A DNA stretch of 64,000 nt, taken from positions 6 to 64,005 of the IMG/VR virus record IMGVR_UViG_3300021958_000002; one strand, written 5' to 3'. The first letter of the stretch is position 1. The number at the start of each line of letters is the position of its first letter. The notes beneath the pieces are model-generated. The model was not told the DNA's origin and ran no database searches. It saw only the letters and a list, made by a program, of their open reading frames with translations. Source of the stretch: a virus (Duplodnaviria; Caudoviricetes). The position numbers were made by a program, and so were the translations under genes. Shown one piece after another: positions 1 to 64,000 of this stretch.

Positions 1-26
1 CAAACATAACGCACTGGGATAATGAT
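1..26. repeat. Terminal overlap (circularity signature), copy 1
   Basis: caaacataacgcactgggataatgat is identical to 63975-64000. Confidence 0.97.
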
Positions 27-677
27 AGTGATGCAGTCCCTGGCACGGGCAACACGTTTGATCTTCATCCCTCTGATAATAACCCAGTATACAGGGACGC
101 AACAACTTATATCTCTACTGGGTGGGCTGACTTTAGGGGTGCGAGCAGTGCTCAGCACAACTTTATGATATCGTCTAATGCCTCCACGGCTGAGACTCTG
201 ACGGTGTATGGTGACTACACTATGTATATGGCGCTTATACTTACGCCAAACAATTACGTTTCAGCCATATACGCTGGGGATTCTGATGCTACTAACGGTC
301 CGTTCCCACTCAAGTCTATTGGTAGTGAGTTTAAGTTTGAATTCAGCAACTCAACATCTGCCTTTAAGTCTAATAAGCAGTCAACATCGTCATTCCCTGG
401 TACTGGAACCACACTAGACAGCAGTAATGTGTTGTTCTCTTTTGTGATAAGGAGAGACGCAAATAACGACGTTTTTGTTTACGACAGGAATGGAAAAATT
501 GCCGCATCAATACCTTACGATGGGACCAATGATGGCCAGTTAATAATCAACAAGATAGGGGCTGCCTTAATACAGCATAGTGCTGGTATGGCTAGGTTTG
601 GTGTAATCAATAAAGATATGGGGAACGATTTCTGCGTGGGGTTAGGTCCTGCGCTGTACGACAGATACAAAGTTTAA
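1..677 (+). CDS. 3' part of a virion-associated protein that starts at 63410 and crosses the origin (413 aa in total); C-terminal part looks beta-rich/lectin-like
   Basis: The frame starting at base 3 (NITHWDNDSDAVPG...) is open into the track ORF 165..677 and continues the ORF from 63410. The fold is inference. Confidence 0.8.
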   Translation, partial: NITHWDNDSDAVPGTGNTFDLHPSDNNPVYRDATTYISTGWADFRGASSAQHNFMISSNASTAETLTVYGDYTMYMALILTPNNYVSAIYAGDSDATNGPFPLKSIGSEFKFEFSNSTSAFKSNKQSTSSFPGTGTTLDSSNVLFSFVIRRDANNDVFVYDRNGKIAASIPYDGTNDGQLIINKIGAALIQHSAGMARFGVINKDMGNDFCVGLGPALYDRYKV

Positions 678-692
678 TTCAATATAACCATT

Positions 693-1523
693 ATGGAAAA
701 ACAAACGAGAAGGGCTTCTGGACGCCCTAAAAAAGTCCAAGCAGAGACTGTGGTGACCGATGTCCCAGTAAAGCGTAAAACCCCTGTGATCAAGCGCAAG
801 GAGCAAGAGCTTCAGAACGCTGAGTACGAAATTCCTCGCGGAGGTGGGGTGGTGTTTATGCTGCCGCAGAAAGGTGTAACCATCTACGACAAGGAAAACG
901 ACACGGTTCGAGAGATTCGTTACTGTCCTAACGAGCCGTCTATTTACGTAGATGAGCAGAGCGAAAACGCTGTGCGTGAGTCAGTTACGTTCAGAAACGG
1001 TAGAATCTTTGTGCCTCGTGAGAAGCCAAACCTCAGAAAGTTCTTGGATCTGCACCCTGCAAACCAAGCTAACGGGGGGAACACCTTTAAAGAGGTAAAC
1101 AAGAAGCGCGATGCAGAGAAGGAGCTTGAGAAGGAATTCTTGACTACAGATGCTGTGGCTTTGGTACGAGACAGCTCTATCGAGGAGCTCCTCCCCGTAG
1201 CGATGTACTTCAAGGTGAATATTAACTCGCCAGTGTCTGAGATTCGATTTAACCTTCTTAGAATCGCTAAGAGCAAGCCAAAGGAGTTTATCGAGTCATT
1301 TGACTCACCGCAGGTTAGAACGCGCAGTATCGTTCAGCAAGCGAAGGATTACCAGATGATCAATGTGAAGTCAAATGGTGTGTACTGGTTCGACTCTAAC
1401 TCGCTCATTGTATCTGTCCCAGTTGGGCAAGATCCAGTTGACGTCATGGTCAGGTTTTGCCTGACGGAGAAAGGGGCGTCAGTACTAGGCGACCTGGAAG
1501 ACAGACTAGAGAAGTTAGCGTAA
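693..1523 (+). CDS. Conserved head/tail-junction-module protein (resembles the crAss-like gene that follows the capsid block)
   Basis: 276-aa ORF with basic N-terminus and IRYCPNEPSIYVDEQ...FL..HP.N motif, located between the capsid and ring genes. Confidence 0.55.
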   Translation: MEKQTRRASGRPKKVQAETVVTDVPVKRKTPVIKRKEQELQNAEYEIPRGGGVVFMLPQKGVTIYDKENDTVREIRYCPNEPSIYVDEQSENAVRESVTFRNGRIFVPREKPNLRKFLDLHPANQANGGNTFKEVNKKRDAEKELEKEFLTTDAVALVRDSSIEELLPVAMYFKVNINSPVSEIRFNLLRIAKSKPKEFIESFDSPQVRTRSIVQQAKDYQMINVKSNGVYWFDSNSLIVSVPVGQDPVDVMVRFCLTEKGASVLGDLEDRLEKLA

Positions 1524-1527
1524 GATG

Positions 1528-1554
1528 AGCCCCCAGTAGGGGGCTTTTCTTTTT
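1528..1554 (+). terminator. Intrinsic terminator
   Basis: agccccc-agta-gggggct hairpin followed by ttttcttttt. Confidence 0.85.
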
Positions 1555-1556
1555 CG

Positions 1557-1564
1557 TATATTTG
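1557..1564 (+). promoter_or_regulatory. Bacteroidota -7 promoter element TATATTTG, 4 nt before ATG 1569
   Basis: Matches the TAnnTTTG consensus; lies in an intergenic gap. Confidence 0.75.
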
Positions 1565-1568
1565 CCTT

Positions 1569-2390
1569 ATGATCGACGTAGGAGAAGTATACGGTATTGT
1601 ACGTGATTTGTGCAACAAGGACCAGAAGGGCTTTGTCACACCTGCCGTATTTAATAACCTCGCTGCCCTTGCTCAGCAGAAGGTGTTCAATGAGATGTTC
1701 GCCAAGCTGGCACAGGCAAAAGCGGCCAGAAGGTCTGGTATAGACCCAGGCAGAGAGAACTCCATTCACACGAAGCTGGAGGAGGATTTGCAGTACTATG
1801 TCAAGCAAGCTGTGCTTGGGTCATCTGATTTTGATGCGTACGAAGGAGAGGAGGTTGATGAGGAGACTGGAACAAGTACTACTATTACGGTAAACCCTGA
1901 TGGTGCGTTTACTTCTCTCAAGGTGCTCGACCTGCACAAGGTCATTTCTATGAATGCGTCAGACACGGGGGCCAACATTGAGCTTGTCACAAACGCAGAG
2001 AAAGCAAACAGAATACTCAGAAGTAACCTGTCTACCCCTACTGATGATTTCCCTGTAGCCTTGATGTTTGGGAACAAGTTCCAGGTTTTCCCTGATACCG
2101 TAACCTCTGTGCAGCTTAACTACTACAGAACACCAAGCTCTGTGTACCCAATTGCTCAGGGTGACTTCTTGGCTGGGGACTTTGACTACACCTCGCAGCC
2201 TAGGTATGCTTCTATCGAAATCGATCCAGTCTCTGGGTTTGTTGTTCAGGACCCATTGAACTCTAGAAACTTTGACCTCCCACCAAACAGCAAGTCAGAG
2301 CTGATCTTTGAGATTACCAGGCTGATAGGTGTGAGATTGAGAGACCAGTACTTGTACCAATCAACTGGCCTAATTGAAAAAGAAAGCTAA
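1569..2390 (+). CDS. Tail ring / tubular (head-tail adaptor) protein
   Basis: N-terminus MIDVGEVY..V..L.NKDQKGFVTP..FN..A..AQ is typical of crAss-like ring proteins; position before the muzzle. Confidence 0.65.
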   Translation: MIDVGEVYGIVRDLCNKDQKGFVTPAVFNNLAALAQQKVFNEMFAKLAQAKAARRSGIDPGRENSIHTKLEEDLQYYVKQAVLGSSDFDAYEGEEVDEETGTSTTITVNPDGAFTSLKVLDLHKVISMNASDTGANIELVTNAEKANRILRSNLSTPTDDFPVALMFGNKFQVFPDTVTSVQLNYYRTPSSVYPIAQGDFLAGDFDYTSQPRYASIEIDPVSGFVVQDPLNSRNFDLPPNSKSELIFEITRLIGVRLRDQYLYQSTGLIEKES

Positions 2391-3271
2391 TGCCTAACGT
2401 AGATACAAAAGGTAGAAATTACGTAACACTGAGAAGCGTAATTGACGACTATATCATCACGCTAGATGGAGACGATTACGTGTCTAACGTGTCTGATGCT
2501 GCGCTACGCAACATTGCGCTTCGCGGTATCAGAGAGTTTGGTTTTGACGTGAGCTCGCGTGTGAAGTCGTTGAAACTGTCTGTGGATAGCACGAACAATA
2601 CTGTTGCTCTCCCTGCTGACTACGTAGATATCGTAAAGCTTGGGGTGGTAGGCGGTGACGGCATTTTGTATGTTATGGGTCACAACAAGAATCTCAACTA
2701 CTCCATGAAGATTAAGACTGGAGTTGATGACCCACTTACGGATGATATTGACGAGTCGCTTCCAACCACAGAGGACTTTGACGATACACCGCTGAATATC
2801 GACGCTAACTCAGTCAATGATCTTGAGGATAGCAAGAGTGGAACTGGAGACGCCTCATCATCTGACTACGACTTCTACATCTTTGAGAACTATATCTTCC
2901 AGGGTGGAATTGGTAGGATGTACGGGCTGGGTGGTGGTCATTTGAGGGGTGAGTACAGAATCAACCTAGACCAGAACAGGATCGAAATAAGCACAGATTC
3001 AGGTACGTCTGAAGTGGTACTGGAGTACATAGCTGACGAGGCTCGCTCTGGTAACCCAGTCATCCACGTATACGCTGAAGAAGCGCTTAGGTGTTACATC
3101 TACTACAAGTTGTGCGAGCGCAAGGCCAGTGTACCTGCTAACGAAAAGGCAAGGGCAAGAGCTGAGTACTACAATGAGCGCAGAAAGGCTAAGGCCAGAC
3201 TGAGCAACTTCAGCAAAGAAGAGGCATTGAAGACTATTCGTCAGAACTTTAAGATGGCACCTAAGTACTAA
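2390..3271 (+). CDS. Tail ring / tubular protein with an acidic insertion
   Basis: ALRGIREFGFD, LPADYVD..KLG, VVLEYIAD and EEALRCYI.YK motifs; synteny. Confidence 0.6.
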   Translation: MPNVDTKGRNYVTLRSVIDDYIITLDGDDYVSNVSDAALRNIALRGIREFGFDVSSRVKSLKLSVDSTNNTVALPADYVDIVKLGVVGGDGILYVMGHNKNLNYSMKIKTGVDDPLTDDIDESLPTTEDFDDTPLNIDANSVNDLEDSKSGTGDASSSDYDFYIFENYIFQGGIGRMYGLGGGHLRGEYRINLDQNRIEISTDSGTSEVVLEYIADEARSGNPVIHVYAEEALRCYIYYKLCERKASVPANEKARARAEYYNERRKAKARLSNFSKEEALKTIRQNFKMAPKY

Positions 3272-6200
3272 TGATTAATAAGTTAACCCCACGTAAACTG
3301 AACCCATCCCTCGATTCTCGATTGAGAAAGAAGGATGAGATGCTTGACGCCCTGAACGTAGACATCAAGTCAGATAATGACGGGGACTCAGGCGATGTAG
3401 GTGTGCTCAAGCCCGTGAAGGGGATGAGTAAACTTGACTTTGAACAGATATCTACTCCCACTGAAGGTGAGCAGATTGGGAGAAGAGTTATTGGGAGTGT
3501 AACGGACGAGAAGAACGATATTATCTTTTACTTTTTGTTCTCTGAGATCAGTTCAGAACAAGGCGTTTATGCTTACGACCCATATGGGAACCTGTCAGAC
3601 GATGACAACAATAACCTTATAAAGGCGGTATATCAATCCCCTTACTTCAATTTCCCTCAAAACGGATTTGTAAAGGCAGACGTAGTCTACACTACGAACC
3701 ATGAAGTATGCAACCTGTACTTTACGGATAATAGGAATGAGCCAAGGAGATTAGATGTAAAGCGAGCTAGGTCATTCACTTTAAGTTCTGCTGGGGCTCC
3801 TGATGAAGCTATAGATATCGTTGACTTTATCACCGCATGCCCCAAGACCCCTATTCACCCCATTTCGTTTGAATTTGTTTATGACGCCAACTACCAAGTA
3901 AGTGAATTCAGGAACATCCCTGGGTTTCAGTTTGCGTATCAATGCATCTATGCTGGCGGCGAAGAAACCGCTATCTCTACGTACTCAGACATTGCTGTAC
4001 CACCTTCATATGTTCAGCAGGGGACAATAAGCACCCCCAACCTGCTCGCTCACAATACGTGCAGACTCACAATCCCAAAGGAAGTTGACGGTGTCGATGT
4101 GTACTCTTTTGATATAGAGAAGATTAGAATCTTGGGCAGGATTGGAAACCTTGGGACATGGTACACGATTGACGAGGTAAACACCACTGGCGGAAACATT
4201 ATCTATGACTTTAGGAATGATCGAGTTCTTACTGGTGTACCTGACGAGGATGTACAAAAACAGTTTACATCCCTCCCAAGAAAGGCGCAAGCCCAAACAG
4301 TAGTAGATAATAGGCTGTTTTACGGTAACTATGTAGAGAGCTTTGATGAGCCGACGGTCAGCGCGACAATGACCGTTTATTACAGGGAGAGACCTACGGA
4401 TTTTGTAAACCTACAGTTACAGTTAGAAGAGATTGTACTTCCATCCCCTGATATTGCTTACGACGTAGATGGGATAAGCTACGGTGGCGGTTACGTCATA
4501 AACAGGAAGGCTGGGTACAAGATGACCACAGAAAACATTCCTGATTATATCGAGCAGGGTACCGTTATGACCGTAAACCTTACGGTTCATCCAGATGCCG
4601 CTTTTAAAATATATGACACGGAAAGCGGTAGTAGTCACCATTTATCTAAAAATGTTTTAGGCAGAAAGGACACTTACGCCAGAATGGATGAGAGCGCACC
4701 TCAGGGCGAGAAGATGTTGACTGAGAGAAATTCCTACGGAGGAAAGGGGGCTGGTGTTTTTGATTCTATGTCTTGGACCCCTGAGGACACTTCTTTAATA
4801 CCTGAGGGTGAGACAGCAATTCCTGTCGTTTGTGGGACATCAGCAAGCAATGCGCTTTCAATAGCTGGTAGGGCGCTAACCTTCTCCTGTACTATTCAGT
4901 TCAATCAGGAAATAAGCGCTAATTCCAAGCAAATAGTAAGGAATGCAGTTTGCCAAGCAATTTCTGGTGGATCGGTTGCTCCAGCTGATATAGGGACGAA
5001 TATTACTGTTTTAGATTCAGTATCTACATCATCATACTCGTACAACATTGGTTTGAACGATGAGAATGGCGTTGACAACATCCCAGTTGTCAATGGAGAC
5101 GACTACAGAAAGAGATTAATAAACGCGGTATTGCCTGTCAATCCAGACCCCAACACAGCACCGCTTGGCTACTTCATAATAAATTCAGCAGACGTTTCAT
5201 TCTCCTTAAATAGGAATGAAAATCCTGAGGCCATGGACCCTGACGAGGAGTATAACGGATACCTCTACTTAAACCTAGACTCTTTAACAAACATCCAGAC
5301 CAAAAACTGCATACCAGTTCCCTTGGCTGATTTTGGAGATTTCATTTCACCTAATACTTTGGTAGACGCCCCTGGTATCCACTCTTGGGCCATATACTCT
5401 AGTTCCTACGCCAACGCGGAAATCTTGTACCCCAACATCCTAGATGTATCAAATGGGGAGGAGGAGACGGTAAACTATAATGGTTTTTTTGAGGCCATAA
5501 CCCATGTTAATAATGGTGGAGCGCTCAACAATCCTGCAAATGAGCAGGCCCAACTATATTGGCCTTTATTTTTTGAGGAGTCCTCAATATACGGTAGCCT
5601 AACTGATATAGGTGATTTGGTTAGCAATTTTTCTTTATTAGATGGGGAGCAGGGGCCTGATTCTTTGACTTTTAAGGATCTGGAGACCTACGTCACTAAT
5701 GTTGCCACCAGCAATATAATACCAAATAATGAGCTAAACACAAGTACTGGATCAGTAAATTACCTAAACCTTTTTGGGGATCAGGGGTTTGTGTATACTG
5801 CCGTTTACGCCACAACAGGAGATAGGATAATTAAAAGAATCGGTGTTGATTTAGAGGACTCACTTTCTATTGGAGCTGTTTTTCTTGTTAGTTACAGGGA
5901 TGCGTTTAACCAAGATGGAGAGTCCATACTGGAGGAGAAGGCTTGTCAGGTTGAGATAATTGATTTCAACAGTTATCTGACTGACTCTGGATTGGTAAAC
6001 TACGATAGGTCATTTAAGACTGAGTCTAATCATGACTTTGGTGTTGTTTACTACGACGAGAGGGGTAGGGCTGGAAACGTAAACAAGCTTCCGACTGTTT
6101 ATATTCCTGGTTACTCAGCGGAAGAAAGAGGGAGCATGAAGGGCAGGGTTGAGATTGGAATTCAACTAAATCACGAACCGCCTGAATGGGCTCACCACTA

Positions 6201-8907
6201 CCAAATTGTTTATGCTGGTAATTCTAGCGTTTCAGACTTTATTCAGTACACCACTGGCGGCGCTTTTGTTGCTCAAGAAAGTGAAGAGGGATCTCAGAAC
6301 ATTTACGTGTCCCTTAATTACCTCCAGCAGCACCCAACCGTATCTTACTCTAAAGATTTTGGGGCGGTTAGCAATGAGGGTATTAACGATATGTATACCT
6401 TTAAACAGGGGGATAGGTTGAGGATTATATCATACTATACCAATAATGAAGACAGGATTTGGCCAAGAGATTATGATTTTGAGATCATCGACAGCGTAAT
6501 CCTTACGGAAGACGTAGATACAAACCCTTTGATAGGGTCTACTGGAGATAGTGACGAGCAAATCGCCCCCCGTACGGGCAGGTTTTTAATTCTTAAAAAC
6601 TCTCCGTTCGCCGCTGGATTTACTTATCAGGACGTGCTTGCAGCCGAGGACGTCAACACAAACTCTCATCACTGGAATGACAGGTGTGTTGTAGAGATAT
6701 ATTCTCCACTCGACAAACAGAGCTCTGAAAACAGAGTTTATCACGAGACTGGAAATGTTTACAATACAATAAGCTTTTCAGGCGCAACTGTAGTACACCA
6801 AACAAACCCAGTACTCCTTAGAAACGGAGATATTTGGTGGAGAAGGGTACCAGTAAACATGCCTGATTATGATGAAAACAACAACCTGTTTACCAATCTA
6901 ATAACCAGTGAAACCTCGCCGTCTAAGTTTCGAGATTACTACCTTGAAACCAACAGGTTCAACGATACGTTAGTGGACTCTAAACAGTACTCATTTGGAA
7001 AAATAAAAACGATATCACCTATCAACAAGGAGATTCGCAGAGACAGCTCAATCACTTACTCTGACAAGAATAATTATGCTAGTCAGCTAGTTAGGTTTAC
7101 GTCGTTTAATCCATTTAAGTTGCAATTCAAAGATTTGCCAGCTGAGCACGGGGCGATAAACTACATTCTAAACTACTCAGACTCAGTGTTTTGCATACAA
7201 GAAGAAAAGACCTCTGTCCTTCCTGTAGATAGAAGCATCCTGTCTGATGCATCTGGAGTGGAGAGCCTTATCGCTTCAAGCAAAGTGCTGGGTGCTCAGA
7301 AGTTCTATGCTGGTGCGTACGGATGCGACGACAATCCTGAATCAGTTGTCAAGGTAGATAATTTCATTTACTTTGCCAATAAGTCAAGACAGCAGGTATA
7401 CAGATTTTCCCCAGATAGGGGTGTGTCGGTTATTTCTGAGGGTGGGATGAAGCAGTACTTTAGGTATTTGTTCAATAGGGTTCTTGGTGCTCAAACTGCT
7501 GAATCAGGCGTTAGGATCGTTGGGGGTTATGATCCTTTGAAGGATGAGTTCTTGATATCTATTATGAATGCTACCGTTCTCACAGAACCAACCCCATTCT
7601 TTTATGAGCCCCCAGTTGGAAATCAAATTATTGATGAGGTTGACACGTCTACTGGTGCCGACCCAATAAGCATAACCGATGTGGAGGCTCTTGAAGTCGT
7701 GTTTGAGGATTTATTGGTTATTACCACTGGCCCAAATGGAGTCGTAGCCACTGGAGTCGTAACGATAGACAATATAACAGACCCATTAACCTTACTTGTT
7801 CTTCCTCTCCCATCGAGCTATCAAATTACTGGGAGTGAACTGTCAATTGAGATTGTCGTGGAAGCTGTTGGCTCATTTACTGAACTTGCAACCTCGGCAA
7901 CAACTGTCTACTCAGATTCCATTATACTTGATTCTTCGGTCATCATAAATACGGGTGAGAACTACCTATCTTTGCTTGACCCTGAGACTGAATACAATCT
8001 TTTCGCTGGGGTGTTTAATGCTGATGGCTCTATTGTTGCGTATGAGGAGATTGCTTTTACAACACCCTCAGAGGGCGTTGCCCCAGTAGAAAGTGAACCT
8101 GTTTACGACATTGCTGATTTTCAATACGAGTATGATGAGAGTGGGGTTTCAGGGCCTATTGGGTACATAACAACTGTAAACACTTACTCAGACTCATCAA
8201 ATCCGTACTCAGTAAATGTTTATCTCGTTCAGGGAGCCGAGAGCGCTGACGATGTAAACTGGACCAATGAGCCTGTAGGTATTGGTGATGGGCCTAGTGG
8301 GCTATTTGATATCTTCTCGGCAAACGTGGTGGCTACCGCTAGCTTTATTAACCTGGAGTCAAACCAGATATTGACGCTCACCTCTGATTCTATAGTAGAA
8401 TATTCGCCTGTCACTGGCGGTGGAGCGGTTGATGTTAATCAACCTCACCTAGCCATTGTGTATTTGTCCGAATCAAATGTAATTCAAGACGTACTCTACT
8501 CCCCTATACCAGCCTTCGTTGATGTGTCACTTAGCCCAACACCGCTTAGCATTATAGCAACAGAGGGCCTTACGGTGGGGGAGGCAGGTACTCTATCAAG
8601 CTTGACTTCCGACGGCCTAGCTGCTGCTATAAATTCAGTACTTAACAATCCTGAATTAGCCAACCAACTCACGGCAGACGAACAGGCATCTGCGGCTTTA
8701 TTTTCTACTGATGTTGATACTGACATAGGTGGTGATGGAGCAATTGGAACGAATGATCTTTTGGCGCTGCTAACAACGTATGGTGCGATTATTAGCAGAA
8801 TCAACCAATTGGGCGCACAGGGGGTTGAAGGTTTTGAAGCGTTTGGTAACGATAACGATGCATTGTTTATTGAGCCAGGCAGTCCACTACTAGATGACTT
8901 AGAATAA
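3271..8907 (+). CDS. Tail muzzle / stabilisation protein (P22 gp10-like propeller), N-terminal part, with a ~450-aa acidic C-terminal extension
   Basis: DALN..., LYFTDNRNEPRRLD, NRLFYGNY, FGVVYYDERGR and GGYDP.KDEF motifs; 1878 aa. Confidence 0.7.
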   Translation: MINKLTPRKLNPSLDSRLRKKDEMLDALNVDIKSDNDGDSGDVGVLKPVKGMSKLDFEQISTPTEGEQIGRRVIGSVTDEKNDIIFYFLFSEISSEQGVYAYDPYGNLSDDDNNNLIKAVYQSPYFNFPQNGFVKADVVYTTNHEVCNLYFTDNRNEPRRLDVKRARSFTLSSAGAPDEAIDIVDFITACPKTPIHPISFEFVYDANYQVSEFRNIPGFQFAYQCIYAGGEETAISTYSDIAVPPSYVQQGTISTPNLLAHNTCRLTIPKEVDGVDVYSFDIEKIRILGRIGNLGTWYTIDEVNTTGGNIIYDFRNDRVLTGVPDEDVQKQFTSLPRKAQAQTVVDNRLFYGNYVESFDEPTVSATMTVYYRERPTDFVNLQLQLEEIVLPSPDIAYDVDGISYGGGYVINRKAGYKMTTENIPDYIEQGTVMTVNLTVHPDAAFKIYDTESGSSHHLSKNVLGRKDTYARMDESAPQGEKMLTERNSYGGKGAGVFDSMSWTPEDTSLIPEGETAIPVVCGTSASNALSIAGRALTFSCTIQFNQEISANSKQIVRNAVCQAISGGSVAPADIGTNITVLDSVSTSSYSYNIGLNDENGVDNIPVVNGDDYRKRLINAVLPVNPDPNTAPLGYFIINSADVSFSLNRNENPEAMDPDEEYNGYLYLNLDSLTNIQTKNCIPVPLADFGDFISPNTLVDAPGIHSWAIYSSSYANAEILYPNILDVSNGEEETVNYNGFFEAITHVNNGGALNNPANEQAQLYWPLFFEESSIYGSLTDIGDLVSNFSLLDGEQGPDSLTFKDLETYVTNVATSNIIPNNELNTSTGSVNYLNLFGDQGFVYTAVYATTGDRIIKRIGVDLEDSLSIGAVFLVSYRDAFNQDGESILEEKACQVEIIDFNSYLTDSGLVNYDRSFKTESNHDFGVVYYDERGRAGNVNKLPTVYIPGYSAEERGSMKGRVEIGIQLNHEPPEWAHHYQIVYAGNSSVSDFIQYTTGGAFVAQESEEGSQNIYVSLNYLQQHPTVSYSKDFGAVSNEGINDMYTFKQGDRLRIISYYTNNEDRIWPRDYDFEIIDSVILTEDVDTNPLIGSTGDSDEQIAPRTGRFLILKNSPFAAGFTYQDVLAAEDVNTNSHHWNDRCVVEIYSPLDKQSSENRVYHETGNVYNTISFSGATVVHQTNPVLLRNGDIWWRRVPVNMPDYDENNNLFTNLITSETSPSKFRDYYLETNRFNDTLVDSKQYSFGKIKTISPINKEIRRDSSITYSDKNNYASQLVRFTSFNPFKLQFKDLPAEHGAINYILNYSDSVFCIQEEKTSVLPVDRSILSDASGVESLIASSKVLGAQKFYAGAYGCDDNPESVVKVDNFIYFANKSRQQVYRFSPDRGVSVISEGGMKQYFRYLFNRVLGAQTAESGVRIVGGYDPLKDEFLISIMNATVLTEPTPFFYEPPVGNQIIDEVDTSTGADPISITDVEALEVVFEDLLVITTGPNGVVATGVVTIDNITDPLTLLVLPLPSSYQITGSELSIEIVVEAVGSFTELATSATTVYSDSIILDSSVIINTGENYLSLLDPETEYNLFAGVFNADGSIVAYEEIAFTTPSEGVAPVESEPVYDIADFQYEYDESGVSGPIGYITTVNTYSDSSNPYSVNVYLVQGAESADDVNWTNEPVGIGDGPSGLFDIFSANVVATASFINLESNQILTLTSDSIVEYSPVTGGGAVDVNQPHLAIVYLSESNVIQDVLYSPIPAFVDVSLSPTPLSIIATEGLTVGEAGTLSSLTSDGLAAAINSVLNNPELANQLTADEQASAALFSTDVDTDIGGDGAIGTNDLLALLTTYGAIISRINQLGAQGVEGFEAFGNDNDALFIEPGSPLLDDLE

Positions 8908-8916
8908 TACTACAAC

Positions 8917-10062
8917 ATGGCAATAACTAGCTCGAACAATACTACTGTAGCTTTCGACAACACAGACAGATTCTGGAAGACGAGGTATTCCTTTTGGTCT
9001 TCTTGTTATGGCTGGTTGAACAACATTCTAACCTCTGGTAAAAACGCACAGGACTTAGGTGGGCAGACGGATCTTGTTTACAGGCATAACAGTAGCGGTG
9101 CAGAGATCAACGATTTTCATGGTAATGGATCAGTGGGCAGCGTTGTTCAGGTATCGTTCAACGACAACGTGTCAGCCAACAAGATATTTAAGTCAATATC
9201 CGTTGAGGGTACACAGAACATAGAAAACAGTATATCGCTCGTCTCTGTCAACTCCGACAACCTCCCCGTAAAGTCATTCAACTTTGGAACGGTAAAGGAC
9301 AAGGGCGGTATCCTGTACGCTGACATGGGGAAAAATATCTTTGGGGGTTCAGCAAATGTAAAGTGCCTTGGGGTGATTACTGGGGTGAGACCCATTAACC
9401 CAGATAGCGCAATCGTTCCAGACGATTTCTTGCCAGATGGTTATGAGCATCCACTGACCGATCAGATAAGCGCCGCTGACTCAGTAGCTTTTGATGCTGA
9501 CAGGTACTGGGCCATAAAGGTTCAGGGTGGTGATCTGACTGCGCAAAGCCTGCCTAGCTGGAGACAGGTTGGTGACGAGAATAAATATCACGGTGGCCTG
9601 TACTTCGTTAAAGATATTGATGGCGACTACGTGGGGGATTATAATCAGATGAGCCAGAATCTTTTGACGGGGCTGTACTCTGCTTTAAGAGATAAGAACG
9701 CTACCAATGACTTACGGTTTGCCGCTGACATGCAAGATATTGGTAGGCCCTCAGCTGAAGAAACCTTCGATATCCCTAATTATTACGCTGGGGAGAAGAT
9801 ACTTTACACAAGGACAGACTTCGAATCCACTCTTGACCAGAGTTTCGTTGAACAGTACTTTGCCGACGACGGGAGTGGAAATGGCACCCTTAATTACGAA
9901 ACCAAAAGGTATGCCCTCTACCAGGTTAGTGAGAACGCTATTTTTGGGGATGAGCCTAGGGGTCAGTACTGTGATCTGACTATCGCATTTGGAAGCGAGA
10001 AGTTTGAGATGTATGCCCTCAACCTAAACTACGAAATAACTAACCTCGATCATTCTAGATGA
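8917..10062 (+). CDS. Muzzle / stabilisation protein, C-terminal part, encoded as a separate ORF
   Basis: Begins with TVAFD...WKTRYSF and has VSFND..SANKIFKSISVEG, the segment that normally follows GGYDP in these proteins. Confidence 0.6.
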   Translation: MAITSSNNTTVAFDNTDRFWKTRYSFWSSCYGWLNNILTSGKNAQDLGGQTDLVYRHNSSGAEINDFHGNGSVGSVVQVSFNDNVSANKIFKSISVEGTQNIENSISLVSVNSDNLPVKSFNFGTVKDKGGILYADMGKNIFGGSANVKCLGVITGVRPINPDSAIVPDDFLPDGYEHPLTDQISAADSVAFDADRYWAIKVQGGDLTAQSLPSWRQVGDENKYHGGLYFVKDIDGDYVGDYNQMSQNLLTGLYSALRDKNATNDLRFAADMQDIGRPSAEETFDIPNYYAGEKILYTRTDFESTLDQSFVEQYFADDGSGNGTLNYETKRYALYQVSENAIFGDEPRGQYCDLTIAFGSEKFEMYALNLNYEITNLDHSR

Positions 10063-10070
10063 TTGTTGAT

Positions 10071-10078
10071 TATATTTG
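10071..10078 (+). promoter_or_regulatory. -7 promoter element TATATTTG, 4 nt before ATG 10083
   Basis: gatTATATTTGcattATG. Confidence 0.7.
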
Positions 10079-10082
10079 CATT

Positions 10083-11312
10083 ATGGTGGAATTTTTACAA
10101 AACTTAATCTTTGGGGTGGACTACCCAGGGTTGACACTAGCTCTCGATCCAATAACTATAGCTCTTATGGCTCAGGGCATTACCAAAGGGGTGCAGGGCA
10201 TTGTCCAGTCTAGGGCAGGAAAGAAAACAAGAGACGAAGGTAGAGACCTCTTTGACAAGCAAGTAGAAGACTTTCGATCTGGAAAGTACGACCTCTCTCT
10301 TGGTCAGGGCGTATACGACGCCTATACTAACACACAGAGACTGGCAGAGGAGGCGGCAGCAAGAACTGGAGAGGCTGGCAGATCTGCAATAAGCAGCGCT
10401 ATAGCAAATACACGATACGGAGACCCAAGAACAGCTTTTCTCACCCCTAAGACAGCCCAGACAGTTATGAGTGGGGTTAATGACGCTAACATAAAGGCGG
10501 CTAATGATCAAGCAGCCGCCACTATGGGGTTGGCTACCACTGAGCAGGGTATAAAGACGGCAAATGAAACGACCAGGCAGCAGATGGAGTCTATGTTGAT
10601 GGCGAGGGGGGCTGGCATGGAGCAGCAGGGGATACAGCAAAGGCAGGAAGGAATCAATACTGCAATTGGTGGTTTTGGGGATGCTACTGGTGCGGTTGGA
10701 GCGGAGCTGGCCAGCGGAGACGGCGGCCTAGACACCGATTATCTGAAGTATTTGGGGGTTAGTGGTAAAGGGGGGATGAGAGTCCCTAAGTATGTTCTTG
10801 GGGGGATGCTTGGTCGCATGATTAGCTCAGGCATGAACACTATGGCTAGCTCAGGCATGAACACTATTGGAGATAGAGTGGCCGAGTCGGCAATGGAGGG
10901 TATTGGTAGAAGAAGAGCCGCTAAGGGGAAAGACACAAGGTTGTTTGGGTACACGGCTGAAGATTTTGACGCAGAAGGAAATCTCGCAAATAATGATAGT
11001 GGTGACATCACCATAACCGTCAGCAAAGACGGTGAGGTTCAAAGTATGCAGGACGGTGGCGTCGCCCCAGAGATACTCCCAGGAGAGTTTGACCATGGCA
11101 GTAACCCAATTCATATGGTGGATGACAACGGCAACAAGGTTGCTGAAGCGACAGGTGGTGAGATACTGTTTAACAATACTCAATCAAACAACCTGATTAG
11201 ACTGCTTCAGTCTGGCGACCCTGAAGCTCTGTATGCTTACCTTGCAGAACTAATGCAGTCCCCTCAATTTCAGATGGAGGTTGAGGAGTACAATTCAGAA
11301 TTAAATGGCTGA
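10083..11312 (+). CDS. Internal virion cargo/ejection protein
   Basis: Ala/Gly/Gln-rich helical protein; C-terminal PGEFDHGSNPI...EATGGE module; start reassigned to the second Met from promoter spacing. Confidence 0.6.
   Translation: MVEFLQNLIFGVDYPGLTLALDPITIALMAQGITKGVQGIVQSRAGKKTRDEGRDLFDKQVEDFRSGKYDLSLGQGVYDAYTNTQRLAEEAAARTGEAGRSAISSAIANTRYGDPRTAFLTPKTAQTVMSGVNDANIKAANDQAAATMGLATTEQGIKTANETTRQQMESMLMARGAGMEQQGIQQRQEGINTAIGGFGDATGAVGAELASGDGGLDTDYLKYLGVSGKGGMRVPKYVLGGMLGRMISSGMNTMASSGMNTIGDRVAESAMEGIGRRRAAKGKDTRLFGYTAEDFDAEGNLANNDSGDITITVSKDGEVQSMQDGGVAPEILPGEFDHGSNPIHMVDDNGNKVAEATGGEILFNNTQSNNLIRLLQSGDPEALYAYLAELMQSPQFQMEVEEYNSELNG
10823..10867 (+). repeat. In-frame tandem duplication (21-nt unit, 24-nt period)
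   Basis: tagctcaggcatgaacactat at 10823-10843 and 10847-10867 (ISSGMNTM/ASSGMNTI). Confidence 0.95.
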
Positions 11313-13158
11313 TTTATTCTCAAACGTACCGATTCCGCAACCGTTAAATCCGTTGCAGAAACCAGATGCGTCATCAAATTCACTGGTTCAACAGTTAGCC
11401 AATGCGAAGCAACGGCAGTTTGAGATGTTTCGAATGGGCGAGAACGCCAGACGGGACGACTTAAACACACTATTGGAGTACGATGCCTATAAGCTAGGGC
11501 AGTCGTTTGGTGCGCTTTACAATATGCAGGCCGAAAGGGTGAAGGACCAGATCATGAATGGTAACCTTTCCCCTTCGCAGTCTAAAGCTCTTGTACTTGG
11601 TCTGATTAACGACTACAACAAGTACTACAACATACACGCCAAGCCATTTAATGAGACTTGGGATATGCACATGAAGTTAGCCACTGACCCCAGGCTTTTG
11701 GATCAATACAACGAGAACCTCCCTATTGGTCAGGTTTATACACCCATGGAGGTTGGGCAATTGGCCGACATTAAAAACCAGCAGCTAAACCAGAAATTTG
11801 ATATACTTGAGGGTGAACCAATCTTCCAGGAAGATGGTAGCGTTCAGGTTTATGACCCAATAGCAGATGCGTACGTGAAGCCTGAGATGCTGACTGGTAT
11901 TGGTACGTACGACAACCTATTTGCTGGGCAAGTGAGCAACCAGGACATAGGGGATCTGTATGATTGGGGTAGTAGTCAGCAGGCAAAGGAAGTTGTAAAT
12001 GTTGGGGGTAGATGGAACGAGGAGGCTGCCAATAAATACTTTAACAGCCACGTCAATTTAGAGAACAGAGAGGGTCAGGTTCACAGGTCTCAGCTTTTAG
12101 CCTCTTACGAGAATGCTCTCGAAGACACAGAGTCTGATCCATTCTTTACCGATGCTCAAAGACAGGTGTTCATAACAAAAGACCCAGAAAGCCCAGCCTA
12201 TGAATCTGTTTGGGGTGACGGAGGCCTGGCTGACAGCCTGTTTAGAAGGGCAGAGGAGATGGAGCTGTGGAAAGACGCTACATACTTTGAGCCAAATACA
12301 ATAGCCTCTGACGCTGCTAGAAGAAATCAGAGAAGAGCAGACAGGGAATTGCAGGACATGCTCATAACGTCTGGACAGATGGAGCCGTCAGCCCCAATCC
12401 TAAACGGTCCAGCAACCGCTAGGTATATAAGAAAGGTAGGTGATAAAACCACCATCTCCATTAGCACTGAGGATGGGGGGTTGATTAGCGTTATCCCAGA
12501 ATACCACTACATTAATGAAGGTGGACGACACGTCCTTAAGTACAGCACTACTGGAACAAACCTAACCCCTCAGGTGATGAATCAATTTGCCTCGCAGGGG
12601 GGTGCTGGGATGACTGCCCTTACCAGTGGAGAGATTGAGCTTAGTGGTTCAAACTATGACGCTGTTGACAGGTACATAATGGCTAAGTTTGGTGGCGCTA
12701 GGTTGAGTGACTTGGTTCCTGGGGAGCTACCAAAGTCAAACCCAGACACCCAAGTTGGTAGCGGATACTTGTTGAATGACATGCTTGGAACTCCTGAAAA
12801 TCAAGAATTGGAAACTTCAGGGATTTCAGTTACTAGTTTAAGGCCAGAAGGTTATTACGGTTTAAATGAGAACGATGCCAACCTTAGTAAGTTTAAAGAT
12901 GTCTTAAGGGATAATGGGGTAAACCAGGAGGCTGTTGATTTTATTATGAACTCAAAAGACTTCTACAACAGACTTCAAGCGAGTGGATACGAACCTTTAC
13001 AGGGCTCCGCTGGAGGAGGTATATCAGGTTCTCTTTATGGAGTCAGAACTAGAGCTGCCCGTGCTCTTGGGATAGAAACAGGAGAAGATAAAAACGTCCA
13101 GTTGGCGGTAGACGTTGCGTTGCAACTGCTAAGAGAAAACGGTATGATCAATGAATGA
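11305..13158 (+). CDS. Putative internal virion/ejection protein
   Basis: 617-aa ORF inside the cargo block, overlapping both neighbours. Confidence 0.5.
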   Translation: MADLFSNVPIPQPLNPLQKPDASSNSLVQQLANAKQRQFEMFRMGENARRDDLNTLLEYDAYKLGQSFGALYNMQAERVKDQIMNGNLSPSQSKALVLGLINDYNKYYNIHAKPFNETWDMHMKLATDPRLLDQYNENLPIGQVYTPMEVGQLADIKNQQLNQKFDILEGEPIFQEDGSVQVYDPIADAYVKPEMLTGIGTYDNLFAGQVSNQDIGDLYDWGSSQQAKEVVNVGGRWNEEAANKYFNSHVNLENREGQVHRSQLLASYENALEDTESDPFFTDAQRQVFITKDPESPAYESVWGDGGLADSLFRRAEEMELWKDATYFEPNTIASDAARRNQRRADRELQDMLITSGQMEPSAPILNGPATARYIRKVGDKTTISISTEDGGLISVIPEYHYINEGGRHVLKYSTTGTNLTPQVMNQFASQGGAGMTALTSGEIELSGSNYDAVDRYIMAKFGGARLSDLVPGELPKSNPDTQVGSGYLLNDMLGTPENQELETSGISVTSLRPEGYYGLNENDANLSKFKDVLRDNGVNQEAVDFIMNSKDFYNRLQASGYEPLQGSAGGGISGSLYGVRTRAARALGIETGEDKNVQLAVDVALQLLRENGMINE

Positions 13159-16100
13159 TAATTTACAGACCATCTACAACCTTATGGTTGATAGAAACTT
13201 TTATCAGGGGAGCTACGATGATTTTGCGGCTTCAATGTCATTGGTTGACAATCAAAAAAAACTGCACCAACTAGTCGTTGATAAGCAGTTGTACCAGGGT
13301 GACTTCAATTCTTTCTCTGCGTACCTGAATACGCCTATTAAAAAAAAAGACTCGATCGCAACAGCCCCTCAAGAAACAGCATTCTTTGGAGATGGCTTAG
13401 GGGGGTTTGGGGACTTCTTCGATGATGTGAGTCGCGCCATGGCCGCTCAGTATGGTGAGGGGAAGTTGACAAAAGAGGTGGCAGACATGATGGGGGGTAA
13501 CATAAGTGACGAAGACTTAGAGAAATATGTTTCGGCCACTGATGAGATCCAGAAGTACGGTATGTCGGACGAGAGAAGGGCCTGGGAGCAAGAAATTAGA
13601 GATGAGGGGGATACCGTGTGGAACACGGTCTCTGCTTACTGGCACAACCCTACAGTTCTTTTTGAAGACGCTCTCGGTTCACTTGCTGGACTTGTTGGAC
13701 AAGAGCTCAACACTGGTGTTGTTACAGGGTCTACCCTTTCAGGGGCTGCTACTGGAGGCGCAATTGGAGCTACAGCTGGGGGTATTGGCGCTGGGCCAGG
13801 GGCTGCGGCAGGGTCTTATTGGGGACTGAGAAGTGGTATTGGTGCTGCGTCAGGGGTTCTTGATGCAACAGCTACGTTTTCCAACTATTTGAGAGAGGAG
13901 TTGGAGTCGAGAGGCATGGACTTGACTAAAGAGAACGCTAGAAAGATTTTAGCCGACGAGGAGTGGCTACAAGAACACAGGAATAAGGCCATCAAGGGTG
14001 GGGCCATGATTGGTGTTTTTGACTTCATCACCTTTGGTCTTGCAGGAACAGCCTCTAAAGGAGTTACAAAGCCAATATCTAAAACATTAGTGGCTGGTAG
14101 TGTCGAGGCGGCTGGAGGGATGGCTGGGGAGGCTGCCGCTGAGCTCTCTAGAGGCGAGGAGCTTTCTCCTTCTGCGATTGTTGCAGAAGCTGCTGGGGAG
14201 TTTGGTATGGGTACAATTAGTGCTGGCCGCCAAGGGGTTACAAAGGGCGTTAAAAGTATGTCAGACGTACTCAACCCACCCAAGTACTATGTGAACGGCA
14301 AAGAGCTTACAAAGGACGATTTTACGCAGTTCATAGAGACAGAAAAAGATCTCACTGTGGACAACGACGGTAACCCACTTGACATAAAAGTAGAGAACGA
14401 TAAGGAGACGGCTAAGGTGGTGGAGGAGAAGGTGATGGATCAGACCATCGAAAAGTCAATCGACCCATCCATCCAAGGGGAAGACAGGAAAAAACTAGTT
14501 GCTCTGGAAAAGGAGCGAGCTCAGAAAGCAGACTCTAAGTGGCAGTCCTCAAAGAGAAGGGTCCAGGAGATTGATAAGGAGATCGACGAAATCCTATCTA
14601 AGGAGCGCCCTGAGGCAACCGAAAACAACACGCAGGCCGAAGCGGAGGACAAGAGGAGGTACAAGGAGGAGTTAGAAGCGGCTAAAGAGGCTGATCCAGA
14701 AGGGATGTGGAGCGTAACCGTTCCTGATGATGAGTCTATTGATAAAGGTACAGTTGTCAGAACTGACGGTGGGGTTGCGCTGGTGGATGAGAGTGGAGAC
14801 ATCAGAGGTCTTGGTAAGACAGACCCAGAGGCTAAAGGTGTTGGCCCAAGACTGGTTAAGGCTGCCGTAAAAGCTGGGGGCAGGATACTGGACAACTTTG
14901 ACATGCCGTACCTAACCAAGATATATAAGGATAATGGTTTTAGGATTGTTTCTAGAACTCCCTTTAATGAACAGTACGCACCAAAAGAGTGGAATAACGA
15001 AAAGCACGGGAAGCCTGATGTCGTTCTGATGGTTTATGATCCAGACGGTAAGATGAATATTACCGAAGAGACTTTTGGTACTTGGGACTCAGCAAACGCA
15101 TACCGAGAAAAAGTCCTTGCCGACAATCAAAAACAACAGCAAGAGGCCAAGGCGAAACAAGAGCAGCAACAAGCCTCAAACAGAGCAGACGACCTGAGAG
15201 AACAGAGAAGGAGGTTTACTGTACGAGCGCAAAGAACCTACAAGCAAATCAAGGACGACATCGTCAACAACCCTGAGAACTATTTTACACCTCAGAAACT
15301 TGCTGACATCAGGGCTGACCTTGAAAATATGACGATGGACGAACTTGTTGCCAACATGAACGAGACGTCTTTGTCAAACCTTATTAATGTACAGGATCAG
15401 ACAGGAGTCCTTGCTGGTATTGAGGCGCTAAACAGAGCTATGGCCGAGGGTACCCCAGAGGGCAACCAAAAGGCAGCTGCTATCGTAGAGAGGCTTGGAA
15501 AGCTAGGGACCAGCGTGGGTAGACTGCTTAGACATTTTGGTGAGTTAAAGAACTCTACCGTAAAGGGGATGTATGATGTTGTTCTCTCTGATGTGGAATC
15601 CAAGGGTCAAAAACTTACAGATGCCCAGAGAGAAAAGCTTATAGGGCTGCTGGAGCCAGTCCTTAGGCTGCAAAAAGAGATGGTTGAGTTGATCAAGGAA
15701 AGAAACCAACCATACGACATGACTGATGTCGAGCTCTTGAGAATGGAGAACGACTTCAGGAAAGTTGGGGACCAGTTGAACCAAGCTCAAAAGAGGTTGA
15801 ACCAGTGGATGAACGCCAACGTAGAGAGGGGTGCTGGAGAGCTTGGCACCATGCTTATACAGGGTAACTTGTTGACACCTATGTCTCAGGCGACAAACAT
15901 ATTTGCCAACATTGTAAACATGGGGCTGGCCATCCCAAGAGACTTTATCTCATTACCGATAGATGTCGCGATTCGATGGGTGTTGAAAACTACACCCCCT
16001 GAAAGGCAGTACTCTCTTGCTGCTTACATGCACGGTCTTAGGATGATGGGTCCTGCATTTGTGAATACGCTGAAGAATGAAGTGATCAAAGGGGAGCCAT

Positions 16101-17902
16101 CAGAGTACGTAACTGAATGGAGGATTCAGCGTGGGTTTATGCCGATTATGTCATTCCTGCAAGCTTTCCATGGTACTGGAATTGGTACCAAATTAGCCAA
16201 GAAGTACGGGATGGAGGTCGATGCGCCTATCAGCAGCAAGCAAAGAATAAAGCTAGGAATTCAGGGTTCGTTTGGGGTTCCAGCTGAGCTCATGTTTAGG
16301 CTCCTTTCTCTTGGTGATACTCCGTTTAGAAAGTACATGGAGGGTAAAGTCCTGTATCAAGCTGCAAAGGCTAGAAAGTTAGAAGGAAGAGAGCTGGAGT
16401 TGTTCTTAAAGTACCCACCAGAGGACGTCATGCAGGAGGCGCAGAGGGAGGGGAGGAAGCTCACCTTCCAGGAGAAGACGGACACCTCAGAGACCCTTGA
16501 GGCGTTAGTCTCTGGTGGTTCAAGAATTTTGAGCAAGATACTCGGCAGGGATATAGCTGATTTTGTGGTAAGGACTCAGGTCCCGTACGTAAGAACACCA
16601 GCTAACATTTTGAGCGAGACAATGAAGTATTCTTCATTTGCATTTGCTATGGCTTCTGCGTCTAAAAAGATTTATGATGGCAAGATAACTGATGCATCTC
16701 AAGATATAGCCAAGGGATTCATAGGCCTTATGATGGCTCAGCTTGCTCACAACCTCATCGCAGAAGGACTGCTTTCAGGGGAGATTGAGTACGAGGAGGA
16801 TGAGAAGAAGAAGAACTTGTCTTACGATCAATTCCCACCCAACTCAATAAACGTCTCAGGACTACAGCGTCTTTATAATGGGGACGACCCTGCTGTTCAG
16901 CCTAACGATAGATTCTTCAACTACACCAAGTTGGGTATACCAGGCGTCATACTTGGGTCTAGGGCCACTCTAGCTGGGTCTAGGGTTGATGAGGTAGAGA
17001 AGGGGTTTGATTTGTTTAGGGAAATTATTGGGTTGCAACCGCTTTCAACACTGAATCACGTTCTCAACCAAAGCTTCTTGCAAGGGGTCAACAACTTGAC
17101 TCAGATGATTGGTGAAACCGATGAGGAAAGGCTGTATGATAAATTTGAGAAGTGGGTTTACGGTACATCGAAAGCCATGACATCTATAGTCCTTCCAAAC
17201 ACATTCTCAGCTCTAAACAGGGCTAACAGAGAGTTCCTGCCAGACACAAGGGTTCTGGAAGATATGAGCAGATCTGAGCGGTTTATGGCAAGGTTGAAAT
17301 ATACCATCATGGACAGAACTTTCAACCTGGACAGTGCCGTTCCTGTTAGAGTAAACTGGAAGGGAGAGAAGATCAAACAGACACCAACTGGAGCTGATCC
17401 CTTCGCGTATCACTTGTACAATATTTTAAAAGCGAGAAATGCCGAGGCCGATCCAATATCAAATGAGGTATACCGACTTTACAACAATACTGGGGAGGTG
17501 TCAACCCTGGTTTCTACACCGTACTTCGCAAGAGCAAGAGCCGTGAATGTGCCAGACATAAACAGCAAGAAGCACCTCAACGCTGTGCTGGCTACTGGAA
17601 AGCAATACAGTTTCTTTGGCGACCCAGAATTTACTGCATCCAGAATTAAGTTAAACACAGAACAGATCAATGCGTTGATGGAGGTGGCTGGTAAAGAGAG
17701 GTATGCCCTGGCTCAACAAGTCATGGCTCATCCAAACTATGCCAACCTATCTGATGAGGGCAGAATTCAAATATTGAACGCGGTAAACGACAACTTCCGA
17801 AGCACACTCGAATTAAACGAGTACGGAGGCTTCAGAAATCACACCGTACTGATGTTAGACTTTATAGAAGAGATGTACAGGAATGAGCGAGGACAAGAAT
17901 AA
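13151..17902 (+). CDS. Large ejected (polyvalent-type) protein with a glycine-rich membrane-like segment and a GNAT-like domain
   Basis: 1583 aa; GAATGGAIGATAGGIGAG segment; IRGLGKT.PEAKGVG..LVKAAVKAGGRILDNFD...KIYKDNGF resembles GNAT motifs A/B. Confidence 0.6.
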   Translation: MNDNLQTIYNLMVDRNFYQGSYDDFAASMSLVDNQKKLHQLVVDKQLYQGDFNSFSAYLNTPIKKKDSIATAPQETAFFGDGLGGFGDFFDDVSRAMAAQYGEGKLTKEVADMMGGNISDEDLEKYVSATDEIQKYGMSDERRAWEQEIRDEGDTVWNTVSAYWHNPTVLFEDALGSLAGLVGQELNTGVVTGSTLSGAATGGAIGATAGGIGAGPGAAAGSYWGLRSGIGAASGVLDATATFSNYLREELESRGMDLTKENARKILADEEWLQEHRNKAIKGGAMIGVFDFITFGLAGTASKGVTKPISKTLVAGSVEAAGGMAGEAAAELSRGEELSPSAIVAEAAGEFGMGTISAGRQGVTKGVKSMSDVLNPPKYYVNGKELTKDDFTQFIETEKDLTVDNDGNPLDIKVENDKETAKVVEEKVMDQTIEKSIDPSIQGEDRKKLVALEKERAQKADSKWQSSKRRVQEIDKEIDEILSKERPEATENNTQAEAEDKRRYKEELEAAKEADPEGMWSVTVPDDESIDKGTVVRTDGGVALVDESGDIRGLGKTDPEAKGVGPRLVKAAVKAGGRILDNFDMPYLTKIYKDNGFRIVSRTPFNEQYAPKEWNNEKHGKPDVVLMVYDPDGKMNITEETFGTWDSANAYREKVLADNQKQQQEAKAKQEQQQASNRADDLREQRRRFTVRAQRTYKQIKDDIVNNPENYFTPQKLADIRADLENMTMDELVANMNETSLSNLINVQDQTGVLAGIEALNRAMAEGTPEGNQKAAAIVERLGKLGTSVGRLLRHFGELKNSTVKGMYDVVLSDVESKGQKLTDAQREKLIGLLEPVLRLQKEMVELIKERNQPYDMTDVELLRMENDFRKVGDQLNQAQKRLNQWMNANVERGAGELGTMLIQGNLLTPMSQATNIFANIVNMGLAIPRDFISLPIDVAIRWVLKTTPPERQYSLAAYMHGLRMMGPAFVNTLKNEVIKGEPSEYVTEWRIQRGFMPIMSFLQAFHGTGIGTKLAKKYGMEVDAPISSKQRIKLGIQGSFGVPAELMFRLLSLGDTPFRKYMEGKVLYQAAKARKLEGRELELFLKYPPEDVMQEAQREGRKLTFQEKTDTSETLEALVSGGSRILSKILGRDIADFVVRTQVPYVRTPANILSETMKYSSFAFAMASASKKIYDGKITDASQDIAKGFIGLMMAQLAHNLIAEGLLSGEIEYEEDEKKKNLSYDQFPPNSINVSGLQRLYNGDDPAVQPNDRFFNYTKLGIPGVILGSRATLAGSRVDEVEKGFDLFREIIGLQPLSTLNHVLNQSFLQGVNNLTQMIGETDEERLYDKFEKWVYGTSKAMTSIVLPNTFSALNRANREFLPDTRVLEDMSRSERFMARLKYTIMDRTFNLDSAVPVRVNWKGEKIKQTPTGADPFAYHLYNILKARNAEADPISNEVYRLYNNTGEVSTLVSTPYFARARAVNVPDINSKKHLNAVLATGKQYSFFGDPEFTASRIKLNTEQINALMEVAGKERYALAQQVMAHPNYANLSDEGRIQILNAVNDNFRSTLELNEYGGFRNHTVLMLDFIEEMYRNERGQE

Positions 17903-18332
17903 AAAGAAGATTAGAGACACTAAGCTTGGTCAGTGGCTAAAGGAAAAGGCACCAGGCATACTTGACGCCGTTGGGGATTTACTTCCTGATCAAGGTGGGT
18001 TAGGTGTTGTAAAAAACCTGCTGGATAAGGAGCCAGACATATCTCCAGAAGAGGCTAAGGCTATGGTTGACGCTGAAATCGCCTATCAGAATAACGTGAC
18101 TGAGCGTTGGAAGGCTGATATGGGGAGCGATGTTAAAATAGCCAAAGTAATAAGGCCGTTAATGTTAGTAACATTAACATGTATTTTTTTAGGTCTTGTG
18201 ATCTTCGATTCTCTTGACAACCAACCATTTAACGTCAAAGATAGTTACGTATCTTTGTTGGAAATATTAATGCTAACTGTATTCGGTGCCTATTTTGCTG
18301 GTAGAACTGTAGAAAAGACTAAAAAGTCATGA
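17883..18332 (+). CDS. Holin (GTA-holin/3TM-like)
   Basis: VTERWKADM.SD..IAKVIRP plus two hydrophobic helices and a YFAGRT.EK ending. Confidence 0.7.
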   Translation: MSEDKNKKKIRDTKLGQWLKEKAPGILDAVGDLLPDQGGLGVVKNLLDKEPDISPEEAKAMVDAEIAYQNNVTERWKADMGSDVKIAKVIRPLMLVTLTCIFLGLVIFDSLDNQPFNVKDSYVSLLEILMLTVFGAYFAGRTVEKTKKS

Positions 18333-18538
18333 TGGACAATCTTAGCCACTTTGAGTTTTTAATGCTGGCAATCACGCTAGTAGGTGGTTGGGTTAAATTT
18401 CATGCCGATTACAATAAGCTTTCGGCTAGAGTAGAAGCTTTAGAGAACGACAATGCCGAGTTCAAAGCTGACGTAAAACAGCTTCTAAAAGACATTCAAG
18501 AGATTAAGCTGCTATTAGCTAAGAACCAAATGCAATGA
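18329..18538 (+). CDS. Small membrane protein with coiled coil (lysis-associated?)
   Basis: N-terminal hydrophobic helix, then heptad pattern; ATGA overlap with the holin. Confidence 0.5.
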   Translation: MMDNLSHFEFLMLAITLVGGWVKFHADYNKLSARVEALENDNAEFKADVKQLLKDIQEIKLLLAKNQMQ

Positions 18539-19677
18539 ATCGCTTGATCCTCATTCTTTGCCTGCTCTCACAGTACGGGGGATCAGGACAGGATTCTTGC
18601 GCTGTTTTCGATGTGCCTACCCCAGCTGTAAAAATGATGGGGTACAATCCAGACCCACCGTCCTGGAAGAACGTAAACTACGTAGTACACATACATTACA
18701 CTGATAGCTTCCCTTACGAGTATAGCTTATTGGGTGATACAGTTATATGGGACGCTCACGAACACCTGAATGAGGAGTTCGAGGAAGCTATGTTTACCTT
18801 CGACCTTCTTGATATAGAGTACCACAATCTAGATGAGGTAGAAGGCATGGAGCCAACTCTTGAGTTGTACAATACCTGCGTTCCTTATAGTTACTACGGT
18901 TGGACAACAGTAAACAACTATTTAGAAGACATCGTTTGGGATAGAGAGCTTTACATGAATGTGCACGTGTTCCCTCAGTTCTGCTCAGGCATTCTTGGTT
19001 TTGCATGGACAGCATACAATGAGAACGTAGAGATGGACGGAGTGTGGGTTAGGTCAAATGTTTTTGGTCGCATTGGTGATCATCTTTGGGGGGTTAGAGA
19101 TGAGAACAAGACGCTTATCCATGAAGTAGGACACTACCTTAGTTTGCACCACGTCTTTAACGGAGTTGACTACTGCGGTGAAGACCTTGGTCCTTGCGAA
19201 GAGACAGGCGACTACGTGTGTGACACCCCTCCCACTAAGGTGAACTGGAGTTGCGAAAATCCTATATGCCCTCCTGGGGCGTATAACTACGAACCGAACA
19301 ACCACATGGATTACTACGTAGATTCATGCAGAACGAACTTCACTGAGGGGCAGATAGAGCGTATGCATGATATGATTCCAATCACCCGTCCAGGTCTAGT
19401 CAACAATGACGCCAGTGTTTGCGTGGGGGATATAAGCGGAGATTACGTGGTTGGCATGAATGATATGCTGTTGATGCTGGCCAACTGGGATAACTTGTAC
19501 TGGGAAGATGGCGACATGAACGGCGACGGATTCTTTACAGTAACTGACGTTCAGATCGTGCTTGCGCAGTGGGGAACTATTTGCTTTGGAGCCGAATTAG
19601 ATCCATTTTACAGGGAAGAACAGTTCGACACCTCAGTAATCAGTAAAGTATTTCCAGACTCGGTACGAGGGGAGTGA
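18535..19677 (+). CDS. Secreted M43 (pappalysin/ulilysin-like) zinc metalloprotease with C-terminal dockerin-like EF-hand repeats
   Basis: Signal-peptide-like N-terminus; HEVGHYLSLHH zinc motif; DYVCDTPP; NHMDY Met-turn; two GD.xGD..V..xD...L..W motifs. Confidence 0.85.
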   Translation: MNRLILILCLLSQYGGSGQDSCAVFDVPTPAVKMMGYNPDPPSWKNVNYVVHIHYTDSFPYEYSLLGDTVIWDAHEHLNEEFEEAMFTFDLLDIEYHNLDEVEGMEPTLELYNTCVPYSYYGWTTVNNYLEDIVWDRELYMNVHVFPQFCSGILGFAWTAYNENVEMDGVWVRSNVFGRIGDHLWGVRDENKTLIHEVGHYLSLHHVFNGVDYCGEDLGPCEETGDYVCDTPPTKVNWSCENPICPPGAYNYEPNNHMDYYVDSCRTNFTEGQIERMHDMIPITRPGLVNNDASVCVGDISGDYVVGMNDMLLMLANWDNLYWEDGDMNGDGFFTVTDVQIVLAQWGTICFGAELDPFYREEQFDTSVISKVFPDSVRGE

Positions 19678-20160
19678 TTTTAAATCAGCCAGGTAGATCT
19701 TCGTGATTACGTCGTCGTTCTTGGGCCTCGTGTACTTCTTTAAGTATGCATCCTTCTTGTTCTTTACAACAACGTCCTCTACGTTCTCCTCGCACCACTT
19801 CAGCAGTTCTTTTCTCTTCACGACAGCAAACCCACCCTCTTCTGGCATCTCAAAAGCTATGATCCCTGCCTTTCCGTATAACCACCCAGGGTTTCCCTGT
19901 ACGTTTACAAACTCACACCAAATTTCATCAGGCAGGTTACTTCCCTTTACGTCAACAGAATAAACCTCATCTCCCTCCCCATACTTCAACCAGAAATCAA
20001 TGTGACTTTTCCTATCGATTTCTATTGGGGTCTTCTTGACCTTATACCCAACTGAAATTGCGGTACGTTTAAATCGTTTCTCAGTCACCCCACCGTACTG
20101 CATTGAATAATCTTTTCTTGCTTTACTGAATGAGGGGTTAAATCTGTCAAAATTACCCAT
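19633..20160 (-). CDS. PD-(D/E)XK nuclease-fold protein
   Basis: HIDFW...SVDVKG and EFVNVQGNPGWLYGKA motifs. Confidence 0.6.
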   Translation of the reverse strand: MGNFDRFNPSFSKARKDYSMQYGGVTEKRFKRTAISVGYKVKKTPIEIDRKSHIDFWLKYGEGDEVYSVDVKGSNLPDEIWCEFVNVQGNPGWLYGKAGIIAFEMPEEGGFAVVKRKELLKWCEENVEDVVVKNKKDAYLKKYTRPKNDDVITKIYLADLKSLPSYRVWKYFTDY

Positions 20161-20365
20161 CGGAATATTCTTTTGCTAGTTCGCGTATTAAGTCTAGTTC
20201 GAGGTTTATATACTGCCTCAATGTTACCACGATTTCCCCAACGACTTCAGCGTCGCTTATTGGATCTCCGTCTTCGTCGTGCAACATTTCAATGACCTCG
20301 GAGAGATTGTAGTACATTCTGTCAAATGCATCAAAATATCTCTCACTTAGTTCGTTTTTGTCCAT
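20153..20365 (-). CDS. Hypothetical acidic protein
   Basis: ORF tightly coupled to neighbours. Confidence 0.6.
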   Translation of the reverse strand: MDKNELSERYFDAFDRMYYNLSEVIEMLHDEDGDPISDAEVVGEIVVTLRQYINLELDLIRELAKEYSDG

Positions 20366-20810
20366 ATTTTAATAGTATATCATGTATCGCTTCATTTACC
20401 TGTAAGGTCGTGCGACACAAGTATACGTCATAATGTAGGTCATTGTCAACTAAATACTTCAAAAAAAGTTTCCACCTCATAGGGAAGTCGTGATGTGAAC
20501 TTAACCAACCCTTAGTCTCTATGATCCAGTTCTGTCCTTTTACCCCCATAAAATCAGGGGTGTAGCGAATTGGCTGCTGTACGGAATTACTCCTATCTGT
20601 AAGGTTTTTTTTCTTCGCCGTCATCTTCAGGTACCTGTGTGGAAACCTGAATGAAGGCACTAACTCGAACTGCGTTTTTTCATAGGCAAAGCTCACCCCA
20701 GATTCACGCAGTGCATCTGCGCACGACTTTTCTAAACCACTCTTATACTTCCCAAGATTTCTTTTAGAAGAGCTTTTCCTTTTTTTCGTCCCCTTCTTAT
20801 TCTTCTTCAT
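20343..20810 (-). CDS. T7 endonuclease I-like Holliday junction resolvase
   Basis: YKSGLEK, YE, RYTPDF and IIETKG motifs. Confidence 0.8.
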   Translation of the reverse strand: MKKNKKGTKKRKSSSKRNLGKYKSGLEKSCADALRESGVSFAYEKTQFELVPSFRFPHRYLKMTAKKKNLTDRSNSVQQPIRYTPDFMGVKGQNWIIETKGWLSSHHDFPMRWKLFLKYLVDNDLHYDVYLCRTTLQVNEAIHDILLKYGQKRTK

Positions 20811-20816
20811 TTATGG

Positions 20817-20824
20817 CAAAGTTA
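20817..20824 (-). promoter_or_regulatory. -7 promoter element TAACTTTG
   Basis: Exact TAnnTTTG, 6 nt upstream of ATG 20810. Confidence 0.55.
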
Positions 20825-20828
20825 CACG

Positions 20829-22652
20829 CTAATCCGATGCGCTTTTCTCTGACATAAAGTTAAGGTTGAATGGAATAGGCTTAACTACCTCTTCTACAGA
20901 CACTTGAAAAAGCGGTGACTGACTAACCCAGGCTTTAAATGCTGTTTTGGATGTGTCCATAAACATCAAGAATGGGTCGTCATATGGGGTGGGTTGACCT
21001 CCAGTTTCCGTCTCCCTTACCTTTCGAACATGAATTTCAGTCTTGCCTCTTGTGTGTGGATCCTGGGCTTGCACCTTGCGGTGAACGGTGAGGAAGCAGT
21101 CTGCCCTGTTTACGAACTTACCACCACCTTCAGTGTCTTCAGCAAAAGGTGCAACAGGAAGACCATCGTCACCCTTTCTCCGTTGCGCCTCTGTAACAGC
21201 ATGCATATTCACCCAAATGGCAACGTTGCGGTTTTTTGATAATTTCAAAAACTCTGAAGCAGCCTCGTAGTGATACTCATGCGAGCTCAAAGATGACTGC
21301 CCTAAATCAATCCTAAGGCTGTTGTAGGGGTCTACGAACACCCCGTCAATGTCTGAATTAGCCATCACCTTTTCTGTGTACAGCAGTATGTCAGAATAGC
21401 TCAATAGGTCCTTATTGCTTATCACCACAAAGTGATCAAGCACCCATTTGTATGCAGCCTTTCTTTCCATGTGGGTCATGTTATTGACCTTCTTGTTGTG
21501 CCTGAACTCCATTAACAGCTTTTTTACTGACGCTGTCTTGTTTTCAGATGAATAGATTACCCACTTCCAGTTATGTCGCACAGTAGAGTTGGCGATGAGG
21601 TACAACGCCACTGTTGTCTTACCCACATTGGAGTGACCATTGATCACTACAAATTCTTTCTTGTACACGAAATACTTGTCAAACATCTCATTACCCGTGG
21701 TCAGACCTGTTTCAATGTCACCACGCGCAAAGTCTTCGATCCACTTGAAGTCGTCATCATCAGAAGATATGAACGACATGTCCCCATCATTGACTTCTGC
21801 GTCACGGATCATTTGGCGCTCGCTGTTGAGCGTTTCGAAGATTGGCTGTCGCTTACCGTCCTCAATGCCGTCTATGATAGTGGAGAGTGCTGATGCTTCT
21901 GAGTCGATGTCTCTTTTGCATATCTCACGCAGTAGGATACGCTTCGCCTCATCCTCTTCAACAATTCCCCCTGCAATAAATCCCCCACACAGTCTAGCAG
22001 CCTCAAGCAAAGCCTTGTGCTTCTCGCCGTCAGGTGCAGATGCCACCTTCATTACGGCAACATTCAGTCGCTTGTAATTAGTCGTACCTGCTTGGTAATC
22101 AATGACTTGCGACTTATTACCTGAATCTTTACTTGAAGATAACTTACCAAATTTGCTGTACTCTCCTTTTATTACAATCTCAGGATCGTATGACTCGTAA
22201 CACATACGAGAAAGGTTACGCCCTGTTTGATCGATCTCTAACCCATACCTCTCATCAAAGTACCGTGTTAGTGCGTTGAAGTGTTCGTCGTGCCTCTCCG
22301 TGTTTGTGATTTCAACAAGCGCCTTAACGCCGTTCCCACTCGGTGAAGCCCAACATGAATAAACGTAATCATCCAGAGCCAGGGTGTTTTTGGTCTGTGC
22401 AACGTCAACGTGATCAAAGTCGAGGACCACAAACCCACTGTGCTCGAATAAGGAGTCGTCCGTCCTCTGCGTGAACTCCCCACTAAATAGTACGCACGGT
22501 AGAAATAGCTTTTCTTTTTTCTCCCCACTGCGAATCTTCTCAACCCTCTCTTTTGACTTACCCTCTGCGATACGATTGAGGGCGGTTCTGATATGAATGT
22601 ATTGAGGGTTTTTTGTTTCATAGGTGTCTTTAAATATGGTGATCTTACTCAT
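20829..22652 (-). CDS. Primase-helicase fusion: BT4734/VirE-N-type primase domain plus DnaB-like helicase
   Basis: LPCVLFSG.F...HSGFVVLDFDH; Walker A NGHSNVGKT; Walker B VFVDPYNSL; KVRETETGG. Confidence 0.85.
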   Translation of the reverse strand: MSKITIFKDTYETKNPQYIHIRTALNRIAEGKSKERVEKIRSGEKKEKLFLPCVLFSGEFTQRTDDSLFEHSGFVVLDFDHVDVAQTKNTLALDDYVYSCWASPSGNGVKALVEITNTERHDEHFNALTRYFDERYGLEIDQTGRNLSRMCYESYDPEIVIKGEYSKFGKLSSSKDSGNKSQVIDYQAGTTNYKRLNVAVMKVASAPDGEKHKALLEAARLCGGFIAGGIVEEDEAKRILLREICKRDIDSEASALSTIIDGIEDGKRQPIFETLNSERQMIRDAEVNDGDMSFISSDDDDFKWIEDFARGDIETGLTTGNEMFDKYFVYKKEFVVINGHSNVGKTTVALYLIANSTVRHNWKWVIYSSENKTASVKKLLMEFRHNKKVNNMTHMERKAAYKWVLDHFVVISNKDLLSYSDILLYTEKVMANSDIDGVFVDPYNSLRIDLGQSSLSSHEYHYEAASEFLKLSKNRNVAIWVNMHAVTEAQRRKGDDGLPVAPFAEDTEGGGKFVNRADCFLTVHRKVQAQDPHTRGKTEIHVRKVRETETGGQPTPYDDPFLMFMDTSKTAFKAWVSQSPLFQVSVEEVVKPIPFNLNFMSEKSASD

Positions 22653-22905
22653 CGTCCATTGCAATCATTAAAAGGATGAGGTATCCTGCTAAATCCATCA
22701 CCGTGTCCTCAGTGTTATCATTGATGCCTTTGTTGCTAATTCGCTTCAGCTTGTCATCAATTCTCACTTTGATGCTTTCTCCTGATTCGAGTTGCGAAAA
22801 AATGCCTATGGGCTCCAAAGCGGCGTTTCCATAGGCATCGTTCTTGCTCAACAGAAGTGATTTCAAGTCATCACATTTCTTTTCGATTTTGTCTCTTGTG
22901 TTCAT
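22645..22905 (-). CDS. DUF1599 / nucleotide-modification-associated domain 1-like protein
   Basis: KNDAYG...VRIDDKLKRI...DT..DLAGYLIL. Confidence 0.7.
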   Translation of the reverse strand: MNTRDKIEKKCDDLKSLLLSKNDAYGNAALEPIGIFSQLESGESIKVRIDDKLKRISNKGINDNTEDTVMDLAGYLILLMIAMDDE

Positions 22906-23164
22906 CTTTCGTTAACTGTGAGGTTGCTATTAACTTCTTACTCTTGATTTCCCTGACCATCACCGTGTTGTTTTTCTTTTTTGACCCTGGGTACAGTTCA
23001 GCCCTGAGCCTACGCATAGTTTTTCCATCGTAGTTCATGATATCTGACGGGTCGTCAAACACGGACACTACCCACACGGAGCGCTCAAGTACACGTTTAT
23101 TTTTCTTAAACGCGACCTGAACGTCCATGTAGTAGATTGGGGCTCCCTTAGAACGGGAGGTCAT
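22871..23164 (-). CDS. Hypothetical protein
   Basis: Likely start MTSRSKG at 23164; coupled to neighbours. Confidence 0.55.
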   Translation of the reverse strand: MTSRSKGAPIYYMDVQVAFKKNKRVLERSVWVVSVFDDPSDIMNYDGKTMRRLRAELYPGSKKKNNTVMVREIKSKKLIATSQLTKDEHKRQNRKEM

Positions 23165-23447
23165 CGGTTGTCTCCTTTGAAGCTTGGCGTTCTTCACGCT
23201 TCTTCTTCGCAGCAGCACTATTGGGGTCGAACACACTGCAACACGGCTTGTCGTTCTTACTACGGAAGATCTTCAAGTACACGTTACCGCCCTCACCCTT
23301 CTCATTTCGAGAAGTAGCGTACTTCTTCGCCATCTCGACCAACTCGTGATCTTTGAAACGAATTTTGTACCCAATGTGTTGGCCATCATCAAGTGTTCTG
23401 TCCTCGGTGTATCCAACAAGGACGCTGTCATAACTAGTCTCGCTCAT
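23148..23447 (-). CDS. Putative single-stranded DNA-binding protein
   Basis: Small beta-type protein ending in the SSB-like tail DDLPF, within the replication module. Confidence 0.6.
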   Translation of the reverse strand: MSETSYDSVLVGYTEDRTLDDGQHIGYKIRFKDHELVEMAKKYATSRNEKGEGGNVYLKIFRSKNDKPCCSVFDPNSAAAKKKREERQASKETTDDLPF

Positions 23448-23534
23448 AACAAAATATTTAAAAGTTTAACAAAAAGAGCCAAAATTGATAGGTAGGTGGT
23501 CATGTACAACCACTCGATACCTACTTGCTTCCAA

Positions 23535-24317
23535 TCAGACCTCATACTCTAGGTAGTCGGTCATTGGATTCGTGTCATCCTCCAAGAACTTCTTGATGCG
23601 ATCAAGCGCGTCAAAGAACTTCATCTCACCCGTGAACAGAGTGCTGTCTGAACACTTAACAAGCGCAGGAAGGTACGGATAAGTTTTCTCCTGCACAACC
23701 CAATAGAAGTTTTTAATACCAAACACCTCGGTGTAGATGTAAGCCTGTATGTCGTAACAGAAGTCACGAACGCTGTATCTAAACTTCTCTACACTTCTAG
23801 AGGATTTGCTGTCGCTAATGAAGTCTGTACCCAAGCAATCAAGGAATCCCTTAACCTGCACACCGTGGAGCATTTCATTGAATTCAACTTGATATTTACC
23901 ACTGAGGTGGGATTGGAGAAGGCCACAGGTGTCTAGCCTGTCGATCATTTCGTTAGCCATCTTCCAATCGTCACCTGAGCAGATAATCTTACCCTCTTCT
24001 AACGCCTCGGTCTTCATGAGTTGAATCTGAGCCTTGTACTCACTAGTAAGCTTAGGGTTCTTTGCGCTTCTCGCTTTGTCAGAGAGGTGATCCATAACCC
24101 TGTCGTGGTCAAGGATGATGTACTGATCGTAAGCCTTCTCTCGCTCAAACAAGAGCATATCGTACAGCGTACCAAATGCTAGTGCATCTGATTCGTATTT
24201 CAACTCCCCCAACATATACCGATCGAACTGCTTCATGTCGCCAAGGGCATTCTTCAGTGAGGAGTAAGACAGGTGTGGCTTGCCGTATCTTTCTTGTAGT
24301 ATTTCAGGTAAATTCAT
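23535..24317 (-). CDS. PD-(D/E)XK exonuclease (RecE/ExoVIII-like)
   Basis: HLSYSSLK, FGTLYD, KGFLD..., DSKS, YDIQAYIY motifs. Confidence 0.8.
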   Translation of the reverse strand: MNLPEILQERYGKPHLSYSSLKNALGDMKQFDRYMLGELKYESDALAFGTLYDMLLFEREKAYDQYIILDHDRVMDHLSDKARSAKNPKLTSEYKAQIQLMKTEALEEGKIICSGDDWKMANEMIDRLDTCGLLQSHLSGKYQVEFNEMLHGVQVKGFLDCLGTDFISDSKSSRSVEKFRYSVRDFCYDIQAYIYTEVFGIKNFYWVVQEKTYPYLPALVKCSDSTLFTGEMKFFDALDRIKKFLEDDTNPMTDYLEYEV

Positions 24318-24625
24318 TTCTTTTTAAATACGTATTTGGGTTGCTTACCTCTTCCAATAAGTGCCTTGTCAAAGTATGTGAGGGCATCTTTTTCTGTATC
24401 GAAAACACCCTCGATCCTTCTTCCGTCAATGCACTTGCTGAGAAAAAACAGATTTAAATCTCGCTCTCGGCTAGCTAATCTCTTCAATCCCCTGACGCCA
24501 GTTGGAAACTTTTTAATCAAACTCCATGGTATGCTAATCAAAGTTGGTTTACCACTCCGTTTGCTCTCCTTCCTGATACCCTGCCTACAGTGGTACCAAC
24601 CCTCCTTACTATGTATTGTGATCAT
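24314..24625 (-). CDS. Hypothetical protein
   Basis: ORF with ATGA overlaps on both sides. Confidence 0.55.
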   Translation of the reverse strand: MITIHSKEGWYHCRQGIRKESKRSGKPTLISIPWSLIKKFPTGVRGLKRLASRERDLNLFFLSKCIDGRRIEGVFDTEKDALTYFDKALIGRGKQPKYVFKKK

Positions 24626-25185
24626 CGAACGAACTTCTTGATTGCTTCGATTTGCTTTTCACTTAACGACTTCTCATACTTACCCATGATTGATGTAAAG
24701 GCCTTTTTCTTGTCTTTGCTGGACTTGATGTAATCAATAGCCTTTTGCATGATGTCTTGTGGTGGCTCAGTGTCTAGCATTTCCTGAATTTTTTTAACCT
24801 TTTCTGAGTTACTGCTATCTCCTGAATCCTGTTTTGCAATTGCATCTTTGACCTCATTAGCTGACGCAATAGAAGTGTCGATTCCGATTCCAAGCATAGC
24901 AAGGGCTCGTCCAATAGCAGAGGTTTCGCAATTCTCAACGTAGCTGGTTTTATTGATAATGGATGCACTCTGCACTTCGTGGGCATGTCCAGTGGCAATA
25001 ACACGTCCAGTAGCATCTGCGATGGTTGTTTTGCAGACGCACTGCTCGGAGTCGAGGACGGTAAACTCAGACATAATCGTCCAATCTTTGTATCTATCCT
25101 CTTGACGAAAAAATTTGATCCGCTCATTGACTTCGACATACTGCTTACCTCGAATGTTCGTTGTTTTGAATTTGTAATTGCTCAT
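24622..25185 (-). CDS. Putative single-strand annealing recombinase (Rad52/Sak-like)
   Basis: GKQYVEVNERI...ATGHAHE...ENCETSAIGRALAMLGIGID; next to the exonuclease. Confidence 0.55.
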   Translation of the reverse strand: MSNYKFKTTNIRGKQYVEVNERIKFFRQEDRYKDWTIMSEFTVLDSEQCVCKTTIADATGRVIATGHAHEVQSASIINKTSYVENCETSAIGRALAMLGIGIDTSIASANEVKDAIAKQDSGDSSNSEKVKKIQEMLDTEPPQDIMQKAIDYIKSSKDKKKAFTSIMGKYEKSLSEKQIEAIKKFVR

Positions 25186-25558
25186 AACTCTTTTGATTTA
25201 ATTGTTTTTCTAAGTTCTCTTTGATGCCTGACAGCCTTTTGATGGTAGCGTTCAGGTTGCGTATCTTCCACTTGATAGCCTTGTTTCTTATCGAAACACC
25301 ACACAAGCCTGATGCGATGGTATACTTGTGTTCATAACCATCCCAAAACCTAAGGTTTGATTCGTGCTTTCTAGTATGATGAACCACTGTTGAGTGGTCG
25401 CTACCAAAAATCTCTGCGATATGATGCAGTTTCAATCCGTTTTGGCGCATCGCTGTCATCATAGCAGCTCTTGCCTTTACCTGCTCGGCCTTTCTAGACT
25501 TGTTAGGCACAAGGCCGAGAATGTGGTAATATCTCCGTAATAACTCTCTCTCTTTCAT
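25145..25558 (-). CDS. DnaA C-terminal (domain IV)-like HTH DNA-binding protein
   Basis: IAEIFGSDHSTVVH resembles the DnaA signature IG..F..RDHSTVIH. Confidence 0.65.
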   Translation of the reverse strand: MKERELLRRYYHILGLVPNKSRKAEQVKARAAMMTAMRQNGLKLHHIAEIFGSDHSTVVHHTRKHESNLRFWDGYEHKYTIASGLCGVSIRNKAIKWKIRNLNATIKRLSGIKENLEKQLNQKSYEQLQIQNNEHSR

Positions 25559-25569
25559 TTAAGTGGGGT

Positions 25570-25600
25570 CAAAGGTAATTTGGTTAAAGTAATATTCCAA
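25570..25600 (-). promoter_or_regulatory. Full Bacteroidota promoter: TTG-N20-TACCTTTG, driving the replication operon
   Basis: -33 TTG at 25600-25598; -7 element at 25577-25570. Confidence 0.75.
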
Positions 25601-25602
25601 GG

Positions 25603-25770
25603 TCATAGCCCATTTTCTTTGCAGTCCATGTACAAATCAGATATCTGTTGCTCGATCGTTATGCTCCCGTCTTTCTCCTCCTCCATGATCTCTATGAATC
25701 GCTTGAGGAGTGACAGGGCGACATTCAGTCGATCCATCATCTCCTTATCTATATCTCTATTAGTATACAT
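25603..25770 (-). CDS. Small hypothetical protein, 55 aa (MYTNRDIDKEMMDR...), absent from the ORF track
   Basis: Translated by hand; TGATG coupling to the upstream gene. Confidence 0.6.
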   Translation of the reverse strand: MYTNRDIDKEMMDRLNVALSLLKRFIEIMEEEKDGSITIEQQISDLYMDCKENGL

Positions 25771-26003
25771 CAGTAAGGGGTTCTATCAATGATTTCAAGA
25801 TTGTGCTTCTTGCTGAAGTACTTGGCCGTCTGCCATACCCATTCGAAGTCTGGCTCCCATTCGTTGATCACAACCTTGTTTGCATCCTCGTCAACGACAT
25901 ACATATTGTATCCGTCGCCGTCCTCTGCGTTCATTATCTCGATGACACAGGAGTCATTGATCAACTTTTCGTCTGGGTGTATCTGTATGTACTTGTGTTT
26001 CAT
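25770..26003 (-). CDS. Early hypothetical protein
   Basis: Coupled ORF in the early operon. Confidence 0.6.
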   Translation of the reverse strand: MKHKYIQIHPDEKLINDSCVIEIMNAEDGDGYNMYVVDEDANKVVINEWEPDFEWVWQTAKYFSKKHNLEIIDRTPY

Positions 26004-26431
26004 ATCACATAAACTGTTTTGTTTCTCTTAACATCATAATATCCTTTCTGCTTTCTCGATATAGAGAGGGCTAACGCCTCAGCCTCGTCGCCGTGCCATG
26101 TAGACAACTCCATGACCATCGCGCCGTTAGAGGGGTCTTTCCAAAGTCCAAGACAAAGCTCATCGTCATCTGACAAGGCACTGAATTTATCCGTGAAGTA
26201 GTCCCACATGTAACTGAATAAACGCATATCAATCTGGTCTGAAGCCACCGTTATGCCTTTCGATGCACCTCCAACCATGTAACCGTTGGTTATCATAGCC
26301 ATCATGCCGTCCATCCAATAGAAAGAACATCCACCGTAGTTATTGAACAGGTCGTATGCTTTGATCATGGTTCGACTCTGTGTGTCAAATAAGCCATGTT
26401 CCATAATTTGTACTTGCTCTGTAACACTCAT
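26000..26431 (-). CDS. Early hypothetical protein (GYMVG...LGLW.D...Q.GYYD pattern)
   Basis: Coupled ORF; motif pattern recalled from many phage early genes. Confidence 0.6.
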   Translation of the reverse strand: MSVTEQVQIMEHGLFDTQSRTMIKAYDLFNNYGGCSFYWMDGMMAMITNGYMVGGASKGITVASDQIDMRLFSYMWDYFTDKFSALSDDDELCLGLWKDPSNGAMVMELSTWHGDEAEALALSISRKQKGYYDVKRNKTVYVI

Positions 26432-26760
26432 GATTTCTTTGCCAATCTTTCTTTGTAAAACTTTGTTCCAATCATGTGGGCATCGTAATTCATAGCCTCA
26501 ATGACTTTGTTAATTGATTTAGCAGAGTTCAGTTTTGGCTCCCACTTGGGAACGCATCCGTACTTAAAGCAGTCTAGGCCGTACCTGGCAAACTTGCTCG
26601 ATTGTATGAAGGCTATCTTGCTCATTGTTATGGTCACGGTGTCTTCGTGCTCAACAAGCCTGTATGGTCCGTATCGTTCCTTTAGATGGGCAAGGCTGTT
26701 GTTTTTGTTGCCATTGGTAAAGAACCATGAGGCTTTCTCGTTAATCCATTTAATTACCAT
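26428..26760 (-). CDS. Early hypothetical protein
   Basis: Coupled ORF. Confidence 0.6.
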   Translation of the reverse strand: MVIKWINEKASWFFTNGNKNNSLAHLKERYGPYRLVEHEDTVTITMSKIAFIQSSKFARYGLDCFKYGCVPKWEPKLNSAKSINKVIEAMNYDAHMIGTKFYKERLAKKS

Positions 26761-26972
26761 TAGTCCTCGATGTTTGGGTTTTGTTCAATAAACTCGTCAA
26801 ATATGACCCTAGCCCGTCCACGAGCATAGGCGTCCTGTTGCGACAGCGTTCCTGCGCGTTGAGGCGTGGGTAGATCGTCGATTCGGAAGTTGTCAGTGAC
26901 GTAACCTGATGCACCGTTAGCGATGCAAAAGGCTATGTTGCGAATGTGTTCTTCTTTGCGTTTCGTATCCAT
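26760..26972 (-). CDS. Early hypothetical protein
   Basis: Coupled ORF. Confidence 0.6.
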   Translation of the reverse strand: MDTKRKEEHIRNIAFCIANGASGYVTDNFRIDDLPTPQRAGTLSQQDAYARGRARVIFDEFIEQNPNIED

Positions 26973-26974
26973 GA

Positions 26975-27175
26975 TTAATTGATGTTAGATGTTCGTTCTA
27001 AATACTGCTCGTAGGTTTCATACGGGCCTCCTTTTGCTTTGTGGGCGTAGTCATTGCTTACCCACATGTACTCACCGTTCTCAGCAGGCAGAACACTCTT
27101 CATGATTCCACCATCCATCCACATACCTTCGAGTATTTGCTCGACAACTGCGAGCATCATTGATTCTTCATTCAT
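26975..27175 (-). CDS. Early hypothetical protein
   Basis: Coupled ORF. Confidence 0.55.
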   Translation of the reverse strand: MNEESMMLAVVEQILEGMWMDGGIMKSVLPAENGEYMWVSNDYAHKAKGGPYETYEQYLERTSNIN

Positions 27176-27465
27176 TTTGGTTCTTGTATTACGTCGTTTG
27201 GTATCATTCTTTTTCGTGCAAAATTTATTACTGCCTCATCCCAATCGTATGTTATTAGATTGCCGTCCTCGTCACGGATATCATCAACACCCCAATCGAG
27301 GTCAGATGGGTATCTGTCCACAAACTTGACGGCTATTTCGTATGCCTTGTCAAAGGTTTGGTAGACAGTACCCATGAGTATATCCTCACGGATTATGAGT
27401 GCGGTCACTAAAGCCACTTCTCTTGGTTCAGCAGCTGCTACGTTCTGTAGTTCTTTACTCATCAT
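27172..27465 (-). CDS. Early hypothetical protein
   Basis: Coupled ORF. Confidence 0.6.
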   Translation of the reverse strand: MMSKELQNVAAAEPREVALVTALIIREDILMGTVYQTFDKAYEIAVKFVDRYPSDLDWGVDDIRDEDGNLITYDWDEAVINFARKRMIPNDVIQEPK

Positions 27466-27796
27466 CGTTACCTACAATTACTTGTGCTGATTCGTTACTG
27501 CTGTCGCTGTCTTTGTTGAGGTTAGGCTCTACGAACTCGCGGTGAAGCAGGTTGATCTGGTCAGCAATCTTTTGCTTGCCCCCCTTGATGCCAAAGTATG
27601 CCTTGACATCCCCAATCTTCCACTGAGCGTGGGGCTTGATGTCTTTGAGGTAGAGGTTCACGTCACGTCGCGTCACAATAAGATTGTATATAGCATGCTT
27701 GACTTGCATGTCGTCCATGGAGTGGAGTTGCTCCCAAAACGGGGCGGTGTTGTCAACCTTCTGCATGAAGGTCAGGGCTTCTTTTTCTGTTAACAT
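27455..27796 (-). CDS. Early conserved hypothetical protein
   Basis: IYNLI..RRDV.LY.K.IKPH..WKI.DVK.YFGIKG motif. Confidence 0.65.
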   Translation of the reverse strand: MLTEKEALTFMQKVDNTAPFWEQLHSMDDMQVKHAIYNLIVTRRDVNLYLKDIKPHAQWKIGDVKAYFGIKGGKQKIADQINLLHREFVEPNLNKDSDSSNESAQVIVGNDDE

Positions 27797-27797
27797 A

Positions 27798-28226
27798 TTA
27801 CACTTGGATTAAATCCCCATTGACAGGGGTGGTTGTTTTGATTTTGTCTATGATAGTGTCGATGAGGTCGTCCACCACATCGCCAATACGTTTAGGCCAA
27901 TAGCCCATGGCTACTCGCTCACACAACTCGATGAGTTCACTCATGTCCTCACCTGTGAAATTGCGGACAGCCTCGAACCTGTCCTCCCAAAAGAGGTCAA
28001 GTTCGCGCTCATCCCAACAGTCATCGCCATCGCACTCTGTCCATGTGCGGAAGATGTTACACGCACCGTTGTTGAAGATGTCGTGATTGATTCTGAGGAT
28101 GCTACGCAATGCCTCACCCTCAGGGGTGTCAGCATCACCGTAGTCAGGGATCAACTGCTTGCAGTAGATGTCTTTCAGCTTTTGCTGTTTGCCTTCGTTA
28201 TTCCAGTACTTCATTGTTCTGCTCAT
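27798..28226 (-). CDS. Early conserved hypothetical protein
   Basis: YWNNEGK...LIPDYGDADT.EGE.LR...HD.FNNG.CN motif. Confidence 0.65.
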   Translation of the reverse strand: MSRTMKYWNNEGKQQKLKDIYCKQLIPDYGDADTPEGEALRSILRINHDIFNNGACNIFRTWTECDGDDCWDERELDLFWEDRFEAVRNFTGEDMSELIELCERVAMGYWPKRIGDVVDDLIDTIIDKIKTTTPVNGDLIQV

Positions 28227-28647
28227 TAAGTAAATATGTTCGAATTACATTGTCGTAGTCTTGGCACTCATGTGCATCCCCCATCACAAACAGACTACGG
28301 TCGTCAGTGAATACGATTGGGAACTGCTCACCGCTCATCACATTGCCGTACCTGTCAACCCACTCAGGATTGATGCGTGGATTGAATCGTACGTTCCAAT
28401 CCGTCTCGTTCTTGCCAATACGATTGAGCGGTAGCACCTGCACCTCGTCGCATTGAATCCATGCGCACACGGTCTTACACGCGCCGTCATGTATCTTCTT
28501 GGCGGTGGATGGTTGGACAACAAGCTTGCAGTCGAATAGCGCAAGCTGTACTTTGGATGGGTCGTGATACCACGTCATGTTTTGGCTTTTGATTTGCCAG
28601 TGCATGAAGTGTTCGCCACGCCCAAGGTGGAATCTAACTTTGTACAT
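28198..28647 (-). CDS. Early conserved hypothetical protein
   Basis: YKVRFHLGRGEHFMHWQI...KIHDGA.KTVCAWI.C motif. Confidence 0.65.
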   Translation of the reverse strand: MYKVRFHLGRGEHFMHWQIKSQNMTWYHDPSKVQLALFDCKLVVQPSTAKKIHDGACKTVCAWIQCDEVQVLPLNRIGKNETDWNVRFNPRINPEWVDRYGNVMSGEQFPIVFTDDRSLFVMGDAHECQDYDNVIRTYLLNEQNNEVLE

Positions 28648-28649
28648 GA

Positions 28650-28865
28650 TTATGGTTCGTTTTCATATGTGTCGTCTGGACCTGTAACTAAGGTTTCCAT
28701 GGGGCAGTCGTACATTACGTCATCGAGTCGCCTACTTGTGGCTTCGATGATGTCTTCCATAGTGATGTCTGACGCATCTTCCTTGTCGTGGTCAATCGAC
28801 AGAGAGATGGTAAACACGGAATTGTATTTTTTCATATTGGATATTGAATTACGATTGCGTTTCAT
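28650..28865 (-). CDS. Early hypothetical protein
   Basis: TGATG-coupled ORF. Confidence 0.55.
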   Translation of the reverse strand: MKRNRNSISNMKKYNSVFTISLSIDHDKEDASDITMEDIIEATSRRLDDVMYDCPMETLVTGPDDTYENEP

Positions 28866-29023
28866 CAATTAGGGTCATTAAGGTTCATTGCATCGTCCCA
28901 GTCGCGGACGATTCTGATGGGTACGTGGTAGTAGTCACCTGTTACAGGGTCTTGCCACGTTTCAGTCTCACCTGCATAGGTCTCCTCGACGTATTCGAGG
29001 CGATCAATAATTGCTCTGTCCAT
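28865..29023 (-). CDS. Small early protein, 52 aa (MDRAIIDRLEYVEETY...), absent from the ORF track
   Basis: Translated by hand; fills the gap in the minus-strand operon. Confidence 0.6.
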   Translation of the reverse strand: MDRAIIDRLEYVEETYAGETETWQDPVTGDYYHVPIRIVRDWDDAMNLNDPN

Positions 29024-29034
29024 GTGTTAGAGTT

Positions 29035-29556
29035 TTAGTGAAAGAATTTTACTTTGAAGAAGTGTAAGCATACGTCATCGAGGTCGAGCATGGAGTGCCA
29101 ACTTGTGTACACGTCATTCACAAACTCGAATGGTGCGTAGCTTGGTATCGTGTCACCACTCAACTGCATCTCGGCCAAGCCACGCTTGATTACGTCGCAC
29201 TCGTCAATCGATTCCACCCATTGACTGTGGTCGTGCGTGACGGTGGTCATGTCAGGCTCGCCATCGATTTGACTCCATACGAACCACTGGTTCTGATGAG
29301 GGGCAGGATGTGGTTGATTTCGAATCTCAACAACTTGCAAGACCTCAGCCTCGCACTCCTCTTCGCTGAATGTGATTACGTCGCGCATGCCGTTAGTGGT
29401 ACTCTCGACAGACTCGTGTGGCATATCCATTAGGTCAGACAGAATCGACAGCTTGTGTTGTATCGCAACGTCACGGTCGCGAAAGAATTCGACAGATGTC
29501 TCTGAGTAGCCCTCAGATAAGCCTGCCTTTGCATGAATCAATGCGTATGTCTTCAT
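29035..29556 (-). CDS. Early acidic hypothetical protein
   Basis: Start reassigned to MKTYALIH, which overlaps (ATGA) the stop of the upstream peptide. Confidence 0.6.
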   Translation of the reverse strand: MKTYALIHAKAGLSEGYSETSVEFFRDRDVAIQHKLSILSDLMDMPHESVESTTNGMRDVITFSEEECEAEVLQVVEIRNQPHPAPHQNQWFVWSQIDGEPDMTTVTHDHSQWVESIDECDVIKRGLAEMQLSGDTIPSYAPFEFVNDVYTSWHSMLDLDDVCLHFFKVKFFH

Positions 29557-29624
29557 TGTTTTAAACTTTGTAGTACAGCCACAACGGTTGCTATGACGTA
29601 CACGATTATGATTGCTGTTACCAT
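29553..29624 (-). CDS. 23-aa hydrophobic peptide MVTAIIIVYVIATVVAVLQSLKQ
   Basis: ATG lies 4 nt after the promoter; its stop overlaps the next ATG. Confidence 0.55.
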   Translation of the reverse strand: MVTAIIIVYVIATVVAVLQSLKQ

Positions 29625-29628
29625 GGGG

Positions 29629-29684
29629 CAAAGATTAAGCGAACGGCGTACGCTCGCAAGTTTATTCTGTTAATCACTGTTAAC
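29629..29684 (-). promoter_or_regulatory. Early promoter: TTAAC-N5-TTAAC box, TTG, N19-20, (T)AATCTTTG
   Basis: Minus strand reads gttaacagtgattaac...cTTGcgagcgtacgccgttcgctTAATCTTTGccccATG. Confidence 0.65.
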
Positions 29685-29865
29685 GCTCATTAATTATCTC
29701 TTCTATTTCTTGCACAATAAAGGCTTCGAGTCGGTCAACCAACTCTTCTATTTCCTGCCTACCTAAGATGTTAGACATGAATAGAATCCTGCTCAGTTCC
29801 TTGTACGCACCCGTATCACTGAATGCGTTACTGATTTTTAGGGTGAGTTCTTCGTCCATGATCAA
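29680..29865 (-). CDS. Early hypothetical protein
   Basis: Coupled ORF. Confidence 0.55.
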   Translation of the reverse strand: MIMDEELTLKISNAFSDTGAYKELSRILFMSNILGRQEIEELVDRLEAFIVQEIEEIINER

Positions 29866-30026
29866 TTGCTTTTGTCATTCTCAATCCAACATTCGTCAAG
29901 GGTGTACCCCTTGGTGCGACAGATGTAGTCAATGAAGTTTGACAGATGGTTGTCATCGTTAAACTCTTTGAACACAACCCAATCGGTTGCGCTCTTCGTG
30001 CGGAATTGTAGTGTTGCCTGTATCAT
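29862..30026 (-). CDS. Small early protein, 54 aa (MIQATLQFRTKS...), absent from the ORF track
   Basis: Translated by hand; overlaps both neighbours by 4 nt. Confidence 0.6.
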   Translation of the reverse strand: MIQATLQFRTKSATDWVVFKEFNDDNHLSNFIDYICRTKGYTLDECWIENDKSN

Positions 30027-30433
30027 TCGTCAGCTGTTAGTGGTGTAAAGTCATCGCTCAACCAATTGTCAACCTTCCATGTAAGTATCGTCCTTGCATC
30101 CTCATCCAAGCCCCTCGCCTCAGCCATCTTCTCCCTGAACCAATTGTGGAACATCTGCGCATCCGTGACGGCATCGCCATCATTGTGAGGCATCGCCCAC
30201 TGTTGGTTGCGTAGCGTGTGCCTGTTGCCATTGTCATCGTACCCCACTAGGTATGCCGTGGTATACGGGGAGGAGTTGACCGTGTCAGGCACTCGTATTG
30301 AATACTCGATAGCTACCTTGACCTTGTCAGCCATGGCAAGGATGCTGTTTGATTTGTTGGGGGTCTCGCCAATTATTTCGAGCATATCCCATGCGGAAAG
30401 TACTTCCGTCAGTGAATTGTATTTATTCATCAT
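30023..30433 (-). CDS. Early hypothetical protein
   Basis: Likely start MMNKY at 30433 (ATGA overlap). Confidence 0.55.
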   Translation of the reverse strand: MMNKYNSLTEVLSAWDMLEIIGETPNKSNSILAMADKVKVAIEYSIRVPDTVNSSPYTTAYLVGYDDNGNRHTLRNQQWAMPHNDGDAVTDAQMFHNWFREKMAEARGLDEDARTILTWKVDNWLSDDFTPLTADE

Positions 30434-31026
30434 AACCAATGTTTGCGAATCACAACCCAAATGATGGCTTGCAACTCGTAGGGTTTATATCCTGTATCTC
30501 GTGCCACCTTGCAGAACTGCTTGGCTAGCACATCGTACTGTTGTGGGGTTACTGTCTCACGACACTTCTTAGGGGTCTTCGATGTCGTAGCGAATGCACG
30601 TAGCATCCACTTGTCAATCGTAACCACGGACTCATCGTTAGCACCCACATTGAGTGCAAACGCATGGGTCTTGCGTGATTTGCGTAGTATCTCAGCATTC
30701 CCCTGAAGGATGAAGAATGCCTTGTACTTGTTGGCGTTGTACGTACAGCATTTGACGTGGTCAGGGGTCAGCCCGTCGCGCCATGCTTGTATCACGTTGA
30801 ACGCATCAATCTTGTTACGCTCCCACTTGTTGTTGGGGGATAGCGCACTGATGACAGCAGCAGCTATTACCTTGCTGATGTTGAACGTAACGCTAAGGAA
30901 CTGCGCATACTTCATGGCATCAGCATACCATTGCACACCCTCAAGGATATCCTCAGGGGTGGCAATGCCATACCAATGCAGGGTGTTACGCCGTAGCTTG
31001 CGAGTACTAATTACCTGTTTTACCAT
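30430..31026 (-). CDS. Early protein with a possible HhH-GPD / DNA glycosylase-like fold
   Basis: G.QWY, AVISALSPNNKWERN, VTIDKW, LQAIIW motifs; fold call is inference. Confidence 0.55.
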   Translation of the reverse strand: MVKQVISTRKLRRNTLHWYGIATPEDILEGVQWYADAMKYAQFLSVTFNISKVIAAAVISALSPNNKWERNKIDAFNVIQAWRDGLTPDHVKCCTYNANKYKAFFILQGNAEILRKSRKTHAFALNVGANDESVVTIDKWMLRAFATTSKTPKKCRETVTPQQYDVLAKQFCKVARDTGYKPYELQAIIWVVIRKHWL

Positions 31027-31258
31027 TCTCGTACATTTCGTTTGGCTTCACCAATCCAAGCACTTGCGTTGAGTATCGCCAATGCCCACTCGTCATGGTG
31101 AGTATGTAGTTATCATTCAGATCGACGGATTCCACCTCCTCCCCATACTTTTCATTTGGTTCGTAGGTGCGCTCGATACCGCACACCACCTCGATGCGTT
31201 GCTTGTTACCCCACTCACGGATAACAACCTTGGAGCCTATCTTGATACGTCCCATCAC
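31007..31258 (-). CDS. Early hypothetical protein
   Basis: Coupled ORF. Confidence 0.55.
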   Translation of the reverse strand: MMGRIKIGSKVVIREWGNKQRIEVVCGIERTYEPNEKYGEEVESVDLNDNYILTMTSGHWRYSTQVLGLVKPNEMYENGKTGN

Positions 31259-31515
31259 AGTCGAGGTAAGAAGTGTTCGTCATCGTTCAGTATCCCACGC
31301 AAATCGTGTAGGATATCGAATGCCCGTAGCTTTTGCGCACGGAAAGAGCCGCGCAACACCACACGGTGCGCCCAACTCTCTAGGTTTTTGCGTATGCGCT
31401 CCTCGCGCTCAATGCGCTTGCGCTCTCGAATTCCAGCGTGGTCAATCATTGCTTCGCTTCGCTTTAAGTTGCTCAATCTCGTCCTCCAACTCTTGAAGGA
31501 TGTTTCGCCCATCAC
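31255..31515 (-). CDS. Early basic hypothetical protein
   Basis: Arg-rich ORF with ATGA overlap. Confidence 0.5.
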   Translation of the reverse strand: MMGETSFKSWRTRLSNLKRSEAMIDHAGIRERKRIEREERIRKNLESWAHRVVLRGSFRAQKLRAFDILHDLRGILNDDEHFLPRL

Positions 31516-31597
31516 GCCATACGATACCCTTGGCGCGGTAGAACTCCGCCCACGAATACAGTTCCTGTAGGCGTTTGGTTGTTGGGTGTGGATTCAT
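31442..31597 (-). CDS. Early hypothetical protein (start uncertain)
   Basis: MNPHPTTKRLQELYSWAEFY...; overlaps the downstream ORF by about 70 nt. Confidence 0.4.
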   Translation of the reverse strand: MNPHPTTKRLQELYSWAEFYRAKGIVWRDGRNILQELEDEIEQLKAKRSND

Positions 31598-31724
31598 ACC
31601 CAAATAGATATAAAAAGAATTCGGCATGGTAATTAAGTTTAGCCGTTCACGCGTGAGGACTTTCCCCACGACACAGACCCCCAACGCATGGGGGTTTCGT
31701 CCCATCAGGACTCATCAGTGTGCC

Positions 31725-32099
31725 TTAAGCCTTCAGCGAACGCATAGCAGCCTCGACGACCAACTCGATGTGGTCGCTGTGGTCGGATGCTTGCCATCCA
31801 CTCGCGTTCCGTGTACACAAACGGATGTGCTTTAAACGTGCGTTCACCTCCTCCAAGCCCAAGTCCTCCCACGAATCGCGGAATACCTGAGCGCGGAATT
31901 GAATGATATTCGTCGCAGAAATAAGCCCCAAGCGCGTCCCCTTGGACTTCATCTTAAGAGCTTTCGTCTGCATCCACTTAACTTCGTCGGTCATTGCATG
32001 GATGAGTTTGGACGTATCGCCCACCTCACCTGTAGCGTCCCACGAAAATGTTTCGACCCCGTGATTGTTCACGAGCTTAAATGATACCTTTGCTTTCAT
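31725..32099 (-). CDS. Early hypothetical protein
   Basis: Likely start MKAKVSF at 32099. Confidence 0.55.
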   Translation of the reverse strand: MKAKVSFKLVNNHGVETFSWDATGEVGDTSKLIHAMTDEVKWMQTKALKMKSKGTRLGLISATNIIQFRAQVFRDSWEDLGLEEVNARLKHIRLCTRNASGWQASDHSDHIELVVEAAMRSLKA

Positions 32100-32285
32100 A
32101 GCGGTATAAGATTGAATTGTACGGGCATTCTCTTCAGGTGTAGCTAGCCCATTCGCATACACGATACGCCAAAGCGCATTTCGTCATGTACACGCACGTT
32201 CAATCCGTTGCCGTGTTCGTCCGTTTATAGTGTGGACTGCGTACCGCCCCCTAATTGGGTACTCCACTTCGTATGTTAAGAGATG

Positions 32286-32501
32286 TTAACGGCGACGTTT
32301 CGCCCGTCTTGCATCCCTTTGCGCGTCGGCTCGGTTGAGTTTCCGCGCTATGTTCATGAACTCACCATGTAAGGCGTCCGCTTTGCGCTTTGTGTCGCTT
32401 TTCCTGTTATTGGAATTGGACAGCTTGCATCGCTTCACTTGTTTACGTTGGCGACCGCTTAAGGTCGTCCCCGTGTCCTTTATGTGTATCGTTCGTTTCA
32501 T
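32286..32501 (-). CDS. First early gene, highly basic 71-aa protein
   Basis: K/R-rich; ATG lies 5 nt after the promoter element. Confidence 0.6.
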   Translation of the reverse strand: MKRTIHIKDTGTTLSGRQRKQVKRCKLSNSNNRKSDTKRKADALHGEFMNIARKLNRADAQRDARRAKRRR

Positions 32502-32506
32502 CTGAG

Positions 32507-32565
32507 CAAATGTTCAAAAATGAACGCATACGAGTCAACCCCCAAACCGTTAACAGATGTTAAAT
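32507..32565 (-). promoter_or_regulatory. Early promoter: TTAAC box, TTG, N21, AACATTTG
   Basis: Same architecture as the 29629 promoter. Confidence 0.6.
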
Positions 32566-32783
32566 GAATTTTTCCCTTTTGTAATAATGACCGCGCGTGA
32601 GCAAACGAAGTCGAATAACCAAATGAAAGTTGTTAAAATATGTAAAACGTCCCGTGGTTGAACTTTCTCAGCTTTTTAATACCATGCACCCACAACACCC
32701 CCAAAGTGCCTGAAACGGGCTGAAATCGTGTCATGTCAGGACAACGAGAAAGTCAATAGCTGAACTGTTAACAGATGTTAAAT
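32549..32783. repeat. Exact 17-nt repeat GTTAACAGATGTTAAAT (32549-32565 and 32767-32783), part of a GTTAA-N5-GTTAA family
   Basis: Variants at 29669, 32275, 32841, 32916 and 33127. Confidence 0.85.
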
Positions 32784-33337
32784 AATGTAAGCAAATGTTA
32801 AACAGCATTGCATAGCCAAACCGTCTGACAATTCCAAACGATTAACAGATTTTAACAATTGGAATGCCATACGTATATAATAGGTAATATCCAAATGATT
32901 TAACATTTGTTGCCTGTTAACACTCATTAACAGAAATTGTTTGGTGCTTTAGTGTGCCTTTTGTATAAAGGGTTTTTAGCATTGCTAAAGATATTAGCAT
33001 GGGTTTGTCAAGTGTTGATTATCAACTACTTACAACAGTCAGCTCAACCAACGGGTTAAGTAAGGTAGCCTAACTCATTGGCAGTCAGCACGTTAGCACA
33101 CAAAAGCTAAAAAGTGTAGCGCAAAAGTTAAAAAGTGTTAAGGAGGGGGGTCGAGAGATGCGTTTTGGTTTGCTTGCGGCAACGCTAGGAGGTATGTATT
33201 ATCCCCCAGATCTGTATTACTCACCTTTTTTTCAAAGGCTTTTCGTCGAAGGCAGCTAGAATATACTTTAACTCACCCTATTTAATACAGTGGTTATTAA
33301 TCAGTTAACACCATCTACTTAGAATTTACTTCACCAC

Positions 33338-33368
33338 TTGATTTTCTAAAAAAAAACGTGTAACTTTG
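33338..33368 (+). promoter_or_regulatory. Full Bacteroidota promoter TTG-N20-TAACTTTG
   Basis: Canonical -33/-7 spacing; no ORF directly downstream. Confidence 0.75.
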
Positions 33369-33372
33369 CATA

Positions 33373-33510
33373 AGAATTTTTGATACAGACGGGACGGCTT
33401 CCTGAAGCGACAGGAGGTTATGTAGTTTGATGATTGAACGAGTCTGTTGAGGGTGATTCTGTGAATTAAGGAGAGCTATGCCTAAATGAGAGGTGTGGCT
33501 CTTTTCATTT
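33373..33510 (+). ncRNA. Candidate structured small RNA
   Basis: Lies downstream of a promoter with no ORF; stems acagac/gtctgt and ggcttcctg/caggaggtt; terminal G:U-rich hairpin 33471-33503 followed by T-rich tract. Confidence 0.4.
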
Positions 33511-33583
33511 TCTACACTATGTATGTGTACGATTTGGGGTACCCCCACATATGTCATATTTTTTTAGGGAAGGCAGTCTTGAT

Positions 33584-33591
33584 TATCTTTG
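33584..33591 (+). promoter_or_regulatory. -7 element TATCTTTG, 4 nt before ATG 33596
   Basis: gatTATCTTTGccttATG. Confidence 0.7.
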
Positions 33592-33595
33592 CCTT

Positions 33596-33880
33596 ATGAG
33601 AGCAATAATAGATCCAACCAAGAAATCAGTAAGGCAGACAGCCAGAAGGCAGATGTCCGAAGCGAGAGCCCAAAAGAGGACTCTAAAAAAGGCCAAGAGA
33701 GAGTACGACAAACTTAGTGGCGGTTACACTAATGTAAAAAAGCTAGTGGATGGTGAGGTTGTAACTGAGAGTGTTAAGAACAAGTCAAAAAGAGATGCAT
33801 ACAAGAGTATCAGGTCTAAATTTAGAGAAAAAAAGAAGCTTATTAAAGGTGTGAAGAGGGCGATCCTTAAAAATATTTGA
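33596..33880 (+). CDS. Lys/Arg-rich small protein (DNA-binding/internal virion?)
   Basis: Start reassigned to MRAIIDP; very basic. Confidence 0.6.
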   Translation: MRAIIDPTKKSVRQTARRQMSEARAQKRTLKKAKREYDKLSGGYTNVKKLVDGEVVTESVKNKSKRDAYKSIRSKFREKKKLIKGVKRAILKNI

Positions 33881-33881
33881 C

Positions 33882-34541
33882 GTGAGATCAATACAAGACC
33901 ATAAGAAAAAGAAGACCAAGGAGAAGAAGCCCATTGTCACATCTCAAGATCCTGACTTCCCAGAGTCTTTGTTAGGAGGCACCGAGCGCCGTCTTGATGG
34001 CCTTACACAGAGGAAAATAGATTGGTTGTTGGATAATGGTTTTTATCAGAGACCAAATGACGGCAAGAACAGCAGAACACAACTAGAGGCAGGTACAAAC
34101 AACCAACACAGATTCATTTTTCTCCCAGACAGTCTTAGAGGTGAGTCGCATTACGATCTTCCTATACGCAGTAGTCTCTGGGAGAGGAGTGTTGGACCAA
34201 ACGAGTTTGAAAACTATTTCCTGTACGAGCATGAGGAAGAGGCCCAACCTACTTATGCTCCACTGAAACCTATTGGTCCAGAAAAAATAAATACAAGCTA
34301 CGAACAACCAGAGATCATAGAGACACCACCTACCCCAATGTTGACTGGTAGGCAGGCTGTTCAGATAGGTAGGGTTGCTCATGACAGAGATAATGCTAGG
34401 TATGGTCAGGTGCTCGATAAGGAGTACTACTGGGATGATGATTTGAAGAGGTGGCAGATGCGACCAGTAGATGAAGAGCGACTTGGTAAGCCCTTCCCTA
34501 AAGACGATAGAAAATACAGATTAATAAAAGCCAGTTTTTGA
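33882..34541 (+). CDS. Hypothetical protein (putative cargo)
   Basis: GTG start, MRSIQ N-terminus shared with neighbours. Confidence 0.55.
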   Translation: MRSIQDHKKKKTKEKKPIVTSQDPDFPESLLGGTERRLDGLTQRKIDWLLDNGFYQRPNDGKNSRTQLEAGTNNQHRFIFLPDSLRGESHYDLPIRSSLWERSVGPNEFENYFLYEHEEEAQPTYAPLKPIGPEKINTSYEQPEIIETPPTPMLTGRQAVQIGRVAHDRDNARYGQVLDKEYYWDDDLKRWQMRPVDEERLGKPFPKDDRKYRLIKASF

Positions 34542-35101
34542 TGAGGTCAATAAAGTATTATGACGGTGGGGTCCAGGACCCAGTAAAGAACAAAAAGCCA
34601 ATAACCGTTGAGGCTCTTGATGAGATACTTTACCAAAGACACGGTTCTGCAAAAGATAAGTGGAAGTTTGATGAGTTTAGGGGTCTTACTAAAAATGTTG
34701 AGGCTGGGTTTGTAGACAACCCGTACACTAAGATTCAAGACGATGCACCAAGCGACCCATTATTGGTTGGGAGAGGGGCGTATCAGTTTGATTACGAGTC
34801 AGCAAAAACAGCCTACCAGAGGCTGTACAACATAGCGAATCCACTTGGTTACTCTATCCCTACACTAACAGACTATGATTTGAGGAATGTAAACAAGCTT
34901 GAACCTGAAATTCAGGATATGCTGTTTACTGCTCACTTCATGAATGACAAAGGATCAAAGGTTACGGACGTTTTGAACGACGAAAGAACATGGGCTGACA
35001 ATTGGGCTGATGGTCACTGGAAGGGTGATCCAGAAAACCGACCAGCCAAAATCAATATGTTTAACGAGAGGTATAACGAACGATACAACACTGGTCAATG
35101 A
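34541..35101 (+). CDS. Putative virion lysozyme-like protein carrying the YxxGG tag
   Basis: E near the N-terminus, GRGAYQF, Q..LF, W...HW.G pattern recalled from lysozyme-fold proteins. Confidence 0.45.
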   Translation: MRSIKYYDGGVQDPVKNKKPITVEALDEILYQRHGSAKDKWKFDEFRGLTKNVEAGFVDNPYTKIQDDAPSDPLLVGRGAYQFDYESAKTAYQRLYNIANPLGYSIPTLTDYDLRNVNKLEPEIQDMLFTAHFMNDKGSKVTDVLNDERTWADNWADGHWKGDPENRPAKINMFNERYNERYNTGQ

Positions 35102-38100
35102 GAAGCAAGAGAAACAGGGGAAAGGGTTTACAATTAAAAAAGTATAACCTTGGTGGGGTTGTTAATGCAACTGATCCAATAAAAAAGCCAGCCAAAAGGG
35201 TTGGTTCTAGGATAAACCCTGATGGTACTGAATCTACGCACCTGTACGCAACAGAGACGCTAGACGGTAAAAACTGGGTTTCCTTCCCTATGCTGTTTCA
35301 AAATGCTGACGGAAGCTGGGTTGATATGTCTAGCGGTCCGTGGGAGGACGCGTACGAAGAAGCAAAAAAAAGAGGTGAGGTTATTGACTTTGGCCAAAAC
35401 AAGCAGGAGGCTCTTGACTGGGGTATGGGGAGTTGGAAGGTCAATCCATACAAGATCGATCAGCCAACAGCGATTATGGACAATACGTACATACCTACAG
35501 CTGCTGAGCAACAGTTCATGAACCTAGCGCCATTATTGCCAAAGGGGGATCCTGACCCATACAGGGATCAGGGAACCATAAGACCACAGCAGCCCAATGA
35601 GCCAACTTATCTCCAAAAGCTTTGGGAGGGGACCCCACTCGGTCAGACAGAGGAGGAAAAGTACGCCTCTCCAGATCAGATGTCCATGGTTGATGTCATG
35701 GCAGAGCCCCTTAAGGCGCTAGCTTATTACAGCTTCGACTCTAATAGAGGTAATATACCAACTAGAGCAGAGTGGGATGCGTTTGATAACTCAAATGCAA
35801 TAGACATGGCAACTAGTATTGTCAATCCATTCTGGTATATGAGTGAGATGTCAAAAGGCGGCTCTGAAGGTCTTGCTGGTATAACTGGGATAGGTAAGAT
35901 TGGACAGGTTGTAAGAGATGCATTTAATACTGGTGACGATGTCCTCAGGATAGCTGCTGAGAATGTGTCGAAGCAAGGGCAAAAAATGACCCAAAGGCAG
36001 TTAGCCCAGCAGATTAATAAGTCCCCAGCCGTTGATCTGGAGGAGTCTGTTTTCAATCCTAGTATATACGGGGTTGAAAATCCTGGTTTTGGAACTCATA
36101 ACAGGAGTATTTACGAAAGTTCCCACCCCTTCCAGGGATCTCTTATGTATTCTGTTCAAGATCTTCACTTTAATGATTATGGGTTAAGTGCTATTCGTAA
36201 AGTAGAGTTAGACCCTTATAAAGCTGTCAGGGGTTACTCTGGAGATCTTTTAGATCAAAGAGGATTTAACTATAATGCAAATTATCATGACCTTCCATTT
36301 ACAACTCAAATTGTACAAAGGCTAGATGGCACGTCAGAGGCGCAGGCATACGTTAGTTCGTCTATACCCCAGATAAGACCAATGCAGAGGGGAGGTGACT
36401 TAGAGAAGTTTATAGATAAAAGTGGTAATGTAAACCTTGGTGAGCTTACTAGGTACATAAGATCATCAAACAATATTACCCCAGCTGACAGGTTTATACT
36501 GGAGATGGGTATTGATGCCTTACCTCAGAGGTACAAGGACGGAGAGGACACCTTACCTTTTAATTTATTCAAACAACAGGTATCTGAGTTTGTGCCAAGG
36601 ATGAATATTAGAGAGTCCAGCACGTATGCCGATATATTACTCGATAACATCATTCCAAATCCAGCTACACAGATTGAGGATCATACGACTGTAATTATTG
36701 GTGAAAGCGACCTACCAATGAGCGATGAGAATTCCTTGGCGTCAGCCCCAACAAACATGCCTACCTCTCTTGAGAGTTCAGGAAACTACATGCTGAACCT
36801 AAAGGAACAGAAATACAATAAACACTTTGACTTACCGAAAGACCCAGATGGAAATACAATTGGTTATCACTCTCACTACAGGGTTTACCAACTAAAGGGT
36901 GAACCAGAAGTGTCTTATTTTCCAGAAATTCAATCAGATGGACTTCAGCCTGGTGGTGGTAGTGAGTACAACCTCAAAATGAATGCAGTCAAAAACGAGG
37001 AGAAGGCCATAAAAAAGGGAGTCGTTTTAAGCAATCCTCTTGGTTGGGAGAAGGATACTGAGACTAATACTTGGCATACAGGTTCCCCTCTATTCGCCTC
37101 CCCCGTTGAATTTGTTACTTCCGTTCTTGACATTAGCAGAGAAAGTGACCAATTTAGATCATACCTCACAAAAGCGGCAGTTGAAAACCCAGGGGTGGCT
37201 GGAGCTCAAGGTCTTAACCTAGACTTTGATCAAAGATCTCTAAAACAAATTGAAAGTTGGTTTGACAGTTTGAACCCTGATGATTTTAGGGAAGTTTACG
37301 ACAAAACAATTAGGCCAGCAATAATAAAAGACCTAAGCACCTTCCTCTCTGGCGACGAATTGTTAGGGGGTGGCCTACCTTCTCTATACGACAGGGCGTC
37401 CAGCCTATATGAGAGAATGGAAAAGCTAAGCGAAATGTTTGGTCCTAATCTAACTCAACAAGAAATTCAACAACTACATAAGGAAATTGCTTTTAATGGT
37501 GACCCAAGAGGTCTGGCTAAATTTCAACAATCAGAGTATAGAGAGATTGGCGACGAAGTAGTGGACATCGTAGAAGGCGTAACTAGAGCGAGTCAATTTG
37601 TTTCTTCTGTTGAGTATGAGGTCAGAGATATCGTTAGAGTTGCTGGAAAGGTCGAAGATTCATTTATTCGAGCATTTGAATACCGCCCTAAACCAGGATT
37701 TGAAAATTCTTTTCGTCAGGCAGATCAAAATGAGATTCTTATATCGTCTATTGGTGATGTATTGCTACCACAGGGGACAATTTCTAGGATTAATCAGATA
37801 GTCAAAGAAATAAGAAGTCTTGAGTCCTCACTAAATAGAGATCTTGACAGCTTGGAGGTTTTGAAGAAACGGATAGGAGCGGTCAGATCTTCGTTTAATG
37901 TATTTACAGAGGAGGCTTTTCCAAAGTTAGATACTGAAAATCCTGAAGGTTATGGACTGTTGCGAACGACTGAAGAGTTTGAAATCCTCAAAAACGACAT
38001 AGAGGACGCTAGGTTTTTAATAAACGATATAGCTGGGGGTAGGTACAACTTTGAAAACGGAACGCAAGACGCTACATCTAGTTTTACTGGCATTATGAAA

Positions 38101-38586
38101 CTTATGGGTTCCACTACAGAGATATCAAATAGGATGAATGTTTTGATAGAGGAATACAATAGTGAGGTTCAAAAAATAGTGTCTGGTTATATGCCTGATC
38201 ATTCACATCTATACAAAAACCCAGTCTCCCAAGTAATGAGAAAGAGACCTGAGAGGAGGATTATAAACGAGGCTCTACACGGTCCACATAACAATCTATA
38301 TAACAGGTTCCCAACCGAGGAGACCTCTAGAAAAATACAGGGGCATGATCAACAGAGCGAGAAATACGATGCTGTTCAGAGAAAATACAGGGACATGGAG
38401 AAAACCCTAAAAGCAATGGGGTATGAACCCAAACTTGTAACTGATAAGTACGGAAATACGTGGTGGGAGGTAAAGGCTACCACAGGTATGCTTCATGGTA
38501 CCGCTGAGTATGACGCCTACTGGAAGGGCGGTAGAATTGGATTGAAGAAGAAGCGAAGCGGCAAGATGCGCTCCGTAAAATGTTAA
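35098..38586 (+). CDS. Large polyvalent-type protein with YxxGG motifs at both ends
   Basis: 1162 aa; HFD...H.RVY...YFPEIQSD and RFPT.ET...GNTWWEV segments. Confidence 0.6.
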   Translation: MRSKRNRGKGLQLKKYNLGGVVNATDPIKKPAKRVGSRINPDGTESTHLYATETLDGKNWVSFPMLFQNADGSWVDMSSGPWEDAYEEAKKRGEVIDFGQNKQEALDWGMGSWKVNPYKIDQPTAIMDNTYIPTAAEQQFMNLAPLLPKGDPDPYRDQGTIRPQQPNEPTYLQKLWEGTPLGQTEEEKYASPDQMSMVDVMAEPLKALAYYSFDSNRGNIPTRAEWDAFDNSNAIDMATSIVNPFWYMSEMSKGGSEGLAGITGIGKIGQVVRDAFNTGDDVLRIAAENVSKQGQKMTQRQLAQQINKSPAVDLEESVFNPSIYGVENPGFGTHNRSIYESSHPFQGSLMYSVQDLHFNDYGLSAIRKVELDPYKAVRGYSGDLLDQRGFNYNANYHDLPFTTQIVQRLDGTSEAQAYVSSSIPQIRPMQRGGDLEKFIDKSGNVNLGELTRYIRSSNNITPADRFILEMGIDALPQRYKDGEDTLPFNLFKQQVSEFVPRMNIRESSTYADILLDNIIPNPATQIEDHTTVIIGESDLPMSDENSLASAPTNMPTSLESSGNYMLNLKEQKYNKHFDLPKDPDGNTIGYHSHYRVYQLKGEPEVSYFPEIQSDGLQPGGGSEYNLKMNAVKNEEKAIKKGVVLSNPLGWEKDTETNTWHTGSPLFASPVEFVTSVLDISRESDQFRSYLTKAAVENPGVAGAQGLNLDFDQRSLKQIESWFDSLNPDDFREVYDKTIRPAIIKDLSTFLSGDELLGGGLPSLYDRASSLYERMEKLSEMFGPNLTQQEIQQLHKEIAFNGDPRGLAKFQQSEYREIGDEVVDIVEGVTRASQFVSSVEYEVRDIVRVAGKVEDSFIRAFEYRPKPGFENSFRQADQNEILISSIGDVLLPQGTISRINQIVKEIRSLESSLNRDLDSLEVLKKRIGAVRSSFNVFTEEAFPKLDTENPEGYGLLRTTEEFEILKNDIEDARFLINDIAGGRYNFENGTQDATSSFTGIMKLMGSTTEISNRMNVLIEEYNSEVQKIVSGYMPDHSHLYKNPVSQVMRKRPERRIINEALHGPHNNLYNRFPTEETSRKIQGHDQQSEKYDAVQRKYRDMEKTLKAMGYEPKLVTDKYGNTWWEVKATTGMLHGTAEYDAYWKGGRIGLKKKRSGKMRSVKC

Positions 38587-38598
38587 TCGGTATTACAT

Positions 38599-38606
38599 TA
38601 TATTTG
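38599..38606 (+). promoter_or_regulatory. -7 element TATATTTG, 4 nt before ATG 38611
   Basis: catTATATTTGcactATG. Confidence 0.7.
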
Positions 38607-38610
38607 CACT

Positions 38611-39042
38611 ATGTCTGTACTAAAAGTAACAATCTCAGAAGAGCTCGTACTTAACGGGAATGACCTGGGTACTCAGAACGTATTCACGGATAGCAACATC
38701 ACGTTTGCTGACCGCAGGGTCATGGGTCTGGACGCTATTTCAAATAGATCAGTCGTAGAGTTTGGCACCAAACCTATGGCTGGTACTTTTCAAGATGCAA
38801 CAGTAGAGTACTTGAGAATTACCAACCTAGATACTACGAACGGAATTGTTCTTGACATTAGAGGTAACAGTGAGCAGTACTTCGTTGAGTTGGAACCTGA
38901 GTGTAGCTTCATCCTATCGAATAACATCATGGATGCGAATAACGAGAGTACCGCACAAACATTTTCCACTTCAAATATTGACACTATTCAGGCAATAGCA
39001 AAAGCTGGGACACCAAGTATTGAATATTTTATAGCAGGATAA
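38611..39042 (+). CDS. Putative small structural protein (beta-sandwich)
   Basis: YLRITNLD...VELEP..SF pattern, distantly like the 57472/57873 proteins. Confidence 0.5.
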   Translation: MSVLKVTISEELVLNGNDLGTQNVFTDSNITFADRRVMGLDAISNRSVVEFGTKPMAGTFQDATVEYLRITNLDTTNGIVLDIRGNSEQYFVELEPECSFILSNNIMDANNESTAQTFSTSNIDTIQAIAKAGTPSIEYFIAG

Positions 39043-39044
39043 AC

Positions 39045-39668
39045 ATGAACTCAATAAGAAGATACAACCGACCAGATAATCATGATGCCGAAAGCGCGGC
39101 CACTCGAAGAGCCATGCGAGAAATGGGTTATGACCCTGGTTCTGAACTAAGACTTCCACCACAACAATTGTTGGATGAAAAAGGAATGACCGAGGAAGAG
39201 TTCATGGACTCTGTATACGACAGAGCTAGAGATTATTATACCGCTCCAGCTAGATCAATTGTTGCAGGGGATATTGACTCTGGTTATGACGAACCAGAAT
39301 TGATGTACAATAACGGTGGGAGGTTTGGCGACCCACTTAAAAGAGCCATGAGACAGGCAAGAAGACAGTCTCGCCGTAGAGATAACTCTATTCTCAGCGA
39401 GGAGCTAAACAGAAGGTTTGAGGAGGTTGGTGCTAGCCAGATGATGGAGGAGATGGCTGGAATATACCCTAGCAAAGTGGCTGAGTTTAATGAGTGGTAC
39501 GAAGAGAACCTCCCAATGATTAAAGAGATGGCCTATAAAGAGGAGGTTGGTAGAAGAAATAGAAGAGACAGAGGTAGAAACTGGCAAAATAAGTACAACG
39601 AGCGGCTTAGGAAAAGGGTTGGGACTGGAGAGATGATGAATATGCTTAATAATTATTTTCAAGATTGA
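39045..39668 (+). CDS. Hypothetical protein with internal YNNGGRFGDP motif
   Basis: ORF in the tagged cluster. Confidence 0.6.
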   Translation: MNSIRRYNRPDNHDAESAATRRAMREMGYDPGSELRLPPQQLLDEKGMTEEEFMDSVYDRARDYYTAPARSIVAGDIDSGYDEPELMYNNGGRFGDPLKRAMRQARRQSRRRDNSILSEELNRRFEEVGASQMMEEMAGIYPSKVAEFNEWYEENLPMIKEMAYKEEVGRRNRRDRGRNWQNKYNERLRKRVGTGEMMNMLNNYFQD

Positions 39669-39669
39669 T

Positions 39670-40416
39670 ATGAGACCAGTAACAAAATACAACGATGGGG
39701 GCGCTTTAGGAGGTTTTGAGTCTGACCCTAATAAACCCCTTTTTACTGGTGCAGGAAAAAGAAGAAGGGAAAGAAGAAGAAACGCAAGAAGATATCAGAA
39801 AAGGGAAATCTCTAGAGAAGCTAGGGAGAGAATAAACGAAAACCAGGACTACGGTAGCGGTAGCTTAAGAGCTTTTCTTGAAAACTGGGCTGATGCAGCT
39901 CAAGATAGATCTATTTACAGGCAGGATCAGAAAGAGATTAGAAAGCAAATGAGAATGAGCCCTGAACAGTTAGAGGCTTACTACGCAGAAAAAAGCGGAA
40001 TGGGTGACTGTAAAGATGGTGCTTGTGGGGCCTATAAGTCTGGACCTACCGAAGAAGAAATTGCTTCAAACCTTGAGGCGGCTGCCGATCCAGATAAAGC
40101 GTGGAGACAGCAGCAAAAGATGGACCCAAACTACAACAAGCTGTACAACAGATTGAGAAGATGGGCTGGATCTATTGAAGAAAACAAGCAGAGACAGGCT
40201 GATCGAGCGGCAAGAAGGGAAGCGTTTTTTGACAGAAGAGAAGGTATCAGTATTGGCGATCCTAGCCAGCATAGAATGATAAGAAACCCGTTCTACAACA
40301 ACATAAACAGAATGCTAGCTAGATCGGCAGACAAGAGGCAGTATAAGTTGCAGCAAAGACATGGGGTTAAAGGTAGCAGCCGCCCACGTAACCAACGCAT
40401 AAAAGTCTCGTTTTGA
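39670..40416 (+). CDS. Arg-rich protein with N-terminal MRPVTKYNDGG tag
   Basis: ORF in the tagged cluster. Confidence 0.6.
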   Translation: MRPVTKYNDGGALGGFESDPNKPLFTGAGKRRRERRRNARRYQKREISREARERINENQDYGSGSLRAFLENWADAAQDRSIYRQDQKEIRKQMRMSPEQLEAYYAEKSGMGDCKDGACGAYKSGPTEEEIASNLEAAADPDKAWRQQQKMDPNYNKLYNRLRRWAGSIEENKQRQADRAARREAFFDRREGISIGDPSQHRMIRNPFYNNINRMLARSADKRQYKLQQRHGVKGSSRPRNQRIKVSF

Positions 40417-40423
40417 TTAAAAA

Positions 40424-41008
40424 ATGATACCCTTAAAAAGACAAAATAGAAGGGTTCAAATGAGGTATGACAGAAGGGTTGGGAGAACCCCAGTTGTAAG
40501 TGCTTCTGTCCCAGACATTCTTAGATCCATGTCTCAGATGAGAATGGATGTAGATAATAGGCTCCCTGCTGGGTCTTATTATGTGGATGAGAGAAAAATA
40601 GTTCAGTATCCTGGGTCAGGGGAGGATGTCTTGGAGCATGAGAAAATTCATGCATCACAACACAACATTCTAAATAGACTAAGAGTTCAGGACCCAGAGA
40701 TAAGAAGGGCTTCTAGGCGTTTAAATAGGTCCATAACAGACGAACAGATTCAGTCACTTGACGAGCCTGGTAAATACATAATTCAACCCCATGAGTTTGA
40801 AGCTCACATCAGGGCGGCCAAACCAAGGATTATGGAGATGGGATTGAGCACTGACAGTTTTGACGATATGCTAAAGGGTTTGCAGATAGCCGATAGAGAG
40901 GGTACTGGGAATAAAAACATGAGAAACCTCATGCTCTTTATGCAAAACGACTGGACTCCTGAGCAAAAAAATAATATCATGAGTGCTATGAATTATTCTG
41001 GCATTTGA
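40424..41008 (+). CDS. Zincin-like metallopeptidase
   Basis: HEKIH (HExxH) with downstream PHEFEAH. Confidence 0.6.
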   Translation: MIPLKRQNRRVQMRYDRRVGRTPVVSASVPDILRSMSQMRMDVDNRLPAGSYYVDERKIVQYPGSGEDVLEHEKIHASQHNILNRLRVQDPEIRRASRRLNRSITDEQIQSLDEPGKYIIQPHEFEAHIRAAKPRIMEMGLSTDSFDDMLKGLQIADREGTGNKNMRNLMLFMQNDWTPEQKNNIMSAMNYSGI

Positions 41009-41016
41009 TATATTTG
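41009..41016 (+). promoter_or_regulatory. -7 element TATATTTG, 4 nt before ATG 41021
   Basis: gaTATATTTGcgtaATG. Confidence 0.7.
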
Positions 41017-41020
41017 CGTA

Positions 41021-41173
41021 ATGAAGAAATTTATTTTACTACTAACCTCAACGATTATTTTGGCCAGCTGCTCCCCACACACGACACCAGCTAAGCACCG
41101 TCGCTATCACAAGAGCAAGATGAAAGGGCCAGATTTTCCAGGTACAACGTGTATGAATTATGAAGCTAAGTAA
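41021..41173 (+). CDS. 50-aa lipoprotein (MKKFILLLTSTIILASC...), absent from the ORF track
   Basis: Signal peptide II with LASC lipobox; overlaps the endolysin start. Confidence 0.7.
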   Translation: MKKFILLLTSTIILASCSPHTTPAKHRRYHKSKMKGPDFPGTTCMNYEAK

Positions 41174-41633
41174 AAATCTATCGCTAAGAGAAGCGACAAA
41201 GTCAAGAACCGCCTCACGCCTGGGAATAGACAACACACCTGAGGACTGGCACATTGAAAACCTAAGGGCAATTGCCGAAGACGTATTTCAACCCTTGCGT
41301 GATCATTTTGGCGTACCCATTGGGATTGGGTCTGGATACAGATGCAAGGAGTTGAATACTGCCATTGGGGGTAGTAAGATTTCTCAGCACATGAAAGGTG
41401 AAGCTCTTGATATCGATGCTGATATGTACGGTAAGGTGACGAACGCTGAAATCTTCCACTACATTAAAGACAACTTAGATTGGGACCAGATGATCTGGGA
41501 GTTTGGCACTGACGAAAACCCCAACTGGGTTCACGTCTCTTACAAGAGAGGAGGTGGAAACCGACGTCAGCTGAGAAAGGCATTTAAAGACGAGAAAGGA
41601 AGAACGGCTTACACGATATGGCAAAGCAAGTAA
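41160..41633 (+). CDS. Endolysin, peptidase M15A family (D-Ala-D-Ala peptidase fold)
   Basis: SGYRC..LN.AIGGS..SQHM.GEALD and WVHVSY motifs. Confidence 0.9.
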   Translation: MKLSKNLSLREATKSRTASRLGIDNTPEDWHIENLRAIAEDVFQPLRDHFGVPIGIGSGYRCKELNTAIGGSKISQHMKGEALDIDADMYGKVTNAEIFHYIKDNLDWDQMIWEFGTDENPNWVHVSYKRGGGNRRQLRKAFKDEKGRTAYTIWQSK

Positions 41634-41752
41634 GTAATTTCGCTCCAGATTCAAACAAAGTTAAAAGACCTGGGGTACACTCTAAGTGCAGGACATCCAA
41701 GCTTAAAAAGAGCAAAAACTACAAAAAGGCTTACCGAGGACAGGGTAGGTAA
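41618..41752 (+). CDS. 44-aa basic protein (KRPGVHSK...YKKAYRGQGR)
   Basis: Translated by hand; motif recalled from aquatic Bacteroidota phages. Confidence 0.65.
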   Translation: MAKQVSNFAPDSNKVKRPGVHSKCRTSKLKKSKNYKKAYRGQGR

Positions 41753-41787
41753 CATTTCGTATATTCGCGCTCCTAAAAATTTTTATC

Positions 41788-41922
41788 ATGCGCGAAGAAG
41801 ATGATTTCAACGTAGATTTCCTAGACCAGGACAAGCTCAAAGAGCAAGAAGACAAAATTAAATCTGGAGAAATAGTTTGCAGTATCAAAGATCCTGAGGA
41901 CTGCGAAAGCTGTAGCGGTTAA
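41788..41922 (+). CDS. 44-aa acidic peptide ending IVCSIKDPEDCESCSG
   Basis: Translated by hand; A-rich start; TATATTCG element at 41760; terminator downstream. Confidence 0.65.
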   Translation: MREEDDFNVDFLDQDKLKEQEDKIKSGEIVCSIKDPEDCESCSG

Positions 41923-42341
41923 GAGTAATTCTCTAAATTATCATAAAAGGCTTGGACTAACATCCTGGCCTTTTTTGTTAGGGAGTACCTTACCCTGTAG
42001 TTGTACTTGGTCTCATCTCTAAACAAGTGGTCTTCTAGTGTCTGAGACGGGGTGAGTTTGTCGTACACTTTGTAAATGTATTTCTCCTTCATTAATGGGT
42101 ATACGATGTGGTCCCCCATTCGCTTTTTATCCATCTTGTAGTTCTCAGAAGCATACTTTATAGTGAAGAAGTCAAGGTCATACGCCCACAGCATGAAGTT
42201 TAGCTCTTTTGGGAAGATATCTCTATTCTTGCAGAACTCTTGAAAGCTGTTTCTCAGGTTTTTAAGGTAGTTCTTTTTTATGTACCTTTGGTCTACAACA
42301 GAGAATTCTCTGAACATCTGTTTTTTTGAACTATAACTCAT
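41919..42341 (-). CDS. Putative winged-helix DNA-binding regulator
   Basis: ELNFMLWAYDLDFFT..., L.KEKYI, YSLTKKAR..V MarR-like pattern; the only minus-strand gene in the late arm. Confidence 0.55.
   Translation of the reverse strand: MSYSSKKQMFREFSVVDQRYIKKNYLKNLRNSFQEFCKNRDIFPKELNFMLWAYDLDFFTIKYASENYKMDKKRMGDHIVYPLMKEKYIYKVYDKLTPSQTLEDHLFRDETKYNYRVRYSLTKKARMLVQAFYDNLENYS
41945..41976 (+). terminator. Probable intrinsic terminator embedded in the antisense gene
   Basis: aaggcttgga-ctaaca-tcctggcctt followed by a T-tract. Confidence 0.5.
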
Positions 42342-42347
42342 AGTAAA

Positions 42348-42659
42348 ATGGATTTTGAAGAAAATAAAGACTTGTTTTTGCTTGAGGTTCAAAAGCTACA
42401 CTTCAAACTAGATTCTTTAATCAAGCAGTACGGAATGGAGGATGTGGTGGTTAGCGTTATGATGACTGGTGTTGTTGACTTCGATGAGTATGAAGATCCA
42501 GTCATGAAGGCTATATACAGCTATTCCCTTGAAAGCAAAGAGTCTTTAGAGGAGGTGGTTGACTTTATTGTTCAGTCTTACGAAGGTAAGAAGAAAAGAG
42601 ACGAACAGGGGTATGATTTAGATGATATATTAGGTGACTTAGGAATAAGCTTAAACTAA
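42348..42659 (+). CDS. Acidic hypothetical protein
   Basis: ORF in the late operon. Confidence 0.6.
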   Translation: MDFEENKDLFLLEVQKLHFKLDSLIKQYGMEDVVVSVMMTGVVDFDEYEDPVMKAIYSYSLESKESLEEVVDFIVQSYEGKKKRDEQGYDLDDILGDLGISLN

Positions 42660-42838
42660 TGAGAAATAAATCAAAAGATAAAGGGCTTGGCGATACGGTT
42701 GCTAGGTTCACCAGATCAACTGGCATACAAAAACTCGTAAAAGCAATGAATTCTGATTGCGGTTGCGAAGCCAGACAAGAAAAATTAAATAAAATGGTAC
42801 CGTATGGAAGGAGTAATCAGAAAAATAGTAATAGGTAA
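42659..42838 (+). CDS. 59-aa protein with GLGDTV...DCGCEARQEKLN motif, absent from the ORF track
   Basis: Translated by hand; TAATG coupling. Confidence 0.65.
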   Translation: MRNKSKDKGLGDTVARFTRSTGIQKLVKAMNSDCGCEARQEKLNKMVPYGRSNQKNSNR

Positions 42839-43043
42839 GTCCCCAAAGGACGGGATGGCTTATTACGTGGGTATGAGGGCTGGAGAGTCCAAAGTGTCAG
42901 CCATAGTGTTTGACGAAGAGCATTTGGTTAGATACAATTTTGAGAGATATTTAGTTTACATCCAGCAAACGGATGGAAGCCAGGTATTGTGGAAGGCAAT
43001 CTCTAATATGCCTTGTTTAATTGAATTTGATTGTAATTTCTAA
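42804..43043 (+). CDS. Conserved hypothetical protein
   Basis: IRKIVIG..PKDGMAYYVG motif. Confidence 0.6.
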   Translation: MEGVIRKIVIGKSPKDGMAYYVGMRAGESKVSAIVFDEEHLVRYNFERYLVYIQQTDGSQVLWKAISNMPCLIEFDCNF

Positions 43044-43627
43044 TGAAAACGTTTAACCTGTTTGTCGTTGAACTTGATAAAACGATAAACGACACCATAA
43101 CCACGGACAGCGGTTTGGAGCTGTTCATAGATAGTAGATTTAATGAGTTCGAAAATAGAGTCACGGAAGGGCCTGTCGTTGCGGTCCCGTTTAAATACGA
43201 TACTGGCGTCAAAGTGGGTGACACTTTGTATTTCCATCATCTTGTTGTTGTTAACGACGGCCAGCCTCTTACTGGTGAAGATAACAACTATCTTGTTCGT
43301 TACGATCCTGTTCATGCAATTAACAATCAGGCAATTGCTTTCAAGTGTAAAGAGACTGGTAAAGTACATCCGTTGGAGGGTTGGAGTCTTCTCCATGGAC
43401 TGGAGGATGACAAAGAGGAAGAGCAAGGCCTTATCCAAATTGTACAGCTGGAAGATAAAGCTGTCACGAAAGGTGTGGTCGCATATGATGGACCTGGGCT
43501 GGAAGAGCTGGGAGTAAAAGTTGGTGATGTGGTTGGGTTTAAAGAGAACCGAGACTACAGGCTAAACGTAGACGGAAAAGAGTGCTATCGAGTTAGGACT
43601 GAAGACTTGATGTATGTCGAAGCGTAA
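43043..43627 (+). CDS. groES: Co-chaperonin GroES-like protein, tandem domains
   Basis: Two copies of G.VVA....VKVGD.V.F, ending Y...RTEDL. Confidence 0.7.
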   Translation: MKTFNLFVVELDKTINDTITTDSGLELFIDSRFNEFENRVTEGPVVAVPFKYDTGVKVGDTLYFHHLVVVNDGQPLTGEDNNYLVRYDPVHAINNQAIAFKCKETGKVHPLEGWSLLHGLEDDKEEEQGLIQIVQLEDKAVTKGVVAYDGPGLEELGVKVGDVVGFKENRDYRLNVDGKECYRVRTEDLMYVEA

Positions 43628-43904
43628 ATTCACTACGATTAGTGCCTCAGAGCGGCTTATGGAGAGCATGGAGGTCGCTATTAACAATATGATTGAAGAG
43701 GTAAAGAAGCCTGTCGATCCTGAAGCTGGTGGGTCTGCTCGCAAAGCAGAACTACAGTCCATTAAGCAAACAGCCATTGATTGCAAAGAGCTTCTAATTG
43801 AAAGACAGAAGCTTGAGCAGATGGTCAAGGAATTAAGGGAAAATGGGGAAATCGAACAAGAAAAAGATTACTCAGGCGGATTCGCTGAGCGATTCTCAAA
43901 GTAG
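43614..43904 (+). CDS. Putative terminase small subunit
   Basis: Helical 96-aa protein ending GGFAERFSK, upstream of TerL; call rests on position. Confidence 0.4.
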   Translation: MSKRKFTTISASERLMESMEVAINNMIEEVKKPVDPEAGGSARKAELQSIKQTAIDCKELLIERQKLEQMVKELRENGEIEQEKDYSGGFAERFSK

Positions 43905-43916
43905 CACAGGATTTTA

Positions 43917-43924
43917 TAATTTTG
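43917..43924 (+). promoter_or_regulatory. -7 element TAATTTTG upstream of the tRNA/HNH/TerL block
   Basis: TAnnTTTG in an intergenic gap. Confidence 0.45.
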
Positions 43925-43972
43925 AAGATTGTATTGACTATGAAGTCAAATACCATTTAAAAAGAAATAATC

Positions 43973-44218
43973 GTGGCAAAAAGAGACTACAAAAAAGAGT
44001 ACAAAAAGTATGGGAAGAGTAAGGCTGCAAAGCTTTACAGGGCTATACTGAATCGTATCAACAACAGGAAGAAAAAGAACGGCCAGTCAAGCGTTGGTGA
44101 TGGGATGGATGAATCTCATACAGGTGAGGACAAAAACAAAACCGTTAAGAAGCCTCAGTCTCAGAACAGGGCCAACAACAGACCAAGGACTAGGCATAGT
44201 CGTGCAAGATCTAACTGA
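43973..44218 (+). CDS. Small basic degenerate HNH-like protein
   Basis: RDYKKEY...GDG.D.SH......S.NRA pattern. Confidence 0.55.
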   Translation: MAKRDYKKEYKKYGKSKAAKLYRAILNRINNRKKKNGQSSVGDGMDESHTGEDKNKTVKKPQSQNRANNRPRTRHSRARSN

Positions 44219-44447
44219 ATACCCATCAAACATTGACTACTATAGCGATGAATGGACTCATGACTGGTCTACCAATGTACCTGGCACCGTACATTTTAAC
44301 CCATGTAACACGCCTAACCCACCGTGGTGGTGCGAAGAAAACGAACCCGTCCCAATCGAACCGAACGTTTTAATGGTTGTTGGAATGTTCATGTATGGAA
44401 TTGCTCTCTTAGCTCAGCGGTCAGAGCAGCGAACTCATAATTCGTAG
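44202..44447 (+). CDS. Possible ORF or remnant with VPIE motif plus transmembrane helix (PID-CTERM-like), running into tRNA-Ile2
   Basis: NPCNTPNPPWWC...VPIEPNVLMVVGMFMYGIALL; start uncertain. Confidence 0.35.
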   Translation: MQDLTEYPSNIDYYSDEWTHDWSTNVPGTVHFNPCNTPNPPWWCEENEPVPIEPNVLMVVGMFMYGIALLAQRSEQRTHNS

Positions 44448-44475
44448 GTCATTGGTTCAAATCCAATAGGGAGCA
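44403..44475 (+). tRNA. trnI-CAU: tRNA with CAT anticodon, Ile2 (lysidine)-type
   Basis: Acceptor GCTCTCT/AGGGAGC; anticodon arm GCGAA-CTCATAA-TTCGT; T loop TTCAAAT; resembles bacterial ileX; CCA not encoded. Confidence 0.85.
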
Positions 44476-44476
44476 C

Positions 44477-44854
44477 ATGGAAGGCGTAACCCATAAAACT
44501 TGTCCAAGGTGTAAGGAAGATAAAGAGGCTTCTGAGTATTACAGAAGAAAGAACAGGGGATTAAAGTGCCTTAGTGGTTTTTGCAAAAAATGCACTTGTG
44601 ATGAAAGAGTTGAAAGAGGCAGGGCGTTCAAGGCTAAATGCGTGGAGTACAAAGGAGGGTCTTGTGAGAGATGTGGGTACAGTGAGTCGTTGACAGCTTT
44701 AGAGTTTCATCATATAGACCCATCAAAGAAAGACTTTGGTATTGGTAAGCAGAGAAGAACTAAGTTTGACGAAGAGATTAGGAAAGAATTAGACAAATGC
44801 ATACTTTTATGCGCAAACTGCCATAGGGAGGAGCATGAAAAAATGCACCTGTAG
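44477..44854 (+). CDS. HNH endonuclease with Zn-finger motifs
   Basis: CPRC/CKKC and CERC...LEFHH.DP...C.LLCANCHREEH. Confidence 0.9.
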   Translation: MEGVTHKTCPRCKEDKEASEYYRRKNRGLKCLSGFCKKCTCDERVERGRAFKAKCVEYKGGSCERCGYSESLTALEFHHIDPSKKDFGIGKQRRTKFDEEIRKELDKCILLCANCHREEHEKMHL

Positions 44855-44918
44855 CATAACTGGATAATGCAACAGCCTTCTAAGCTGTCGATTAAGGGTT
44901 CGAGTCCCTTCAGGTGTA
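44845..44918 (+). tRNA. trnR-UCU: tRNA-Arg(TCT)
   Basis: Acceptor GCACCTG/CAGGTGT; anticodon arm ACAGC-CTTCTAA-GCTGT; T loop TTCGAGT; CCA not encoded. Confidence 0.9.
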
Positions 44919-44930
44919 CAATTAAATACA

Positions 44931-47054
44931 ATGTCAGTTTTAATAGACATAGATGGATATAAGGATAAGGGGATTAAGATCGATCCTAACGGCACAGAGG
45001 GAAGTGTCGTCGAATCGAATGGGCTACTTATTTCGCTACCAAAGCAGCCGCCCAGATCGCAAATTCTCTTCAATGACTTACCAGAAGGCTTGCAGATGTG
45101 GCAGCGCCTTCCTATGCCTGAGGAACTGCAAAGGATTCGAAGTATGGATGAGTGGTTCGAGAAACCTGCCGAATTTCGAAAAAAGTTTAATCCTTACATC
45201 GAGCAGGAATTTCAGCGTCGCCGTGACGGTGTTTGGTTTTACAATAATGGGGAACCTACGTACATTACAGGGCGGCACTATATGTTTTTACAATGGTCTA
45301 AAATCGATGTCGGATATCCATCATACCTCGCATTCCAGAGAGACATCTTTCTGCATATGGCTGCTTGCGAGACTGATCCTCGTTGCCTCGGTCAGCTTTA
45401 TACTAAGTGTCGTCGTTCTGGCTACACTAATATTTGTTCCGCTGTACTTGTTGACGAAGCTACGCAAGTTAAAGACAAGCTTCTTGGGATTCAGTCGAAG
45501 ACTGGTAAAGACGCTCAGGAGAACATCTTCATGAAAAAAGTGGTGGCTATTTTTCGTAGCTACCCGTTCTTCTTTAAGCCCATCCAGGACGGTACCACCA
45601 ACCCACGTATGGAGTTGGCGTTCCGTGAACCCTCTAAGCGTATCACGAAGAACAACAAAACCTCGTACAAGGGGGATGCTCTCAACACGGTCATCAACTG
45701 GAAGAATACGACGAACAACGCATACGATGGTGAGAAGCTCCACATCATGTACCTCGATGAGGCTGGTAAGTGGGAGAAGCCAAGCGATATCAGGGACGCA
45801 TGGAGGATACAGCGAACCTGTCTTATTGTAGGTAGAAAGGTGGTTGGGAAGGCTTTAGTGGGGAGTACAGTAAACCCTATGGATAAGGGAGGCAAAGAGT
45901 ATAAAGACCTGTGGAGAGACTCTCACCCTGGTGAGCGCAACGCTAACGGTAGGACACGATCAGGTTTATATCGCATATTCATCCCAGCTTACGATGCCCT
46001 AGAGGGCTTCTTTGATAAGTACGGGAATGCTGTTGTTGAGGACCCAAAACAAACGATAGAGGGGCTCGATGACGAGTACATTTACATGGGGAGCAGGACA
46101 TATCTCAAGAATGAGCGGTCCAGCTTTAAACACGACGCAAGCGAACTAAACGAGATTACCAGGCAGTTCCCATTCACTGAGGACGAGGCATTCAGAGACA
46201 GTATTGAGGGGAGCCTGTTTAACATTGGTAAGATATACGAGCAGATTGAGCATAATGAAGAGTTGTACCCAAACCCTGTAGTTAAGGGCAACTTTATGTG
46301 GAAAGACGGGGTACAGGATACGGAGGTTGTGTTCCGTCCTGACGCTCGTGACGGCAGATTTAAGGTAGCCTGGATGCCGCCAAAAGAAATCAGAAATAAG
46401 AAGCTTGTTGAGCGTGGCAAGATGATACCCCCAAACCCTCAGATCGGCGTTGGTGGGGTTGACTCGTATGATTTGGATGCCACCGTTGATGGGGGAGGGT
46501 CGAAAGGTGCTTTACACCTATATAATAAGTTCCATATGGAGCACCCATCAAATATGTTTGTTTTAGAATATGCCTCTCGACCCCCTCTCGCCAAGATATT
46601 CTATGAGGATGTACTTATGGCTGCTTATTTCTATGGGTATCCAATACTAATCGAGAACAACAAGTATGGGATCGCAAGGTACTTTGAATCAAGGGGTTAC
46701 GACGGTTACTTAATGGACCGTCCAGAGCACTTGAAGTCGTCTGGTTCTGCCTCCGTAAAGACTAAGGGTATCCCATCTAACTCGCAAGATGTGATTCAAG
46801 CTCACGCCCATGCTATCGAGGCTTTCATTCACGAATATGTGGGTGTGAATAACGAAACTGGGGAGATGGGTAGGATGTATCTGAACAGTACGCTGGAGGA
46901 CTGGATAGGGTTTAAAATCAACGACCGTACTAAGTTTGACCTTACCATCAGTTCAGGTTTAGCCCTTCTTGCGGCCCAAAAAGTTAAACAAGAAAAGCCC
47001 AAATCTAACTTCGATGAGCAGCGATTTTTTCGCAAATATACCGTGAGGGGATGA
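44931..47054 (+). CDS. terL: Terminase large subunit (crAss-like type)
   Basis: Walker A variant KCRRSGYT; Walker B YLDEAGKW; VGSTVN; nuclease GGVDSYD and DLTISSG. Confidence 0.9.
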   Translation: MSVLIDIDGYKDKGIKIDPNGTEGSVVESNGLLISLPKQPPRSQILFNDLPEGLQMWQRLPMPEELQRIRSMDEWFEKPAEFRKKFNPYIEQEFQRRRDGVWFYNNGEPTYITGRHYMFLQWSKIDVGYPSYLAFQRDIFLHMAACETDPRCLGQLYTKCRRSGYTNICSAVLVDEATQVKDKLLGIQSKTGKDAQENIFMKKVVAIFRSYPFFFKPIQDGTTNPRMELAFREPSKRITKNNKTSYKGDALNTVINWKNTTNNAYDGEKLHIMYLDEAGKWEKPSDIRDAWRIQRTCLIVGRKVVGKALVGSTVNPMDKGGKEYKDLWRDSHPGERNANGRTRSGLYRIFIPAYDALEGFFDKYGNAVVEDPKQTIEGLDDEYIYMGSRTYLKNERSSFKHDASELNEITRQFPFTEDEAFRDSIEGSLFNIGKIYEQIEHNEELYPNPVVKGNFMWKDGVQDTEVVFRPDARDGRFKVAWMPPKEIRNKKLVERGKMIPPNPQIGVGGVDSYDLDATVDGGGSKGALHLYNKFHMEHPSNMFVLEYASRPPLAKIFYEDVLMAAYFYGYPILIENNKYGIARYFESRGYDGYLMDRPEHLKSSGSASVKTKGIPSNSQDVIQAHAHAIEAFIHEYVGVNNETGEMGRMYLNSTLEDWIGFKINDRTKFDLTISSGLALLAAQKVKQEKPKSNFDEQRFFRKYTVRG

Positions 47055-47059
47055 TTGAT

Positions 47060-47067
47060 TATATTTG
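47060..47067 (+). promoter_or_regulatory. -7 element TATATTTG upstream of the portal
   Basis: gatTATATTTGcac; ATG at 47089. Confidence 0.65.
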
Positions 47068-47088
47068 CACAATATAAGACATCCGCTG

Positions 47089-49521
47089 ATGTACCAATCG
47101 AAGAACAAAACTAACTTTCCAGACCCTCTAGCTCCGCAACAAGAAAAGCAGGATAAGAAGTATGGCTTGCAGTATGCAAAGGCCATTGAGTCTCAGTGGG
47201 GGAAGATGTCTGAAAAAACGTCCCTGTATGGAACGCGGAACGAGGTGTTTGATCGTAACAGAGACTACGCTAATGGTACTCAAGACACGAGTATCTACAA
47301 ACAGCTGCTTACCGCACTCAACCCACAGGACGGTGATGGTAGCTTGCTCAACCTGGACTTTACCCCTGTACCTATCCTGCCCAAGTTCGTGAGGGTGGTT
47401 GTAAACAAAATACTATCTAGGGACCCCTACCCAAACCTTGAGGCTGTAGATCCACTATCATCTTCTGAAAAAAACAAAGAAAAACAACGAATCAGAAATC
47501 AGGTTGCAATTAAGAAGGAGCTTGAACAGCTGAAGGCTGTCACTGGTGGGATGGTGCTTGATATGGATCCAGATATGTTGCCTGATACGTTGGAGGAGGC
47601 TGAAATTTTCCTGGATACGAATATTAAGACTGACGCTGAGATTGCAGCACAGATAGGCACAAACATGACGCTGTCTTGGAATAATTTCTCTGACAGCATC
47701 TTTAGACGTTGTGTCAACGATATTGCTGCTGTGGGTATGGCTGTTGTGAAGCGAGAGAATGACCCCAACTACGGGATCAAGCTTGACTATGTTGACCCAG
47801 CTAACTTCATCCACAGCTACACAGAAGACCCTAGCTTTGAAGACATGACCTACGCTGGACATGTGAAGAGGGTCACAATTGAGGAGCTGAAGCGCATGGC
47901 AAACGGTCAACTCACCGATGACCAACTAAAAGAGGTAAAGAAAAAGGCCACGAAGAAAACTTCTGACCTTGCTCGGAATGCTGTCTACGATCCTGTAACC
48001 AATCAGAGAGACTATGACGAGTACATGATTGAGATCATGAACTTTGAGTTCTTGTCTCTTGAAAAGATGTACTTTGAGGAGAAGGAGAATAGATACGGAA
48101 ACACTGGTTTCTTTTATGAGGGGTACGAGTACAAGGAGAAGAAAAACTCTGTGTTTGAGCGCACCCCATACGAGATGGACATTATGTGCATCTATGAGGG
48201 TGTTTACATCCTAGGTACCGACATTATCTTTAACTACGGGAAGAAAGCAAACGTACCAAAAAACATACACGACATCTCTCGTGCTAGGCTTTCTTATTCT
48301 GTTGTAGCAACTAATCTTCGAAGATCGAAGCCAAAGTCTATGGTGGATAGCTGTGTTGGCTTTGCTGACATGCTACAGCTAACTCACCTCAAGATACAAC
48401 AGGCTATCGCTAAGGCAAAGCCTGATGGCTTGATCATTGACATCGAGGGTCTTGAGAGCGTACAGCTGGGCGGTGGGGGTGAGTTGCAACCGCTTGATCT
48501 TCACGACATCTACGAGAAGACTGGTGTTTTCTACTACAGAAGCAAGAACCCAGAGGGTGGATTCCAAAACCCACCAGTCCGTACGATTGACAACCACATT
48601 AGAAACATCAACGAGCTGGTTGCTTTGTACAACCACTATCTCCGTATGATCCGTGACACTACGGGCATTAACGAGATGATGGATGCGTCTACACCAAAGG
48701 GCGACACACTGGTTGGTGTTCAACAGAATGCTATTGCTGCTGGAAACAACGCTACGTACGACATCACGAATGCTTCTATGATTCTTTTCAAGAAGGTTTG
48801 TCAAGACGTCGTAAAGTGCCTTCAAATTCTCCCAGAAGACTCTGTTATCATGAGTGTATACAAGAACGCTGTTGGTGAGGAGAACATGAACGTGCTGTCT
48901 TCATTTAGTGACCTTCCTATGTACAACTTTGGTGTACAGGTCGTTAAGGACATGGAAGATAACGATAAGATGTATCTAGAGCAGAACATTCAAGTGGCTC
49001 TTGCTCAGAAGGAGATTGACCTCGAAGATGCGCTCGCTATTAGAAACATCAAAGACGTCAATCAGGCTGAGCGTCTGCTTGTGGTTCGCCGCAAGAAGCG
49101 AATTCAACAACAGCAAGAGGTCGCTATGCAAAACTCTCAGATGCAAGCTCAACAAGCACAAATGGCGGCACAAGCAGCTTCTCAAGCCAAGATGCAAGAG
49201 GTTCAGCTAGAGGCTCAATTAGAAGCTCAAAAAATTCAACTTAAAGCCCAGGCTGAGATTCAAGTTGGTGCAGCTTTGCACGAGCTTAAAAAGGAGATCG
49301 AAATGATTAGGGCACAGGCTACGCTTGGATTCAAAGAAGAGGAGAAGAACTTCAAAGAGAAGATTGAAATCCTCAAAGAAAACAGAAAAGACGAAAGAGT
49401 CGAAAAGGAGGCTGTACAACAAAGCAAACTCATATCTCAACGCCAAGGAAAAAGAGGGGAGCTTTCAGGAGATGCTAATGCATTTGATTCCTCCATGATT
49501 AGATCAATAATGGGTTCATAA
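47089..49521 (+). CDS. Portal protein
   Basis: Follows TerL; LN.DFTPVPILPKFV.VVVN, HLKIQQAIAK.KPDG, GINEMMD motifs; Gln-rich C-terminal barrel. Confidence 0.85.
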   Translation: MYQSKNKTNFPDPLAPQQEKQDKKYGLQYAKAIESQWGKMSEKTSLYGTRNEVFDRNRDYANGTQDTSIYKQLLTALNPQDGDGSLLNLDFTPVPILPKFVRVVVNKILSRDPYPNLEAVDPLSSSEKNKEKQRIRNQVAIKKELEQLKAVTGGMVLDMDPDMLPDTLEEAEIFLDTNIKTDAEIAAQIGTNMTLSWNNFSDSIFRRCVNDIAAVGMAVVKRENDPNYGIKLDYVDPANFIHSYTEDPSFEDMTYAGHVKRVTIEELKRMANGQLTDDQLKEVKKKATKKTSDLARNAVYDPVTNQRDYDEYMIEIMNFEFLSLEKMYFEEKENRYGNTGFFYEGYEYKEKKNSVFERTPYEMDIMCIYEGVYILGTDIIFNYGKKANVPKNIHDISRARLSYSVVATNLRRSKPKSMVDSCVGFADMLQLTHLKIQQAIAKAKPDGLIIDIEGLESVQLGGGGELQPLDLHDIYEKTGVFYYRSKNPEGGFQNPPVRTIDNHIRNINELVALYNHYLRMIRDTTGINEMMDASTPKGDTLVGVQQNAIAAGNNATYDITNASMILFKKVCQDVVKCLQILPEDSVIMSVYKNAVGEENMNVLSSFSDLPMYNFGVQVVKDMEDNDKMYLEQNIQVALAQKEIDLEDALAIRNIKDVNQAERLLVVRRKKRIQQQQEVAMQNSQMQAQQAQMAAQAASQAKMQEVQLEAQLEAQKIQLKAQAEIQVGAALHELKKEIEMIRAQATLGFKEEEKNFKEKIEILKENRKDERVEKEAVQQSKLISQRQGKRGELSGDANAFDSSMIRSIMGS

Positions 49522-49522
49522 T

Positions 49523-49948
49523 ATGGCAAGTAAAGCAAACTTAGACGTAGCTGAAAAGCTAGACATCACTTGTAGAAAGGGGGATACATTTGAACTCTCT
49601 TTGAACTTCAAAGACAGTACTGGCACTGCCATTCCTCTCGTCACTGACGGGTATGAATTCTTCATGCAGGTGCGCGGTGCAAAAAGAGCCTCTAACTCTA
49701 AAGGGTCTCTGGTTGCTGGTACGCTTACCAAAGGCGACCAGGCAAAAGGCGAGAACAGAACTCAAAATGTAGGTTTTGTGTTTGAAGATATTGACAATAG
49801 CGGAAACGTCACTGTAAGGGCTTCAGCTGATACCATGGCTAACTTTCCAGCTGGGCGGTACGCTTACGACCTGCAATACACCGTAAACAACAAGACCACT
49901 ACCGTCCTCAAGGGTAGCTTTACTGTAAACGATGATATCACTGCGTAA
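49523..49948 (+). CDS. Ig-like / BppU-like fibre adaptor
   Basis: LDITCRKGDTF...G.Y.YDLQ...G.F.V..DIT. Confidence 0.6.
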   Translation: MASKANLDVAEKLDITCRKGDTFELSLNFKDSTGTAIPLVTDGYEFFMQVRGAKRASNSKGSLVAGTLTKGDQAKGENRTQNVGFVFEDIDNSGNVTVRASADTMANFPAGRYAYDLQYTVNNKTTTVLKGSFTVNDDITA

Positions 49949-52683
49949 TGGCAAAGGTCACGGTCAGCTTAGAAAGAGGCGAACGTGGCGCCACTGGACC
50001 GCAGGGACCCAAGGGTGACAAGGGCGATACTGGGGATACAGGCGCAACAGGACCTCAAGGAGATCAGGGGATTCAGGGTATCCAGGGTCCAGCTGGAGAT
50101 ATATCAACCTCCACTACAGACGACCTCACAGAAGGCTCGTCAAATCTGTACTACACAGACTCCAGGGTAGAGAATAATTCAGCTGTAGCGGCCAACACAG
50201 CCAAAGAGGGGTATACAGACGCCAAGGCTGACGCTCGAATAGCAGCGGCTAGCATAGATGACCTGTCTGATGTGGACACCAGCACTGCTGCTCCTACTGA
50301 TGGTCAGGCATTGGTCTGGAATAACACGAACAGCGAGTGGGAGCCAGGAGATGTATCTTCGTTTACGGAACTTAGTTCAGTGAACTATTGGTTTTATGAC
50401 GGGAAGTTTTACGATAGCGACAACGAGAACCAATCTAATCCGCTGGGCGTTTACTTTAAGTCAGACGGAACAAAGATGTATATCGTTGGCGGTGGAAGTG
50501 ACGACGTAAATGAATACTCGCTTTCTACCGCTTGGGATCCAAGCACCGCCACGTTTACTGAAGATCAATACCTTTCTCCAACACCAACTAGTTGTTATAT
50601 ATCTCCTGATGGAAGTAAATTCTTCTGGGCTGACTCAAACACCAGGAGAGTGTATTATGCAACCATGGATACCGCGTGGGATGTATCTGATGACTCATGG
50701 ACCAAGTACTACAACAACAACGACTCCCTATACGACTCTGGGCTTCAACCCTTGAGTCTGTATTTTAAACCAGACGGCACCAAGCTGTATGTTGGTTACT
50801 CTAATAACGATACTATATACGAATACAACCTCACAACGGCCTGGGACTTAACAACAGCCACAAGAAGTGGAGGCTCCTATCAGGTTCATGACGTCAATGC
50901 AAACTCACAGCCCAGGGGATTAACTATTAGTGATGACGGGCTAAAGATGTACGTTGTCGATCACTTGGAAAACATACAGGAGTTTGAATTTTCTACAGCT
51001 TGGGATATAAGCACATTAAGCTTTGTAGGGCATCAAGCGCTTGGCGAACCAGATACAGCTTATGAAGACATATACTACAACGCTAATAATTCAGATTATG
51101 CTTTTATTGTAGGGGATTCAAACAACAGGGTTTACAGGTTTAACACTAAAGCCATTGAACCTTCAGACGACGGCACATTTGCTGCTGACGTTATATACAC
51201 GCCAAAGCTTTTTATGTCTTCTATTTCTGGAAATAGCATTTCTTGCACTGGAGCTATAGTAGGCGGAAATGGCTCTGGATGGACTGGTCAGGCTAACGGC
51301 GGTGCTATGAATGTGACGGGCCTTTACACTAATGTTGGTTTTTTTAATGTTAGGAATAGCCAAAAAGGAATACTATTTGCCCCGTCTCACTCTAACTGGC
51401 AAAACAACGCGGCGTCAGGAACAGGTATAATGCTTTCTCCGTCAGAAGATTACCTCGATAACGGAAGAAGAACCATTCTAATACCCAGCGTTAACGGAAC
51501 CCTCAAGACTGATCAGGACACTTTCTACCTTGGAAGATTTGATTCTGAAGCTGAATCAAAGGTTACTGGTGCTACAGAAGACATAGAGTACTACTTCACG
51601 GCGCGAGCTGACGGGCAAGGAGAGTTTCAAAGGGTGCTTGGAGTCCTCCCAGCATCAGGCCAAACCCTAACCAGAACGAGCTACTATTCTAACAAGGCTT
51701 TTGCTGATCCAGATACAGCAGCTGATTGGACACAGGGGACAGCCTATACATCTACCACTCTGGCTTCATCTATCTCTCAATCTCAAGACGCTATATTGAA
51801 TGTTCAGTCTACTGGTACTCCTCCTCTTTCAACCAAAATTGTTATTTCTAACTATCTTGGTTCTTCAGGTTTTTTAAGTGCAGACGTAGATGGATTTGAC
51901 GGTACATCAGTAGTGTATAGTCTCCGTCAAGTAAATCACCTTTACGGGGGCGCTGCAATAAGGGTGGTAAACGATAGCGACGTAGAGGCTGATATAGGGT
52001 TTGACTCTAATTACGAACTCGACACTACGGCTCTTTTGACTCATTGTGGAAGCGGCGATGGGTACCTTGTGAAGTGGTATGATCAGTCTCAAGGAGGCTC
52101 TACGGGGGATGGCAATGACGCTACTTGGTATGACAACGCTAGTTACTCTAGCAGAAAACCAAAGATTGTGTCTGCTGGATCTGTATTAACGGATAACGGA
52201 AAGCCCTGTGTTGAAACCATAGACGCCACCATGATTATGGATAGCGAGTTCTCTGCTTCTGCTGAATACGATATTTGGCTGGTTTGTCAGAAAACCACAA
52301 CAAACACCAACCACGGTATGATTTTAGGTACCCAGGTGGGCAACGACAACAGACTCTGGTTTAGGACTAATTTGAACTGGCAAATCAACGGGGGGGCAAA
52401 TGAGCAGGGCGGTTATGGCACCTTTGGAACGATTGGACAAATGATATTCAACGCCAGAAGAGACTCATCAAACATAAATACTGCTCAGAGAAACGATGTG
52501 GTTGGTAATCATAACTACAACAGAAGTGGAGCGTTTAGGTCTGGCTATATTCTGGGCGCTTGGAACAACATTGTTTACACTTTTGACGGTAACGTACAGG
52601 AGATCATCATGCTTGACGGTGACAAGTCTTCTGAGCGTTCTGCTATTCTTTCTAACTTAAACACGTATTACAGCGTTTACTAA
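49948..52683 (+). CDS. Tail fibre / receptor-binding protein (collagen repeats, beta-propeller repeats, lectin-like tip)
   Basis: G-x-y repeats; four or more F/I.xDG.K.Y....Y.L.TAWD repeats; YSLRQV...WYDQS domain. Confidence 0.8.
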   Translation: MAKVTVSLERGERGATGPQGPKGDKGDTGDTGATGPQGDQGIQGIQGPAGDISTSTTDDLTEGSSNLYYTDSRVENNSAVAANTAKEGYTDAKADARIAAASIDDLSDVDTSTAAPTDGQALVWNNTNSEWEPGDVSSFTELSSVNYWFYDGKFYDSDNENQSNPLGVYFKSDGTKMYIVGGGSDDVNEYSLSTAWDPSTATFTEDQYLSPTPTSCYISPDGSKFFWADSNTRRVYYATMDTAWDVSDDSWTKYYNNNDSLYDSGLQPLSLYFKPDGTKLYVGYSNNDTIYEYNLTTAWDLTTATRSGGSYQVHDVNANSQPRGLTISDDGLKMYVVDHLENIQEFEFSTAWDISTLSFVGHQALGEPDTAYEDIYYNANNSDYAFIVGDSNNRVYRFNTKAIEPSDDGTFAADVIYTPKLFMSSISGNSISCTGAIVGGNGSGWTGQANGGAMNVTGLYTNVGFFNVRNSQKGILFAPSHSNWQNNAASGTGIMLSPSEDYLDNGRRTILIPSVNGTLKTDQDTFYLGRFDSEAESKVTGATEDIEYYFTARADGQGEFQRVLGVLPASGQTLTRTSYYSNKAFADPDTAADWTQGTAYTSTTLASSISQSQDAILNVQSTGTPPLSTKIVISNYLGSSGFLSADVDGFDGTSVVYSLRQVNHLYGGAAIRVVNDSDVEADIGFDSNYELDTTALLTHCGSGDGYLVKWYDQSQGGSTGDGNDATWYDNASYSSRKPKIVSAGSVLTDNGKPCVETIDATMIMDSEFSASAEYDIWLVCQKTTTNTNHGMILGTQVGNDNRLWFRTNLNWQINGGANEQGGYGTFGTIGQMIFNARRDSSNINTAQRNDVVGNHNYNRSGAFRSGYILGAWNNIVYTFDGNVQEIIMLDGDKSSERSAILSNLNTYYSVY

Positions 52684-53291
52684 TGGCACTAACCTTTGAC
52701 GGAGATACAACGCAGGTAACGATAACCCCAGAGAGGAGATCCTCTATTGTGGTTACGAAGCCGTCTGACATTTCTATAGATGTCACGACTGCTGATGCGC
52801 TGGTGAAAACAATCACGCAGTCTCTCGTCAACAACACGGTAAACGTGTCTGTCCCTTCCCCTACGTCCATGACGGTTACCAAGCCGTCAGATATCACGGT
52901 GGAAGTCCTTGAGAAAGGTAGCAGGGGAGAGAAAGGAGAGAAAGGAGATGCTGGCGTAGGATTCCCAGCTGGGGGAACAACGGGTCAGTATATGATTAAG
53001 ACGTCAGATGCTGATTATGACGCTACGTGGACTTCAGTTGCTGGGAGCGGCCTGTTTAACGTAGTAGAGGATACCACTCCACAGCTGGGCGGTAACCTCG
53101 ACGTACAGTCAAGCTCCTTGTTCACCAGCACTACAGACGGTAATATCACAATAACCCCCAACGGAACTGGGTATATAAACCTTGATGGAACCATAAAGTT
53201 TAGACGGTTCAGCTCCCCACCAACAGCTTTTGAGGGGGGTATGTATGCAGACGATCAGGACAACCTGTTTTTTGGTGTTAGTGATTCGTAA
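52683..53291 (+). CDS. Tail fibre-associated protein
   Basis: Short collagen stretch, GGTTGQY..K.S.ADYD..W, DTTPQLGGNLD. Confidence 0.65.
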   Translation: MALTFDGDTTQVTITPERRSSIVVTKPSDISIDVTTADALVKTITQSLVNNTVNVSVPSPTSMTVTKPSDITVEVLEKGSRGEKGEKGDAGVGFPAGGTTGQYMIKTSDADYDATWTSVAGSGLFNVVEDTTPQLGGNLDVQSSSLFTSTTDGNITITPNGTGYINLDGTIKFRRFSSPPTAFEGGMYADDQDNLFFGVSDS

Positions 53292-53325
53292 TAAAAATTA
53301 GTATCTTTACAAAAAAAAATAATAG

Positions 53326-54576
53326 ATGGCTACTTGGAAAAAAGTCTTAACAGACTCAGATAAGGCTACAGATGCAGCATCAGGTGTAGCAGACGGCGAA
53401 ACTGGCTTAGTAACTGGTAATGCGGTATACGACTATATCGTAGCGCAGAACTTTGGTAGTGGATCAGGAGACATTACTAGTGTAGTAGTAACTGCTGACG
53501 ATTCAAACACCGTAGGCTCTGCCACTGGTGACGCCAACTTCACTATTGCTGGTGGGGAGGGTATTGACACCTCTGCTACTGGATCTACTCTTACGATTGC
53601 GGCTGAAGATTCTTCTGCTTCAAACAAAGGTGTTGTAATCGTAGCCGCTGGTGAGGGGATTGACGTTTCTTATTCATCTGGTACGGCAACGGTTTCTGGT
53701 GAAGACGCAACCACTACGAACAAAGGTATCGCAAGTTTCGCCACTGCTGATTTTGCGGTAAGCTCTGGGGCTGTTACAATTAAGGCTCTAGGTGTATCTA
53801 ACGCTCAGCTTGCTGGCTCGATTGATAACTCTAAACTCTCTAATAGCACTATTAGTGGGGTTTCACTTGGGTCAGACCTCAACAACTTGAGATCGACAGC
53901 TGGGGGCGGTATTTCTATGACCACTTACAATGGTAGCGCTGCTGTTGCAGACGTAGAGATCGACATCAATTCGATGTCTGCCATCGCCTCGACCGCCAGC
54001 ACAGACGCCTTGGTTATTTATGACGCTTCTGGAACGACTCACGGTAAGCTGAGTGTTTCTGCTCTTCAGTCGTACATGCAGTCAAACCTTACGTTTACGA
54101 CCAACACGGATACTGATGTAAGTGTATCAAACCTTGAGACTCGCCTTGGGCAGATCGACTCCAACGTAACCATTGGTAATTCGTCGTCTGTTGATACAAC
54201 CATCTCTGGGGATCTCAACGTGACTGGAGACCTTACGGTTAGTGGTACGACCACAACGATCAACACTACCAACCTCTCAGTAGAGGACAAGCTGATCAAG
54301 CTCGCTGATGTAACCACCCCAACCACTACCACTGCAAACGGAGCTGGTATTCAGGTCGAGGCTTCAGCAACAGAGGCAGAATGGCCTGAACTTAAGTGGA
54401 GTAACTCTGGAAACCTTTCTGGGTGGAGTCTTTCTGACTACAAGGCAACATCAAACACAGACTACCCCGTATCTGTTATGGAGTTTGGTACCGCAGCTCC
54501 TTCTGGTACCCCAGACGCTGGGGCAGGTTTGTTCTTCTCTGATACCACAAACAGCAACCTGTATATCTACATCTAA
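53326..54576 (+). CDS. Tail fibre protein
   Basis: Repeated AGEGID.S and A...NKG modules; G.LTVSGTTTTINTTNL.VEDK shaft motif. Confidence 0.75.
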   Translation: MATWKKVLTDSDKATDAASGVADGETGLVTGNAVYDYIVAQNFGSGSGDITSVVVTADDSNTVGSATGDANFTIAGGEGIDTSATGSTLTIAAEDSSASNKGVVIVAAGEGIDVSYSSGTATVSGEDATTTNKGIASFATADFAVSSGAVTIKALGVSNAQLAGSIDNSKLSNSTISGVSLGSDLNNLRSTAGGGISMTTYNGSAAVADVEIDINSMSAIASTASTDALVIYDASGTTHGKLSVSALQSYMQSNLTFTTNTDTDVSVSNLETRLGQIDSNVTIGNSSSVDTTISGDLNVTGDLTVSGTTTTINTTNLSVEDKLIKLADVTTPTTTTANGAGIQVEASATEAEWPELKWSNSGNLSGWSLSDYKATSNTDYPVSVMEFGTAAPSGTPDAGAGLFFSDTTNSNLYIYI

Positions 54577-54767
54577 TGGGTATTGTTGCGAAAGGAGGCG
54601 CCTCAGGGGGTGCTGACTTGAACGATCAGGAGCTGAGATACATACTCACCCTGATTTCAACCTCTAAGTTTGACGGAAAGGACGTGTTTGTAGTTGCAGA
54701 CATCGTAGATAAATTAAATAAAAAAATAGAATTAAACCACAATGAAGCTAGGAATAAACGAGGTTAG
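54576..54767 (+). CDS. Small helical protein, putative fibre chaperone
   Basis: L...EL..IL..I....F.GKD...V..I..KL pattern. Confidence 0.5.
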   Translation: MGIVAKGGASGGADLNDQELRYILTLISTSKFDGKDVFVVADIVDKLNKKIELNHNEARNKRG

Positions 54768-54918
54768 CTTTATCCATCAGGCGGTTATGTCTGTTAGTAT
54801 AAAGGGTAGCGATGCAGTTCAAGTTGCTGGACTGATTGAAAAGTTAGAAAAGGAATTTACACGTCTACAAAAGTTAGAGTCAAAGAAAGATGGCAACATG
54901 GAAGAAAGTAATAGCTGA
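54742..54918 (+). CDS. 58-aa paralog of the preceding gene, absent from the ORF track
   Basis: MKLGINEVSFIHQAVMSVSIKGSDAVQVAGLIEKLEKEF; translated by hand. Confidence 0.55.
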   Translation: MKLGINEVSFIHQAVMSVSIKGSDAVQVAGLIEKLEKEFTRLQKLESKKDGNMEESNS

Positions 54919-56308
54919 TGGTTCTAGTCTGTCTGATATTGGTACTCCTGCTTCAGACGACAAGATTCTTATTCAGGATACTTCTGACAGCGATGTTGTT
55001 AAGTACGTTGATTGGTCTGATGTTGGTGGTGGTGGGGATGTTGTTTCTGACACCACTCCTCAGCTTGGTGGGGATCTTGATCTCAATTCAAACGACATAA
55101 CTGGTACTGGTAATATTAATATTACTGGCACATTAAACACGTCTGGTTTAGCTACCCTCCCAGGAATATCTCTTGGTTCTACGGGTATTTTAGGGACTGG
55201 GGGTATTTCTACAACGGGCAATATTAGCACACTTGGGTCTGGTAATATTTCAAGTGCAGGAACACTAAGCGTCACAGGCAACGCCACTTTTAACTCAAAC
55301 CTATACACATCAGGTGTTCAGTTTACAGGTTCAGGAACGAATATTATTGGGCCTTCTGGAACTGGGGGTACACAGGACGATTTAGAGATTAGGAGCAACG
55401 GAAACATTACCGCAGTTTTAGATTATGATAGTGATGAGGCCGCTCAAGCTTTTATTGTAAAAAATCAGGCTGGTACGATAATTTTTCAGGTTGATGAGGA
55501 TGGGATAAGTAGCGGTTTGTTTACCTCTGCAACCCCATCCCTTGCTACTGTTTCTAATTGGGAAAATTCTCAAACTGGAACCCTCACTGTAAGCAACTAT
55601 GTTTCTAGTGCTACCTATGAGGTTAAGCTTTATAACAGCAGTGACGTCGAACAGACTAGTCAAACCATAACCAATAACAACGACGGAACCTTCTCTATTA
55701 CTAGCGCCCCCGTTTTAACTGGCGCGTATTTTACAGTGAGGTCCGTTGAGTTTGGAGAGTTGGTGAGCCAAACAGCTACGTCTAACACGTTTAACATAAC
55801 GGCACCAGCTACATCAAAAAGGTATTGGAGGCTGCAAATGACTGATGCGAGCAAAAACCCAGTAAGCTCTCAAGTTGCTTTGGGTGATTTCAGGCTTTAC
55901 ACGGCTACAGGTGGAGGAGGTACGGCGTACCCATCAAACATGACCAGCGCAACAACCCCGTCACCTTATGTTGTCACAGAGGGGTATGAATATTCGTCAA
56001 CTTATGCCGCATGGAAAGCGTTTGACGGTAGTGGATCATCAGCGTCGTCCATGTGGTGGTCGCTAGGCAATAGCACTGCGGCAAACAACTGGATTCAAAT
56101 TGACCTGGGTAGCTCTATTGAAATGGGGAGTGGAGAGTGTCAGATTACAACCTCAGGTGGTTGGACTAACGCAAACTACGCAGTTCTTTACGGATCAGAC
56201 ACTGGTTCGTTTAGTGGAGAAGAACGAGAAATGGCGTTTTTTCAAAACATCGATAAAGCTGGAGAGTCTGGGGGAACTTTTACAACCTATACAGAAGCAA
56301 TCACATGA
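54890..56308 (+). CDS. Tail fibre protein with a discoidin (F5/8C)-like tip
   Basis: MATWKKV start; DTTPQLGGDLD; AWKAFDG...WWS...NWIQIDLG. Confidence 0.7.
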   Translation: MATWKKVIADGSSLSDIGTPASDDKILIQDTSDSDVVKYVDWSDVGGGGDVVSDTTPQLGGDLDLNSNDITGTGNINITGTLNTSGLATLPGISLGSTGILGTGGISTTGNISTLGSGNISSAGTLSVTGNATFNSNLYTSGVQFTGSGTNIIGPSGTGGTQDDLEIRSNGNITAVLDYDSDEAAQAFIVKNQAGTIIFQVDEDGISSGLFTSATPSLATVSNWENSQTGTLTVSNYVSSATYEVKLYNSSDVEQTSQTITNNNDGTFSITSAPVLTGAYFTVRSVEFGELVSQTATSNTFNITAPATSKRYWRLQMTDASKNPVSSQVALGDFRLYTATGGGGTAYPSNMTSATTPSPYVVTEGYEYSSTYAAWKAFDGSGSSASSMWWSLGNSTAANNWIQIDLGSSIEMGSGECQITTSGGWTNANYAVLYGSDTGSFSGEEREMAFFQNIDKAGESGGTFTTYTEAIT

Positions 56309-56559
56309 CGCTGACAGAAGGAGCAACAAATGAGATAAACTCTCGATGGCCTGAGCACAAGCAGCGAAACTGTGGCTTGATGCCTGATATATACGGCATT
56401 GAATACAGGGACAACATGACGATAGGCATACAGCTTGTAAGAGAAAGGTATCACCAGTTAAAAGAATCTGGTGAAACCACTTGGAGTATTGATCAAAGGA
56501 CTTCTGACCTTTTAGATGAACTAGTAGGGGTCAACACTGGCTTGTCTCCAACCCCCTGA
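56305..56559 (+). CDS. Putative fibre assembly protein
   Basis: W...KQRN pattern; follows a fibre gene with ATGA overlap. Confidence 0.45.
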   Translation: MTLTEGATNEINSRWPEHKQRNCGLMPDIYGIEYRDNMTIGIQLVRERYHQLKESGETTWSIDQRTSDLLDELVGVNTGLSPTP

Positions 56560-56573
56560 TATTTTGTTTTTAT

Positions 56574-56581
56574 TATCTTTG
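56574..56581 (+). promoter_or_regulatory. -7 element TATCTTTG, 4 nt before ATG 56586
   Basis: tatTATCTTTGccttATG. Confidence 0.7.
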
Positions 56582-56585
56582 CCTT

Positions 56586-56858
56586 ATGCCTAGGGTAAAG
56601 AAAAAAAGTAAAGGGGCTATGTCTGGCTGCACCATTGGTAATGGTTGCAAAAGCAAGAAGGGTGGTTTGACGGCTAAGGGTCGCGCCATGATCAACCGTA
56701 AGACTGGCTCTAAGCTCAAGGCCCCACAACCAGGTGGTGGGCCAAGGAAGCGCTCATTCTGCGCTCGTAACCTTGGGCAGATTAAGAAGTTTAGAATCGA
56801 CTGTCGCAAGACTCCAGACAAGAGAGCTTGCAAGGCACGTAGAAGATGGAAGTGCTAA
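56586..56858 (+). CDS. Small basic protein (GGLTAKGR...RKRSFCAR family)
   Basis: K/R/C-rich; motif recalled from aquatic phages. Confidence 0.7.
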   Translation: MPRVKKKSKGAMSGCTIGNGCKSKKGGLTAKGRAMINRKTGSKLKAPQPGGGPRKRSFCARNLGQIKKFRIDCRKTPDKRACKARRRWKC

Positions 56859-57043
56859 TGCAGTCAGTAAAGAAAAATAAAGGTGGGGAACTTAATATCA
56901 GCAGCGCTAAGAAAGCTGTTGCACCTCCTGCTGGGTATCATTGGATGGTGGATCGAGGGAGATATTTTCTTATGAAAGGAGACTACAAGCCACATGATAA
57001 GGCAGTGGAGAAGGCGGAGTTCAAGCTTGTAAACCACTCATAA
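56858..57043 (+). CDS. Small basic protein (APPAGYHWM...LMKG.YKPH)
   Basis: TAATG-coupled. Confidence 0.65.
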   Translation: MQSVKKNKGGELNISSAKKAVAPPAGYHWMVDRGRYFLMKGDYKPHDKAVEKAEFKLVNHS

Positions 57044-57186
57044 TGAAGGCAAAGAAAGACGCTTGCTACCACAAGGTAAAGGCTAGGTACAAGGTTTGGC
57101 CATCAGCTTACGCTTCTGGTGCGCTCGTGCGTTGCAGAAAGGTTGGGGCTGCTAACTGGGGCAATAAGTCAAGCAAAAAGAAATGA
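57043..57186 (+). CDS. 47-aa basic protein (DACYHKVKARYKVWPSAYASGALVRCRK.G..NWG), absent from the ORF track
   Basis: Translated by hand; coupled on both sides. Confidence 0.7.
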   Translation: MKAKKDACYHKVKARYKVWPSAYASGALVRCRKVGAANWGNKSSKKK

Positions 57187-57440
57187 GCAAGGAGGGCCTG
57201 AGGAAGTGGTTCAACAGGAACCAGGGGAGAGGATGGGTTGACTGCAAAGCTTCTAAGCGAGCAGGCAAGTTCGTTCCGTGCGGCAGAAAAAAGGCTGGTG
57301 ACAAGCGAGGTACTGGCTACCCAGCATGTCGTCCTACTCTTGCCCAGTGCAATCAAACTGGCATGCGAAGAAAGAAAAGCAGCAAGCGAGTTTCATGGAA
57401 AAAGGGGGAGCATGGTATGCGAATAATCAAAAAAGTTTAA
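57183..57440 (+). CDS. Small basic protein (LRKWF...WVDC...PCGR...YPACRP)
   Basis: K/R/C/W-rich; ATGA overlap. Confidence 0.7.
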   Translation: MSKEGLRKWFNRNQGRGWVDCKASKRAGKFVPCGRKKAGDKRGTGYPACRPTLAQCNQTGMRRKKSSKRVSWKKGEHGMRIIKKV

Positions 57441-57444
57441 TTAC

Positions 57445-57452
57445 TATATTTG
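57445..57452 (+). promoter_or_regulatory. -7 element TATATTTG upstream of the capsid block
   Basis: acTATATTTGcata; ATG at 57472. Confidence 0.65.
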
Positions 57453-57471
57453 CATAAATATTTAGGAAATA

Positions 57472-57873
57472 ATGGCAACTACTAACGCTACATTGACAAT
57501 CACGAGCGCTGACTTGACGGGGGACGCACTGTCTCTATCGACAACAGCAACGCTCACAACATCTACTAGCGCCACCACTGGTCTTGATGAGACTACTGGT
57601 GTGGCTAGAAAAAACTACGACGCTGCTGTAACAAACTCTGCGTTGATCTCAGCTGCTGACTACGGCACTGGAGCCAACAAGATTTACATCAAGAACAACT
57701 CAACAACAGCATCAAACTCAGTACAGATTGAGCTTGGTTCATCAAACTTGGTTCTTGGTAAGTTGTACGGCGGCGACTGGGCATTCTTCCCATACGAAGG
57801 AACTAACGACATTGACATCACTACTAGCGGTAGCAACGTAGTGGTAGAGTACATGGTGATTTACGAATCGTAA
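57472..57873 (+). CDS. Putative auxiliary capsid protein, paralog A
   Basis: A.LTI.S.D...LSL, IYIKN, GG..AFFP shared with the next gene. Confidence 0.55.
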   Translation: MATTNATLTITSADLTGDALSLSTTATLTTSTSATTGLDETTGVARKNYDAAVTNSALISAADYGTGANKIYIKNNSTTASNSVQIELGSSNLVLGKLYGGDWAFFPYEGTNDIDITTSGSNVVVEYMVIYES

Positions 57874-58277
57874 TGGCCAGAGTAAAAGCGTCATTAACCA
57901 TTAACAGCACAGATGCGCTGAGCACTCCTGTGTCCCTGTCCTTGTCTACGACAATGGATGTGGATTCTGGTAGCGTGATCAGAGCAAAGGTTGCCACCAC
58001 TGCTTCCTCTGGTGCAATGACGGTACACAAGGCTGACGAGAAGCTCGTACACTCTTACCTGTACATCAGAAACCTCGACCCAGTAAAAGAAAACTTTTTG
58101 TACGTCTTTGCTGACACTGCGGCTGATGATCCAGTCGTGATGAAGATTGGTGGGGGTGAGTTTGCTTTTGTCCCAGTTCAGGAGGACCAGCTCTTCAAGG
58201 CGTATGGAACCAAAACTGAGCAGCTGCTTGAGTACGGCGTGTTTGGATTGGATAACGCATCTAACTTCTTAGCTTAA
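57873..58277 (+). CDS. Putative auxiliary capsid protein, paralog B
   Basis: ASLTINSTD...LSL, LYIRN, GGGEFAFVP. Confidence 0.55.
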   Translation: MARVKASLTINSTDALSTPVSLSLSTTMDVDSGSVIRAKVATTASSGAMTVHKADEKLVHSYLYIRNLDPVKENFLYVFADTAADDPVVMKIGGGEFAFVPVQEDQLFKAYGTKTEQLLEYGVFGLDNASNFLA

Positions 58278-58282
58278 AAGAC

Positions 58283-58963
58283 ATGCCAAAAGTAAGTATA
58301 CCAAATCATTACCAGTGGGCGTTGCTTCTGGAAAGCACAGCACAGGAAACAGACATGGTCGCCCCACAGGGCAGATGGAGGGCCATTCACAATATTCATG
58401 ATGGCGCTATTGATCTTTTGATTCCTGGTAACCAGGTGTATCAGCACTTTGATGAAGACGCCGTTGCGAGATCTGCGGTTTACGCCCCAGGAAACTCTGG
58501 TAAGCTAGACGAAAACACCGCCCTTGCTGATTTTGATGGTACTGTGACGGCTGTTGATGCTGGTACTACAGCCAACTTTACAGGGGACTCCTCAGGTACT
58601 GTTACGGTAACAAGGAATGGAGTGGAAAACCCAGGTGGTGTAACCGCCCCATCTTTTGACGGTATCAATTGGACGTCATCCGCTCTTGCCACACTTGTCG
58701 TTAATGGTGAGGGTTCTGGCCTTGAGGAGGGTGATGTTATAACATTTCCTTTGACAACAAATACTGACATTACGATCACCTTCACGGTTGGTCAGGATGA
58801 CTTGCAGCTCAAGGACGGAATTTACCAGAAGGTAAGCGATGCAGACGTTACGTTTACTGATGTTCTTGCTGCTGGAGAAATCATGTATTTGAACGTAAGT
58901 CAGTTCCAGTTTGCTGCTGGTGACGACAACAATGACGGCAAGATCGTCGCATACTTTGGATAA
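58283..58963 (+). CDS. Putative structural protein
   Basis: Thr/Gly/Asp-rich beta-type ORF in the head block. Confidence 0.5.
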   Translation: MPKVSIPNHYQWALLLESTAQETDMVAPQGRWRAIHNIHDGAIDLLIPGNQVYQHFDEDAVARSAVYAPGNSGKLDENTALADFDGTVTAVDAGTTANFTGDSSGTVTVTRNGVENPGGVTAPSFDGINWTSSALATLVVNGEGSGLEEGDVITFPLTTNTDITITFTVGQDDLQLKDGIYQKVSDADVTFTDVLAAGEIMYLNVSQFQFAAGDDNNDGKIVAYFG

Positions 58964-58987
58964 GATTATCTAACAAATTTAATATAA

Positions 58988-60169
58988 ATGGAACAGAATA
59001 CAATCGATGAGATTGCAGGAATGAAGGTCTTCAGTAACCCTGAGGACCTTGCTGCATCTATGGCTTCACAGCCAGAAGCACCAGTTCAAGAACAACCTGA
59101 AGCCACCCCAGAACAGCCAGTTCAAGAGGAACAGCAGCCACAGGTTATGGAGGCATCTCAACCAGAGCAGCCAGTTCAAGAACAACCAACAGGGCAAGAG
59201 GAGCCTCAACCAGAGCGTCCGCAGTTCGATGCGGTACTGGAGGAGCAGCCCCCAGCCCCACAGATTCAACAAGATGAATATTCAGATCAAGAGATTGAGG
59301 ACGCTGTCTTTGTTTATCTAAGCGAGAGGCTTGGTAGAGAGCTAAACTCTTTCGATGATTTGACTACTTCCCAGGCCCCAGCTCTCGACGAGAGAATTGA
59401 GGCCATCGCTCGCTTTGTGGAAGAAACAGGACGAGAGCCACAGGATTGGTTTGCTTACCAGTCGCTCAATCCGTCTGAGATGGACGATTTGACGGCTGTC
59501 AGAGTCTCTATGGCCTCTGAGTACCCCAACCTGGCGCCTCAAGAACTGGATCTTCTTATTGGGAGCAAATACAAGCTGGACTCAGATATCCATACGGATG
59601 AAGAGGTAAGGCTGTCTCAGGTTCAACTTAAGGTTGATGCTCAAAACGCACGGACCCAAATCGAAGGTGTGAGAGACACCTACAAGGCTCCAGCTCCACG
59701 AGAGAATCAGCAGATGGAAGATCCTGAACCAATCATAACTGCTGACTGGATTGCTCAGATGTCTGCGGAAGTTGACGCCCTGGAAGGACTTGAGTTCGAC
59801 CTTGGTGGCGAGAAGACTTTCACCTTTGGACTGAATGATCAGTACAAGAATCAGTTGAAAACAAAAAACGCTCGTTTAGACGAGTACTTCGACCCTTACG
59901 TAAGCGAAGACGGTAGCTGGGACTACGACTTGCTTTCATCTCACAGGGCCGTCATCGACAATATCGACAGTATTGTGGCTGCTGCCTATAGGCAGGGGCT
60001 GGGTGACGGGCAGAAAAACCTAGTGAGTAATGCAGCAAACGTCCAATCTCAAACACCTTCTTATGGCGAGCAAGGGGTCAACCAGACAACCGCCCTTGCT
60101 GACAAAGTAAAAGATTTGATGCGTGGGCAGGGTAACGGATTGTCTATTAACCCTATGAACTTTAAATAA
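58988..60169 (+). CDS. Capsid scaffold/assembly-like protein
   Basis: Acidic with EQP-rich linker, directly upstream of the MCP as in crAss-like genomes. Confidence 0.6.
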   Translation: MEQNTIDEIAGMKVFSNPEDLAASMASQPEAPVQEQPEATPEQPVQEEQQPQVMEASQPEQPVQEQPTGQEEPQPERPQFDAVLEEQPPAPQIQQDEYSDQEIEDAVFVYLSERLGRELNSFDDLTTSQAPALDERIEAIARFVEETGREPQDWFAYQSLNPSEMDDLTAVRVSMASEYPNLAPQELDLLIGSKYKLDSDIHTDEEVRLSQVQLKVDAQNARTQIEGVRDTYKAPAPRENQQMEDPEPIITADWIAQMSAEVDALEGLEFDLGGEKTFTFGLNDQYKNQLKTKNARLDEYFDPYVSEDGSWDYDLLSSHRAVIDNIDSIVAAAYRQGLGDGQKNLVSNAANVQSQTPSYGEQGVNQTTALADKVKDLMRGQGNGLSINPMNFK

Positions 60170-60178
60170 TAAGAAAAC

Positions 60179-61621
60179 ATGGCTAGTGTAGGAACTACTC
60201 AAGTTAATCACACTGGTGGCTCTAACAATGGAGCACCACAACTCCAGTTGACTCCAGACAGATACACAACTCTGGATACGCTGATTAACACAACAAAAGA
60301 CTTTGTTCTCCCTGAACTCGTTCAGTCATACGGAGACCAAGGCATTACTGGATTTTTGCGCTTGACTGGCGCAGTAAACAACGGCGGAACTTCTGATCAA
60401 GTTGATTGGTGGGAGGCAGGCAGACGTCACCAGACATTCACTGGTAATGCTGGAACTGGAGCTGGTAACACCATCTCTATCGATGTGGGGGATGATGACG
60501 CCAATGACCCAGCGGTAAACAAGTTGGTTCAGACGAATGACGTAATCATGAACGTCAATACTGGCGTCAGATTGATCGTAGAAGACGATAGAAGAACCGC
60601 TGGTGGTCTTGGATCCACAGTAGATAATGATGCGATTACGGTTTCAAGACTCGATGGGGCAACAATTGCTAACGACGGAGCTACTTATACGGCTTCTACT
60701 GACGAAACCTACATCGTACTTGGTAACCTCTACGGACAGGGTACTGATCAGCCTGAGCACTTCACTGATGCTCAGCCAGTAAAGTACTACAACCCGTTCA
60801 TGATCGTTAAGGATCGTTACCAAGTGAATGGTTCACAAGCAACTAATATTGGTTGGGTTGACGTAGGTGGCGGTGAGTACCGTTGGTTTATGTACGGTGA
60901 GCAAGAGGCTCGTAAGCGTTTCGAAGATCGCCGTGAGATGATGATGTTGTTTGGTGAAAAGAGAGATGGAGGATACAACTCTAACAGTGCTGAGCTTGGT
61001 CTTGGGTCTGAGGGTTACTTCTCTGCTGTTGAGGCAAGAGGTATCGTAGTGTCTAACGCTAACGCTAACCCTCTCGACTCATTCGCTGAGTTTGATGACA
61101 TCATCTTGGAATTGGACAAGCAAGGCGCCCCTTCTGAGTACGCTATGTACGTAAACAGAAAGCAAGACTTGGCTATCGACGATATGTTGGCAAGCGGTAT
61201 CGCTACTTCTGTAACCGCTGGTTTGGCTGGACAGTTTGGTGCGTTTAACAACGACTCAGACATGGCTGTAAAGTTGGGCTTTAAGTCGTTTACTCGCGGT
61301 GGATATACCTTCCACAAGCACGATTGGAAGCTGTTGAATGATCCTACTTTGTTGGGGGCAAGCAACAAGTTCCAGGGTGCTATGATCCCTATGTCTCAAG
61401 TTACTGATGCACGTTCAGGTATGAAGGCGCCAGCCCTCGCTATGTACTACAAGGCTGCTAACGGGTATTCTCGTGAGATGGAGCACTGGGTAACTGGTGG
61501 TGGTGTGCTTGGGTACAACAACAACGGTGATGCAGGTAAGGACGTTGCTACGTTCCACTACCGCTCTGAAATCGCTTTGTGTACTCGTGCTGCAAACCAA
61601 CACGTAGTTATCAAGGGATAA
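60179..61621 (+). CDS. Major capsid protein
   Basis: 480 aa; LPELVQSYGDQ.ITGFL, W.E.GR.H, N...I.KD.Y.V.GS, GSEG.F, GF..F..GGYTF...DWK.LND. Confidence 0.85.
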   Translation: MASVGTTQVNHTGGSNNGAPQLQLTPDRYTTLDTLINTTKDFVLPELVQSYGDQGITGFLRLTGAVNNGGTSDQVDWWEAGRRHQTFTGNAGTGAGNTISIDVGDDDANDPAVNKLVQTNDVIMNVNTGVRLIVEDDRRTAGGLGSTVDNDAITVSRLDGATIANDGATYTASTDETYIVLGNLYGQGTDQPEHFTDAQPVKYYNPFMIVKDRYQVNGSQATNIGWVDVGGGEYRWFMYGEQEARKRFEDRREMMMLFGEKRDGGYNSNSAELGLGSEGYFSAVEARGIVVSNANANPLDSFAEFDDIILELDKQGAPSEYAMYVNRKQDLAIDDMLASGIATSVTAGLAGQFGAFNNDSDMAVKLGFKSFTRGGYTFHKHDWKLLNDPTLLGASNKFQGAMIPMSQVTDARSGMKAPALAMYYKAANGYSREMEHWVTGGGVLGYNNNGDAGKDVATFHYRSEIALCTRAANQHVVIKG

Positions 61622-61635
61622 TTAACCTGAAGTGA

Positions 61636-61661
61636 AGGGGAGGGGCTTCGGCCCTTCCCTC
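61636..61661 (+). other. GC-rich hairpin with UUCG loop after the MCP (stabiliser or weak terminator)
   Basis: aggggaggggc-ttcg-gcccttccct; no U-tract directly after. Confidence 0.55.
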
Positions 61662-61682
61662 TAGCTTCATAATACTTTTATT

Positions 61683-62183
61683 ATGAGCATTAACAAAACA
61701 CTTCCAGGTCCACAGCTAGTTTCAACAAGAGTCATCGCAAAAGATGTTTTAAAACAGAACGGCTTTGGACCAACCTTTGGCTTGAATCAACCTGCTAACA
61801 GCGTTGTAGAAAAAGTTTACGTCAGAATCCTTAAGGCTCCTTCTATTGCTACAGGGTGTAGCATTGGATTTGAGGCTGGAACTGATGCGGACATTGACGA
61901 TATCGTTAACCAGAGTGGAGATAACGACGCTAGTGATAACATCCTAGATGCAGCTTCTGATAATCCAGCAACAATCCCAGTAAACACAATTTACGACTCA
62001 GACACAGCGAGCGCTTTTGGGTTTGTTTCTCGTAGTTTTGCTACTGGTGATGCTGCAACTGAAACGGCCACTACAATCGTTACTGAAGACACCCCCATTC
62101 AGTTTAGGTTTAGACTTAGCAACCATGCTATTACCACCAATATGGACGTTGAAGTTTCTTTCATCTTCAGAGTATTCGAGTAA
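61683..62183 (+). CDS. Putative capsid decoration protein
   Basis: Beta-rich ORF directly after the MCP. Confidence 0.5.
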   Translation: MSINKTLPGPQLVSTRVIAKDVLKQNGFGPTFGLNQPANSVVEKVYVRILKAPSIATGCSIGFEAGTDADIDDIVNQSGDNDASDNILDAASDNPATIPVNTIYDSDTASAFGFVSRSFATGDAATETATTIVTEDTPIQFRFRLSNHAITTNMDVEVSFIFRVFE

Positions 62184-62204
62184 TACGACCAAAACTAACT
62201 ACGG

Positions 62205-62236
62205 AAAGTCTCTCAATTGAGGGGCTTTTCTTTTTT
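62205..62236 (+). terminator. Intrinsic terminator
   Basis: aaagtctctc-aatt-gaggggcttt followed by tctttttt. Confidence 0.8.
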
Positions 62237-62237
62237 G

Positions 62238-62245
62238 TATATTTG
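62238..62245 (+). promoter_or_regulatory. -7 element TATATTTG
   Basis: Directly after the terminator; ATG at 62261. Confidence 0.65.
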
Positions 62246-62260
62246 TGAAAAATAAACAGG

Positions 62261-62566
62261 ATGGAAAAGTTCTTATTCTTTAGAAACACTGCGTCTGATG
62301 CGGCTTTAATACCAGTTAGCAAGATAAAGAGTTACAAAACTGACACTAACTCTGATGCGATTAGTTTTCTTTTAGAGGATCCTAATGTTGGAGAAGTTGA
62401 TAGCGTCGTAATCTCTGTTGTTCTAGACCAGGTTCACAAGGTCTATGACTCATTGGCTGATGCTCTCAACAACCCTTCACAGACATTCATCGTTATTGCT
62501 GATGATGTTGACAATGAATACCTTGACTTAAACATCACTGGCGTGGGTTTAATTAGCCTTTCATAA
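62261..62566 (+). CDS. Putative structural protein (paralog family K-F-L-F...IP)
   Basis: N-terminal pattern shared with 62592 and 63410. Confidence 0.55.
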   Translation: MEKFLFFRNTASDAALIPVSKIKSYKTDTNSDAISFLLEDPNVGEVDSVVISVVLDQVHKVYDSLADALNNPSQTFIVIADDVDNEYLDLNITGVGLISLS

Positions 62567-62591
62567 TTCGCAGGCCACACAAATATTAAAT

Positions 62592-63335
62592 ATGTCGAAA
62601 CTCATTTATATAAACGGAGATTCATCAGACAGGGACAACTCTATCTCGATACCTGTTGGTAATCTAAGGGTCATTGAAGCCATAACCTCTTCTACATTTT
62701 ATTTATGGCATGATGGGCCTCAGGGGGCCTACAATAGGATTTCCTTCACTAACGGCGTAAGTGGAAAAGACTTTAAAAAACTATGTAAGGATTTTGTCAA
62801 GGCCGTAAACAACGACAAAACAAACAGAGTAGTTTTGGTTGATAAATTTGAAGGGACTTCATTTAGCAATGAGGTCAACACCTCTGCCCTAAGTCTTTCG
62901 TACACAACTTTCACTGCAAACGAAACCATTTCTGGGGACCTTACCGTTGACGGCACCGCTACTGTTGAGGGCATTGTTTATACCTCGGCATCCGTCGTCG
63001 CAACAGCAGCAGGAGACGGAGCTGGTGTTATTGGATCTGGGGTGTCAATGGTAACGGTGGCCTCGTCCAACGCAGACCATATCGTAACGCTCCCAACACC
63101 ATCCATTGGTCAGATAATCTACATTGTAGAAGCAACAGGAGTTGGATACGAGTTGAGATCAAACGACCCTGAAAACGTCTCGATCAACGGTGGGGCAGGA
63201 GTTGGCTACGAGTCAGCCATAGCAGGGGCAACAGCGTACATTCGATGTGTGGCTGTTTCTACAACTGCTTGGGTTGTAAGTCAATTTGCTGCTGCTGGAA
63301 CAGAATCTGCGGTTGAGGTGGCAAACAACACGTAA
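62592..63335 (+). CDS. Putative head fibre/structural protein
   Basis: Paralogous N-domain, ISGDLTVDG shaft motif and V.LPTPS.GQ domain. Confidence 0.55.
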   Translation: MSKLIYINGDSSDRDNSISIPVGNLRVIEAITSSTFYLWHDGPQGAYNRISFTNGVSGKDFKKLCKDFVKAVNNDKTNRVVLVDKFEGTSFSNEVNTSALSLSYTTFTANETISGDLTVDGTATVEGIVYTSASVVATAAGDGAGVIGSGVSMVTVASSNADHIVTLPTPSIGQIIYIVEATGVGYELRSNDPENVSINGGAGVGYESAIAGATAYIRCVAVSTTAWVVSQFAAAGTESAVEVANNT

Positions 63336-63354
63336 ACCACACGGAACCATATCA

Positions 63355-63383
63355 AAGAGGCCCTACGGGGCCTTTTTCTTTTT
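63355..63383 (+). terminator. Intrinsic terminator
   Basis: aggccc-tac-ggggcct followed by ttttcttttt. Confidence 0.8.
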
Positions 63384-63385
63384 AT

Positions 63386-63393
63386 TATATTTG
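63386..63393 (+). promoter_or_regulatory. -7 element TATATTTG
   Basis: Directly after the terminator; ATG at 63410. Confidence 0.65.
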
Positions 63394-63409
63394 CATGTAA
63401 TTTAATGCA

Positions 63410-64000
63410 ATGAAAAAATTCTTTCTTTTTAAAAGAGAAGAACCTCAAGAGTATCACAACTCAAAGTCTGATACTGGTGAGGCTTTAAGCATTCTTGCCA
63501 TCCCAGCAGACAGCCTTTCTTACATGACGGCTGCAAAGGGTTCTGTAGACATTCTGTTCAACAACGCCTCCCCATACGAGGAGAGCAACCTGACTGACGG
63601 GGAATCTATTGAGAAGACTGAGGTCAGAGTAGGATGCCAGCAAGGAAGGGAGCTGGAGCTGATGGAGGCCATCATGAACTTTATCTCTCGCGACTCTAAG
63701 CAAAACATCATGCGCTTTGATGCGCTAGAGATTGCAAACACTTTCCCTGAGAACTCAGGTTTCACGACAATCAACGCCAAGGTAAGACAAAACCCAATCA
63801 AGCGTGTTGACCAGTCAATCAGCACACAGACCTTTATTGGGGTGGATAACACTTCTGGTGCTTTGACGCCAGCAACAACCACAATAGCTGGAATAGACTT
63901 CTTAAGTGCTAGCAACTTACCAATCATTGATTACAATGAGGTTGTTCTTGAGGGAAAAAGCTACAGTGATGGAGCAAACATAACGCACTGGGATAATGAT
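63410..64000 (+). CDS. 5' part of the origin-spanning structural protein (MKKFFLFKREEP...), continues to 677
   Basis: Open to the window end; the last codons ANITHWDND coincide with the window start. Confidence 0.8.
   Translation, partial: MKKFFLFKREEPQEYHNSKSDTGEALSILAIPADSLSYMTAAKGSVDILFNNASPYEESNLTDGESIEKTEVRVGCQQGRELELMEAIMNFISRDSKQNIMRFDALEIANTFPENSGFTTINAKVRQNPIKRVDQSISTQTFIGVDNTSGALTPATTTIAGIDFLSASNLPIIDYNEVVLEGKSYSDGANITHWDND
63975..64000. repeat. Terminal overlap (circularity signature), copy 2
   Basis: Identical to 1-26. Confidence 0.97.

What the first reader, a model, noticed from the sequence alone, without database searches (positions are those of the whole stretch)
10783..40416. 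Shared MR[S/P]xK / YxxGG..DP tag on a set of otherwise unrelated late proteins: candidate cargo-sorting or processing signal
Seen: MRSIKYYDGGVQDP (34541), MRSKRNRGKGLQLKKYNLGGVVNATDP (35098), MYNNGGRFGDP (39303) and MRPVTKYNDGGALGGFESDP (39670). Partial tags occur as MRAII (33596), MRSIQ (33882) and MNSIRRY (39045). The same parts recur at the C-terminus of the 1162-aa protein (YWKGGRIGLKKKRSGKMRSVKC), inside cargo protein 10083 (GKGGMRVPKYVLGG, MQDGG) and at 57183 (HGMRIIKK). The rest of these proteins share no visible similarity. Inference: a short linear signal directing diverse passenger proteins (lysozyme-like, polyvalent, basic) into the capsid for ejection, or marking a double-glycine cleavage site. 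I know of no described function. This is the best candidate for an undescribed system.
Basis: partly seen in the sequence, partly recalled or inferred. Interest (0 to 1): 0.78.

Follow-up and report, generated by a model that had tools for sequence, protein, structure and literature searches.

The report
Shared end-tag on phage cargo proteins
Seven neighbouring, otherwise unrelated genes of this marine phage begin with the same short, floppy, positively charged peptide, which also marks the joints where such proteins are fused in related phages; it is probably a label for proteins carried inside the virus particle, but its function has not been tested.

Summary
Y-x(1,2)-GG-x(1,10)-DP occurs in 4 of 88 window proteins, all adjacent, against 0.21 expected; 0 of 2000 shuffles reach 4.

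The tag has three parts:
- a start, M-[RKN]-[SAP]-[IV];
- an optional basic-[YF]-x-x-G-G;
- D-P-x-K-K-(K)-P.

In the window and six syntenic relatives, 34 of 41 cluster genes carry the start.

The tag is under selection. 12 of the first 31 columns of the 1162-aa family are invariant, against 128 of 1162 overall. AlphaFold2 models it as disordered.

It sits where modules are fused or split in relatives.

The 186-aa tagged protein has a lysozyme-like fold. 11 of 36 scanned homologues also carry the crassvirus cargo-protein-1 domain.

crAss001 cargo protein gp45 itself starts with a basic stretch followed by F-D-T-G-G.

Best reading, at 0.42: a portable cap on virion cargo modules, used for loading or threading. 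Cutting at Gly-Gly is disfavoured. The M-R-S-I start may partly reflect an A-rich translation start.

No function is shown. The scan has noted the [YF]-x-x-GG part before on other DNA. I found no description in print.

The parts
33584..33591 (+). TAnnTTTG box ending 4 nt before the ATG of 33596; likely Bacteroidota-type promoter of the first tagged operon
   Evidence: The consensus is recalled, not tested here.
33596..33880 (+). 94-aa very basic protein (K+R 33%). Short tag M-R-A-I-I-D-P-T-K-K at 33596-33625; C-terminus R-A-I-L-K-N-I.
   Evidence: orthologues in L002, L009 and L012 keep the tag
33882..34541 (+). 219-aa protein with a GTG start. Short tag (M/V)-R-S-I-Q-D-H-K-K-K-K; C-terminus R-L-I-K-A-S-F.
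   Evidence: orthologues read M-R-S-I-[QT]-D-P-K-K
34541..35101 (+). 186-aa lysozyme-like protein. Full tag in residues 1-20 (34541-34600); folded domain from about residue 20.
   Evidence: AF2 pLDDT 89.8, with residues 1-3 and 5-12 under 50. VIA Z 9.2 to a GH19 chitinase and 8.9 to lambda lysozyme. Homologues carry crAss_CARG1.
35098..38586 (+). 1162-aa protein. Full tag in residues 1-31 (35098-35190). A conserved stretch that relatives match at about 7-9% of the query (roughly 85 aa) and that I place at about residues 34-114 (35197-39) is shared with polyvalent proteins. C-terminal element Y-W-K-G-G-R-I-G...M-R-S-V-K-C at 38518-38583.
38599..38606 (+). second TAnnTTTG box, 4 nt before the ATG of 38611
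38611..39042 (+). 143-aa protein, the only conserved untagged gene inside the cluster; likely head-associated
   Evidence: the homologue lies in the head module of a T4-like Flavobacterium phage
39045..39668 (+). 207-aa two-module protein. Partial tag at 39045-39065; internal full tag at 39303-39335, which is the N-terminus of a stand-alone 125-aa gene in L013 and L014.
39670..40416 (+). 248-aa Arg-rich protein. Full tag in residues 1-23 (39670-39738); C-terminus R-I-K-V-S-F.
40424..41008 (+). 194-aa protein with H-E-K-I-H (40637-40651). Untagged; present in the window and L009 only.
   Evidence: No Pfam, PHROG or PDB sequence match. The Atlas lead to LPD23 scores 0.89 and is only a lead.
10770..10805 (+). 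internal G-G-(M)-R-V-P-K-Y-V-L-G-G in the 10059/10083 protein of the tail-distal block
   Evidence: the Y-x-L-G-G is conserved in 15 of 18 aligned homologues
11046..11060 (+). M-Q-D-G-G directly before the conserved C-terminal domain of the same protein
   Evidence: G333 and G334 are invariant in 18 homologues
57411..57437 (+). C-terminal H-G-M-R-I-I-K-K-V of an 85-aa Cys-rich basic protein that resembles DUF5872 modules of polyvalent proteins

Best explanation
The tag is a portable, intrinsically disordered 'module cap' carried by the phage's internal (cargo or ejected) virion proteins.

Structure of the cap:
- a start, M-[RKN]-[SAP]-[IV];
- an optional basic stretch followed by [YF]-x-x-G-G and a hydrophobic residue;
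- D-P-x-K-K-(K)-P.

In related phages the same modules are joined into long polyvalent or cargo proteins, with the cap at each joint. In this lineage they are split into two tightly packed operons and each gene keeps its cap. The cluster therefore behaves like a polyvalent cargo protein broken into an operon.

Inferred, not shown: the basic, flexible cap is read in trans during procapsid assembly, by the very acidic scaffold-like protein (58988), by the portal or by the shell interior. This would load each module or hold its N-terminus ready for threading through the portal and tail. The cap stays on the protein and is not clipped off.

What is shown: the tag exists, is non-random, is conserved, is modelled as disordered and sits at module borders, and one carrier is linked to the crassvirus cargo-protein-1 family.
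For: 1. Non-random and clustered: 4 of 88 proteins against 0.21 expected, with 0 of 2000 shuffles reaching 4. The script flagged the start pattern in 31 of 41 cluster genes from 7 genomes. Three more were anchored one codon early and read L-M-R-A-I, which makes 34 of 41. By my reading of the list, 1 of the roughly 80 other window genes fits the pattern.
2. Selection on the peptide: in 13 orthologues at 33-55% identity, 12 of the first 31 columns are invariant against 128 of 1162 overall. Codons for the same residues differ between tags (TAT/TAC, GGT GGG/GGG GGC, GAC CCA/GAC CCT), so this is not recent gene conversion.
3. Module borders:
 - P0011 (1689 aa) has a second copy at residue 628, at the junction with the 1162-type body.
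 - The window's internal tag at 39303 is the N-terminus of a separate 125-aa gene in L013 and L014.
 - P0096 and P0100 carry the tag internally, just before the 34541-like domain.
 - In polyvalent relatives [YF]-[QN]-x-G-G lies 2-15 residues before LysM or the conserved ~85-aa stretch.
 - [YFW]xxGG occurs 231 times in the 146 collected proteins, against 75 +/- 8 in shuffles.
4. Cargo link:
 - 56 homologues of the 34541 protein at E<=1e-3.
 - 11 of the 36 scanned also carry PF25725 crAss_CARG1.
 - The model is lysozyme-like: all 50 rows shown are lysozyme-superfamily enzymes or phage proteins, best Z 9.2, rmsd 3.7 over 147 residues.
 - The stretch shared by the 1162-aa protein occurs in proteins with LysM, YkuD, SLT, CHAP and ART-PolyVal domains.
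 - crAss001 gp45, which was detected in virions and is bound to the portal (passages of PMC10172136), begins with a basic stretch plus F-D-T-G-G.
5. Disorder: residues 1-3 and 5-12 of the 34541 model have pLDDT under 50, against a mean of 89.8.
6. A possible partner by charge: 58988, directly upstream of the capsid-protein gene, has D+E 19% and K+R 7%.
Against: - No virion proteome, structure or experiment exists for this phage or for any tag-bearing relative. Virion location is inferred from homology of one carrier and from domain sharing.
- The tagged cluster is not in the canonical cargo position after the muzzle-like gene. It lies at the head of the rightward operons, 5-11 kb upstream of the terminase gene.
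- No window protein reaches the Pfam threshold for crAss_CARG1.
- The [YF]-x-x-G-G part is dispensable in two families. The L002 and L012 orthologues of 34541, and the L002, L013 and L014 orthologues of 39670, lack it.
- The nearest cultured relatives have no tag: Elemovirus, phi38:1 and MW202828, each over the part fetched. It is therefore not needed for this virion type in general.
- The first four codons are extremely A-rich. Ile is ATA in 7 of 8 tags against 29% genome-wide, and codons 2-5 of all genes are already 44% A against 30% elsewhere. Part of the start may therefore be a nucleotide-level feature.
Confidence: 0.42

Rival explanations
1. Processing site. The Gly-Gly (or the Asp-Pro) marks where a protease, or acid-labile self-cleavage, removes a leader or releases modules. 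This is how adenovirus-type and asfarvirus-type proteases cut at G-G-X, and how the T4 prohead protease removes the capsid-targeting sequence.
For: - The motif lies at module borders and N-termini.
- Iyer et al. 2017 propose that polyvalent proteins are cut into units by a metallopeptidase domain (passages of PMC5512222).
- An H-E-x-x-H protein follows the cluster in the window and in L009.
- The adenovirus and asfarvirus site rules are recalled, not from a call.
Against: - No prohead, C39 or clan-CE protease family in the 82 window proteins scanned. The only hits are M15 (an endolysin type) and an M43 peptidase with a signal-like N-terminus.
- The H-E-x-x-H gene is absent from L002, L013 and L014, which keep the tags.
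- Orthologues lose Y-x-x-G-G without losing the rest of the tag.
- gp45 residues 425-552, which contain F-G-G and N-E-G-G segments, are one continuous resolved chain in the virion.
Confidence: 0.15
2. Passive linker plus start cassette. [YF]-x-x-G-G is only a hinge that travels with shuffled modules. The M-R-[SA]-I start, and the R-x-I-K-type C-termini of the upstream genes, are by-products of A-rich translation-initiation regions at tightly coupled gene junctions in a host that does not use Shine-Dalgarno pairing.
For: - Stops and starts overlap or abut (ATGA, TAATG, 1-nt gaps) at most junctions.
- A-ending codons are over-used in codons 2-4 of the tags, and starts are A-rich genome-wide.
- The last codons of 33596, 33882 and 39670 are A/T-rich and sit just before the next start.
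- The start part appears when a module stands alone (M-K-S-I-Y-N-D-G-G) and is replaced when it is fused.
Against: - A pure hinge need not keep Y, N, L, G, G, D and P invariant across 13 orthologues at about 40% identity.
- A hinge also has no reason to persist at the N-terminus of a stand-alone protein.
- D-P-K-K lies up to 26 codons from the start in the 1162-aa family.
- The C-terminal M-R-S-V-K-C and M-R-I-I-K-K-V use the rare Arg codons CGC and CGA, and are followed by promoter-like boxes rather than by coupled starts.
- Other well-expressed late genes, such as the capsid and portal genes, lack this start.
Confidence: 0.25
3. DNA-binding arm. The Lys-rich D-P-K-K-K-P stretch and the basic residues before Y-x-x-G-G tether these proteins to the packaged genome rather than to a protein partner.
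For: The tags, and several carriers, are strongly basic: K+R is 33% in the 33596 protein, 22% in 39670 and 17% in 39045.
Against: - No DNA-binding family was detected.
- Internal proteins must be in the procapsid before DNA enters (established for tailed phages; recalled). DNA binding alone would not explain loading.
- The aromatic-x-x-G-G part is not explained.
Confidence: 0.1
4. Chance similarity among K/G-rich proteins.
For: The proteins are rich in Lys, Arg and Gly.
Against: - 0 of 2000 composition-preserving shuffles reach the observed count.
- Shuffling only the four tagged proteins gives a mean of 0.03.
- The tag is conserved in orthologues.
Confidence: 0.01

Closest known systems
Capsid targeting sequence (CTS) of phage T4 internal proteins (passages of PMC3012670)
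   Same: A short N-terminal peptide is the only thing shared by a diverse set of internal head proteins, and it addresses them to the scaffolding core.
   Different: - The sequences are unrelated.
- The T4 CTS is removed by the prohead protease (recalled). No such protease was found here.
- This tag also occurs internally and at C-termini.
- Targeting has not been tested here.
Cargo protein 1 (gp45) of Bacteroides phage crAss001; Pfam PF25725; PDB 7QOG chain M (PMC10172136, passages)
   Same: - gp45 starts with a basic stretch plus F-D-T-G-G and holds further aromatic-x-x-G-G segments.
- Relatives of the window's 34541 domain are fused to its portal-binding domain.
- That domain family begins [FY]-N-x-G-G-[ST]-H-E.
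   Different: - No window protein reaches the PF25725 threshold.
- The M-R-[SA]-I and D-P-K-K-K-P parts are not in gp45.
- The other crAss001 cargo proteins (gp46, gp47, gp49, gp50) have no such N-terminus.
- The paper describes no signal.
Polyvalent proteins of phages and conjugative elements (Iyer et al. 2017, PMC5512222; passages)
   Same: The conserved stretch near the N-terminus of the 1162-aa protein, and the small proteins at 56586 and 57183, correspond to modules of long proteins with LysM, YkuD, SLT, SET, ART-PolyVal and CHAP domains. That paper predicts such proteins are packaged and injected.
   Different: Here the modules are separate genes. The passages I read name no junction motif: 'glycine' and 'linker' each occur 0 times in its main text.
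Encapsulin cargo-loading peptides (PMC8346489 and PMC11866011; abstracts in the search listing only)
   Same: A short terminal peptide on otherwise unrelated cargo selects it for an HK97-fold shell.
   Different: Those peptides bind the shell protein directly and are mostly C-terminal (recalled). The partner here is unknown, and the sequences are unrelated.

Membership tests
T4-type capsid targeting sequence | Short N-terminal peptide shared by otherwise unrelated proteins of one phage | tested here: met
T4-type capsid targeting sequence | Removed by a phage prohead protease | tested here: not met
   No prohead protease family among the 82 proteins scanned. Cleavage itself cannot be tested with these tools.
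T4-type capsid targeting sequence | Sufficient to carry a foreign protein into the head | not testable with these tools
   Needs a reporter fusion in an infected host.
Crassvirus cargo protein 1 (PF25725 crAss_CARG1) | Protein matches the CARG1 portal-binding domain model | tested here: not met
   - 0 window proteins match at E<=0.01 or 0.001.
- 0 of 18 members of the 10059 family match at E<=1.
- hhalign of A2 against A5 gives probability 0.7%, E 0.079.
- Only homologues of 34541 from other phages carry the domain: 11 of 36.
Crassvirus cargo protein 1 (PF25725 crAss_CARG1) | Present in virions and bound to the portal | not testable with these tools
   Shown for gp45 only (PMC10172136).
Polyvalent proteins (Iyer et al. 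2017) | Shares domains with multi-domain proteins that carry ART-PolyVal, lysozyme-type and similar modules | tested here: met
Polyvalent proteins (Iyer et al. 2017) | Two to fifteen effector domains in one polypeptide | tested here: inconclusive
   Most window carriers have one module. The 1162-aa protein has no Pfam or PHROG family at all, so its domain count is unknown.
Polyvalent proteins (Iyer et al. 2017) | Associated MPTase-type metallopeptidase | tested here: inconclusive
   The 40424 protein has H-E-K-I-H but no Pfam match at E<=0.01. The Atlas lead to LPD23 scores 0.89.
Double-glycine bacteriocin leader with C39 peptidase | A C39 peptidase or ABC exporter encoded nearby | tested here: not met
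   No such family in the window.
Encapsulin cargo-loading peptide | Peptide binds the inner face of the HK97-fold shell protein | not tested
   My one complex job went to the portal. The capsid protein and the scaffold were not tried.
Lysozyme-like superfamily (for the 34541 carrier) | Lysozyme-type fold with a conserved catalytic Glu | tested here: met
   - E54, G79 and Q82 are invariant in 36 sequences.
- VIA Z 9.2/3.7 A/147 aa to chain 2dbt_A and 8.9/3.6 A/124 aa to lambda lysozyme.
- Foldseek alone gives no match at E<=0.001.
- Activity was not tested.

The most novel reading that the evidence does not exclude
The caps form an address-and-order code. The N-terminal cap (M-R-S-I-K...) of one cargo protein pairs with the C-terminal element of the previous one (R-x-I-K-x-S-F, or Y-x-K-G-G-R-I-G...M-R-S-V-K). 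The separately made proteins would then form a non-covalent 'polyprotein' that is loaded together and threaded through the portal and tail in gene order. This would be the first cargo-sorting and sequencing signal described for crass-related podoviruses.
Probability: 0.07. Interest if true: 0.85.

Novelty: new variant of a known kind. Interest (0 to 1): 0.62.

Why it matters
How podoviruses of the crAss type choose which proteins go into the particle is not known. The crAss001 structure paper lists five cargo proteins totalling several MDa and names no signal.

A short, transferable, conserved cap on unrelated cargo modules makes that question testable with a reporter fusion. If it works, it would also be a handle for packing foreign proteins into such phages.

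The cap also explains how these phages trade modules between one long polyvalent protein and many small genes.

The lineage is common in ocean metagenomes: the portal protein has 2244 relatives at E<=1e-20 among the 8000 candidates scored.

Tried and rejected
- **Docking test.** ESMFold2 complex of the portal (alignment A3, 810 aa) with tag residues 1-45 of the 1162-aa family (A1). Verdict 'no answer', score 0.00 in both runs, controls not run. I count this neither for nor against binding. Scaffold, capsid protein and the 143-aa protein were not tried because the cap is one job.
- **Is the 10059/10083 protein a cargo-protein-1 homologue?**
  - AF2 model unusable, mean pLDDT 43.2.
  - Pfam finds no CARG1 in 0 of 18 members; one member hits T7_gp14 at E 0.0037.
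  - hhalign is insignificant.
  - A profile search of PDB sequences is empty.
  - The G-G...H-x-x-N-P resemblance is by eye only.
- **A protease for the cleavage idea.**
  - 58283, upstream of the scaffold-like gene, gave only unnamed viral clusters in the Atlas, with TM under 0.5.
  - PDB sequence searches with 34541, 40424 and 13151 found nothing below E 0.1.
- **Cultured relatives.**
  - tblastn of 39670, 34541 and the 1162-aa N-terminus against 50,697 phage records: no match.
  - No tags in the fetched parts of four records: MW202828 (50.0 of 60.9 kb), an Elemovirus (50.0 of 60.0 kb), phi38:1 (47.5 of 72.5 kb) and an Immutovirus region of 24.4 kb.
  - As a result no virion proteome bears on the tagged proteins.
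- **DNA-level repeat.** The regions upstream of the tagged starts are not alike, and codons differ between tags.
- **Secretion signal.** The tags have no hydrophobic core, so I dropped this idea.
- **Single-protein scan of viral contigs** with the 1162-aa protein found no relative. The alignment scan found 2 loci.
- **Literature.** Six searches and passages of three papers gave no description of the motif. Subscription journals and supplements were not seen.

Full report
**What the window is**

The window is a whole, circularly permuted phage genome of about 64 kb. Its first and last ORFs overlap in sequence.

- The rightward genes run from 33596 through terminase (44931), portal (47065/47089), an acidic scaffold-like protein (58988) and the capsid protein (60179).
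- They continue across the window end into tail, large-protein and lysis genes (693-19677).
- The leftward block 19633-33557 holds replication genes.
- Terminase and portal are 28-47% identical to those of Flavobacterium Elemovirus phages, Cellulophaga phi38:1-type phages and one freshwater podovirus. Weaker terminase matches reach a crassvirus.
- I therefore call it a marine flavobacterial podovirus related to, but not shown to belong to, Crassvirales. Only a sub-threshold hit to the crassvirus muzzle C-terminal domain was seen.

**Checking the observation**

All quoted peptides are present where stated.

- The composite pattern Y-x(1,2)-G-G-x(1,10)-D-P is found in 4 of 88 proteins, all between 34541 and 40416.
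- Shuffling each protein gives 0.21 such proteins on average and never 4 in 2000 trials. Shuffling only the four carriers gives 0.03.
- Apart from the tag, the carriers are unrelated. The best pair in an all-against-all BLASTP is 39045 against 39670, E 0.003 in an 11-protein database, and it covers the tag and an Arg-rich stretch.
- None of the carriers has a PHROG or Pfam family or a match in 50,697 phage records.

**The tag is larger and more regular than reported**

I fetched six syntenic relatives: L002, L009 and L011-L014. Their gene starts show three parts:

- a start, M-[RKN]-[SAP]-[IV];
- an optional basic stretch followed by [YF]-x-x-G-G;
- D-P-x-K-K-(K)-P.

Counts over 41 cluster genes in seven genomes:

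| Feature | Genes |
|---|---|
| Start pattern flagged by the script | 31 |
| Start pattern after adding three genes I anchored one codon early (printed L-M-R-A-I) | 34 |
| [YF]-x(1,2)-G-G within 32 residues | 14 |
| D-P within 36 residues | 28 |

- The seven exceptions to the start pattern are the five orthologues of the 143-aa protein (38611) and the two of the H-E-x-x-H protein (40424).
- Elsewhere in the window I read one fitting start (57043) among about 80 genes.
- C-termini repeat related elements. R-x-[IVL]-K-type endings occur in 6 of 86 proteins, and four of those six are in the cluster. This pattern was chosen after looking.
- Y-x-K-G-G-R-I-G...M-R-S-V-K-C ends the 1162-aa protein. 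10 of its last 22 columns are at least 12/13 identical.

**Selection**

- In 13 orthologues of the 1162-aa protein (33-55% identical to it), K9, G10, K14, Y16, N17, L18, G19, G20, D26, P27, K29 and K30 are invariant. That is 12 of the first 31 columns, against 128 of 1162 overall.
- The tags of different genes use different codons for the same residues, and their upstream DNA is unrelated. The likeness is therefore kept at the peptide level and is not a recent copy.

**The tag marks module borders**

Several independent fusion or fission cases lie exactly at the tag:

- A 1689-aa relative has a second copy at residue 628, where an extra N-terminal module meets the 1162-type body (also locus L012).
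- The window's internal copy at 39303 is the N-terminus (M-K-S-I-Y-N-D-G-G...) of a stand-alone 125-aa gene in L013 and L014.
- Two longer homologues of the 34541 domain carry K-K-Y-K-Q-G-G...G-D-P-K-K or a related string just before that domain, and have their own short tag at the true N-terminus.
- The conserved ~85-aa stretch near the N-terminus of the 1162-aa protein stands alone, behind M-R-V-I-K-K-K-P or M-R-L-S-K-R-K-K-P, in L005-L007.

In the polyvalent proteins that share that stretch, [YF]-[QN]-x-G-G lies 2-15 residues before the next domain. Examples are motif at 711 with LysM from 717, 945 with 951, and 1259 with 1265.

Over the 146 proteins collected, [YFW]xxGG occurs 231 times against 75 +/- 8 in shuffles. 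K or Q is favoured before the aromatic residue, Q/K/N after it, E or S after G-G, and then L/I/V. This set consists of relatives of my queries, so it is not an unbiased sample.

**What the carriers are**

- A full-library HMMER search with the 186-aa protein found 56 relatives at E<=1e-3.
- Of the 36 I scanned with Pfam, 11 also carry the crassvirus cargo-protein-1 domain PF25725 downstream. Two give weak Phage_lysozyme2 hits, and SLT appears in two (one of them also a lysozyme2 hit).
- The AlphaFold2 model (36-row alignment) has mean pLDDT 89.8. Residues 1-3 and 5-12, the tag, are under 50.
- Foldseek gave no match at E<=0.001. VIA-align gave Z 9.2 to a GH19 chitinase, 8.9 to lambda lysozyme and 8.5 to the phiKZ transglycosylase. 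All 50 listed rows are lysozyme-superfamily enzymes or phage proteins.
- E54, G79 and Q82 are invariant.
- This carrier is therefore the stand-alone form of the lysozyme-like module of cargo-protein-1-type proteins.

The crAss001 comparison:

- The PF25725 domain family itself begins [FY]-N-x-G-G-[ST]-H-E-x-N-P.
- crAss001 gp45 aligns there at residues 422-547.
- gp45's own N-terminus is a basic stretch followed by F-D-T-G-G.
- The crAss001 paper reports gp45 in virions, residues 425-552 bound to portal wing loops, and an N-to-C ejection order. It describes no signal or cleavage: 'cleav' and 'protease' each occur 0 times in its main text.

**How it most likely works**

Shown: a conserved, disordered, portable cap on unrelated proteins and at module joints, with one carrier tied to a cargo family.

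Inferred: the cluster is a polyvalent cargo protein broken into two operons, each preceded by a promoter-like TAnnTTTG box 4 nt before its first ATG. The cap is what each module needs in order to be loaded or positioned. The acidic scaffold-like protein (D+E 19%) is a charge-matched candidate partner, and the portal is the precedent from crAss001. I put this at 0.42.

Rivals:

- **Processing at G-G or D-P: 0.15.** No suitable protease was found. The H-E-x-x-H gene is missing in three tag-bearing relatives. The G-G part is lost in some orthologues. gp45 is continuous through its G-G segments.
- **Passive hinge plus A-rich start cassette: 0.25.** It explains the codon bias (Ile ATA in 7 of 8 tags against 29% genome-wide) and the overlapping stops and starts. 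It does not explain the invariant Y-N-L-G-G...D-P up to 27 codons into the gene, nor C-terminal M-R copies written with the rare CGC and CGA codons.

**Known and new**

- The closest known systems are the T4 capsid targeting sequence, encapsulin loading peptides and the polyvalent-protein concept.
- None shares the sequence, and none of my six literature searches found the motif described.
- Earlier agents of this scan noted the [KFYM]-x-x-G-G part on other marine crass-like phages. I saw those notes after reaching the same reading, and they are not independent evidence.
- Four points I have not seen in those notes: the M-R-[SA]-I and D-P-K-K-K-P parts, the split-operon arrangement, the gene fission at 39303, and the lysozyme-module link.

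**What did not work**

- The portal-tag complex prediction gave no answer.
- The model of the 10059 protein was unusable, and its likeness to the cargo-protein-1 domain is unsupported.
- No cultured relative carries the tag, so no proteome bears on it.

Noticed in passing
window 1557, 33584, 38599, 41009, 56574 (+ strand): Five genes have a TAT[AC]TTTG box ending exactly 4 nt before their ATG, in the form TAT.TTTGC..(A/T)ATG. This suggests leaderless or near-leaderless transcripts from Bacteroidota-type promoters. Several boxes follow a GC-rich hairpin and T-run.
   Followed up: partly
window 3-677 and 63410-64000: The last ORF ends with the same residues that begin the first ORF. The window therefore wraps a circular or terminally redundant genome of about 64 kb.
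   Followed up: no
window 18535-19677 (+): A 380-aa protein with a Peptidase_M43 (pappalysin-type) domain (E 5e-18) and a hydrophobic, signal-like N-terminus. It lies after the holin, at the end of the late genes.
   Followed up: no
window 56586-56858 and 57183-57440 (+): Small, Cys-rich, very basic proteins. The first is a stand-alone DUF6321 (E 8e-16). The second resembles the DUF5872 segment of polyvalent proteins by eye. Both are domains of long proteins in other phages.
   Followed up: partly
window 38611-39042 (+); L015 12001-12420: The untagged 143-aa protein has a 29%-identical homologue between the capsid and head-completion genes of a T4-like Flavobacterium phage. All copies start M-x-x-L/F-x-x-x-I-[STR]-E, which looks like a T4-type I-x-E protease site. 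That consensus is recalled, not from a call.
   Followed up: partly
window 34518-34538 and 40393-40413; L002, L013, L014: Two unrelated families (33882 and 39670) end in the same [IV]-[KR]-[AV]-[SK]-F, and this is conserved in relatives.
   Followed up: partly
window 42659-42838 (+): A 59-aa protein starts M-R-N-K-S-K-D-K-G-L-G, like the first 11 residues of the 1162-aa family tag. The same start is present in L002.
   Followed up: no
L013 about 5044-5658: The short tag's T-D-P-T-K-K-K-P-E-A-T-A-S-P unit is tandemly duplicated in this relative. That family ends in Y-G-G-R-L-G-R, like the C-terminal element of the 1162-aa protein.
   Followed up: no
window 47089-49521 (+): The portal protein has 2244 relatives at E<=1e-20 among the 8000 candidates scored, and many come from ocean surveys. 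This looks like an abundant marine phage lineage without a cultured member.
   Followed up: no
window 10059-10100 (+): 11 of 18 homologues start at the residue that corresponds to 10083 (M-V/I-E-F-L). 10083 is therefore the likelier start of this gene.
   Followed up: partly
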